Source: Auanema rhodensis
Taxonomy: Eukaryota; Animalia; Nematoda
Assembly (NCBI GenBank): GCA_964057225.1
Contig: OZ059895.1
Span: 14,136,001-14,200,000 of the forward strand
Reading direction: 5' to 3'
DNA length: 64,000 bases
Under the pieces are notes generated by a model. It was not told where the DNA came from. It made no database searches and was given only the letters and a program-made list of their open reading frames with translations. Made by a program: the position numbers and the translations under genes. Below, in pieces: positions 1 through 64,000 of the stretch; position 1 is the first letter of the stretch; every line of letters starts with the position of its first letter.

Positions 1-24
1 ACTGGGAGGTGACACTGCTTCGTC

Positions 25-118
25 GGTTTAATTACCCAAGTTTGAGGTACTTTCCTGATTCAACCAGAAACATTCTGTGTTCGAATTAAATTTTGGAACG
101 CTCTCCACTGGAGAGCAA
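25..118 (+). ncRNA. sls-1: SL1 RNA gene, representative first copy (~94 nt)
   Basis: Leader 25-46, donor GT 47-48, Sm site ~88-96, stem III 100-116. The 3' end is approximate. Confidence 0.95.
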
Positions 119-258
119 TATGAATCGAAAATCATTGGATGAATCAAGTTCTTTGGATTTTTAAAATTGAAAAATCAATGAGGATGATAATCATTCTGGG
201 AATTATAGTTGAGATGAGCCAAGTTCAGATGTAGCCTACACGTGTCTATGACCCATGG

Positions 259-365
259 TGTCTAGTCAAGAGAGACAGTCTATACCATGTTGGGGGAAGA
301 GACACAACACGTCTATGTGATACGACACGTGCATTGATGCCACTGGGAGGTGACACTGCTTCGTC
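259..365 (+). promoter_or_regulatory. Putative snRNA-type (PSE-like) promoter region of the SL unit, representative copy
   Basis: Blocks TGTCTAGT.AAGAGAG (~-107), ATG.GATACG.C.C (-51..-38) and CACTGGGAGGTGACA (-25..-11) keep nearly the same spacing in the diverged solo copy at 33896. Confidence 0.55.
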
Positions 366-3300
366 GGTTTAATTACCCAAGTTTGAGGTACTTTCCTGAT
401 TCAACCAGAAACATTCTGTGTTCGAATTAAATTTTGGAACGCTCTCCACTGGAGAGCAATATGAATCGAAAATCATTAGATGAATCAAGTTCTTTGAATT
501 TTTAAAAATGAAAAATCAACGAAGATGATAATCATTTCGGGAATTATAGTTGAGATGAGCCAAGTTTAGATGTAGCCTACACGTGTGTATGACCCATGGT
601 GTCTAGTCAAGAGAGACAGTCTATACCATGTTGGGGGAAGAGATACAACACGTCTATGTGATACGACACGTGCATTGATGCCACTGGGAGGTGACACTAC
701 TTCATCGGTTTAATAACCCAAGTTTGAGGTACTTTCCTGATTCAACCAGAAACATTCTGTGTTCGAATTAAATTTTGGAACGCTCTCCACTGGAGAGCAA
801 CATGAATCGAAAATCATTGGATGAATCAAGATCTTTGGATTTTTAAAATTGAAAAATCAACGAAGATGATAATCATTCTGGGAATTGTAGTTGAAATGAG
901 CCAGGTTCGATGTAGCCTACACGTGTGTATGACCCATGGTATCTACTCAAGAGAGACGGTCTTTATCATGTTGGGGAGAGAGATACAACACGTCTATGTG
1001 ATACGACACGTGCATTGATGCCACTGGGAGGTGACACTGCTTCGTCGGTTTAATTACCCAAGTTTGAGGTACTTTCCTGATTCAACCAGAAACATTCTGT
1101 GTTCGAATTAAATTTTGGAACGCTCTCCACTGGAGAGCAACATGAATCAAAAATCATTGGATGAATCAAGTTCTTTGGATTTTTAAAATTGAAAAATCAA
1201 CGAAGATGATAATCATTTCGGGAATTATAGTTGAGATGAGCCAAGTTCAGATGTAGCCTCCACGTGTGTATGACCCATGGTGTCAAGTCAAGAGAGACAG
1301 TCTATACCATGTTGGGGGGAGAGATACAACACGTCTATGTGATACGACACGTGCATTGATGCCACTGGGAGGTGACACTGCATCGTCGGTTTAATTACCC
1401 AAGTTTGAGGTACTTTCCTGATTCAACCAGAAAGATTCTGTGTTCGAATTAAATTTTGGAACGCTCTCCACTGGAGAGCAACATGAATCAAAAATCATTG
1501 GATGAATCAAGTTCTTTGGATTTTTAAAATTGAAAAATCAACGAAGATGATAATCATTTTGGGAATTGTAGTTGAGATGAGCCAAGTTCGATGTAGCCTA
1601 CACGTGTGTATGACCCATGGTGTCTAGTCAAGAGAGACGGTCTTTATCATGTTGGGGGGAGAGATACAGCACGTCTATGTGATACGACACGTGCATTGAT
1701 GCCACTGGGAGGTGACACTGCTTCGTCGGTTTAATTACCCAAGTTTGAGGTACTTTCCTGATTCAACCAGAAAGATTCTGTGTTCGAATTAAATTTTGGA
1801 ACGCTCTCCACTGGAGAGCAACATGAATCAAAAATCATTGGATGAATCAAGTTCTTTGGATTTTTAAAATTGAAAAATCAACGAAGATGATAATCATTTC
1901 GGGAATTATAGTTGAGATGAGCCAAGTTCAGATGTAGCCTCCACGTGTGTATGACCCATGGTGTCAAGTCAAGAGAGACAGTCTATACCATGTTGGGGGG
2001 AGAGATACAACACGTCTATGTGATACGACACGTGCATTGATGCCACTGGGAGGTGACACTGCATCGTCGGTTTAATTACCCAAGTTTGAGGTACTTTCCT
2101 GATTCAACCAGAAAGATTCTGTGTTCGAATTAAATTTTGGAACGCTCTCCACTGGAGAGCAACATGAATCAAAAATCATTGGATGAATCAAGTTCTTTGG
2201 ATTTTTAAAATTGAAAAATCAACGAAGATGATAATCATTTTGGGAATTGTAGTTGAGATGAGCCAAGTTCGATGTAGCCTACACGTGTGTATGACCCATG
2301 GTGTCTAGTCAAGAGAGACGGTCTTTATCATGTTGGGGGGAGAGATACAGCACGTCTATGTGATACGACACGTGCATTGATGCCACTGGGAGGTGACACT
2401 GCTTCGTCGGTTTAATTACCCAAGTTTGAGGTACTTTCCTGATTCAACCAGAAACATTCTGTGTTCGAATTAAATTTTGGAACGCTCTCCACTGGAGAGC
2501 AACATGAATCGAAAATCATTGGATGAATCAAGATCTTTGGATTTTTAAAATTGAAAAATCAACGAAGATGATAATCATTTCGGGAATTATAGTTGAGATG
2601 AGCCAAGTTTAGATGTAGCCTACACGTGTGTATGACCCATGGTGTCTAGTCAAGAGAGACAGTCTATACCATGTTGGGGGAAGAGATACAACACGTCTAT
2701 GTGATACGACACGTGCATTGATGCCACTGGGAGGTGACACTGCATCGTCGGTTTAATTACCCAAGTTTGAGGTACTTTCCTGATTCAACCAGAAACATTC
2801 TGTGTTCGAATTAAATTTTGGAACGCTCTCCACTGGAGAGCAACATGAATCGAAAATCATTGGATGAATCAAGATCTTTGGATTTTTAAAATTGAAAAAT
2901 CAACGAAGATGATAATCATTTCGGGAATTATAGTTGAGATGAGCCAAGTTTAGATGTAGCCTACACGTGTGTATGACCCATGGTGTCTAGTCAAGAGAGA
3001 CAGTCTATACCATGTTGGGGGAAGAGATACAACACGTCTATGTGATACGACACGTGCATTGATGCCACTGGGAGGTGACACTGCATCGTCGGTTTAATTA
3101 CCCAAGTTTGAGGTACTTTCCTGATTCAACCAGAAACATTCTGTGTTCGAATTAAATTTTGGAACGCTCTCCACTGGAGAGCAACATGAATCGAAAATCA
3201 TTGGATGAATCAAGATCTTTGGATTTTTAAAATTGAAAAATCAACGAAGATGATAATCATTCTGGGAATTGTAGTTGAGATGAGCCAAGTTCAGATGTAG

Positions 3301-6300
3301 CCTCCACGTGTGTATGACCCATGGTGTCAAGTCAAGAGAGACAGTCTATACCATGTTGGGGGGAGAGATACAACACGTCTATGTGATACGACACGTGCAT
3401 TGATGCCACTGGGAGGTGACACTGCATCGTCGGTTTAATTACCCAAGTTTGAGGTACTTTCCTGATTCAACCAGAAACATTCTGTGTTCGAATTAAATTT
3501 TGGAACGCTCTCCATTGGAGAGCAACATGAATCGAAAATCATTAGATGAATCAAGTTCTTTGGATTTTTAAAAATGAAAAATCAACGAAGATGATAATCA
3601 TTCTGGGAATTATAGTTGAGATGAGCCAAGTTTAGATGTAGCCTACACGTGTGTATGACCCATGGTATCTAGTCAAGAGAGACGGTCTTTATCATGTTGG
3701 GGGGAGAGACACAACACGTCTATGTGATACGACACTTGCATTGATGCCACTGGGAGGTGACACTGAATCGTCGGTTTAATTACCCAAGTTTGAGGTACTT
3801 TCCTGATTCAACCAGAAAGATTCTGTGTTCGAATTAAATTTTGGAACGCTCTCCACTGGAGAGCAACATGAATCGAAAATCATTAGATGAATCAAGTTCT
3901 TTGGATTTTTAAAAATGAAAAATCAACGAAGATGATAATCATTCTGGGAATTGTAGTTGAGATGAGCCAAGTTTAGATGTAGCCTACACGTGTGTATGAC
4001 CCATGGTATCTAGTCAAGAGAGACGGTCTTTATCATGTTGGGGGGAGAGACACAACACGTCTATGTGATACGACACTTGCATTGATGCCACTGGGAGGTG
4101 ACACTGCTTCGTCGGTTTAATTACCCAAGTTTGAGGTACTTTCCTGATTCAACCAGAAACATTCTGTGTTCGAATTAAATTTTGGAACGCTCTCCACTGG
4201 AGAGCAACATGAATCGAAAATCATTGGATGAATCAAGTTCTTTGGATTTTTAAAAATGAAAAATCAACGAAGATGATAATCATTCTGGGAATTGTAGTTG
4301 AGATGAGCCAAGTTCGTTGTAGCCTACACGTGTGTATGACCCATGGTGTCTAGTCAAGAGAGACGGTCTTTATCATGTTGGGGGGAGAGACACAACACGT
4401 CTATGTGATACGACACGTGCATTGATGCCACTGGGAGGTGACACTACTTCATCGGTTTAATTACCCAAGTTTGAGGTACTTTCCTGATTCAACCAGAAAC
4501 ATTCTGTGTTCGAATTAAATTTTGGAACGCTCTCCACTGGAGAGCAACATGAATCGAAAATCATTGGATGAATCAAGTTCTTTGGATTTTTAAAAATGAA
4601 AAATCAACGAAGATGATAATCATTCTGGGAATTATAGTTGAGATGAGCCAAGTTCAGATGTAGCCTCCACGTGTGCATGACCCATGGTGTCAAGTCAAGA
4701 GAGACGGTCTTTATCATGTTGGGGGGAGAGACACAACACGTCTATGTGATACGACACGTGCATTGATGCCACTGGGAGGTGACACTACTTCATCGGTTTA
4801 ATTACCCAAGTTTGAGGTACTTTCCTGATTCAACCAGAAACATTCTGTGTTCGAATTAAATTTTGGAACGCTCTCCACTGGAGAGCAACATGAATCGAAA
4901 ATCATTGGATGTATCAAGTTCTTTGGATTTTTAAAAATGAAAAATCAACGAAGATGATAATCATTCTGGGAATTATAGTTGAGATGAGCCAAGTTCAGAT
5001 GTAGCCTCCACGTGTGCATGACCCATGGTGTCAAGTCAAGAGAGACGGTCTTTATCATGTTGGGGGGAGAGACACAACACGTCTATGTGATACGACACGT
5101 GCATTGATGCCACTGGGAGGTGACACTACTTCATCGGTTTAATTACCCAAGTTTGAGGTACTTTCCTGATTCAACCAGAAACATTCTGTGTTCGAATTAA
5201 ATTTTGGAACGCTCTCCACTGGAGAGCAACATGAATCGAAAATCATTGGATGTATCAAGTTCTTTGGATTTTTAAAAATGAAAAATCAACGAAGATGATA
5301 ATCATTCTGGGAATTATAGTTGAGATGAGCCAAGTTCAGATGTAGCCTCCACGTGTGCATGACCCATGGTGTCAAGTCAAGAGAGACGGTCTTTATCATG
5401 TTGGGGGGAGAGACACAACACGTCTATGTGATACGACACGTGCATTGATGCCACTGGGAGGTGACACTACTTCATCGGTTTAATTACCCAAGTTTGAGGT
5501 ACTTTCCTGATTCAACCAGAAACATTCTGTGTTCGAATTAAATTTTGGAACGCTCTCCACTGGAGAGCAACATGAATCGAAAATCATTAGATGAATCAAG
5601 TTCTTTGGGTTTTTAAAATTGAAAAATCAACAAAGATGATAATCATTCTGGGAATTGTAGTTGAGATGAGCCAAGTTCGATGTAGCCTACACGTGTGTAT
5701 GACCCATGGTATCTACTCAAGAGAGACGGTCTTTATCATGTTGGGGGGAGAGACACAACACGTCTATGTGATACGACACGTGCATTGATGCCACTGGGAG
5801 GTGACACTACTTCATCGGTTTAATAACCCAAGTTTGAGGTACTTTCCTGATTCAACCAGAAACATTCTGTGTTCGAATTAAATTTTGGAACGCTCTCCAC
5901 TGGAGAGCAACATGAATCGAAAATCATTAGATGAATCAAGTTCTTTGGGTTTTTAAAATTGAAAAATCAACAAAGATGATAATCATTCTGGGAATTGTAG
6001 TTGAGATGAGCCAAGTTCGATGTAGCCTACACGTGTGTATGACCCATGGTATCTACTCAAGAGAGACGGTCTTTATCATGTTGGGGGGAGAGACACAACA
6101 CGTCTATGTGATACGACACGTGCATTGATGCCACTGGGAGGTGACACTACTTCATCGGTTTAATAACCCAAGTTTGAGGTACTTTCCTGATTCAACCAGA
6201 AACATTCTGTGTTCGAATTAAATTTTGGAACGCTCTCCACTGGAGAGCAACATGAATCGAAAATCATTAGATGAATCAAGTTCTTTGGGTTTTTAAAATT

Positions 6301-9300
6301 GAAAAATCAATGAGGATGATAATCATTCTGGGAATTATAGTTGAGATGAGCCAAGTTCAGATGTAGCCTACACGTGTGCATGACCCATGGTGTCTAGTCA
6401 AGAGAGACGGTCTTTATCATGTTGGGGGGAGAGACACAACACGTCTATGTGATACGACACTTGCTTTGATGCCACTGGGAGGTGACACTGCTTCGTCGGT
6501 TTAATTACCCAAGTTTGAGGTACTTTCCTGATTCAACCAGAAACATTCTGTGTTCGAATTAAATTTTGGAACGCTCTCCACTGGAGAGCAACATGAATCG
6601 AAAATCATTGGATGTATCAAGTTCTTTGGATTTTTAAAATTGAAAAATCAACGAAGATGGATTCTGGGAATTATAGTTGAGATGAGCCAAGTTTAGATGT
6701 AGCCTACACGTGTGTATGACCCATGGTATCTAGTCAAGAGAGACGGTCTTTATCATGTTGGGGGGAGAGACACAACACGTCTATGTGATACGACACTTGC
6801 ATTGATGCCACTGGGAGGTGACACTGCATCGTCGGTTTAATTACCCAAGTTTGAGGTACTTTCCTGATTCAACCAGAAACATTCTGTGTTCGAATTAAAT
6901 TTTGGAACGCTCTCCACTGGAGAGCAACATGAATCGAAAATCATTGGATGAATCAAGTTCTTTGGATTTTTAAAATTGAAAAATCAACGATGATGATAAT
7001 CATTCTGGGAAATGTAGTTGAGATGAGCCAAGTTCAGATGTAGCCTACACGTGTATATGACCCATGGTGTCAAGTCAAGAGAGACGGTCTTTATCATGTT
7101 GGGGGGAGAGATACAGCACGTCTATGTGATACGACACGTGCATTGATGCCACTGGGAGGTGACACTACTTCATCGGTTTAATTACCCAAGTTTGAGGTAC
7201 TTTCCTGATTCAACCAGAAACATTCTGTGTTCGAATTAAATTTTGGAACGCTCTCCACTGGAGAGCAACATGAATCGAAAATCATTGGATGAATCAAGTT
7301 CTTTGGATTTTTAAAATTGAAAAATCAACGATGATGATAATCATTCTGGGAAATGTAGTTGAGATGAGCCAAGTTCAGATGTAGCCTGCACGTGTATATG
7401 ACCCATGGTGTCAAGTCAAGAGAGACGGTCTTTATCATGTTGGGGGGAGAGATACAGCACGTCTATGTGATACGACACGTGCATTGATGCCACTGGGAGG
7501 TGACACTACTTCATCGGTTTAATTACCCAAGTTTGAGGTACTTTCCTGATTCAACCAGAAACATTCTGTGTTCGAATTAAATTTTGGAACGCTCTCCACT
7601 GGAGAGCAATATGAATCGAAAATCATTGGATGAATCAAGTTCTTTGGATTTTTAAAATTGAAAAATCAACGATGATGATAATCATTCTGGGAAATGTAGT
7701 TGAGATGAGCCAAGTTCAGATGTAGCCTACACGTGTATATGACCCATGGTGTCAAGTCAAGAGAGACGGTCTATACCATGTTGGGGAGAGAGACACAACA
7801 CGTCTATGTGATACGACACGTGCATTGATGCCACTGGGAGGTGACACTACTTCATCGGTTTAATTACCCAAGTTTGAGGTACTTTCCTGATTCAACCAGA
7901 AACATTCTGTGTTCGAATTAAATTTTGGAACGCTCTCCACTGGAGAGCAACATGAATCGAAAATCATTGGATGTATCAAGTTCTTTGGATTTTTAAAAAT
8001 GAAAAATCAACGAAGATGATAATCATTCTGGGAATTATAGTTGAGATGAGCCAAGTTCGTTGTAGCCTACACGTGTGTATGACCCATGGTATCTAGTCAA
8101 GAGAGACGGTCTTTATCATGTTGGGGGGAGAGACACAACACGTCTATGTGATACGACATGTGCATTGATGCCACTGGGAGGAGACACTGCTTCATCGGTT
8201 TAATTACCCAAGTTTGAGGTACTTTCCTGATTCAACCAGAAACATTCTGTGTTCGAATTAAATTTTGGAACGCTCTCCACTGGAGAGCAACATGAATCGA
8301 AAATCATTAGATGAATCAAGTTCTTTGGATTTTTGAAATTGAAAAATCAACAAAGATGATAATCATTCTGGGAATTATAGTTGAGATGAGCCAAGTTCAG
8401 ATGTAGCCTCCACGTGTGCATGACCCATGGTGTCAAGTCAAGAGAGACGGTCTTTCTCATGTTGGGGGGAGAGATACAGCACGTCTATGTGATACGACAC
8501 GTGCATTGATGCCACTGGGAGGTGACACTACTTCATCGGTTTAATAACCCAAGTTTGAGGTACTTTCCTGATTCAACCAGAAACATTCTGTGTTCGAATT
8601 AAATTTTGGAACGCTCTCCACTGGAGAGCAACATGAATCGAAAATCATTAGATGAATCAAGTTCTTTGGATTTTTGAAATTGAAAAATCAACAAAGATGA
8701 TAATCATTCTGGGAATTATAGTTGAGATGAGCCAAGTTCAGATGTAGCCTCCACGTGTGCATGACCCATGGTGTCAAGTCAAGAGAGACGGTCTTTCTCA
8801 TGTTGGGGGGAGAGATACAGCACGTCTATGTGATACGACACGTGCATTGATGCCACTGGGGGGTGACACTGCTTTGTCGGTTTAATTACCCAAGTTTGAG
8901 GTACTTTCCTGATTCAACCAGAAACATTCTGTGTTCGAATTAAATTTTGGAACGCTCTCCACTGGAGAGCAACATGAATCGAAAATCATTGGATGAATCA
9001 AGTTCTTTGGATTTTTAAAAATGAAAAATCAACAAAGATGATAATCATTCTGGGAATTATAGTTGAGATGAGCCAAGTTCAGATGTAGCCTACACGTGTG
9101 TATGACCCATGGTGTCAAGTCAAGAGAGACGGTCTATACCATGTTGGGGGGAGAGATACAGCACGTCTATGTGATACGACACGTGCATTGATGCCACTGG
9201 GAGGTGACACTACTTCATCGGTTTAATTACCCAAGTTTGAGGTACTTTCCTGATTCAACCAGAAACATTCTGTGTTCGAATTAAATTTTGGAACGCTCTC

Positions 9301-12300
9301 CACTGGAGCGCAACATGAATCGAAAATCATTGGTTGAATCAAGTTCTTTGGATTTTTAAAATTGAAAAATCAACGAAGATGATAATCATTCTGGGAATTG
9401 TAGTTGAGATGAGCCAAGTTCGATGTAGCCTACACGTGTGTATGACCCATGGTGTCAAGTCAAGAGAGACGGTCTATACCATGTTGGGGGGAGAGACTGA
9501 ACACGTCTGTGTGATACGACACGTGCATTGATGCCACTGGGGGGTGACACTGCTTCGTCGGTTTAATTACCCAAGTTTGAGGTACTTTCCTGATTCAACC
9601 AGAAACATTCTGTGTTCGAATTAAATTTTGGAACGCTCTCCACTGGAGAGCAATATGAATCGAAAATCATTGGATGAATCAAGTTCTTTGGATTTTTAAA
9701 AATGAAAAATCAACGAAGATGATAATCATTCTGGGAATTGTAGTTGAGATGAGCCAGGTTCGATGTAGCCTACACGTGTGTATGACCCATGGTATCTAGT
9801 CAAGAGAGACGGTCTATACCATGTTCGGGGGAGAGACTGAACACGTCTATGTGATACGACATGTGCATTGATGCCACTGGGAGGTGACACTGCTTCATCG
9901 GTTTAATTACCCAAGTTTGAGGTACTTTCCTGATTCAACCAGAAACATTCTGTGTTCGAATTAAATTTTGGAACGCTCTCCACTGGAGAGCAACATGAAT
10001 CGAAAATCATTGGATGAATCAAGTTCTTTGGATTTTTAAAATTGAAAAATCAACGAAGATGATAATCATTCTGGGAATTGTAGTTGAAATGAGCCAGGTT
10101 CGATGTAGCCTACACGTGTGTATGACCCATGGTATCTACTCAAGAGAGACGGTCTATACCATGTTGGGGGGAGAGATACAGCACGTCTATGTGATACGAC
10201 ACGTGCATTGATGCCACTGGGAGGAGACACTGCTTCTTCGGTTTAATTACCCAAGTTTGAGGTACTTTCCTGATTCAACCAGAAACATTCTGTGTTCGAA
10301 TTAAATTTTGGAACGCTCTCCACTGGAGAGCAACATGAATCGAAAATCATTGGATTAATCAAGTTCTTTGAATTTTTAAAATTGAAAAATCAACGAAGAT
10401 GATAATCATTCTGGGAATTGTAGTTGAAATGAGCCAGGTTCGATGTAGCCTACACGTGTGTATGACCCATGGTATCTACTCAAGAGAGACGGTCTATACC
10501 ATGTTGGGGGGAGAGATACAACACGTCTATGTGATACGACACTTGCATTGATGCCACTGGGAGGTGAGACTGCATCGTCGGTTTAATTACCCAAGTTTGA
10601 GGTACTTTCCTGATTCAACCAGAAAGATTCTGTGTTCGAATTAAATTTTGGAACGCTCTCCACTGGAGAGCAACATGAATCGAAAATCATTGGATTAATC
10701 AAGTTCTTTGAATTTTTAAAATTGAAAAATCAACGAAGATGATAATCATTCTGGGAATTATAGTTGAGATGAGCCAAGTTCAGATGTAGCCTACACGTGT
10801 GTATGACCCATGGTGTCAAGTCAAGAGAGACGGTCTATACCATGTTGGGGGGAGAGATACAGCACGTCTATGTGATACGACACGTGCATTGATGCCACTG
10901 GGAGGTGACACTGCTTCGTCGGTTTAATTACCCAAGTTTGAGTTACTTTCCTGATTCAACCAGAAACATTCTGTGTTCGAATTAAATTTTGGAACGCTCT
11001 CCACTGGAGAGCAACATGAATCGAAAATCATTGGATTAATCAAGTTCTTTGAATTTTTAAAATTGAAAAATCAACGAAGATGATAATCATTCTGGGAATT
11101 GTAGTTGAGATGAGCCAAGTTCGATGTAGCCTACACGTGTGTATGACCCATGGTATCTAGTCAAGAGAGACGGTCTATACCATGTTGGGGGGAGAGACTG
11201 AACACGTCTGTGTGATACGACACGTGCATTGATGCCACTGGGAGGTGACACTGCTTCGTCGGTTTAATTACCCAAGTTTGAGGTACTTTCCTGATTCAAC
11301 CAGAAACATTCTGTGTTCGAATTAAATTTTGGAACGCTCTCCACTGGAGAGCAATATGAATCGAAAATCATTGGATGAATCAAGTTCTTTGGATTTTTAA
11401 AAATGAAAAATCAACAAAGATGATAATCATTCTGGGAATTATAGTTGAGATGAGCCAAGTTCAGATGTAGCCTACACGTGTGTATGACCCATGGTGTCAA
11501 GTCAAGAGAGACGGTCTATACCATGTTGGGGGGAGAGATACAGCACGTCTATGTGATACGACACGTGCATTGATGCCACTGGGAGGTGACACTACTTCAT
11601 CGGTTTAATTACCCAAGTTTGAGGTACTTTCCTGATTCAACCAGAAACATTCTGTGTTCGAATTAAATTTTGGAACGCTCTCCACTGGAGCGCAACATGA
11701 ATCGAAAATCATTGGTTGAATCAAGTTCTTTGGATTTTTAAAATTGAAAAATCAACGAAGATGATAATCATTCTGGGAATTGTAGTTGAGATGAGCCAAG
11801 TTCGATGTAGCCTACACGTGTGTATGACCCATGGTGTCAAGTCAAGAGAGACGGTCTATACCATGTTGGGGGGAGAGACTGAACACGTCTGTGTGATACG
11901 ACACGTGCATTGATGCCACTGGGGGGTGACACTGCTTCGTCGGTTTAATTACCCAAGTTTGAGGTACTTTCCTGATTCAACCAGAAACATTCTGTGTTCG
12001 AATTAAATTTTGGAACGCTCTCCACTGGAGAGCAATATGAATCGAAAATCATTGGATGAATCAAGTTCTTTGGATTTTTAAAAATGAAAAATCAACGAAG
12101 ATGATAATCATTCTGGGAATTGTAGTTGAGATGAGCCAGGTTCGATGTAGCCTACACGTGTGTATGACCCATGGTATCTAGTCAAGAGAGACGGTCTATA
12201 CCATGTTCGGGGGAGAGACTGAACACGTCTATGTGATACGACATGTGCATTGATGCCACTGGGAGGTGACACTGCTTCATCGGTTTAATTACCCAAGTTT

Positions 12301-15300
12301 GAGGTACTTTCCTGATTCAACCAGAAACATTCTGTGTTCGAATTAAATTTTGGAACGCTCTCCACTGGAGAGCAACATGAATCGAAAATCATTGGATGAA
12401 TCAAGTTCTTTGGATTTTTAAAATTGAAAAATCAACGAAGATGATAATCATTCTGGGAATTGTAGTTGAAATGAGCCAGGTTCGATGTAGCCTACACGTG
12501 TGTATGACCCATGGTATCTACTCAAGAGAGACGGTCTATACCATGTTGGGGGGAGAGATACAACACGTCTATGTGATACGACACTTGCATTGATGCCACT
12601 GGGAGGTGAGACTGCATCGTCGGTTTAATTACCCAAGTTTGAGGTACTTTCCTGATTCAACCAGAAAGATTCTGTGTTCGAATTAAATTTTGGAACGCTC
12701 TCCACTGGAGAGCAACATGAATCGAAAATCATTGGATGAATCAAGTTCTTTGAATTTTTAAAATTGAAAAATCAACGAAGATGATAATCATTCTGGGAAT
12801 TGTAGTTGAAATGAGCCAGGTTCGATGTAGCCTACACGTGTGTATGACCCATGGTATCTAGTCAAGAGAGACGGTCTTTATCATGTTGGGGAGAGAGATA
12901 CAACACGTCTATGTGATACGACACGTGCATTGATGCCACTGGGAGGTGACACTGCTTCGTCGGTTTAATTACCCAAGTTTGAGGTACTTTCCTGATTCAA
13001 CCAGAAACATTCTGTGTTCGAATTAAATTTTGGAACGCTCTCCACTGGAGAGCAACATGAATCGAAAATCATTGGATTAATCAAGTTCTTTGAATTTTTA
13101 AAATTGAAAAATCAACGAAGATGATAATCATTCTGGGAATTGTAGTTGAGATGAGCCAAGTTCGATGTAGCCTACACGTGTGTATGACCCATGGTATCTA
13201 GTCAAGAGAGACGGTCTATACCATGTTGGGGGGAGAGACTGAACACGTCTGTGTGATACGACACGTGCATTGATGCCACTGGGAGGTGACACTGCTTCGT
13301 CGGTTTAATTACCCAAGTTTGAGGTACTTTCCTGATTCAACCAGAAACATTCTGTGTTCGAATTAAATTTTGGAACGCTCTCCACTGGAGAGCAACATGA
13401 ATCGAAAATCATTGGATGAATCAAGTTCTTTGAATTTTTAAAATTGAAAAATCAACGAAGATGATAATCATTCTGGGAATTGTAGTTGAAATGAGCCAGG
13501 TTCGATGTAGCCTACACGTGTGTATGACCCATGGTATCTAGTCAAGAGAGACGGTCTATACCATGTTGGGGGGAGAGATACAGCACGTCTATGTGATACG
13601 ACACGTGCATTGATGCCACTGGGAGGAGACACTGCTTCTTCGGTTTAATTACCCAAGTTTGAGGTACTTTCCTGATTCAACCAGAAACATTCTGTGTTCG
13701 AATTAAATTTTGGAACGCTCTCCACTGGAGAGCAACATGAATCGAAAATCATTGGATGAATCAAGTTCTTTGAATTTTTAAAATTGAAAAATCAACGAAG
13801 ATGATAATCATTCTGGGAATTGTAGTTGAAATGAGCCAGGTTCGATGTAGCCTACACGTGTGTATGACCCATGGTATCTACTCAAGAGAGACGGTCTTTA
13901 TCATGTTGGGGAGAGAGATACAACACGTCTATGTGATACGACACGTGCATTGATGCCACTGGGAGGTGACACTGCTTCTTCGGTTTAATTACCCAAGTTT
14001 GAGGTACTTTCCTGATTCAACCAGAAACATTCTGTGTTCGAATTAAATTTTGGAACGCTCTCCACTGGAGAGCAACATGAATCGAAAATCATTGGATGAA
14101 TCAAGTTCTTTGGATTTTTAAAAATGAAAAATCAACGAAGATGATAATCATTCTGGGAATTGTAGTTGAGATGAGCCAAGTTCGATGTAGCCTACACGTG
14201 TGTATGACCCATGGTATCTACTCAAGAGAGACGGTCTTTATCATGTTGGGGAGAGAGATACAACACGTCTATGTGATACGACACGTGCATTGATGCCACT
14301 GGGAGGTGACACTGCTTCTTCGGTTTAATTACCCAAGTTTGAGGTACTTTCCTGATTCAACCAGAAACATTCTGTGTTCGAATTAAATTTTGGAACGCTC
14401 TCCACTGGAGAGCAACATGAATCGAAAATCATTAGATGAATCAAGTTCTTTGGATTTTTAAAAATGAAAAATCAACGAAGATGATAATCATTCTGGGAAT
14501 TGTAGTTGAGATGAGCCAAGTTCGATGTAGCCTACACGTGTGTATGACCCATGGTATCTACTCAAGAGAGACGGTCTTTATCATGTTGGGGAGAGAGACA
14601 CAACACGTCTATGTGATACGACACGTGCATTGATGCCACTGGGAGGTGACACTGCTTCGTCGGTTTAATTACCCAAGTTTGAGGTACTTTCCTGATTCAA
14701 CCAGAAACATTCTGTGTTCGAATTAAATTTTGGAACGCTCTCCACTGGAGAGCAACATGAATCGAAAATCATTGGATGAATCAAGTTCTTTGGATTTTTA
14801 AAAATGAAAAATCAACGAAGATGATAATCATTTCGGGAATTATAGTTAAGATGAGCCAAGTTCAGATGTAGCTTACACGTGTCTATGACCCATGGTGTCT
14901 AGTCAAGAGAGACGGTCTTTATCATGTTGGGGAGAGAGATACAACACGTCTATGTGATACGACACGTGCATTGATGCCACTGGGAGGTGACACTGCTTTG
15001 TCGGTTTAATTACCCAAGTTTGAGGTACTTTCCTGATTCAACCAGAAACATTCTGTGTTCGAATTAAATTTTGGAACGCTCTCCACTGGAGAGCAACATG
15101 AATCGAAAATCATTGGATGAATCAAGTTCTTTGGATTTTTAAAAATGAAAAATCAACGAAGATGATAATCATTTCGGGAATTATAGTTAAGATGAGCCAA
15201 GTTCAGATGTAGCTTACACGTGTCTATGACCCATGGTGTCTAGTCAAGAGAGACGGTCTTTATCATGTTGGGGAGAGAGATACAACACGTCTATGTGATA

Positions 15301-18300
15301 CGACACGTGCATTGATGCCACTGGGAGGTGACCCTGCTTCATCGGTTTAATTACCCAAGTTTGAGGTACTTTCCTGATTCAACCAGAAACATTCTGTGTT
15401 CGAATTAAATTTTGGAACGCTCTCCACTGGAGAGCAACATGAATCGAAAATCATTGGATGAATCAAGTTCTTTGGATTTTTAAAATTGAAAAATCAACAA
15501 AGATGATAATCATTCTGGGAATTGTAGTTGAGATGAGCCAAGTTCGATGTAGCCTACACGTGTGCAGGACCCATGGTGTCTAGTCAAGAGAGACAGTCTA
15601 TACCATGTTGGGGGGAGAGATACAACACGTCTATGTGATACGACACGTGCATTGATGCCACTGGGAGGTGACACTGCTTCGTCGGTTTAATTACCCAAGT
15701 TTGAGGTACTTTCCTGATTCAAACAGAAACATTCTGTGTTCGAATTAAATTTTGGAACGCTCTCCACTGGAGAGCAACATGAATCGAAAATCATTGGATG
15801 AATCAAGTTCTTTGGATTTTTAAAAATGAAAAATCAACGAAGATGATAATCATTCTGGGAATTGTAGTTGAGATGAGCCAAGTTCGATGTAGCCTACACG
15901 TGTGTATGACCCATGGTATCTACTCAAGAGAGACGGTCTTTATCATGTTGGGGGGAGAGACACAACACGTCTATGTGATACGACACTTGCATTGATGCCA
16001 CTGGGAGGTGACCCTGCTTCATCGGTTTAATTACCCAAGTTTGAGGTACTTTCCTGATTCAACCAGAAACGTTCTGTGTTCGAATTAAATTTTGGAACGC
16101 TCTCCACTGGAGAGCAACATGAATCGAAAATCATTGGATGAATCAAGTTCTTTGGATTTTTAAAATTGAAAAATCAATGAGGATGATAATCATTCTGGGA
16201 ATTATAGTTGAGATGAGCCAAGTTCGATGTAGCCTACACGTGTGTATGACCCATGGTGTCAAGTCAAGAGAGACGGTCTTTATCATGTTGGGGGGAGAGA
16301 TACAGCACGTCTCTGTGATACGACACGTGCATTGATGCCACTGGGAGGTGACACTGCTTCGTCGGTTTAATTACCCAAGTTTGAGGTACTTTCCTGATTC
16401 AACCAGAAACATTCTGTGTTCGAATTAAATTTTGGAACGCTCTCCACTGGAGAGCAACATGAATCGAAAATCATTGGATGAATCAAGTTCTTTGGATTTT
16501 TAAAAATGAAAAATCAACGAAGATGATAATCATTTCGGGAATTATAGTTAAGATGAGCCAAGTTCAGATGTAGCTTACACGTGTCTATGACCCATGGTGT
16601 CTAGTCAAGAGAGACGGTCTTTATCATGTTGGGGAGAGAGATACAACACGTCTATGTGATACGACACGTGCATTGATGCCACTGGGAGGTGACACTGCTT
16701 TGTCGGTTTAATTACCCAAGTTTGAGGTACTTTCCTGATTCAACCAGAAACATTCTGTGTTCGAATTAAATTTTGGAACGCTCTCCACTGGAGAGCAACA
16801 TGAATCGAAAATCATTGGATGAATCAAGTTCTTTGGATTTTTAAAATTGAAAAATCAACAAAGATGATAATCATTCTGGGAATTGTAGTTGAGATGAGCC
16901 AAGTTCGAAGTAGCCTACACGTGTGCAGGACCCATGGTGTCTAGTCAAGAGAGACAGTCTATACCATGTTGGGGGGAGAGATACAACACGTCTATGTGAT
17001 ACGACACGTGCATTGATGCCACTGGGAGGAGACACTGCTTCTTCGGTTTAATTACCCAAGTTTGAGGTACTTTCCTGATTCAACCAGAAACATTCTGTGT
17101 TCGAATTAAATTTTGGAACGCTCTCCACTGGAGAGCAACATGAATCGAAAATCATTGGATGAATCAAGTTCTTTGAATTTTTAAAATTGAAAAATCAACG
17201 AAGATGATAATCATTCTGGGAATTGTAGTTGAAATGAGCCAGGTTCGATGTAGCCTACACGTGTGTATGACCCATGGTATCTAGTCAAGAGAGACGGTCT
17301 ATACCATGTTGGGGGGAGAGATACAGCACGTCTATGTGATACGACACGTGCATTGATGCCACTGGGAGGAGACACTGCTTCTTCGGTTTAATTACCCAAG
17401 TTTGAGGTACTTTCCTGATTCAACCAGAAACATTCTGTGTTCGAATTAAATTTTGGAACGCTCTCCACTGGAGAGCAACATGAATCGAAAATCATTGGAT
17501 TAATCAAGTTCTTTGAATTTTTAAAATTGAAAAATCAACGAAGATGATAATCATTCTGGGAATTGTAGTTGAAATGAGCCAGGTTCGATGTAGCCTACAC
17601 GTGTGTATGACCCATGGTATCTAGTCAAGAGAGACGGTCTATACCATGTTGGGGGGAGAGATACAGCACGTCTATGTGATACGACACGTGCATTGATGCC
17701 ACTGGGAGGAGACACTGCTTCTTCGGTTTAATTACCCAAGTTTGAGGTACTTTCCTGATTCAACCAGAAACATTCTGTGTTCGAATTAAATTTTGGAACG
17801 CTCTCCACTGGAGAGCAACATGAATCGAAAATCATTGGATGAATCAAGTTCTTTGAATTTTTAAAATTGAAAAATCAACGAAGATGATAATCATTCTGGG
17901 AATTGTAGTTGAAATGAGCCAGGTTCGATGTAGCCTACACGTGTGTATGACCCATGGTATCTACTCAAGAGAGACGGTCTTTATCATGTTGGGGAGAGAG
18001 ATACAACACGTCTATGTGATACGACACGTGCATTGATGCCACTGGGAGGTGACACTGCTTCTTCGGTTTAATTACCCAAGTTTGAGGTACTTTCCTGATT
18101 CAACCAGAAACATTCTGTGTTCGAATAAAATTTTGGAACGCTCTCCACTGGAGAGCAACATGAATCGAAAATCATTAGATGAATCAAGTTCTTTGGATTT
18201 TTAAAAATGAAAAATCAACGAAGATGATAATCATTCTGGGAATTGTAGTTGAGATGAGCCAAGTTCGATGTAGCCTACACGTGTGTATGACCCATGGTAT

Positions 18301-21300
18301 CTACTCAAGAGAGACGGTCTTTATCATGTTGGGGAGAGAGACACAACACGTCTATGTGATACGACACGTGCATTGATGCCACTGGGAGGTGACACTGCTT
18401 CGTCGGTTTAATTACCCAAGTTTGAGGTACTTTCCTGATTCAACCAGAAACATTCTGTGTTCGAATTAAATTTTGGAACGCTCTCCACTGGAGAGCAACA
18501 TGAATCGAAAATCATTGGATGAATCAAGTTCTTTGGATTTTTAAAAATGAAAAATCAACGAAGATGATAATCATTTCGGGAATTATAGTTAAGATGAGCC
18601 AAGTTCAGATGTAGCTTACACGTGTCTATGACCCATGGTGTCTAGTCAAGAGAGACGGTCTTTATCATGTTGGGGAGAGAGATACAACACGTCTATGTGA
18701 TACGACACGTGCATTGATGCCACTGGGAGGTGACACTGCTTTGTCGGTTTAATTACCCAAGTTTGAGGTACTTTCCTGATTCAACCAGAAACATTCTGTG
18801 TTCGAATTAAATTTTGGAACGCTCTCCACTGGAGAGCAACATGAATCGAAAATCATTGGATGAATCAAGTTCTTTGGATTTTTAAAATTGAAAAATCAAC
18901 AAAGATGATAATCATTCTGGGAATTGTAGTTGAGATGAGCCAAGTTCGATGTAGCCTACACGTGTGCAGGACCCATGGTGTCTAGTCAAGAGAGACAGTC
19001 TATACCATGTTGGGGGGAGAGATACAACACGTCTATGTGATACGACACGTGCATTGATGCCACTGGGAGGTGACACTGCTTCGTCGGTTTAATTACCCAA
19101 GTTTGAGGTACTTTCCTGATTCAAACAGAAACATTCTGTGTTCGAATTAAATTTTGGAACGCTCTCCACTGGAGAGCAACATGAATCGAAAATCATTGGA
19201 TGAATCAAGTTCTTTGGATTTTTAAAATTGAAAAATCAACAAAGATGATAATCATTCTGGGAATTGTAGTTGAGATGAGCCAAGTTCGATGTAGCCTACA
19301 CGTGTGCAGGACCCATGGTGTCTAGTCAAGAGAGACAGTCTATACCATGTTGGGGGGAGAGATACAACACGTCTATGTGATACGACACGTGCATTGATGC
19401 CACTGGGAGGTGACACTGCTTCGTCGGTTTAATTACCCAAGTTTGAGGTACTTTCCTGATTCAAACAGAAACATTCTGTGTTCGAATTAAATTTTGGAAC
19501 GCTCTCCACTGGAGAGCAACATGAATCGAAAATCATTGGATGAATCAAGTTCTTTGGATTTTTAAAAATGAAAAATCAACGAAGATGATAATCATTCTGG
19601 GAATTGTAGTTGAGATGAGCCAAGTTCGATGTAGCCTACACGTGTGTATGACCCATGGTATCTACTCAAGAGAGACGGTCTTTATCATGTTGGGGGGAGA
19701 GACACAACACGTCTATGTGATACGACACTTGCATTGATGCCACTGGGAGGTGACCCTGCTTCATCGGTTTAATTACCCAAGTTTGAGGTACTTTCCTGAT
19801 TCAACCAGAAACGTTCTGTGTTCGAATTAAATTTTGGAACGCTCTCCACTGGAGAGCAACATGAATCGAAAATCATTGGATGAATCAAGTTCTTTGGATT
19901 TTTAAAATTGAAAAATCAACGAAGATGATAATCATTCTGGGAATTGTAGTTGAGATGAGCCAAGTTCGATGTAGCCTACACGTGTGTATGACCCATGGTA
20001 TCTACTCAAGAGAGACGGTCTTTATCATGTTGGGGGGAGAGACACAACACGTCTATGTGATACGACACTTGCATTGATGCCACTGGGAGGTGACACTGCT
20101 TCGTCGGTTTAATTACCCAAGTTTGAGGTACTTTCCTGATTCAAACAGAAACATTCTGTGTTCGAATTAAATTTTGGAACGCTCTCCACTGGAGAGCAAC
20201 ATGAATCGAAAATCATTGGATGAATCAAGTTCTTTGGATTTTTAAAATTGAAAAATCAACAAAGATGATAATCATTCTGGGAATTGTAGTTGAGATGAGC
20301 CAAGTTCGATGTAGCCTACACGTGTGCAGGACCCATGGTGTCTAGTCAAGAGAGACAGTCTATACCATGTTGGGGGGAGAGATACAACACGTCTATGTGA
20401 TACGACACGTGCATTGATGCCACTGGGAGGTGACACTGCTTCGTCGGTTTAATTACCCAAGTTTGAGGTACTTTCCTGATTCAAACAGAAACATTCTGTG
20501 TTCGAATTAAATTTTGGAACGCTCTCCACTGGAGAGCAACATGAATCGAAAATCATTGGATGAATCAAGTTCTTTGGATTTTTAAAAATGAAAAATCAAC
20601 GAAGATGATAATCATTCTGGGAATTGTAGTTGAGATGAGCCAAGTTCGATGTAGCCTACACGTGTGTATGACCCATGGTATCTACTCAAGAGAGACGGTC
20701 TTTATCATGTTGGGGGGAGAGACACAACACGTCTATGTGATACGACACTTGCATTGATGCCACTGGGAGGTGACCCTGCTTCATCGGTTTAATTACCCAA
20801 GTTTGAGGTACTTTCCTGATTCAACCAGAAACGTTCTGTGTTCGAATTAAATTTTGGAACGCTCTCCACTGGAGAGCAACATGAATCGAAAATCATTGGA
20901 TGAATCAAGTTCTTTGGATTTTTAAAATTGAAAAATCAATGAGGATGATAATCATTCTGGGAATTATAGTTGAGATGAGCCAAGTTCGATGTAGCCTACA
21001 CGTGTGTATGACCCATGGTGTCAAGTCAAGAGAGACGGTCTTTATCATGTTGGGGGGAGAGATACAGCACGTCTCTGTGATACGACACGTGCATTGATGC
21101 CACTGGGAGGTGACACTGCTTCGTCGGTTTAATTACCCAAGTTTGAGGTACTTTCCTGATTCAACCAGAAACATTCTGTGTTCGAATTAAATTTTGGAAC
21201 GCTCTCCACTGGAGAGCAACATGAATCGAAAATCATTGGATGAATCAAGTTCTTTGGATTTTTAAAAATGAAAAATCAACGAAGATGATAATCATTTCGG

Positions 21301-24300
21301 GAATTATAGTTAAGATGAGCCAAGTTCAGATGTAGCTTACACGTGTCTATGACCCATGGTGTCTAGTCAAGAGAGACGGTCTTTATCATGTTGGGGAGAG
21401 AGATACAACACGTCTATGTGATACGACACGTGCATTGATGCCACTGGGAGGTGACACTGCTTTGTCGGTTTAATTACCCAAGTTTGAGGTACTTTCCTGA
21501 TTCAACCAGAAACATTCTGTGTTCGAATTAAATTTTGGAACGCTCTCCACTGGAGAGCAACATGAATCGAAAATCATTGGATGAATCAAGTTCTTTGAAT
21601 TTTTAAAATTGAAAAATCAACGAAGATGATAATCATTCTGGGAATTGTAGTTGAAATGAGCCAGGTTCGATGTAGCCTACACGTGTGTATGACCCATGGT
21701 ATCTAGTCAAGAGAGACGGTCTATACCATGTTGGGGGGAGAGATACAGCACGTCTATGTGATACGACACGTGCATTGATGCCACTGGGAGGAGACACTGC
21801 TTCTTCGGTTTAATTACCCAAGTTTGAGGTACTTTCCTGATTCAACCAGAAACATTCTGTGTTCGAATTAAATTTTGGAACGCTCTCCACTGGAGAGCAA
21901 CATGAATCGAAAATCATTGGATTAATCAAGTTCTTTGAATTTTTAAAATTGAAAAATCAACGAAGATGATAATCATTCTGGGAATTGTAGTTGAAATGAG
22001 CCAGGTTCGATGTAGCCTACACGTGTGTATGACCCATGGTATCTAGTCAAGAGAGACGGTCTTTATCATGTTGGGGGGAGAGACTGAACACGTCTGTGTG
22101 ATACGACACGTGCATTGATGCCACTGGGAGGTGACACTGCTTCGTCGGTTTAATTACCCAAGTTTGAGGTACTTTCCTGATTCAACCAGAAACATTCTGT
22201 GTTCGAATTAAATTTTGGAACGCTCTCCACTGGAGAGCAACATGAATCGAAAATCATTAGATGAATCAAGTTCTTTGGATTTTTAAAAATGAAAAATCAA
22301 CGAAGATGATAATCATTCTGGGAATTGTAGTTGAGATGAGCCAAGTTCGATGTAGCCTACACGTGTGTATGACCCATGGTATCTACTCAAGAGAGACGGT
22401 CTTTATCATGTTGGGGAGAGAGACACAACACGTCTATGTGATACGACACGTGCATTGATGCCACTGGGAGGTGACACTGCTTCGTCGGTTTAATTACCCA
22501 AGTTTGAGGTACTTTCCTGATTCAACCAGAAACATTCTGTGTTCGAATTAAATTTTGGAACGCTCTCCACTGGAGAGCAACATGAATCGAAAATCATTGG
22601 ATGAATCAAGTTCTTTGGATTTTTAAAAATGAAAAATCAACGAAGATGATAATCATTTCGGGAATTATAGTTAAGATGAGCCAAGTTCAGATGTAGCTTA
22701 CACGTGTCTATGACCCATGGTGTCTAGTCAAGAGAGACGGTCTTTATCATGTTGGGGAGAGAGATACAACACGTCTATGTGATACGACACGTGCATTGAT
22801 GCCACTGGGAGGTGACACTGCTTCGTCGGTTTAATTACCCAAGTTTGAGGTACTTTCCTGATTCAACCAGAAACATTCTGTGTTCGAATTAAATTTTGGA
22901 ACGCTCTCCACTGGAGAGCAACATGAATCGAAAATCATTGGATGAATCAAGTTCTTTGGATTTTTAAAATTGAAAAATCAACAAAGATGATAATCATTCT
23001 GGGAATTGTAGTTGAGATGAGCCAAGTTCGATGTAGCCTACACGTGTGCAGGACCCATGGTGTCTAGTCAAGAGAGACAGTCTATACCATGTTGGGGGGA
23101 GAGATACAACACGTCTATGTGATACGACACGTGCATTGATGCCACTGGGAGGTGACACTGCTTCGTCGGTTTAATTACCCAAGTTTGAGGTACTTTCCTG
23201 ATTCAACCAGAAACGTTCTGTGTTCGAATTAAATTTTGGAACGCTCTCCACTGGAGAGCAACATGAATCGAAAATCATTGGATGAATCAAGTTCTTTGGA
23301 TTTTTAAAAATGAAAAATCAACGAAGATGATAATCATTCTGGGAATTGTAGTTGAGATGAGCCAAGTTCGATGTAGCCTACACGTGTGTATGACCCATGG
23401 TATCTACTCAAGAGAGACGGTCTTTATCATGTTGGGGGGAGAGACACAACACGTCTATGTGATACGACACGTGCATTGATGCCACTGGGAGGTGACACTG
23501 CTTCGTCGGTTTAATTACCCAAGTTTGAGGTACTTTCCTGATTCAACCAGAAACATTCTGTGTTCGAATTAAATTTTGGAACGCTCTCCACTGGAGAGCA
23601 ACATGAATCGAAAATCATTGGATGAATCAAGTTCTTTGGATTTTTAAAATTGAAAAATCAATGAGGATGATAATCATTCTGGGAATTATAGTTGAGATGA
23701 GCCAAGTTCGATGTAGCCTACACGTGTGTATGACCCATGGTGTCTAGTCAAGAGAGACGGTCTTTATCATGTTGGGGGGAGAGACACAACACGTCTATGT
23801 GATACGACACTTGCATTGATGCCACTGGGAGGTGACCCTGCTTCATCGGTTTAATTACCCAAGTTTGAGGTACTTTCCTGATTCAACCAGAAACGTTCTG
23901 TGTTCGAATTAAATTTTGGAACGCTCTCCACTGGAGAGCAACATGAATCGAAAATCATTGGATGAATCAAGTTCTTTGGATTTTTAAAATTGAAAAATCA
24001 ATGAGGATGATAATCATTCTGGGAATTATAGTTGAGATGAGCCAAGTTCGATGTAGCCTACACGTGTGTATGACCCATGGTGTCTAGTCAAGAGAGACGG
24101 TCTTTATCATGTTGGGGGGAGAGACACAACACGTCTATGTGATACGACACTTGCATTGATGCCACTGGGAGGTGACCCTGCTTCATCGGTTTAATTACCC
24201 AAGTTTGAGGTACTTTCCTGATTCAACCAGAAACGTTCTGTGTTCGAATTAAATTTTGGAACGCTCTCCACTGGAGAGCAACATGAATCGAAAATCATTG

Positions 24301-26125
24301 GATGAATCAAGTTCTTTGGATTTTTAAAATTGAAAAATCAATGAGGATGATAATCATTCTGGGAATTATAGTTGAGATGAGCCAAGTTCGATGTAGCCTA
24401 CACGTGTGCAGGACCCATGGTGTCTAGTCAAGAGAGACAGTCTATACCATGTTGGGGGGAGAGATACAGCACGTCTATGTGATACGACACTTGCATTGAT
24501 GCCACTGGGAGGTGACAATGCTTCATCGGTTTAATTACCCAAGTTTGAGGTACTTTCCTGATTCAACCAGAAACGTTCTGTGTTCGAATTAAATTTTGGA
24601 ACGCTCTCCACTGGAGAGCAACATGAATCGAAAATCATTGGATGAATCAAGTTCTTTGGATTTTTAAAATTGAAAAATCAACAAAGATGATAATCATTCT
24701 GGGAATTGTAGTTGAGATGAGCCAAGTTCGATGTAGCCTACACGTGTGCAGGACCCATGGTGTCTAGTCAAGAGAGACAGTCTATACCATGTTGGGGGGA
24801 GAGATACAGCACGTCTATGTGATACGACACTTGCATTGATGCCACTGGGAGGTGACAATGCTTCATCGGTTTAATTACCCAAGTTTGAGGTACTTTCCTG
24901 ATTCAACCAGAAACATTCTGTGTTCGAATTAAATTTTGGAACGCTCTCCACTGGAGAGCAACATGAATCGAAAATCATTGGATGAATCAAGTTCTTTGGA
25001 TTTTCGGTTCTTCAATAATCACTGTAGTAATAGGTAGGTAGATCCATAATTTGTAAAATAAAACAATTTATATTGCAGTTAGTATGAATGAATTCTTATC
25101 AGAACTAATTAATGCTACAGGATTTGCTGTTATTAATGTTGTTCTTGTATCGGAGTTGATTTCACCAGCTGCAAGGGTTTCTGCACTGCAGGTGTGATCT
25201 TCAAACTGATACGATAATTGACTTGAACAACAACATGATTTACTAAATTTTGATTTCAGTGGACTCTTGTTTTGGGATTTTTCCTTTCAATACCTCAAAA
25301 TTGTTTTCTATTTATATATTCTATATGGCCTCCTTTTTATGTTCTTATGTTATGCATAGTTCAACCATGTTTTATAGTATATATTTATAGGTAAAACAAT
25401 ATTTTTTTTGTATTTTAAAGAAAAAATATTTATAAATAATAATTATAATAATATTAAAAATCGTAAATTTTTAATAAATAATACAATATATTCTAAATTT
25501 TAATTTTTGATATGTAATAGGAACTACGAAGCGTTTGCAAACATGGAAGAAATGTTAGAATTTTTGTTTTCTCTTGAATTGTACAAACTTCCTTGTTTGA
25601 AACACCTATAAGGATGTAGGTGGCAACAAATACAGAACAGCTCAAAAACTAAAAAACAAATTGACTATGCTCAAGTTTGTTCAGTTGGAAGGTTTTATTA
25701 TAGTATCACTAATTAGATATTTCAGATTACTTCTCATATAATATAGTATAATATTCATTCTATTATAATCAATATTAAAGAAAAAGAAACCAAAAGAAAA
25801 CTCTTCAATACAGTTTATGATGCTATAATTTTGAAATCAGCATAACATATAATACAATTTCAATTCAAAGTCAAATAATATACCGTATGATATTGTATAA
25901 AAAAATAATTTAAATTGTATCTTTCATTGTTTATTTCAGTTTTATAAGCTTCTGGTCCTGGTCGTCTCAAGGATTTTTGACAATTTTCGTTTATTCATGA
26001 TGTGCTTTTAATTAATATATAATTATTAATGATAATAGATTACTTGTACATATCTTTTTCTTTTTCTTTTTTTCTTAATAAAAACTTTAATTGAAAATAA
26101 TAAATTTAAAAATACATTGTCATAG

Positions 26126-26800
26126 ATGAATCTTGAGTTCTTACCTTGGTTTGCTGGCATCTCAAGTTTTGTGGGAATTATAATCAATACTATTTTTATT
26201 TTTATAATTAATAAATGTCCATCAACTAAAATATCTTCATATAAATATTATTTATATATTCATACAGTTATTGATTTATGTTTAAGTTTTTTTTTTATTT
26301 TTAACATACCGGTAAATTAAAAAAAAAAGTTTTATAAGAGTAATAACAACAACATTCAAGGTTTTTCTTAAAAATAGTACAATAATAATTAATATATCAT
26401 GTGGTCTATCAAGAAATTACAATTATATTTGGAGTATGATTCTATTTTATGCACATTGTACATCACTATGTGCTTCTATGCTTATTTTATGCAATTGTTT
26501 CATCTATCGCTATATAGCATTATGCTCGTAAGATTGCTCATAATCAATATAATTTTATTTATTTTTTAATTTTTAGACATAAAACAATTCGAATATTTAA
26601 TCATCCTTTAACAATATCTATTATAATATTATTAAATTTATTTGTTTTATTATTTTGGAGTTCAATAGTTCATAGGGGATTAGGTCCTCATCATATTATT
26701 GAAGAAGCAATGAGAGATTATATCATGGAAGAGTCTGGAATTGATATTGTTGACCATTATTATGTCGCAATTTCTAATGAGGTTTGAGTTTTCTTGTTAT

Positions 26801-26873
<73 letters not shown>

Positions 26874-27382
26874 ATATAAAATATAATTTATTTTAAAATA
26901 TTTAGTTACTTCATATAGAGTCTAGTAGAAACAAATGGGTTACTGGTATTGTATCATTTTTTTCTTTGGTAATTATTACAACAATATGTTGCACAATGGG
27001 AATTATAAATAAATTAAAACAACAAGAAGTTTTAAGTGAAAAAATTAAAAAATATCATAAACATATTGTAAAACTTTTACTTATACAGGTAATTGAATTA
27101 ATTAATTGAATTAATTTTTTTTCTTTTTTTTTTCAGAGTGGTTTACCATTTCTATTTTTAGAATTTCCTATTTTAGCTTTTTATTTCTTTCTTTTTGTTT
27201 TTTATTATAATTTTCAAAAAGATCTATTGTTATATTTAACAATAAGCTATAACCTTCTTCCAATAGCAAATCCATTAATATCAATATATTTTCTTAAAGA
27301 TTATAGAAATTTTATTTTTAAAAAAATTGGAAGTTTCACCAACAATAGCTCAAAAGTTTCACGAACAGAAAAATGTACATAG
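26126..27382 (+). CDS. Serpentine chemoreceptor GPCR, Str/Srj-like (Str superfamily), 5 exons, ~328 aa
   Basis: Exons 26126-26311, 26361-26527, 26577-26781, 26906-27088 and 27137-27382 splice in frame. Seven hydrophobic segments and motifs SYKYYL, FIYRYIALC, LLIQ, P.ANP and KDYR. Confidence 0.88.
26804..26872. repeat. (CT)n microsatellite in intron 3 of the chemoreceptor
   Basis: Direct inspection. Confidence 0.95.
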
Positions 27383-27393
27383 AGTTCTATTCT

Positions 27394-27446
27394 TCTCTGA
27401 TACTTTTAATACTTTTAAATTTTGTTAAAGCTCTCTCTATCTGGGG
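27394..27446 (-). mobile_element. Fragment of the internal sequence of the MITE at 33449-33764
   Basis: The reverse complement CCCCAGATAGAGAGAGCTTTAACAAAATTTAAAAGTATTAAAAGTATCAGAGA matches ~33598-33650 with about 3 mismatches. Confidence 0.8.
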
Positions 27447-28100
27447 AGATATACTGTTGTATTTCCTTATTAGTTGCTGATATACTTGAATCTGGAACTC
27501 CTGTTTTTATAAAATTTATGAAGTATTTCCCATATAACTTAGATAATACTTGTTCGTTTTCATCTTTTTCAAATGGATGTGTTTCCAATAAATAATATAA
27601 ATCATGTATATCTTCAGCATGACGAGGATTTTCATAAGAATATAGATAAACCTAATAAGCATAAAATGAATTTAAAACTTTAAACTTTTTATACATTTCT
27701 TCCAGCCTTTCTCATACTTTGAGCAACTTTATGTGCTCCAAAAAATACAGTTTGGGATATATGGCTATGATTAAACTCTGAATAGTAATATTATTCAACG
27801 AAAAAAATCTTTTATTTGACTTACTGAACTTTTCAGCTAAAAGATTTTGATCAAAATCTTTTATATATTTCTTCATTAATTCTATTGGATTATGAAATCT
27901 ATAATTACTATATTTAGAATTTTGTATTTGCCATGGACCATCATCAGTTATTTCAAAACGAACAGAACCGATCAACAGAGGTCTTTCCTAAATAAATTTT
28001 TTTAATTCGAAAAATTAAAAGATTTCAACATACAATTGGAGATTTTTCATAAAAATCTTGTATCAGCATCAAATAAAGGTGGAAGTAATCATATTCTATT
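27416..28100 (-). pseudogene. Carboxylesterase (type-B, cest-like) 3' remnant, 5'-truncated at SL block 2
   Basis: Three in-frame exons: IEYDYFHL...EKSPI | ERPLLIGSVRFE...KLLK | VYLYSYENPRHAEDIHDLYYLLETHPFEKDENEQVLSKLYGKYFINFIKTGVP. The P.LIG...E, VYLY and NF.KTG.P motifs are typical of a carboxylesterase C-terminal half. No N-terminal GxSxG part was found. Confidence 0.75.
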
Positions 28101-30776
28101 ATTACCCAAGTTTGAGGTACTTTCCTGATTCAACCAGAAGCATTCTGTGTTCGAATTAAATTTTGGAACGCTCTCCACTGGAGAGCAACATGAATCGAAA
28201 ATCATTGGAAGAATCAAGTTCTTTGGAATTTTAAAATTGAAAAATCAACGAAGATGATAATCATTCTGGGAATTGTAGTTGAGATGAGCCAAGTTCAGAT
28301 GTAGCCTCCACGTGTGCATGACCCATGGTGTCTAGTCAAGAGAGACGGTCTTTATCATGTTGGGGGGAGAGATACAACACGTCTATGTGATACGACACTT
28401 GCATTGATGCCACTGGGAGGTGACACTGCTTCGTCGGTTTAATTACCCAAGTTTGAGGTACTTTCCTGATTCAACCAGAAACATTCTGTGTTCGAATTAA
28501 ATTTTGGAACGTTCTCCACTGGAGAGCAACATGAATCGAAAATCATTGGATGAATCAAGTTCTTTGGAATTTTAAAATTGAAAAATCAACGAAGATGATA
28601 ATCATTCTGGGAATTATAGTTGAGATGAGCCAAGTTCAGATGTAGCCTACACGTGTGTATGACCCATGGTGTCAAGTCAAGAGAGACGGTCTATACCATG
28701 TTGGGGGGAGAGACACAACACGTCTATGTGATACGACACTTGCATTGATGCCACTGGGAGGTGACACTGCTTCGTCGGTTTAATTACCCAAGTTTGAGGT
28801 ACTTTCCTGATTCAACCAGAAACATTCTGTGTTCGAATTAAATTTTGGAACGCTCTCCACTGGAGAGCAACATGAATCGAAAATCATTGGAAGAATCAAG
28901 TTCTTTGGAATTTTAAAATTGAAAAATCAACGAAGATGATAATCATTCTGGGAATTATAGTTGAGATGAGCCAAGTTCAGATGTAGCCTACACGTGTGTA
29001 TGACCCATGGTGTCAAGTCAAGAGAGACGGTCTATACCATGTTGGGGGGAGAGACACAACACGTCTATGTGATACGACACTTGCATTGATGCCACTGGGA
29101 GGTGACACTGCTTCGTCGGTTTAATTACCCAAGTTTGAGGTACTTTCCTGATTCAACCAGAAACATTCTGTGTTCGAATTAAATTTTGGAACGCTCTCCA
29201 CTGGAGAGCAACATGAATCGAAAATCATTGGAAGAATCAAGTTCTTTGGAATTTTAAAATTGAAAAATCAACGAAGATGATAATCATTCTGGGAATTATA
29301 GTTGAGATGAGCCAAGTTCAGATGTAGCCTACACGTGTGTATGACCCATGGTGTCAAGTCAAGAGAGACGGTCTATACCATGTTGGGGGGAGAGACACAA
29401 CACGTCTATGTGATACGACACTTGCATTGATGCCACTGGGAGGTGACACTGCTTCGTCGGTTTAATTACCCAAGTTTGAGGTACTTTCCTGATTCAACCA
29501 GAAACATTCTGTGTTCGAATTAAATTTTGGAACGCTCTCCACTGGAGAGCAACATGAATCGAAAATCATTGGATGAATCAAGTTCTTTGGAATTTTAAAA
29601 TTGAAAAATCAACGAAGATGATAATCATTCTGGGAATTATAGTTGAGATGAGCCAAGTTCAGATGTAGCCTACACGTGTGTATGACCCATGGTGTCAAGT
29701 CAAGAGAGACGGTCTATACCATGTTGGGGGGAGAGACACAACACGTCTATGTGATACGACACTTGCATTGATGCCACTGGGAGGTGACACTGCTTCGTCG
29801 GTTTAATTACCCAAGTTTGAGGTACTTTCCTGATTCAACCAGAAACATTCTGTGTTCGAATTAAATTTTGGAACGCTCTCCACTGGAGAGCAACATGAAT
29901 CGAAAATCATTGGATGAATCAAGTTCTTTGGAATTTTAAAATTGAAAAATCAACGAAGATGATAATCATTCTGGGAATTATAGTTGAGATGAGCCAAGTT
30001 CAGATGTAGCCTACACGTGTGTATGACCCATGGTGTCAAGTCAAGAGAGACGGTCTATACCATGTTGGGGGGAGAGACACAACACGTCTATGTGATACGA
30101 CACTTGCATTGATGCCACTGGGAGGTGACACTGCTTCGTCGGTTTAATTACCCAAGTTTGAGGTACTTTCCTGATTCAACCAGAAACATTCTGTGTTCGA
30201 ATTAAATTTTGGAACGCTCTCCACTGGAGAGCAACATGAATCGAAAATCATTGGAAGAATCAAGTTCTTTGGAATTTTAAAATTGAAAAATCAATGAGGA
30301 TGATAATCATTTCGGGAATTATAGTTGAGATGAGCCAAGTTCAGATGTAGCCTCCACGTGTGTATGACCCATGGTATCTACTCAAGAGAGACGGTCTTTA
30401 TCATGTTGGGGGGAGAGATACAACACGTCTATGTGATACGACACGTGCATTGATGCCACTGGGAGGTGACACTGCTTCATCGGTTTAATTACCCAAGTTT
30501 GAGGTACTTTCCTGATTCAACCAGAAACATTCTGTGTTCGAATTAAATTTTGGAACGCTCTCCACTGGAGAGCAACATGAATCGAAAATCATTAGATGAA
30601 TCAAGTTCTTTGGATTTTTAAAAATGAAAAATCAACGAAGATGATAATCATTCTGGGAATTATAGTTGAGATGAGCCAAGTTTAGATGTAGCCTACACGT
30701 GTGTATGACCCATGGTGTCAAGTCAAGAGAGACGGTCTATACCATGTTGGGGGGAGAGACACAACACGTCTATGTG
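28101..30776 (+). ncRNA. sls-1: SL1 RNA gene array, block 2 (one 5'-truncated copy plus 7 complete copies, 341-bp unit)
   Basis: Starts at nt 7 of a leader (ATTACCCAAG...). Full leaders at 28436, 28777, 29118, 29459, 29800, 30141 and 30482. Ends inside the spacer at ...GTCTATGTG. Confidence 0.96.
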
Positions 30777-31477
30777 TTTTAAGATGTTGTTTATCATTGT
30801 TGTAAGTGATTGTAGAGATATTCTACAATTTGTTATTCTATTCAAATTCAAAAATGGTGCCTCTGCAGAATGTTCATTTTTGATGCTTGAGAATCTCGAA
30901 GAAGAGTATGGTTGTATTCAAGCCGTTACAAAAGTTGTTCAGAAATGAATGTTGCTTCCTTTTTGGTTTCAAATTGTATGAAAATTATAAATATTTTCAG
31001 AAATCTATCTGTTAAACTTTGTAGATATGATTTGAATTTCCTGGTTAATTCTAAAAATCAAATTTTGTTGTCTTTTATGAACATTTTTGTTGTTTTTTCG
31101 ACACATTTGCTCAAGATTGTTTTGATTATTGTCATTTTACTGAATATCTTTATGATATTTATGATGCAACATTGAAGAATTTACTTATAATTTTAAACAA
31201 TCTTTATTGATTCTAATATGAATATATTCAAATGATTCCAAAATTGAATATGGAAATAGTTCTGATGGTATATAGCCATACATAGGTTGGTAGCTGAATG
31301 AGCAAAGCAACAAGTCTTCTCTGAGTTCAATCGATGTACATATTTTGCCATTAACTTTGTCTTTGGGAAAGAACTCAAGCCACTCTCGGATAGTCCTCGG
31401 CGTCCAAACATATTTGAGTCAAATTTGCATCATTCAGAATATAGAAGTAATGTGATTTCTAAATGATTTTGTAATAA

Positions 31478-32634
31478 TTATGAATTATCAAATTTCAAAC
31501 AATTTGAAAAACTTTGTTGTGCCCAAACTTTGTGGACTACTCCAAATATAACTCGTCGATATTCCTTGTGTCCCAACAGTATTGTTATGATGTTAGCTGT
31601 ACCATGGCTAGAATATGCTAGCAATCCAATAATTCCAATAACTCTTGAATTAATAAGAAAAACGGATACGAGAGGCGCAGGCATTAATAAGATTGGAATA
31701 GTAATCTGAAGATATGTATCTATATGTAATGAAGATGACAATCTAGACAACTTGAATAATGAGTGTCCATAGAAAAGTTTGTTGAAGTTTTCGAGTTCGT
31801 GCTGATAAGTTAGAGGTTGATGAGTATAGAGTATGTAAGCAGACAGCAAATATAATCGTCCATAATATGAGAAGAGCACATACGCCTATCATATAACTAA
31901 CAGCCAGAAATATTTTTTGATTATTTGGTATTATAATAACATCATTATTCATAAGTAAAGGACCATAATTATGTTGACATATGTTATTTTCCTAGAAATA
32001 CTATATGAAATAAAGTTTATATATGATATAATAAACTTGTAATTGAATATAAATAATTTGAAAATCACTTGATGTGGTCATAAACATAAAAGTACAAACG
32101 AATATCCAAAGACAATGTGCAAATGCTACTATCATATAATGACCAATTTTATTGAAATATAATGGATGTGAATATGTGATAATAGCTCTGGCTCGAAATA
32201 TTACCATATGCATGTATACACCAACGATTTCTACAATCAGACTTGGCAACATAAGAGCAAGTTTGAGCATATTTCATATACCTGTAGATAAGAATGCTCC
32301 TATATATACGAAATAAGCAATAGGAATACGTAATGTAGATGTAATGCCTGTTTGACGCATTCCACTTATAGCTGGATGTATATCTACAGATAAGCAAACA
32401 CCAATAACAAAATCTTGGAGTAGAAAACTTTAAAAAATTATGATTATAAGGATTTGAAAAGGAATAATTAGCATAATAAACTAACCATATAAGATGATAA
32501 ATCAATAAATTTTTGTAAGAAGAAAATAAAGATGGTGAATAATAAATTATAATATATACTGATAATACAAATAATAGTAAGTTTATGGAAAATATTAAAT
32601 ATTGTAAAAACAGATAAAAGCTACCATTTTCCAT
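31478..32634 (-). CDS. Serpentine chemoreceptor GPCR, Srh/Sri-like, 5 exons
   Basis: MENGSFYLF...SSYKNLLIYH | FLLQDFVIG...LST | EIVGVYMHMVIFR...QLQ | ENNIC...SARTRKLQQTFLWTLIIQ | ITIP...SSHGTANIITILLGHKEYRR. The S.HG and HK.YR motifs in TM7 are Srh-like, and the exons splice in frame. Confidence 0.85.
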
Positions 32635-33448
32635 TTCCAATGATATACACATAATTAGTTTAAAAAAAAATATAAAATATTGAACGAAAATTTAAAATAA
32701 GCCAAAATATTTTCTTTTTTTAAATTAAAATCTCAAATATTACAGATTTCACACATTTCTTCCGTGTGTATTCTTTTGACGACAATTTAATTTTTATGCT
32801 AATATGCTAACGTGAAATAAATTTTTGTTTTTTGATTTTGCTTCAATTACAATTTACAAACAAAAAAGATTTTTGAAATTATAACATACAATGTATTCAT
32901 CAAATATTTTTTTTTATTTCAAATATCAAATCATTAATAGTTGCAACATTAAAACTTTATTTTGCATAATTTAAAAACATAATAAGAATATTGATCCGAA
33001 CTTTATCTAATTTTCATGAATTACATCAGAATGAGATCCATTGGATTTCAAAATTAAAATCATCAGATTCATAAATGCAATAGTGATAGCAAACATGTTT
33101 ATAGTTATTCAACTGATAAACAAAAATATTAAAAAAACAAAAAAAATTATTCTATTAATTCTCAAAAATGGAAATTTTAATATTTCTTTTGTGTTTTTTG
33201 GATAAAAGAATAACAACAACAGTGTATGCACTTATGTATGTTAGTATTTCTTGTATTTAACGAATATTGGTTATCGTTATCGATAAACATATCACATCTC
33301 TAATTTGAATTTCATATCAAAAATAATATTTTAGATATTGGTTAGAGAGCAGAATAGAAATCCACAATAAGATGCTCATTTTGATTTTAAAACAATTTGA
33401 AATTAAAAGTTCCCATGTTTATATTTAAAAATGGGAAAATAAAGATTT

Positions 33449-33764
33449 GTCTCTGGTATTGTTTCGCCCACCCCCCCCTCCTAATAATCAGAGAGTTAAC
33501 ATTAGAGCGCGCTTATAACATTTTGGGCACACAATAGCTTTGCATAAACCAGCGGGAGTGCTCTATCCCAGATCCGGTGGGTCTGGGGGGTATCCCCCCC
33601 CAGATAGAGAGAGCTTCAACAAAATTTTAAAGTATTAAATGTATCAGAGAGAGCACTCCCACTCGCAAAGATGAGACTCTGTATTTTCAGGTAAAAAACC
33701 CATGCGCTCTAATGTTAACTCTCTGATTATTAGGGGGGGGGGTGGGCGAAACGATACCAGCCCC
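33449..33764. mobile_element. MITE with ~58-bp terminal inverted repeats and an 8-bp TSD (Merlin-like, tentative)
   Basis: 33453-33510 and 33704-33760 are near-perfect inverted repeats. AAAGATTT flanks both ends (33441-33448 and 33765-33772). The right terminus reads GGGGCTGG inward. No coding capacity. Confidence 0.8.
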
Positions 33765-33895
33765 AAAGATTTTAACCTAGCACTACCACTGTCTAGTAAA
33801 GAGAGGCAATCTCTATGTGGGTTAGAGACAGACATAGCACCCCAATGGGATACGGCGCTATTATTGACAGCACTGGGAGGTGACAATGCTTCATC

Positions 33896-33989
33896 GGTTT
33901 AATTACCCAAGTTTGAGGTACTTTCCTGATTCAACCAGAAACATTCTGTGTTCGAATTAAATTTTGGAACGCTCTCCACTGGAGAGCAA
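33896..33989 (+). ncRNA. sls-1: Solitary SL1 RNA gene
   Basis: Perfect leader 33896-33917, GT donor, stem II, Sm site and stem III. Near identity to the array unit spans only ~33871-34038. Confidence 0.95.
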
Positions 33990-34844
33990 CATGAATCGAA
34001 AATCATTAGATGAATCAAGTTCTTTGGATTTTTAAAATAAAAATTTAGCGCGTAATGAGGAAGATGTTCATTTTAAAGTTTCGGTTTAAGATGAGCGGTT
34101 GTATACAGGATGTATCGAGTTGTTGTTTACAAATTTAAATTTTGAATTTTTCAGTGTCATTGGATTTATTTGGATATTAATGTATTTTTGACTTGTAATT
34201 GGGTAAAAGACAAATTTTATTGTTTTTGAAAAGCAGATATTCTCTATTATAAACATATTTACTAACAACTTGAGCATGAGACGAATTCAAAGCTGATAAA
34301 GAAATATATGTATGTTTCCCGATACTTTTTAGTATTTTTCGGTTTAACATTTGAAAAAGTGTATTTTACTTATTGAAAATCAAATTTTAGCATATTAAGT
34401 GACGTCAAAGGAGCAATGTATCCAGAATAAATATCTTAGGACAAGGTTCTCTTTTGCTCTCTTACTTACTCATTGCCTCTCTCTTCTCCTCTGTTTTATT
34501 GGACTAAAAGTCATCTATTAGACTGTTTCGTGATGTAATTTGAAGAAAATGTAATGAAGCATAATCCGCATTACTCAGGAAATTACCATTTCCATACTTA
34601 ACTATAAGTTTAAAGGATTAAATATATGGTATATGGTATATGGTTAACGGAAACTATGTCATCAACGTAATTCTAATTTCATTTTAGTATATGAAATGAA
34701 TTTTTTTTTCTTTCAATCTCTTAACTATAATTTTTTCTTTGACGTTTGTTTTCTCATGCATTTTCTGCTCGGAAATGTCCAAAACATAAAGTGGATATAG
34801 TTATCTTGATTAAGAATAGAATACATACATATACATGGAAATAA

Positions 34845-35763
34845 TAGCTGATTCCATTGATTCGCTGCCCTCCCCCCTGTCTCTCCCATTGAAAAATTCA
34901 TAATTTTATGCTAATTTTACAAAATTATTTAAAAAAAGATATTAAAGTTTAATAATTAAAATAAAACATAAAAATATAAATATAAATCTCAAAATTTTAC
35001 ATCTGAAAAAACTGTTTGTTTCTCCTATGTGCAACACCCCTCTTCATCATTTTCATGAAAGAATTTCTGTCTGGAAACCTTCAGAAGAAGGTATTTTGTG
35101 TACCCAGATTCTACTCCATCAAACAGAACTAGTTAGAAACGGTTCTAGCCACTTCAAAACCGGCGAGGTCGATCTTGAAGATCGTTTGAACCCAAAGCTG
35201 CGGTAAAATTCAGACCAAACGGTACTTCCGTCCGTGTTCTGGAACAGAAATGGAGTTCTCTTCTATTAGATCTTACCTTAACGGTAAAACCATAGATAGA
35301 AAACTTTATTCTGAGAAACTCGCGAAGCTCAGCTTAGTTATTGAGCTCAGCAACAGAAGTATAGCGTTGTTGCATGACAACACTGGCCCTCACTGCAAAG
35401 GCACAGGAATTCTGGAGCTAGGATGGATCGTTCTCAGAGATATCTCTTAATCTTCAGATCTAGTTCTAACAGATTCTTCTGTATAGGTCGATAGAGCATA
35501 ATGTGAAAACTGAAAATTTTGAAAATTTAGAGGAACTTGAAAAATTGGTAAATTTTTTTTTGCTTCCAAAACTGAACATTATTTAAGAAAAAATAAAGAA
35601 ATCTAGAAAAACCTAGAAAAACAGATAGATGAAAATGATTAAGAAGATATGAAAACACTAAAAATAATAAAAAATATTCTTTAAATATGTTTTTTTTTTG
35701 ATTATTTTTTGGTGTTTGATGGGGTGTTGGGGGTTGGGGGCATCAAATCAACGCAGTCATCTA
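34845..35763 (+). mobile_element. Degenerate, internally deleted mariner (Tc1/mariner) element
   Basis: Broken transposase: HFKTGEVDLEDR, SVFWNRNGVLFY*, GKTIDRKLYSEKL, IALLHDNTGPH (cf. HDNARPH), ELGWIVL, SSDLVLTD (cf. SPDLAPSD), FFASK. Decayed TIRs at 34845-34870 and 35738-35763 match at 20 of 26 positions. Confidence 0.85.
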
Positions 35764-36363
35764 ATATATTAGTTTGTATTAACTATATATTTATAGTATT
35801 CTTCTTCATATATGTATATGTAACTGTATTTGGTACTTATTGTCTTTTTATCTTCCAATTCATCGTCATGATTCATAAATTAAGTTGAAAAATTTTTTTA
35901 GCTTGAAACAATTGAAAAAATAATAATTTTAAATTAAAAAAATGTTTCTTTTAATCAATCATCAAATATTTTTTTGAATATTTAACAGCTTTCTTCATTT
36001 TTTTTTTGTTGAGAAAAAAAAATAGTTTTATTTCAACTTAACTTAAAATTTTTCTTTTCAAATAATTGAAATTGAAATTAACTGACTTTAGTAAAGATCA
36101 ATGTTCTTCTGCTTCTTCTTCTACGTACATATATGTCGTCATCATCTTCTTCTTCCTTTTAAGGAAATTCCTTATAAGCCTTTAAAAGCTAAAAATAACT
36201 ATTTTCTTATTGAAAAAAAGAATTAAATGACGATTTTTTTGTTCTGAAATTCAATAGGATATATTTATTTCATTTTTAGCTTAAAAACCCTTAAATAGAC
36301 TTCTATATACACATCCAATTATCTTTTTCGTATGATTTTCAAATACTAAAAATTTGTTTTTTT

Positions 36364-36398
<35 letters not shown>

Positions 36399-36561
36399 AA
36401 TATATATATATATTCTCATTCTCTATGTATACATACATACAAGATACATACATATATGATGTGTCACCCTCATCTCAAACTAGTTGCAACCCACACATAA
36501 ACTTTAATTTTAAATTAATTTATTGTTTCAAATATTTTATATCAAAAAAAAAATTACGTCG

Positions 36562-36598
<37 letters not shown>

Positions 36599-38217
36599 AA
36601 ATTATATTTATTTATAATAATTAAATCTAAATATATCAATATAACTATACATATATGTAGTTAGTTGTATATTCTCTAACTATTCATCCTTTTTTCTTTT
36701 TTTTTTATTTAAAAATAATATAAATTACGTATAGTTATACTATACATATACATATAGTTATATATTAAATAATTTCTATTTTATTATTAAAGATTAGAAA
36801 TATTTCATCTTTAAATAGAAATATTTAGAAATCAAATTGATGATAACGTTTAAAAATTGAATATAATGATATGTTAGACATTGATATTACATCATCATCA
36901 TCATCATCAGCATTATTATTATTATTATTTAAATAAATACTTTGATTTTTCAATTTTACGTCATTTATAAATGATATAAGAATAAAAATTAATTTAATTT
37001 ATATTTAATATAATAAGTTAAGATATAGAGAGAATAGATTATACTTTAAGTATTTTCTTACATATCTAACTATATACATACATATATACTATATATTCTT
37101 ATATAATTTAGAGTTTAATTTAATTTTTATTTAGTTTATATAATTGGTCTTTATAGACAAATTACTTGTAACAAACTCTTATATATTTCAACTTTTTAAA
37201 ACTTTATTTCACATATTCTATTATTTTCTAATAGAAAAATATCTTTTTCATTCATTCTACTCAATTTAGATTTAGAAAATCAGACTATGCTGCTTATACG
37301 TTTCTTTCTTCATATACTATAATATTTTTTTTTTATTTGAAATATTCTATAGAATAGCTAGTTCTATCTATACACATTCTATTGTATTCTATATAGATAT
37401 CTCTCTTTATAAATCTTTAACTATACGTATAGTTAAGATATTCTCTTAAATTATAATCATCAATCGAAATTACTTTAATATTATTTGATAAAGAAGATAA
37501 ATTAATGTGTTTTAAAACATTTTTATCAACTTATATATAAAACTTATTCAATTAGTAATAAAAATATTTGAATTTACTATATTTTTTGAATTTCAACTAT
37601 AACTTTAATATCATAATTAGTTAAATATTAACTTTGAAATGAAGTATAATAGTAAAATTTCTTATGAAATACCATATTTTTCTCTCAAAAGTCTGAATTG
37701 TTACACCCGGAATCACCGAATTTCCGGGTATTTACGGACCGGATCTCTGTTAGGTACCGCCCTGATACTGATAGTAGCCTTGATAGCCATATGTAAACAG
37801 TTAGAGTTATTTTGAAATATTATCTATCTATATCATATAATTTATATAAATATCTTTATTATGAAATTGTATTTTCCTAACTAACTATACGTATACCTAA
37901 TTTGCATATTAACTAGTAACAAGATATTCCATCACGTGTCATTTCATTTCATTTTGACATTACTGAATTGTTGAGTTTTGAGTTTTCCCTTTTATTCTTT
38001 CACCCCTCTCTCTCTCTCTCTCTCTACATTTCACTTTATTTTTTTCTATTCACTATTTGAATCATCAAAACTTTATTTTCTATATATATATATATATACT
38101 AACAAAGTAATTGCACAATTAAAGAAAGATTTAAGCCCAGAAAAAGAAAAAAAAACACAACAAACTACTCAGAACTTCTATAGAGGGAGAGAGAGGGATA
38201 GTTAGAGAGGGATAGTT

Positions 38218-38249
<32 letters not shown>

Positions 38250-39341
38250 GGGTGTATATGTGTATGTGTGTGTGTGTGTGTGTGTGATGCCCAATTTCAG
38301 TAGCAGCCTAAACTATCGTATACTATTGGCTCACCTTTTGATTTTAAAATCAAAAAACCAAAAAATATAATTTCATTGTATAAAAGAAATTAAAAAATTA
38401 GTTCATAACTATATATATATTCTATCTATCTATCTATATCTATCTATATATAGTTAATAATATTATTGAAAAGTAAAAATTTTGTAAAGATAATTTCATT
38501 TTCTTTAACGACCTTTCTTTCAATTTATCTTGATATTTCAATGTTTCCATACGTAAAAGCTTAAATGGCTAGCTAATCCAAGGTGAGCATCTTGCGATCA
38601 ACGCCTCTAACATCACAAATCATTCTCCTCAGTCATTTAACCATTTTTAATGAAACTCAACAACGATCTCAATGATCTTCATTAAACATTTTTTTTTTAG
38701 AAAAAATCTTTATTTTTCTAAATTTAAAAAGAAAAATTTGAATAAAATTATTTTTTTTTTTAAATAACTTTTAATTTTTAATCTCAAACTTTTTAATATT
38801 TTTTTTAATCTTAATTATACTAAATTGATAAATAATAACTTTGATGATAGTTAAACGTTAAACATCTCTATTTCCTAAATTCTCAACGAAATCACTTATT
38901 AATAGCTTTTCGTCCACCTATTGACTGCATTTTTTAAAAAACTTTTCCAAAAAAAAAACCTGAAAATACAGTTGTTGAGAAGGCAATTATCTTTAAAATA
39001 ATCTTTTATTCCGTTTATCATCCCACTCATTTTTTAATTTGTGAAGTTTCACTAATTTCTTCCTTTTCCAACTTTCCGTTTAAAACCTTAAATATTGTTC
39101 CAAAAAATCTAAAAATAAACAATTTGCTTACAGACGTAATGAAATGCTATGAAATGCTCTGGAAACAGAGGGAAAAAAGCCTAAAAAAAGAGAGAATATC
39201 CATATAGAATGAGAGAGAAAAAGAATGAGAGCGAGTTGTAACATTCAGTTTGCAAAACATGACGTGAATTTAGCGTTTGGCTTTTATCCAAAACTTCATA
39301 AATGAACGTTGACCATTCTGATTCATTCTACTCCCTCCACA

Positions 39342-39409
<68 letters not shown>

Positions 39410-39723
39410 GTATTACCACCCACCACCAACACCCCCATATCTACCACTTTCTCTTTCTTCTGTCTCTTGTAAAAATCTCTGTTAGCTTGTCATCGCTATG
39501 CTTATAGTCCAATGTTCCTTTCTCAATCTTCTATCAATCTCTTCTTTCTTCTTCGTCGTCGTTGTTTTCATTTTTCTCTTCTTGATTTCATGGAAAAAAG
39601 AAAGAAATTTTTTTTCGTTTGTCTTTGTTCCTATAAATAGTTCAAAAATTTTCAGATTTCATTCAATTTTCCTCATCATTTTCTGAAGAAGATTCATCTT
39701 TTTTCAAGAAATAGATCAGACTA

Positions 39724-40371
39724 ATGCTATCTTCAACGTATTTCTTACATCTAATCTTCATATTATTCACAATATTTATTGTTGTTTCATCATTTAATGA
39801 TCATCCAACAATTAATTTTCATGAGCAATTGCTAAGGTTACAGAATACATATCCTCGTAAGTTTTCAAATTTCTTCATTCATTCTTCAATCATTTTTCTT
39901 CATTTTTCTTTTTTTTTTATTTAAATAAATTATAAATTTATAAAAAAATAATTTATTAAATAGTTTAATATTTTATTTAGTATTATTATTATTATTATTC
40001 AACTATATTAAACTATTTTTATTTTTTTTTTAATAAAAAAAATTATTTCCAAATCTATTTTTTGCAGTTTTTTAAATAAAAAAATAAAAAAATGAGGAAT
40101 TTCAAGTGGAAAACTGAGTTATGATGAATGTGGGTACATAGCTTGCTAGACAGGAAAGAGAGAGGGAGAGGGAGAGAGAGAGAGGGAGAGAGAGAAAGAG
40201 AGAGTAAAGGTTAATTTTGAATTTATTTGAAAAATAAAAAAAATCTCAAAAATCTCGAAATTTCAATTTTTTTTTATAAAAAATTGTATTACAGAGCAAC
40301 AGTTTCCCGTTGAAAGAGCTCGAAGAGTTCAGTTCTTCAGATTAAACGAGGATGATCTGGTACCATCATAA
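39724..40371 (+). CDS. Small secreted peptide precursor (neuropeptide-like), 2 exons, 69 aa
   Basis: Exons 39724-39856 and 40295-40371 give MLSSTYFLHLIFILFTIFIVVSSFNDHPTINFHEQLLRLQNTYPQQQFPVERARRVQFFRLNEDDLVPS*. Hydrophobic signal peptide, RARR convertase site, GTAAG donor, TTACAG acceptor and an upstream TTTTCAG. Confidence 0.7.
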
Positions 40372-41046
40372 CGGATAAGATTGATGTTTCACATCATCAT
40401 CACATCATCTCTTTAAAATAATTTCAAAAAAAAAAAACATCTAATTGGTCTTGAATAGAAAATTTTCTTTTTTTTTTGTTTTTAATTCAAACATTAGAAA
40501 TCATTGTATTCAACCAATATATACATATATATCTCAATAACTATGCATGTATTTTTCTTTTTTCTTTTTAAAATTATAAAAATGGAACTCTTGTTCTTCG
40601 ATATTTGATGTCATCTTTAAGACCAAATCAACTATTCAATCAACAATCACATACACATATGCATACATACATAGATAGATACATACATATACTTCTTCTG
40701 AACTAATTTTCATTTTTTATTCTTCAAAATTGACTGACTGATATGAGCTTATTCTTCTTTTTTCTTCTTTTTTTTTCCTATTATATATACTATATACATA
40801 TATGATTAAAGTTTTAAAAAATAGCATTTAAGTTCTTAGATGAGATACTGATTGACATCAACTCTCATCATCATCATCATCATCATCATCTCATCCATAT
40901 TCTAGAATTTCATGTTATCAAATTTATACTTTACTTATATTGTATTTTGTATATTTATAATAATAATAATAATAATAATATTTATTTATTTATTTATTTT
41001 TATAATTTATATTCTAAAAATAAGTTTTTTTTAAGTTTTACATACA

Positions 41047-41312
41047 TATGCACCACGGACAAAAATATCTTAGAGACCCCAGAAACCCCTTCAAACTACA
41101 AAAACAAATTTTTTTTTAAATTTCATAAGGTCACATAGTCTATATTCAGTCGAAATATTTATTAATAAAATAAAAACTGATTTTAATATTATTTTTGAAT
41201 TCATTATCGTTTTTTGACATTCAAAATGTATTTTTTCTGATTTTTTGTAGTTTGTCTGAGAAGATATAAGGGATTCTAAAAGTTGTCCGAGGTTTTTAGC
41301 ACATGACTGTAT
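41047..41312. mobile_element. Possible decayed Tc1-like non-autonomous element
   Basis: Patchy inverted similarity between the two ends (CGGACAA and CAAACTACAAAAA). The right end reads TACAGTC inward. Confidence 0.3.
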
Positions 41313-42005
41313 ATATTATATATTTAATAGTACAGATTATATATAAAAAAACTTTATTATTTAAAATATTGTAGGATATTTGAATAGAGTGGGCGTTAAC
41401 AGAGAGAGGGGGAGAGAGAGAGAGAGAAAGAAGAAAGGTGCATGAAAGTTATAGTGAGTGGGTTGGAGAAGACGAAGTCAAAGAATGTATACAAATATAT
41501 AAATTAAATATAAATTAATTATATTGTTTAATTATAAAAAAAAATAATTTTATATAATAAGAAGAAGAGAAAAATAGGAGAAAAAACAAAGATAGATAGG
41601 TATCATTCATTGAAAAGACCAGTAATGTGGAAAGGCAACGTCAAATATTCCAATATTCGTTGTCATATTTTTCCCAACAAAAAATTTTATAAAATAGTTT
41701 GCAGTTTCTTATTAAATTATCTAAGAAACATATAAGAAATACTATTAATAATGACAATTATTATGAAAAGAAATAACAAAAAAATGACAAAAATGACATA
41801 TTGCTTAGAGGGTTGTGGTGGACGGTTAGCGGATGAGTTTGAACAACTAAATTTGTTTTTTTTTCTTTTGCAAGTAAACCTTATACAGAAATTTGGGCAA
41901 AGATATTGATAAAAGTCCTGAGAATTGAAGTATTTCTGAAAACGATCTGTACGACACTTCAGATGAGCTATGATCAGGCTAATGCATGTACGGCAACAAA
42001 TAACT

Positions 42006-43527
42006 TCAATAGCTTCTAGTTGTTACCATACTCATGGTTGGCGGCTTTAAGAAGCCGTCATCCTCGTGTACCATATCAGGCGACATGAAGCATTCATCGG
42101 ATATTTGAGATTCAGGTGAACAGCTACGTGGCGAACAACCCCTAGAGATGGAAGTGCGTGGGGAGTTGCCTGAATAAGAAATGATTTGAATGAATAATTC
42201 TGATTACTTTTGATTAATTACCTCGACTGGAACCTTTGAAACTTCCTGGATCAGCAGTGCTATCAATAGATCGTTTTTTCATTTTTTGGCTACTATTCGA
42301 TGAAAATGAGTTTGAAGTTCTTCGAATACGGCGAACTTCACCATAGAAACCATCACGAACAGACGAAAAAACCTGAGAAATAGAAGAGAAAATGAATATT
42401 ATTCGTATTCTCTATGAAACATACCATGGCACCAAATTGTGAGAAAGCATGAGTAGTTGTATGAGCCTTATGTACAGCTGAATCTAGATGAGTACATTCC
42501 TGAAAATTACAAAAATAATTCAAATATTATATTATATTAATTATACCTGTATAGTTGCATCAGCTAAAACAGCAAAAAAATCTGGACGAAAACCTAATGA
42601 TCGAAGTTCTGCAAATTTGGCTCCAAATTCTTCAGAATGACGTTGAACCTACAAAACAAAATAAGTTAATTAATGAAATAATGAAAATTGAGCATTCAGA
42701 TCAGAAAATTGATGAAAAATCATAAATATTTTGAATAAATACATCAGTTGAAAGCAAATTATCAACGATCTCTTTTCATTTTCACATCAAAAATTGATTT
42801 TACATATTCTCACGTCGTTTTCACGTGAAATATTATACTTATATGATATAGTTATAAGAAAAAGTTTAAATATTAAATAAAATATATGATATAGATTGAT
42901 AACAAACCTCATCAACAAAATCTATATTAGTAACAACTTTCTTTAACATGATCTTAACGTCATTTTCAAATTCTTCACGTTTAGTTGGATCCATTGACAT
43001 GTAGAAATTACCAAATTCATGTCTTAAAAAGAAGTTTTGATGAAAAGTTTTAATTATGAAAAGCTTAAAACTTACTTCAAATCACACGCTCTCTTCATTA
43101 CACGTCGGCCAACAAGCTCATGAGGATTCGAGAAGCAACTCTGAAATGGTGTGTGTCATGTCTCAGAAGCATATTCAATGGCTTTTTCTCTCGTTTTTTT
43201 CATTTTTCTTCAACTTTTCATCCATTTTAAAGTTTTTTTTTCAAATAAAAATTGAATATTACCTGAATCAATCTACGCATTTTTAAAGGTAAAGGATGTC
43301 GTTGTTGTTGTTGACTTCCTCGACTGCTTGCAGATCCAGCACGTGCTCGATTAACTTCTTGTGCAGAATTTTCACAATTTTCTTCAAAAAAATAAGATGA
43401 AGATGAAAAATAATAATAACTTACTATACATTCCATCATAATAACTATTAGAGCCAGGCAAACGAATTGAAGGTAGTTTACCTTTAGATGATGATGTATG
43501 TCGTAATTTTGAAGATTCACCTCCCAT
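42006..43527 (-). CDS. Globin-like protein (nematode glb family) with N-myristoylation motif, 8 exons
   Basis: MGGESSKLRHTSSSK | ENCEN...HPLPLKMRRLIQ | SCFSNPHELVGRRVMKRACDLK | HEFGNFY...VVTNIDFVDE | VQRHSEEFGAKFAELRSLGFRPDFFAVLADATIQ | ECTHLD...FSQFGAM | VFSSVRDGFYGEVRRIRR... | Ser-rich tail. LR..GF.PDFF...ADA...EC..LD and VRDGFY resemble the G and H helices of nematode globins. Confidence 0.8.
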
Positions 43528-44891
43528 CGTAAAAAAACTGAAGAAATGAACTGAAATAATAATATTTTTTACTATTTTTACATATATAAATAGTTATAAA
43601 TGCATCATATAAAGTAGATAATTAAAATAATTAAATTTAAAATTTAAAAAAAAGAAATAAAAATAGTTAAAAATAGAAAAAAATGTGCATAAATGTATGA
43701 ATGAGACTGATGACAATTATTAGTTATAAATGAATAATTAAGAATATTTGTTAAGAAATATTATGATATCATTTAACTATATGTTATAAATTTATAAGAA
43801 TTTATATAAATTATAATGATTCTTCTTAATAATTATGATCACGTTGGTGGTGTGCCGTGAATGGATGCGAACATGAACAGTAAATGGATTCGAAGTTCAT
43901 CTGATATCTATCCTTTCCACTCCCTCCCTCCTTCCCTCACTCACTCTCTTTCTCCTTCTTTCTCTCTATCTTCCTCTCTCTCCCTCTCTTTCTCTCTCTC
44001 TCACTTTCTGCTTCTGTATGCTAGCTTGATTAGGATTCATAACTGATTTCTGAATCTCAGTGCACAACGACGCTGATTATTACAATAACTGATGTATCAA
44101 TGGAATTACATATAACAAAACAGGTGATAACGACGTCAATCATATCTAGATGATGGTCGCATTAACAAAAGATTCTGCTTAAATGAATGTTGACATCAAA
44201 TGAGGTAGCCGGAGGGGGATAATAGAGAGAAGGATGAGCTGCGACGTTCTTGACATCGTTCAAGTATTTCTGATGACATACGATTTACACGAATAAGCTC
44301 ATCCGATAGAAGAAAATAGCTATTTTTCCGTATATCATTCATGACATCAAGTCGATATTTAAAAGAAAAAGTTTTAAAATAGAAAATTTTAAATTTTAAA
44401 ATTTCAAAAAGATTTTTATTTCTTTTTAATAAATTAATTTATAAAAAATAAATAAAAACATAAAATGATAGAAGATAATGAATAGAAGAGATGGGCAAAG
44501 GGGAAAGAGGAGGGATAGAGGGAAGTAAGTAAGGACGGAAGGGAGGAAGGAAGGAAGAGTACATTCATCGTACTATCTTCATCGTTGACGTAAATTGTTT
44601 GAACTTGAGATAAAACTTTATGAGAATGATGATCATGATGATGAGATACAGTATATGAAGATGATGATGTATATATGGATTTTTCATAAAACTACGTGAA
44701 ATACACGTGTAATTAGAATATTCTAAATGATTTTTCTTTGAAAATTTTGGATATTTGCCAATACAAAAGTGTTTTTTAGTTATTTCGGTTAAGATGAGAT
44801 GAGTGAAGAATGATTGGAAAAATAGTTGATGGGGTTGAAGAGTTAGCTCATGTTCAGAAGAATAGAACGAGAATGGAGATGAAGAAGTGAA

Positions 44892-44939
<48 letters not shown>

Positions 44940-45085
44940 AGAATAGAATGGAGTATGATCTTATATGCATGAAGAAAATTCAAAAAATAGTAATTTGATT
45001 CTATTTTGGTGATGAAATCATAGATGAAAAAGATAAATAAGCAGTTTGATTTATGCAAAAGAATTAGAGAAAGAAAAGAAGAAGC

Positions 45086-45139
<54 letters not shown>

Positions 45140-45595
45140 AGAGAGAGTGATAATAGTCTGTAGGTATATGTTGCTTATATGGATATAGTTAACTAATCTA
45201 GTTTAAAAAAAATGCTGGAAAGGTTTAAAAGTTTAAAGCTTGTTATAAACTTCTATACACACATAGTTAGTTAGCTAGCTAAATGGATAGAAAGATAGAT
45301 AGATAGTTATACGTAATAATAGTTGAATGAAATTGAAAATAATATGAAAAAAACTGTAGTTATATTATATAAAAGAGTTTTGTTGCTCATAGTTATATAT
45401 ATATATATCATATAATATATATTATAACTAATATTCAGTCTTCTGTTATTCACATATACTCTTATTACTATTGCAAAGTAGTTGAAGTAGTAGTAGTAGA
45501 GCAGTGGTGAAAACGAACATGAAACTGTTCAGTAAGAATGATCAAAAATCTTTGTTATTATATACAGCTTACCAAACTCTTGTAGTAGTAAAAGA

Positions 45596-45645
<50 letters not shown>

Positions 45646-47228
45646 GTATACGTGCATGTGCGTGTGTGCTGTACTTCATATGAAATGTATCCTGCTTAGC
45701 TATATGTGCTAGAATCTTGATGATGCATCTCTTTTCTATGATGTTGTACAACTGAAGGTTTACATTTACCTGAAACAATCATTCTCTAATACTATTATAG
45801 TCAATTTCTTTCAATCTCTCTCTATCTCTCTTTATCTCTCTCTCTCTCTCTCTGTATCTCTCTTTCTCTCCATTTTGCACTAAAAAGTCTTGATGTCTAC
45901 CAATCCTATTCAGCACAGGATGTCTATGTGTATTCCCCGAAAAGCTTATTGAACTCCTGCTGCTAAAAGCGAAGCCACAAAAGACCTTTTCTTATTTCCA
46001 AAAATAGAAAATTTGCTTTCCACTTTTTGAAATGTAAAACAGACAGACAGCTTACTACATAGAGAAGTATATGAGAATCTTGTCAGTAAATTAAAAAAAA
46101 AGGAAAAGAAGAAGTTGTTGAAGCAATTAAAAGAATTTTTTTGGTTTCAAAAGAAAAATGAAAGTGATGGACAGTCGACGCATGAATAAGCATGTGTATG
46201 TACTTAATAACTTATAAATAATTATAATAAATAAATAAATTTATAATTTGTTTAATCATATAATATTTCAAAAAAAAAAATCTTGTTTTGTTCAAAAATC
46301 GCCTGAATATGGTTGTCGTGAAAACGGAAATCAGAAATTCTTTGCCGTCATCCACACTCAATATCGTCATTTCCTATATGTATGTATGCCCCCCCCCCCC
46401 TCCTCCAAATATAAGTAGTTTTTTGAGTCTAATTAGAAGAAAAAACAAAAAAAAACATAAAGTTTGTAATAAAAAATCCAAAAATAATGTCTTTTCGTTA
46501 TAAAAAAGGAGAAAAAACTTGAAGTTGTAGTGAATTTTTGAAGAAAAAAATATCTTTGTGTCAGACTATAAATAAATATTAAATTAGCGATGAAGGAATT
46601 GACGTCAGAATATGAAATAGAAAAAAACTGAAAATGATCAAGTTTGATATAGAGAGAGAGAGAGAGAGAGGGAGAGAGGGAGAGAGGGAGAGAATGGTCA
46701 ATGTATTAATATGAATAAATGAGATATTTGTATATATCTTACAATAAGAAATGCAATTTAGAAAACAAACAAAGGAAAATTCAAAAAAATATTCATTCAT
46801 TTCATATCAAAACTAATTATTTTTTGATTTTCTTATTGAAAAATAAAAATAAATTATATTTAACTATGCGTATATGAACAATACGTTAACTATAATATAT
46901 TATGTAATAGGCATATTATGTGTTGACCCTTTCTACTCTCTAGACTCCCTTCTCTCTTTATTATTTTTCATTTTTAGTCCACATAGTATGTAAATGCTTG
47001 CACACATGTTGGAAACTACAAAAAAAAAAGTTTTTGAATAATAAAATCAGTGAATGTTAATTGAAATACAAAGAGAATTGCAAATTATCAAATTTTAACT
47101 ATATCATATAGTTATCTAGAGGTTAATATCATATAATCAACAAGTATTTTGGTGCTAATAGTTGAAGTTTCTTCTTTTAAAAGACGATTTAACTATTATA
47201 TTAGAAGATGTTAGTAGAGAAGTAACAT

Positions 47229-47233
<5 letters not shown>

Positions 47234-47291
<58 letters not shown>

Positions 47292-47298
47292 AGAGAGA
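47234..47298. repeat. (GA)n microsatellite
   Basis: Direct inspection; one of many GA/CT tracts between 36 and 58 kb. Confidence 0.95.
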
Positions 47299-47444
47299 CA
47301 AGAACAGAGAAATTGAACGAGAAAAGGAGAAAGTTACAAGGGATTATGAAAAGACAAAGTGAAGATGCTCAGGGTAATCCTATGTTCAGAAGGAACTATT
47401 AGTAATCTGGAAAAAGCTTCTCATTATCTATCTTTCTCATTCCT

Positions 47445-47475
<31 letters not shown>

Positions 47476-48222
47476 ATCTTTCTCTCGTTCTTCTATGTAA
47501 TTTTCTCTCATATGCACATAGTATCTGACAGCCGTTCTAGTCGTTGTGGTTTTCGTCGTCGTCGTCGTTGTCGTCGACAACGCATTCCCATACTTATCTG
47601 CTGACGTCAGAGCTTTAGACTAGGCATAGCATCTCGGTTTCGAAATGGCTATATATGGACTGAACATGATATATAATTGAAAATGAAGAGAGTAGTCAGA
47701 CAATCAAATATACATATCTTCGATAATAGGAAGATAGAAAGGGAGACATGGAGGAAGAAAGAGAGAGAGAGAGAATGTACAAGCAGATAGACATCCATCT
47801 ACAGACAAGAAGATGAGCTGAAGCAAATGGCTGAGTAAGATGATCATGAGAGCCGCCGATGAAGCTTTATTCAGATTCTTCAAATTCTTTCAAAAAAAAA
47901 AGAGGAAAAGAAGTAACATTTCAAATTTATTGAAGTATCCTTTAACCACTTTTCTTCATTTTTCATTCGTTATACACAAGTTTTTTTTCAAAAAAAAAAA
48001 GTAATTTGTAAGACTAATTGAAAATTTAAAATTATAGTTGTAATGATAAAATGGCTGAAACATAAAATTTCAAAATAAAGGAATAACTGTTGTCAAAACC
48101 CTAATTTACATGTTTTTTTTAGTTAAAAAACAAAATATAAATTAAAGTTTTACAAAAAAAAATGTAATTTATTTAATAAAATTTTAATAATTTTTTAAAA
48201 TAAAATGTAAATTGTTTTATTT

Positions 48223-48275
<53 letters not shown>

Positions 48276-49183
48276 TTCCTCTCTGATTTATCTCTCTCTC
48301 TCTTTCTTTTTCTATTTTTCATACTTATAGTATGTTTCAAAAATCTTTAAAACGAAAATCAAAATGATGATTTTTCATAGATTTTCATGACATACGTATA
48401 TTCTGATTACGTCATTTAAAATCCTTATAAGAGGAGACAACCAATAGGCGGATAGTACACTGAAAGCAAAAATCATTTTAACTGCTTCTTTCTCATTTTT
48501 CAAAAAAAAGGGAGGAAATTAATATCTTAAGCATTAGAAATGGCTAAGACAACAATGATAAAGCGAAGATTAGATGAAGAAACAACCGCTCGTTGGTCTT
48601 GAAAAGTGAAAAAATAAAACTGCACGTGGTAATTCACGTGAACATTTGACGCAGGAAATGTGCTTGAACGCAGTTATAAGCTTAACTTCATTAGAATAGC
48701 TTGATTCATCCATCATCTGTGACTGTTACGCGAAGGACTGGAAGGGTGAAAGAAGAGGAAAAAACCTTCTTTTTTCATTTCTTTTCCAGTTTGTCTAGCT
48801 AAAAAGGGATAATGAAGTATAAGATAATAGAAAGTTGAAGAAGAAGAAAGTTCCAAAAATAAAATGAAGTTAAAGTAAAAAGAGAATAGAAATAGAAATG
48901 TTCGACAAGACAGTTGTGAAATAGTATATGAAATGAAGAGAAATAAAGAAATATAATGTTGTAATTGAGAAGTTGATTGAAAGAAGTACCTGAATAGAAA
49001 CAAAACCACATAAAACTTTAAAATTAGCTATTTTTGGCTTTTGTATAAAGAGAAGAGAGGAGACAATTTTCATCTCTATCTCTCTTAAATCTCTTTTATC
49101 TTTTTAATTGTTCAAAAACTTATTTTGGTCTTGTTTCTTAAATGAAAATACCTCTGAATCAGCCATTTACTACCAATCAGTCA

Positions 49184-49214
<31 letters not shown>

Positions 49215-52200
49215 GCCTATTTTCTCTTTAAAAGTTTATCTTATCAATAAAAAATAATATTTTTTACTAAAAGTAGTAAAAGAAAAATATATTCATGATC
49301 AAGAAGATGAACAAAAGAAATATATATATATATATGTATATATGAACTATATATAGTTTATATGAAAAACTATAATAGGCTTCGTTTTAAGCATAATTTC
49401 CATGAAATTAGCATAAGCTTTGCTGAATTCGTTAAAGCTTTCTTGTTAAATGAACAAGAATAGCATACGAACACGTGGATTATAACAAATTATATGAAGT
49501 AATGATGTAGAAAATACTTTTCAAATATATGTACGTAAAGAGCATTTGAAGTAAAATAAAATGAAATTTTGTTCTAAGAAATAGGTTTTACAACGATATT
49601 TTCGTCAGAAGAACTTTGTATATTTATATAAATGTTATGGAAAACCTTTAATCTTTTATGGGTAAAAGATATATTAAAGTTCTAGATTTTAAGAAGAGAA
49701 GGAGAAAAGAAATATTCGAAAATAATTTTAGAAAATATATATTTCATTTTAACTATATATATAGTAAGTATGTATATATTCATGTTTTGATGTTATTTCA
49801 ACACGATTTTTGGATCTAAGATACATTGAAAGTTGAGAGAGAAAAAGTAAGAGAGAAAGAGAGAAAGTAAGAGAGAGAGAGAGAGAGAAAGTAAAACAGA
49901 GAGAGAGAGAGGGTAGGTGTATGGGGAATTGGTGTAGGTAAGTACGAAAAGGTATGTGTGTGTGTATGTGAGCATGTATTGCATCTAATGAATTCTGAGG
50001 TCATATAAGGAAGAAATTATAAAAAGTTTCCAACTTATTTTTGGAATTCAAGTTTGAAGGAACATTTTGAATTTTGAAAAGGCAACCACCTGAAGCATAT
50101 TTTCGGATAAAAATATTTTTTGTTGTAAAAAAATGGCAAACAAGTTGTCGAAAAATGCTTGAAAACGCAAAAAAAATTTTTTTTAAGATGAGCTGTATAT
50201 GGCTTGAGTATTGGACAAGATGAAAATAGATTATGAGAAAGACATTGAAATGAGAGGGTGAGTCTGAATGCTTATAAAGAGTTGTAGAAAAGCATTTCTA
50301 AGCCTTCTAATTAAGCTGATTATGTGCTTGTATTGTAGGCGTAATTACCGGATGCTTCAACATGCGCTTCTCTCTCTCTCACTCTTTAATTCTAAATACT
50401 CTCAATCTACTTCATCTTCTTCTTCTTCTTCGTGTCTCATAGCCTATCTTTACTCTTCTTCAACAGGTCCTTTTCATGTCTTTTGTCTTTCAGCCCTCTC
50501 TCTTCATCTCTCCCTCTCTTCTTCTTTTCTTAACACATTCCTTTTTACTCAGTTAAATATACTATATATTATATATATATATAGTATATTTAACTAATAA
50601 AAAGTGAAAATTCTATATGTTATTCTATTTTAAAAAAAAAAGAACGAAAATAAGCTTGACCGTAAAAGGAAAAACTCCATTAATAGATTGAAAGAGCTGA
50701 AAAAAAAAAGATTCTAACCACGTCATCAGCATCCATATTCATTCAGATGTCCGTTCAGTATCTCTTTTTTAACTAAAAAGAGGTTCAAAAGAAAGAATAA
50801 GAAGAGTGTGTATGTCCATATGAAAGTGATGGGATGATGAGCTTTTCCAGCAATTGCAGAACGTTTTTCCAAACCAAAAATATACATTACAAATCTCTTT
50901 TTATCTTTAAATTTAAAATTTTTTCATGTAAAATAATTCATTTTTAAGGTTTTAAGGTTCAAATGATTTGAACTTAAGTGTCATCATTTCATTTTTTCTT
51001 TAAAAGTAATGAAAAACAAGTAACAAGTCTCATACAAGTTCATTTTTGGTTGAAACTTGTTCTGAATAACTTCCTCTTTTCCTGATTTTACATAAAGTTT
51101 ACAAGTTCTCTTAGTTTAAAGATCCTTTCAAAGTTTTATGATTATTTCAGATTAATCTATATATCTTATATAGTTAAAAGAGAAAAGAATTATAGTTTGA
51201 AGATGTATGTATGAATATAAAATTTTAATTTTCTAATTAAAAAATATTTTATAAAGACAAATAAAGTTTAAAAAGATTATTATTCTCTCTTAACTACATT
51301 TCAATTTAAATTTATATAAAATTATTTGAATTATTTTAGAAAAGTAGTCAAAAAAAAGTTTTTCTTCTCCTGAATCTCTTTGAAGAAAAAAAAAAGTTTG
51401 AAGCTTATTGGGAGCACAGGAAATTTAGAACGAAAGATAAGAGCATAAGCTTCCGGTACATTAAAGATTTTCTATGGAAAAGTCCAAAAATTACAATCTT
51501 TTGTTCAAAAAAAAAAAGAAAGTCAACTATAGAATTAAGGAAAAAACAGATTTTATTCTTTATGTACAGATAGAAGAGAAGAATATTTAAATATTATTAA
51601 CTAACTATGTATATAAATTATAAAATTTTATATAATTATATGTAAAAACATTAATTTTAATTTGTTTGTTTGTTGTTTTCAAATAGAAAAAAATGTTCAA
51701 CATTATCAAACTCTATGAGAAACTTTGAACATGTCGAAAGAAGTTGTTAGATGAGTTGGCTAACATTGAAAATGATTCTCGTGCACGGGAAAATGAACGG
51801 ATTTTCAGAAAATTTAAATAAAATTGAATAAAAAGTTTTTAATTTTATAGAGAGTAAGATAGAGAAAGAGAGAGAGAGAAGAAAGGAGTGAGAAGGAGGG
51901 ATGGAGGAAAGAATAGAGGAATAGAGAGAAAGAGACTGATGAGATGTTTCATTCAAGAAATGCAAAAAGAAAGAATAATATGAATATTATGTATATAGTT
52001 AACTAAGGAATATTATATGAAAAGTATATTAAAGATAAAAGAAAAAAGGATATTCGGTTTTTAAAGAGATAAAAAGGATAAAGATGTGATTTTTCAACAG
52101 AAATATGAATGATATCATTATTCTAATAAAGAAGATTAAATGATAGGAAAACCTTCAAAATCCATCTTACATACATATATATGTATAGTTAAACCTCATA

Positions 52201-54247
52201 ATGATAGCAACAAAGAGAGATAGAGAGAGGGAGAGAGAGATAGAGACAGACAGAGAGAGAGAGAGATAGAGGCGCAAGGAACTGGGAGCAAAATGCTCCT
52301 CCGATTTTCTCTTTTAGTAATTGGATAAGACACACACAGTAATGTCTTATCCGGACAAATGTCCTCATCAAATCAGATGATTTTGCAAATTTCAATTTGA
52401 CGATGATGATGGTGATGGAAAAGATGAGAAGATGTACGATGACGACGACGACATCAAGCATAATGATCATGAGGAAGGTCAATGAAACTTCAGAGAGAGA
52501 GAGAGAGAGAAGGAAGGGGAAGTTTAAAGCTTTTTATTGGATAAACATCTTCACAAAACGACCATATTTGGTATAACTCTTCTTGAGCCCCCACATCTTC
52601 GTTTCTCTCTCTCAGTCTCGTTCTCTCTATGTTCCTTTTTTTGAAAATGTCCTTTTATCGATGCCATACCAATGTCCTTCTTTTAAATTAAAAAAAAAAG
52701 TTTTTTTTTTCGATTGTTTTAAGACTTTAGAGAAGAAACATCAACTTGCTTTGATGTGATGTACTTGTCATCTATTTTGACTAGTCAATGTTATACATAC
52801 ATATGTATGTATATATACATATAGTATAAGAAAAACTTCAAAAATCTTAGAATCATAGATGACAAAGATGAAGAAAAGAAGTTGAAAGTATGTGCTGTTG
52901 TTTGACATGATTATAAGATGAAGAATCAAATATTATCTACTTAAGACACAAAAAAAAGCAAAAATGGCTTATCCTACGTATTATACATACATAGTTAGCA
53001 TAATTAATAGTTTAAGTTTCGATTATACAGTTTTTCATATGAAACGCATGATTTCAATTATTATTTTTTTTTGCATCCAAACAAAAAAAAATTGTGAAAA
53101 TCGAAAGAATTTTAATAATTCTTGTAATTTATATGTTGATTATGAGAAAATGAGTGATGATTAGCCAGCAATTTGAAATGAAATTGATTCAAAAGAGAAA
53201 ACATTTTCAGAAAAAAAATGAGAGAAATCATTCTATAACAGCATAGTTATGTATGTTAATTACATTTTTTTTGAATCAATAAAACAACATAATTATATGT
53301 ATGAGAATGTTAACTATATCATATAATAGATTTGAAGTATGAGAAGTCGAAAGATGATGAAACAACCGTTCATGATATGAATTACAGTTAAAATGAAGAT
53401 GAGAGAAGACCCGCACGCGTAATCTTATCACGTATGCTAATTTATAATTTACGTGAAAAAATGAAAAATGCATAGTTATATGATATAGTTAGTTTAATCC
53501 GGTCTAATAACGTATAAATGAATTTAGAATAATAATATTATATAGATAAATAATTTGGATTATAAGTTGAAAGAGAGCGAAAAGGACAAGTGATGGAAGT
53601 ACAACGATAAGCTCATTTCTCACATTATTATAATGGAATTTGAAAACAAACTTAGATCAGAAATGAGTATTACTTGAAGAATATTCTTGTATTTTTGAAA
53701 ATATAAGATTATACTGAATTGAACCTTAAGTAGAAGGAAAGAGAGCTGGTGAAGAGTGGATGGGAGGGAAGAAAGTTGAAGAGAAGATGAGAAGAACTTT
53801 ACGAAAGAAGGAATACCATTTACAAAAGGTCAAATAACTCCAAGTGGAATTATGAGTTCTCATCGTGTTTTTGCCATCACATGTTGATTGTAGAAGCAAC
53901 AGTAGACATTATTTGATGATGATGATGAAGAAGCCGGGCAATTGTGGATGTTATCCTCTTCTAACATTCTCTTTCTCTCTCTTTTTTTCTCTCTCTTGTT
54001 ATCTATATCTCTGGATTCTCTCTTAATAACTTAATGTATAAACTATAAATATATATTATTGCCTTACTTTTCTTACACATCGTTATCTCGAAAGATTATC
54101 CTATTTTATGATGAGCCAGCCACAAAGTGAGGCAATTGAGGTAAACAGCAAGAAAGAAAGGAATATCAACAGGAACAGCACAATGTCGTTCTATGATAGT
54201 TGAATAAGCATAAAGAGAGGAAAAGGGATAAATGGAAGAGACAGTCA

Positions 54248-54249
<2 letters not shown>

Positions 54250-54324
<75 letters not shown>
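54250..54324. repeat. (GA)n microsatellite, ~75 bp perfect
   Basis: Direct inspection. Confidence 0.95.
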
Positions 54325-54327
<3 letters not shown>

Positions 54328-55934
54328 TAGGAGAGTAATGAGAGCAACAGCTGATAGCTTACTTTAAGTTCTTCCAAGTTTTGAGGCTAAATAAAGATGC
54401 TGAGATTATAGTAAAAAGACAAAAAGAGAGAGAAAGAGAGAGAAACTTTAGAAACTCGGAGGTTTATATCTAATTTCCTATCTGTCTGTCTGTCTATCGT
54501 TAACTATATGAAGAATGAATACATATAGTTTAGAACATCTCTCAATAGCATTCGTATATACATAGCAGTAAACAACTTTTATATTAAGAAATGAATTGAA
54601 TATATACATAGATAACCATAACTACATATCAAAGAAAGATATACATACAAGTATACAAACATATTATCAAAAACTAACTAACTATATCATATAGTTAGAG
54701 AAAATTTCTTTTATAATTACTATATAATACATACATAGATGTATTCTTAAGCATATGTATATCATTAAGTAAAGCTTAACATAATACTCCAAACTAATAC
54801 TAAACCAGCCAGCCAGCCAGCCAGTCAGCTAACTATACGTATAGCATATAGCTAAAACTATATTTTTGAATTTTATTTAATAAATGAAAAAATCAAAGAA
54901 AAAAAAAGAAAAAGAAGGAAAGACAAATGCTTATTATTAACTATACGTAATAAGTAATAAGCAGTAATATACTAAGTATTAAGAAATCAGACTACAAAGA
55001 ATTATAAAAATAATAATATTGAGATAAATTGATTAAATATAATTTTATAAAATTTATAATAAATATTATAATTTATATAGTTAAAAATAAATAATTTATA
55101 AATATATATATGTATAATAGTAATAAATATAAAATTTAAGTAAAAGATCTTCATAATCTTCAGAATATTAGCAAGTAGTTTATTCAAAATACATAAATAG
55201 TATAAATGAACTTATAATCAAGTTTTATGCAAATTATTCGTTAAAATATAAATTTTTATACATAAATATTATAATTATTATATTAATTATATGATATGAA
55301 GTAGAAAAGAATAATACTAAAAGAGTATTTGAACAGAGACAAAAAGGAAGTTTTTCATCCAAAATTTTGGTCATCAACTCTCATTATCCAAACTTTTTTT
55401 ATAATTTATTCATAATTACAAAGAAATTCTCATATTTTCTTCTCACGAAAACGAGCAAAAACTTCAAAAAGCCTATCTAATATTCGGAAAAATAAAATCA
55501 AAAACTATGTCACATTATCAAAAGAAGTTGAAGAAAAAAAAGTAGATGAAGCTTTACAAGTTGAAAAATCGTTCAAGCTGCAACAGCGTAAAGAGATTAT
55601 AAACTTTTTCGTTTTTTTTTTTGAAGAAAAAAAATAATAAAATGATTAAAAATGAAAGAATAATTAATGAATGTTTTTAGAAATATATTATAAAATTATT
55701 TGAAATATTTACTTTTCTAATAGAAATTTTTGCATTTATACGTACTTTTATATGATATATTATAACTTATTTGTATAATTTTTCTATTATTTATATTCTT
55801 AAACTTTCGACTTATAATTTATATTTTGTATTAAAAAATAAAATAATATTTTATAAATATTTAAATTAATTTTTATAAAAAATTTATGAAATTCTTTTAA
55901 TTTTCAAATAAATGAAATATTTATTATTATCATC

Positions 55935-55978
<44 letters not shown>
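55935..55978. repeat. (TTG)n microsatellite
   Basis: Direct inspection. Confidence 0.95.
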
Positions 55979-55979
<1 letters not shown>

Positions 55980-56621
55980 TGAATTAAATAAATGAAATTC
56001 CTTTGAGAAAATCTAATTGATAATGAACTAAAACGTTTCTACAGTATTCCCTTAGGCAACATAATTTGACCAAAAACTTCATTAATCGAAGGTTATTGCA
56101 TCATCAAAACAGCTTCATTTAAGTCAAAAAAATTGAAAAAAATAAAGTTTTCTTGTAATATGAATGAAGAAGACAAACTTTCTATTGTTTTAAATCCGAA
56201 AAAATAGATGGAAAGAACACATTTTGTTGGAAAAAAATGATGGAAATGAGTTGGGAAAGCCATATGGAATTGGTCGACGTTACTATTCTTCGATTCGTTA
56301 CTTTCTGGTCTCCATATACGTCTTCGACGTGCTTTACCCTCTTGCATTTCTTCTATTTTTCCTTTTTCAAGTCATCTATCACATAGTTAATCCATCCATA
56401 TACATAGAAAGAGAATATTTTCTGTTTCATTATGACTAACTTAAACCTCAAACAGCTACTACTATGTATATCGTTTCTATCATTCATATTTGAAAATCTT
56501 CTAACTTCACAATTTTTAAAATTAAAATTATTTTTTCAATTCTTTTCAAGACCTTTTTTTTGTTATTTTTTTCAAAAATTAAATTCTTCTTTTTAGATAT
56601 TTTGATTGGAAAATATCTAAA

Positions 56622-57510
56622 ATGCCTTTTCTAACTATCGATACAAGTACCTATGACAGCAGTGAAGCTATTCGTAGACAACTCACAGAAAAGGTTATTG
56701 TCGCTCAGCTTAGTTTGGATGAAAATCATTTTTTTTTGAATTTATAGTTGGATGAATTGAACTATGTGATTAACTTGACAAGTAAATTCTTGGGAATTTA
56801 TCAAGGACCCGATAAGCCTAAAGAACATTTAGCATTATTCTTATATTCAACTAGAAAAGTTTTTTTCAAGTTTTAAGCTTTTGTAATTTCAATTGAATTA
56901 TATTTAAGGTCTGGAGCTGTTTGTTAACTATGCTATTATTCATTGGATTATTAATATCTGTTGTTAAAACTCCAATAGCTGTTACATCCATATATCTTAC
57001 TGGATATATAGATTTCTTATTTTTATTTTATTATAATTGGTCTCGAATGGAAAAACGCTTCTTTCGAAGCCTTATGCATAGCTCAACAGGCGTTGGAATT
57101 CTGAAACGATTCAGCTACTTGTCCAGAATTAGGGTACATTACAACTTTCTTTATCTTTTTCATTTTTAATTTTTAAGAGAAAAGATTCTTTCTATATTTC
57201 AGAATGTCAGTATTTTTCTGGCTTTGCTCATCGTTGTCGTAGCTTTTGCTATGATATCATCAGCATTATTTAACATAACTAATCAATTATTTCCAACTAA
57301 TCATTTTACTATTCGTAATGATATTATTCGAATCTTTTATTTGGCTTGCTTTAGTATAATCCTATTATCAATACCAGCAGCAAATTGTATCTGTTTCTCA
57401 TATTTAAACCAAATTATGGTTGAATATGAAATTTTCAACAATGATTTCAAGACTGATGATAATACTTATCAGGTAAATCAACTCTTTCAGCAACATATTA
57501 TCAACGGTTT

Positions 57511-57543
<33 letters not shown>

Positions 57544-57957
57544 TTGCAACACACACACACACAGACATACGTGGCTATTTGCGTTCAAAAAACTATATTT
57601 TCTTTTTTCTTTTTTTGCAAAAAATCTGCAAATAAGCAGCTTGTTTCATCTATGAAATGGAAGATCATATATGGAAATACAACAAATGATGATGACTTTT
57701 GTGTATTGCTTATACTAGATTTTAAATTTGAAAGAAGGAGAGAAGAAGAATAGAATCTTGACTGAACTTCGATTCTAAGGGACTGAGGAGATTCAATAGG
57801 CGCTTGTGTGACAATGTTTCCAAGGAAAGCTGGCGACATACAGCGTGAGATTTGTAGATGGAAGTACAGAGTCCAAAGAGTAGGAGGAGAGTATACCCTT
57901 CAACTAAGAGGAAAAGAGAAATGTAGCCAAGAAGAAAAAGAAATCTCAGATATAAAA

Positions 57958-58021
<64 letters not shown>

Positions 58022-58685
58022 TATTTCTAAAATAAAAATTTGTTTTCAGATAGCCGTTACACGTCATTATGCATATGCTCATTTCCGTATTTATAAAACA
58101 TTTAAAATAATACAACATTCAATAAGGTAAATTATATATATTATACAGTAATTTTATAAATATTTATAGTTATTGGATATCAATTCATTTAATAATTAAT
58201 ATAATTATTATAATCAAATCATTGATTTATTTATTAAATTTTCAATATGAGCCAACGAATATTATAAGTAATGTATTAGCTTCTGGACCTATCAGCTTTT
58301 ACCTTGTAAGCTGTTTATTTCAATCAATATGCTTCTTCTATATGTCTATTGATCTACGAGCTGAAATGATTCGTTTGAAGCAACTAATGATGAGTTTGTT
58401 GATTGGTCAACGAATACTACATGATCAGGTTTGAGAATAAGCTGTTAATGCTTCTAAATCGAACAAATTGTGACATGTTTCAGACATATTCCTTATGTAT
58501 AGCCTTTACTACACATCTTCAATTTCATAAGTATGGCATAAACTTCCTTCATTTAACCATAATTGATCGGCAATTTCTTAATTTAGTATGAAAAACAATA
58601 TGATTATCCTATTTCTTATATATATTTTCAGATTTTAGCTGGTTCTCTAACATATATACTATTATGTCTACAGAAATCAACATAA
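56622..58685 (+). CDS. Gustatory receptor family (GR/GUR-like 7TM ion-channel chemoreceptor), ~8 exons
   Basis: MPFLTIDT...LTEK | LDELNYV...TRK | VWSCLLTM...SRIR | NVSIFL...NTYQ | IAVTRHYAYAH... | YWISIHL...HDQ | TYSLC...GINFLHLTIIDRQFLNL | ILAGSLTYILLCLQKST*. The C-terminal TYhhhhhQ motif and the phase-0 3' introns are GR-family hallmarks. Confidence 0.8.
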
Positions 58686-59108
58686 TTAACTATATTTAAC
58701 TATATATGTAATATTATATTTTTTTATTTTTTATCCAAAGAAGAAAAAGATTATTTGTTTTTAATTGATTTATTCGTTCTAGAGATCAACAATGTGAAAA
58801 TGAATGAAAAATCTACGAATGACCCTGAGTAGCATGAATGGAGTAAGACTAAATCTTTTTGTTGTTTTGTTTGTTTTTGGATCAAAAGTTGGAAAGAGGT
58901 GCATAGAGGTTTGGGAAAAACAAAGTTTTTGATGAAAAGATATAAACGATTATATACATCCATAATATTGAATGAACAACAAATTAAATATACAGATATG
59001 ACGATGATGATGATGATGATGATGATATCATCCATCTAGATTCAGAATCCTACATATTGATTCAGAATCTAATGTTATAACAGTCAGGAGGGTAAATCAA
59101 CTGAATGC

Positions 59109-62100
59109 TTAGACTGCCCCAACAAACTTCTCAGATGTCAATTGATGAATAAGATTCTGATTAAGCTGGAAGTTTGTCTCCAAAAGCATTGAACGATTCA
59201 ACAGAGTAAGCTGAAATGAAGTTTGTATTAGGAAATTCTCTTCAATTAATCATCGCTGTACCTTTGGCTTTTGAAGTTTGAATAGAGGATGAACTGGAAT
59301 AGGAATTCCTTGCTTCAGAATATCGTTGACCATACGTTGAAGGATTTCGCGTGATAGGAAGCCAGCATCATCTAACTCATCTTGAACTAAGACAGTTGGA
59401 GTCTTGGTAATCTGAATGATATATGAATGAAGATGAATGAAGAATGAGTTGTAATACCAATTGAATGTTGTCGAGTTGTACACGTCCACGAACGGTACGT
59501 GAGGATAGCTTCATCTTCATGGTAGCATCAATATGAATTTCCATTTTACCGATTGGAATCTCAGCTGTTTGTTCAATAGCATGAATCTCAATCATTCCAA
59601 CCAGTTGGAACTTGATACCTCCTGAGATACGACAAGTTGATTATTCATTCGGTGAAATGGTTTTACCTTGACTTTCTGGGGCAACAGCTACTGATGGAGC
59701 TTTAAGTGTGGAGAATAAGAAGGCAACACCCTTATTTGGAACCTAAATGCTTTGAATTAAAGCTTAATGGATAGAATAAGTTGTAAACCATTTCACGAAG
59801 AGTTGGGAATAAGTCTCCGACGCAGAATAGGGAACCAGTACTGATATCACAGGTTGTTCTCATAACGGAGCCAAATTGAGCAGTTTTTGGATCAACACGA
59901 GTATTGAAGAGACCAGTTCTGAAGAAAATCAATTGAATAGTTTGCATAATTAGTATAGTTATCATACTTATGTCCATGATACATTAATGTGTTTGGAACA
60001 TAGTCTGATACCATGATTTGAAGCATAGATGCGGATGACATGGCTGGTAAAGTTAGGACTCGTGGACCAAATGGAGTTGCTTTTCCCTTAGCTATAAAAC
60101 ACATAATTAGCATAATTGTATGTAAAATAAACAAAAAATGTGATCAAAATCAGCTTACAAGTGATTTCTCCAGCAGTAGCTATCTCAATACCAAGATCAG
60201 TAACAATTGGAGCATCAACAAGACCATAATCAAGAATAAGATCATCAGCACGAGACTATAATAATAATAAAATGAATAAGTTTCTATTTAACTAGTAACT
60301 AACCAGGTTGAAACTATTCAAGAAAGCATGAACAGCTTGACGTTTAACTTGATGAGATCCCGAAGAAAAATCAGCTTGTCGTGGAGCTCTAATCATGATT
60401 CTAAAAAAAAGAAATTGAAATGTTTCGTTTGCGATTTGATCAGAAATCGTACGGTTGTTGAGCAGCTTCACGTCTCATCTGTACGAATCGTCCAATACGT
60501 TCATCTGGACTCATCATACGAGTTGTCATAATACGTCGTTGATTAGGGCTGATAACGAATGGTCCACGCATTGGAGCTTGTCTCATCATCATGGACGATC
60601 TGAGAAGCACGCTTTGAACAAGAAAAATGAAGCAATATGCTCACCTCATGCTTGGTTGCATAACAACTTGTTGTTGCATCATAGGTCTCATATTTGGAGC
60701 TTGTTGTGGCAAAATCATAACTCTTGGAGGAGAATCAATTGCAATGCTATTTTGACCGATAGAACTGAAGAAAATAAAAATAATCTTTTTGTATTTAAAA
60801 CCTAAGCAGCTTACTCTTGTCGAGTTTGACGATTTTGAGCAGAATCTGATGATAAACTACGAACTAAATCAAAATCTTTTGTCTCACCAAGTGAGATTTT
60901 TGTGGATAAAAATCCGAAACGTTGATTAATCTGAAAAGAAATTTCATGTTTATTTGAATAAATTCTCTTATTTCTAATGAATCCTATGATATATGATAAC
61001 ATACTCGATTATCTATGATGAAAGCCAAACGTGGGCAGACGATCTTCTCGAAGATTGATTGACCATCCTTGGAAATGGCGTCCTTGAAATGAAAATTAGA
61101 GAAATGGAATTCAAAACAAATTATATTTTTCTATTATGTTGTCATATATTATATTAATTATATACAGTTTGTCATTAATAATAAATTACTTACAGCTAAT
61201 TTAGCTCCGGTTTCAGGTGTCAAAGCCTTCTGAACTGCAAGTGTGACTGGAATCTTTTGAGTCACGGAACAGCTATCAAGCTGAAATTTTTTAAAATTTT
61301 TGTTTTTTTTCCTAATAAACAGAATAGATTATATACTTTAAGATGAAGATTTCCTTGTTCATTACGTCCAATTTTGACATTAACTTGGAGAGAAAATTTG
61401 CTGGTTCTAATCTCTAATGGCCCTTCAACAGCTACACCATCAACAAATCCAGATCCAAGAGCAGTAACACTGTAATATAGTTTATATTAATTATATTAAC
61501 TATATTATATTTCATATAATATTACCTTAAATTAATATTTGGTAATTGAACATTAATAGCTGATGGTGGTAATGATTTAACAATAAAGTTTTCAGGACTT
61601 TCAAGTAATCTCAAACGTAAGTTGGACAATGCTGCACTTGGTAATGTTGAAAGCTAAAAATTATAAATTAAATATAATATGTGGAATGTGAAAGATAAAA
61701 GCAACCGATCTACATTCAAATTATTCAAATAATAAAATTTGAATTGTCACGTATTTTCACGTGAAAGGATAGCTAACTCACGTGTATTTCATTGGCTTCA
61801 TTAGGAAGCTGAAGAGTTAGTACTTCATTAGTTAATGCTTTAGCAACAATAGATGAAACATATGTAGTTCCAACTTGAGTTAAACGTGCACGAACACCTG
61901 GTCCAGACTAGAAGTTCAGGTAATATGCTTTCATTGAAAATTTTAAAAAAATGAAAACAAGCTTATTCCAAGCTTATATGAATACTAAAACATACTAATG
62001 ATGCATCAGGTTTAAGAATATCATTAAGTACATCTATATCATTCTGAGCATATCCAAAGTTAAAATAGCAGAAAGTGATAATCTAAAAGAATTTTAAAAT

Positions 62101-62184
62101 ATATATATTGATTTATTTAAAAATAATATTAATAATATTAAAATTATTAATAATTTATGTAATAATTACCAAAAATAATCGCAT
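59109..62184 (-). CDS. BPI/LBP/CETP (TULIP) family secreted lipid-binding protein, many short exons
   Basis: Signal peptide MRLFL|IITFCYFNFGYAQ, then GPGVRARLTQVGTTYVS, TPFGPRVLTLP, MLQIMVSDYVPNTLMYH, CVGDLFPTL, VNDILKQGIPIPVHP, ending LTSEKFVGAV*. Confidence 0.88.
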
Positions 62185-64000
62185 AATCCAAGATATATCG
62201 TTTGTTTGAAGTAATCTGATTGACTAATAAGATCAAGAATATACTGAAGAATGTGAAATATAAAATATATTAAAGAAAAATGAATGAATGAATGAAGAAG
62301 AAGAAGAAGAAGATGTATTTAAGTTTGAACATGAAGACAATGGCTATTTAAATACTTTTTTATTTCCATTTGTTTTAATTTTCTTAAGTTTAAGGTCGTA
62401 TTAGCCTGCGGGCATATTACAACATAGGTGCGAAAACAAAAGACATCGAAACTAATGGTCGAACTTATGTAACTTCATTTCCGATTTCTTTTCTCGTTCT
62501 AACATTTCCATCTCTTTTCAATTTCAAATACTGTTCCTTTTTAAAAATCATCAAAATTTAAAAAGAAGAAGAAGAAGAAATGAGATTAGAAGAAAAGAGA
62601 ATAAAGAAAAAAAAAAGAAATAAAAGGTGAAATATTAAAAAATAAAAAGTCTTCTATATCAGCATAAGTTATAACTTTATTATAATTATATAAATAATTA
62701 TATATTAAATATATTTAAAGCTTTCTGTTTAAAGATAATACTTTATGAACTTTTGTGATGTAAGACTATAATATTTCAGATACGATGAAACTTTATATAA
62801 GGAGAAATGTTACAACAACAACATATATTGAAGAAACAATATGTATTCTCTTTATCAAATACACATGTAATATTTGAGATGAAACAAAAAAAAAAAAAAA
62901 AAAGAAAAGAATAGAGAACGGAAACTTGTATTCGAGATTGAAAAACCGTTTTGTCGTTTACATCAGCATCAAAAGCTTTATATGGAAATTAAGGAAAATC
63001 GTATGATATATGACCTTGTTCTTTAAAAAAAAAACTTTTTTTCATACAATATCATATGTTATATAACTATATGTTTATTATGTTGTTTTCTAATAAGTTT
63101 TTTTTTGTACAAAACAAATCGAATAATACGAGGACGTGTCGATGTATCTTAGAATATATGTAGGTTCAGGTCAAAAATCATAGAATTTCGATTTTTCGCA
63201 TAAAAAAGTTCAAATTATGATCATTAAAAATAACTGTGACGTTATATCACGATACATATTTTAGAAGGCAGATAAGAGAAAAAACTTGTTAAAGAACAGC
63301 TAAGAAAGTTTCAAAAATCAAAAGTTTCGGAAGAAAGTTCAATAAGATTCTATAGGTCAAAAGGTGAAAAATGTATATTTTCATGGAATAATTGAAGTAA
63401 AAAGAAAGAAAACGAAGAAAAATATTATATAATTCAACGTTTTACGAAAGCATAGTATGTTTCTGAAACTTATGTTTCGAAGTAAAAGAGCAGCATGACA
63501 GGCGTGGAATGATTTTATATACCCTGAGGCATGTTCGAACGGTCAATTTCATTGTTCTATTGTGATGATGATGCAGGTGCAGTTAGACAGAATTCAACTT
63601 TTTTCCAAACGAATTCGAATTAGGCAGTTGTGTCCTAATAAACAACAAACATGACACAACAAGATAACAAAATAGAAAGGAAAACATCACATTAAATGAT
63701 TCTTGAACGGACAACTTCTTCAAAATATCATTCAGAAGATGATGTTTAGACGCTGGACAACAAACATTTTCCTTTTTTTTTGTTGTTGGTTTTCTTTCTA
63801 ATTTGAATATTTTAATTTAATAAAATATGTTTATTATAATCTATATACATATAGTTAACTCATATCATTTGATTAATTTCTTTTTTGCCCTACCATCAAC
63901 TCAGCACCACGCTTATTCTCGTCCAATATTGAACTTGAAAAGAAGCATTTTCTCGAGTGTGGGAATAATGCGCGAAAATCATAAAAGAGATAGATGACTC

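What the first reader, a model, noticed from the sequence alone, without database searches (positions are those of the whole stretch)
1..25005. The 'satellite' is a compact SL1 RNA gene array with no linked 5S rRNA
Seen: about 74 tandem 340-bp units here (82 complete genes in the whole window), each with a full SL1 RNA, and no recognisable 5S rRNA on either strand. Known: in C. elegans and several other nematodes SL1 genes alternate with 5S rRNA in a repeat of about 1 kb or more. Inference: this lineage has a dedicated, minimal SL-only locus. Repeat maskers and ORF callers would mislabel it as satellite DNA or as a 65-aa gene family.
Basis: partly seen in the sequence, partly recalled or inferred. 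Interest (0 to 1): 0.8.

Follow-up and report, generated by a model that had tools for sequence, protein, structure and literature searches.

The report
Tandem SL1 spliced-leader gene array
This apparent 340-base satellite is a real head-to-tail array of intact-looking roundworm SL1 trans-splicing RNA genes with no 5S gene, but such 5S-free arrays are already published for other nematodes, and this one is only the second-largest SL1 array in its genome.

Summary
Window 1-25004 holds 73.5 units of 340/341 bp. The window has 82 SL1 genes, all on the + strand, and no 5S rRNA.

- **Organism.** The genome is almost certainly the 180.9-Mb germline assembly of Auanema rhodense.
- **Extent.** The array starts 1.7 kb before the window. 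It is one arm of a two-armed locus of about 52 kb and about 114 genes that diverges from a 5.9-kb palindrome.
- **Not the main or minimal locus.** A far larger SL1 array with a shorter 252-bp unit and a second SL1 RNA variant lies 7 Mb away on the same contig. 5S-only arrays lie between the two.
- **Precedent.** 5S-free SL1 organisation is published: the Meloidogyne 295-bp SL1b satellite, and unlinked SL1 and 5S genes in Pristionchus and Oscheius. Of six environmental contigs holding two SL1 copies, five lacked 5S.
- **Function.** The genes look functional. All 82 differ by at most one base from the majority 95-nt RNA, and the RNA part varies far less than the spacer. A shared upstream block sits at the same distance in both variants.
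- **Earlier scan notes.** This scan already reached the same verdict on two other SL1 arrays of this genome.
- **Open point.** I could not tell whether this programmed DNA elimination (PDE) species keeps or discards each array in body cells.

The parts
1..25004 (+). Main block of the plus-arm SL1 array: 74 SL1 genes in 340/341-bp units. The block continues 1,680 bp upstream of the window.
1047..1141 (+). Representative type-A SL1 RNA gene (95 nt). It carries the majority sequence, shared by 48 of the 82 copies.
   Evidence: Rfam full-length alignment. Predicted fold of -26.4 kcal/mol, z -3.2. Copy counts.
1047..1068 (+). 22-nt SL1 leader exon, followed by the GT splice donor at 1069-1070
   Evidence: Exact match to the canonical nematode SL1 leader. 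The donor is present in 81 of 82 copies.
1111..1118 (+). Sm-binding site AATTTTGG in the stretch between stem-loops II and III; left unpaired in the type-B fold and partly paired in the type-A fold
   Evidence: Present in 82 of 82 copies. The folds leave it unpaired in type B and pair its last two bases in type A.
1000..1028 (+). Candidate proximal promoter block: ATACG at -46..-42 and CTGGG at -23..-19
   Evidence: This is the only upstream similarity between the otherwise unrelated 340-bp and 252-bp spacers, and it lies at identical distances from +1. It is also kept in the mini-cluster and the solo copies. A longer motif that covers it (window 1000-1031) has 132 copies genome-wide against 0 in the control.
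25005..28100 (+). 3.1-kb interruption carrying exons of a Str/Srj/Srd-like serpentine receptor. It ends in a degenerate partial unit at 28027-28100.
   Evidence: Pfam hits on ORFs 26126-26320 and 27227-27382. Repeat map.
28101..30776 (+). Second block of the same array: 7.8 units, 7 complete SL1 genes
31478..31952 (-). Srh-like serpentine receptor exons in the second 3.1-kb interruption (30777-33895)
   Evidence: Pfam PF10318 above its cut-off on two ORFs
33896..33990 (+). Solo SL1 gene with the majority RNA sequence. Its upstream region resembles the mini-cluster flavour.

Best explanation
The region is a tandem array of functional type-A SL1 spliced-leader RNA genes of a rhabditid nematode, almost certainly Auanema rhodense. 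By analogy with characterised nematode SL1 genes, each 340-bp unit would be an independent small-RNA gene transcribed from a proximal upstream promoter. It would yield a roughly 95-nt RNA that binds Sm proteins at AAUUUUGG and donates its first 22 nt to pre-mRNAs by trans-splicing. Tandem amplification supplies dosage. Unequal exchange and gene conversion keep units about 96% alike, while selection keeps the RNA part and the promoter block nearly invariant. 5S rRNA genes sit in their own arrays on the same contig, so the ancestral-looking 5S-SL1 pairing is absent here. What is shown: the sequence, copy number, architecture, absence of 5S, and the constraint pattern. What is inferred: transcription, capping and use in trans-splicing.
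For: 1. The leader is exact or one mismatch off in 82 of 82 copies. The GT donor is present in 81 of 82, the Sm site in 82 of 82, and every copy is within one mismatch of the majority 95-nt RNA.
2. The Rfam SL1 alignment is full length at E about 3e-8.
3. Both RNA variants are predicted to fold into three stem-loops. The splice donor lies in stem I, and the Sm site is unpaired in type B and partly paired in type A.
4. Type A and type B are 81/97 identical. Stem III differs by a two-sided U-A to A-U change.
5. Within the array, 10 of 95 RNA positions vary against 65 of 246 elsewhere (Fisher p = 0.0012). Mean minor-allele fraction is 0.45% in the RNA against 2.6-5.0% in the spacers.
6. The upstream ATACG and YTGGG motifs lie at identical distances from +1 in spacers that are otherwise unrelated, and in dispersed copies too.
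7. No 5S occurs in 114 kb of contiguous sequence around the locus. The 5S arrays are 5S-only 529-bp units at C3:12.09-13.50 Mb.
Against: 1. No expression data could be examined.
2. The Rfam score (54 bits) is below the curated cut-off of 75.
3. About 1,270 SL1 leaders is far more than C. elegans has (about 110). This genome amplifies many tandem repeats, so some or all copies of one array could be surplus.
4. One copy (10921) has lost the GT donor, and four carry a T-to-A change at leader position 9.
5. The promoter block was not compared with U snRNA gene promoters.
Confidence: 0.85

Rival explanations
1. The array is satellite DNA seeded by an SL1 gene. The copies were amplified by the same process that built this genome's huge tandem-repeat blocks, and they are largely silent or redundant. 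Working SL1 RNA would come from the 252-bp array or from dispersed genes.
For: The genome is about 61% tandem-repeat-rich DNA that is eliminated in the soma (preprint 10.64898/2026.08.27.747507). SL1 copy number is roughly ten times that of C. elegans. The array is broken by inserted genes, an LTR-like element and an inverted duplication.
Against: The RNA part is about 6-11 times less variable than the spacers, and the promoter block is kept. Silent satellite copies would decay evenly along the unit. All 82 copies are within one mismatch of the majority RNA.
Confidence: 0.12
2. Assembly artefact: a short SL1 cluster was inflated, or a 5S-containing repeat was collapsed by the assembler.
For: Long tandem arrays are error-prone to assemble, and I could not inspect reads.
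Against: Units differ at 75 variable positions, and the variants fall in runs of neighbouring units. Adjacent units are 97.1% identical against 96.0% for random pairs. The assembly comes from HiFi reads. The same unit recurs in an independent inverted arm.
Confidence: 0.03

Closest known systems
Meloidogyne MelSat01 / INC satellite, which is the Mi-SL1b spliced-leader gene (PMC9673304)
   Same: It is a head-to-tail satellite whose unit (295 bp) is one SL1 gene plus spacer. The authors report no 5S gene in that unit. Variability is low in the roughly 90-bp SL RNA part, the leader and Sm site are invariant, and the spacer is more variable. A second SL1 gene variant is present in the same genome.
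   Different: The lineage differs (Tylenchina versus Rhabditina), and so do the unit length and spacer sequence. Here both variants form arrays, on one chromosome-scale contig, in a species that eliminates DNA from somatic cells.
C. elegans-type 5S rRNA-SL1 repeat of about 1 kb (Krause and Hirsh 1987, as cited in PMC4138322). The same arrangement is reported for B. xylophilus (PMC3164644).
   Same: It has the same 22-nt leader, the same RNA architecture and Sm site, and a tandem organisation of about 100 copies.
   Different: There is no 5S gene in the unit here, so the unit is a third of the length. 5S genes have their own 529-bp arrays 0.6-2 Mb away.
Unlinked SL1 and 5S genes in Pristionchus pacificus (PMC4138322) and Oscheius tipulae (PMC8022731)
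   Same: These are rhabditid nematodes in which SL1 genes are not next to 5S genes.
   Different: In those species the SL1 genes are reported as not clustered. Here they form long, homogeneous tandem arrays.
The 252-bp type-B SL1 array of the same genome (C3:6.74-7.10 Mb)
   Same: It is 5S-free and head-to-tail. The leader, donor and Sm site are identical, and the upstream ATACG and YTGGG motifs lie at the same distances.
   Different: The unit is shorter and there are about ten times more copies. The RNA differs at 16 of 97 aligned positions, and the spacer is unrelated.

Membership tests
Nematode SL1 RNA gene (Rfam RF00198) | 22-nt SL1 leader sequence at the 5' end | tested here: met
   78 exact copies plus 4 with one mismatch, against 0 in shuffles
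Nematode SL1 RNA gene (Rfam RF00198) | GU splice donor directly after the leader | tested here: met
   81 of 82 copies; the copy at 10921 lacks it
Nematode SL1 RNA gene (Rfam RF00198) | Sm-binding site AAUUUUGG between stem-loops II and III | tested here: met
   82 of 82 copies. It is unpaired in the type-B fold; in the type-A fold its last two bases pair.
Nematode SL1 RNA gene (Rfam RF00198) | Three stem-loop secondary structure | tested here: met
   Predicted folds of both variants: z -3.2 (type A) and -2.4 (type B). Stem III has one two-sided change between variants. With only two lineages, the covariation evidence is thin.
Nematode SL1 RNA gene (Rfam RF00198) | Score at or above Rfam's gathering cut-off (75 bits) | tested here: not met
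   48-54 bits here and at most 61.8 bits among the hits scored genome-wide. In the 18 of 61 environmental SL1-bearing contigs that I scanned at this threshold, no SL1 gene passed either. The cut-off is therefore too strict rather than these genes being aberrant.
Nematode SL1 RNA gene (Rfam RF00198) | Transcribed, TMG-capped and used in trans-splicing | not testable with these tools
   No RNA data were available
5S rRNA-SL1 linked repeat (C. elegans type) | A 5S rRNA gene within each repeat unit | tested here: not met
   No RF00001 hit in the window, in the units at E<=10, or in the 50 kb upstream. The 5S loci contain no SL1.
SL-gene satellite (Meloidogyne MelSat01 type) | Homogeneous tandem array whose unit is one SL gene plus a short spacer | tested here: met
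   340/341-bp units at about 96% identity
SL-gene satellite (Meloidogyne MelSat01 type) | The SL RNA part is less variable than the spacer | tested here: met
   10/95 against 65/246 variable sites, p = 0.0012
snRNA-type Pol II gene with a proximal sequence element | Conserved upstream element shared with other snRNA genes | tested here: inconclusive
   The block is conserved between SL1 variants at a fixed distance.

The most novel reading that the evidence does not exclude
The two SL1 RNA variants may have different fates in programmed DNA elimination. The 340-bp type-A locus in this window would lie in the gene-bearing right arm of the chromosome, which body cells keep. The 252-bp type-B array of about 1,100 genes would lie in the germline-only central block. 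The soma would then discard nearly nine in ten SL1 genes and use only type-A SL1 RNA. The A. rhodense preprint lists germline-restricted 5S, tRNA and U2 arrays but never mentions SL1, probably because these genes score below Rfam's cut-off.
Probability: 0.3. Interest if true: 0.6.

Novelty: new member of a known kind. Interest (0 to 1): 0.3.

Why it matters
In itself this is an annotation point. About 1,300 SL1 genes in this genome fall below Rfam's curated cut-off and would be labelled as satellites. They are absent from the text of the genome preprint. It adds one more rhabditid lineage in which the 5S-SL1 linkage is absent, and it shows two array-forming SL1 variants with a shared promoter layout. 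The larger question it opens is whether a nematode that discards 61% of its genome in body cells keeps or discards its SL1 arrays. That can be tested directly with existing read data.

Tried and rejected
1. **Finding the two central break sites on contig C3, to place the array in kept or discarded DNA.**
   - I read the 29-bp break motif from C3:4,998,848 and 4,999,344.
   - A strict core pattern gave 20 sites against 0 in the control. One of them is the published site at 16,502,174.
   - On C3 only the outer sites, near 4.999 and 19.211 Mb, appeared. The 2-mismatch hits at C3:6,020,555 and 6,566,188 are poor palindromes, so I rejected them.
   - No motif core occurs in C3:14,086,001-14,200,000.
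2. **A wrong first guess at the break motif**. It led to a telomere-like 29-bp minisatellite inside elements with inverted ends, not to break sites.
4. **An exact-protein look-up** meant to find the locus in other assemblies returned nothing.
5. **Pfam scans of long ORFs at 43-61 kb** gave no hits, so gene content in the right flank could not settle the kept-or-discarded question.
6. **Mesorhabditis as the source organism** was considered and rejected, because its eliminated satellites differ.

Full report
**Observation**

TRF reports a 340-bp array at 1-25004 (73.5 copies, 96% matches) and a 341-bp block at 28101-30776. The canonical 22-nt nematode SL1 leader occurs 82 times at up to 2 mismatches, always on the + strand, against none in 100 shuffles. 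There are 74 copies in the main block, 7 in the second block and one solo copy at 33896. Rfam's SL1 model aligns end to end at 48-54 bits (E about 3e-8). That is below its 75-bit cut-off, so the default scan of the window is empty. No 5S rRNA was found in the window, in the units at E<=10, or in the 50 kb upstream. The one correction is that the array begins 1,680 bp before the window.

**Where it sits**

The window is G000:C3:14,136,001-14,200,000 in a 180,911,798-base assembly. That size matches the Auanema rhodense germline assembly (180.9 Mb; preprint 10.64898/2026.08.27.747507). The preprint's break site on chromosome 5 "around position 16,502,174" coincides with a break-motif match at G000:C6:16,502,166-184. 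I therefore take the organism as A. rhodense. Other agents of this scan reached the same identification on other DNA.

**Anatomy of the locus**

| Part (C3 coordinates) | Content |
|---|---|
| 14,117,731-14,130,203 | Minus-strand arm of 27 units, split by a 3.36-kb insertion |
| L024:3320-5526 and 6997-9203 | Two arms of a 5.9-kb palindrome, 99% complementary; each arm includes three SL units |
| 14,134,320-14,161,004 | Plus-strand arm of 79 units |
| next 3.1 kb | Gap with Str/Srj/Srd-like serpentine receptor exons |
| after that gap | Eight more units |
| next 3.1 kb | Gap with Srh-like receptor exons on the other strand |
| window 33896 | One solo gene |

The two arms point outward from the palindrome. 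Identity between units is 96.0% within the plus arm, 97.6% within the minus arm, 96.4% between arms and 97.1% for neighbours.

**Are the genes good?**

- All 82 window copies are within one mismatch of the majority 95-nt sequence.
- 76 are fully canonical: exact leader, GT donor, Sm site AATTTTGG and the upstream block. For the first copy the upstream block lies off the window.
- Four carry a T-to-A change at leader position 9, one has lost the donor (10921), and the solo copy has a different upstream flavour.
- The RNA is predicted to fold into three stem-loops with the donor in stem I (z -3.2). The Sm site is unpaired in the type-B fold and partly paired in the type-A fold.
- Within the array only 10 of 95 RNA positions vary, against 65 of 246 elsewhere (Fisher p = 0.0012). 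Mean minor-allele fraction is 0.45% in the RNA against 2.6-5.0% in the spacers.

This pattern is what selection on a functional RNA would give. The Meloidogyne SL1b satellite shows the same pattern.

**The rest of the genome**

- The exact leader occurs 1,267 times (1,187 forward, 80 reverse).
- Most copies lie in a 252-bp-unit array at C3:6.74-7.10 Mb. That array encodes a second SL1 RNA, type B, which is 81/97 identical to type A. The leader, donor and Sm site are identical, and stem III carries a two-sided U-A to A-U change.
- The two spacers are unrelated apart from ATACG at -46..-42 and YTGGG at -23..-19, at the same distances from +1. The block is also kept in a mini-cluster at C3:14.83 Mb and in the solo copies. 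A longer type-A upstream motif that covers it has 132 copies genome-wide against 0 in the control. I read the block as the proximal promoter, but I could not compare it with U snRNA genes.
- 5S genes form 5S-only arrays of 529-bp units at C3:12.09-13.50 Mb, with no SL1 in them. More than 2,100 5S cores exist genome-wide, including a variant family on C1.

The unit-level claim of no linked 5S is therefore right. This window is neither the main SL1 locus nor the most compact one.

**Comparison with what is known**

- C. elegans has about 110 SL1 genes in a 1-kb repeat shared with 5S (cited in PMC4138322). B. xylophilus has the same linkage (PMC3164644).
- SL1 and 5S are unlinked in P. pacificus and O. 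tipulae.
- Meloidogyne species carry MelSat01, a 295-bp satellite that is the Mi-SL1b gene. It has low variability in the SL part and sits beside a second variant, Mi-SL1a (PMC9673304).
- A scan of public metagenome contigs for the leader plus GT found 61 contigs, and only 15 also hold a 5S gene. Six of the 61 hold two SL1 copies in tandem. In five of these the copies are about 1 kb apart with no 5S at Rfam's threshold; in the sixth they are 699 bp apart with a 5S gene between them. Other contigs place SL1 beside rDNA or beside U2, U6 and 5S.

The kind is known, and this is a new member of it. Earlier notes of this scan (s1-419850, s1-378839) reached the same verdict on the 252-bp array and on the mini-cluster.

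**What is not in the literature I could search**

The A. rhodense preprint reports germline-restricted 5S, tRNA and U2 arrays. It never mentions SL1 or spliced leaders. It annotated non-coding RNAs with Infernal and Rfam, and at Rfam's curated cut-off these genes would be missed.

I tried to place the array relative to the break sites. The 29-bp break motif is present on C3 at about 4.999 Mb and about 19.211 Mb. I could not find the two central sites. No motif core lies in C3:14.086-14.200 Mb. Samples from 13.54 to 14.21 Mb are mostly free of tandem repeats, while 5S arrays reach 13.50 Mb.

By analogy with C1, where a motif-like site lies 5.5 kb from a 5S array, I think the type-A locus lies in the retained right arm. 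I put that at roughly 70-75%. The 360-kb type-B array more likely lies in eliminated DNA, at roughly 60-65%. Both figures are inferences, not results.

**Verdict**

The reading of the sequence is correct. Interest is modest and rests on the untested link to DNA elimination.

Noticed in passing
L024:3320-9203 (C3:14,129,320-14,135,203), just upstream of the window: A 5.9-kb palindrome with 2,207-nt arms (99% complementary) and a 1,470-nt centre. Each arm carries three SL1 units plus 1.3 kb of other sequence. The two SL1 arrays diverge from it.
   Followed up: partly
L022:1678-1729 (C3:14,117,678-729): A 52-bp plus-strand SL1 fragment abuts the far end of the minus-strand arm. It looks like an inversion junction inside an SL1 gene.
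   Followed up: no
L024:1-3286 (C3:14,125,924-14,129,286): A 3.36-kb insertion splits the minus arm. It is bounded by 129-nt direct repeats (85% identical), which looks LTR-like.
   Followed up: no
window 26126-27382 (+) and 31478-32652 (-): Serpentine chemoreceptor exons (Str/Srj/Srd-like and Srh-like) sit in the two 3.1-kb gaps between array blocks. A 61-nt inverted repeat lies at 27394-27454 and 33590-33650.
   Followed up: partly
L028-L032, for example C6:15,352,732-855 and C5:8,677,170-264: Short arrays of a telomere-like motif about 29 bp long lie between inverted ends of about 16 nt, resembling a small DNA transposon. There are 25 genome hits against 0 in the control. They are not break sites.
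   Followed up: partly
G000:C1:10.91-12.0 Mb: A second 5S family with one T-to-C change, at spacings of about 360 bp and about 2.1 kb. It starts 5.5 kb from a break-motif-like site at C1:10,908,626.
   Followed up: no
Genome-wide: The strict pattern GYNNNGGCTNAGCCNNNRC finds 20 break-motif sites against 0 in the control. Several are close doublets (C1 5.566 Mb, C3 4.999 and 19.211 Mb, C4 6.191 Mb, C8 5.501 Mb). None was found on C2 or C7, so the motif is more variable than this pattern.
   Followed up: partly
L070, L061, L080 (metagenome contigs): Environmental nematode contigs carry SL1 about 1.5 kb from an 18S-5.8S-28S cistron (L070), or in composite units with 5S and U2, plus U6 in L061. 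No SL1 gene in the 18 contigs scanned reaches Rfam's SL1 cut-off.
   Followed up: partly
window 44000-58000: An AT-rich stretch dense in AG/CT microsatellites, with strong positive GC and AT skew. Its long ORFs have no Pfam hits.
   Followed up: partly
L040 (C3:13,700,001-13,703,000): A 265-bp tandem repeat fills the whole 3-kb sample, in a region that is otherwise free of tandem repeats.
   Followed up: no
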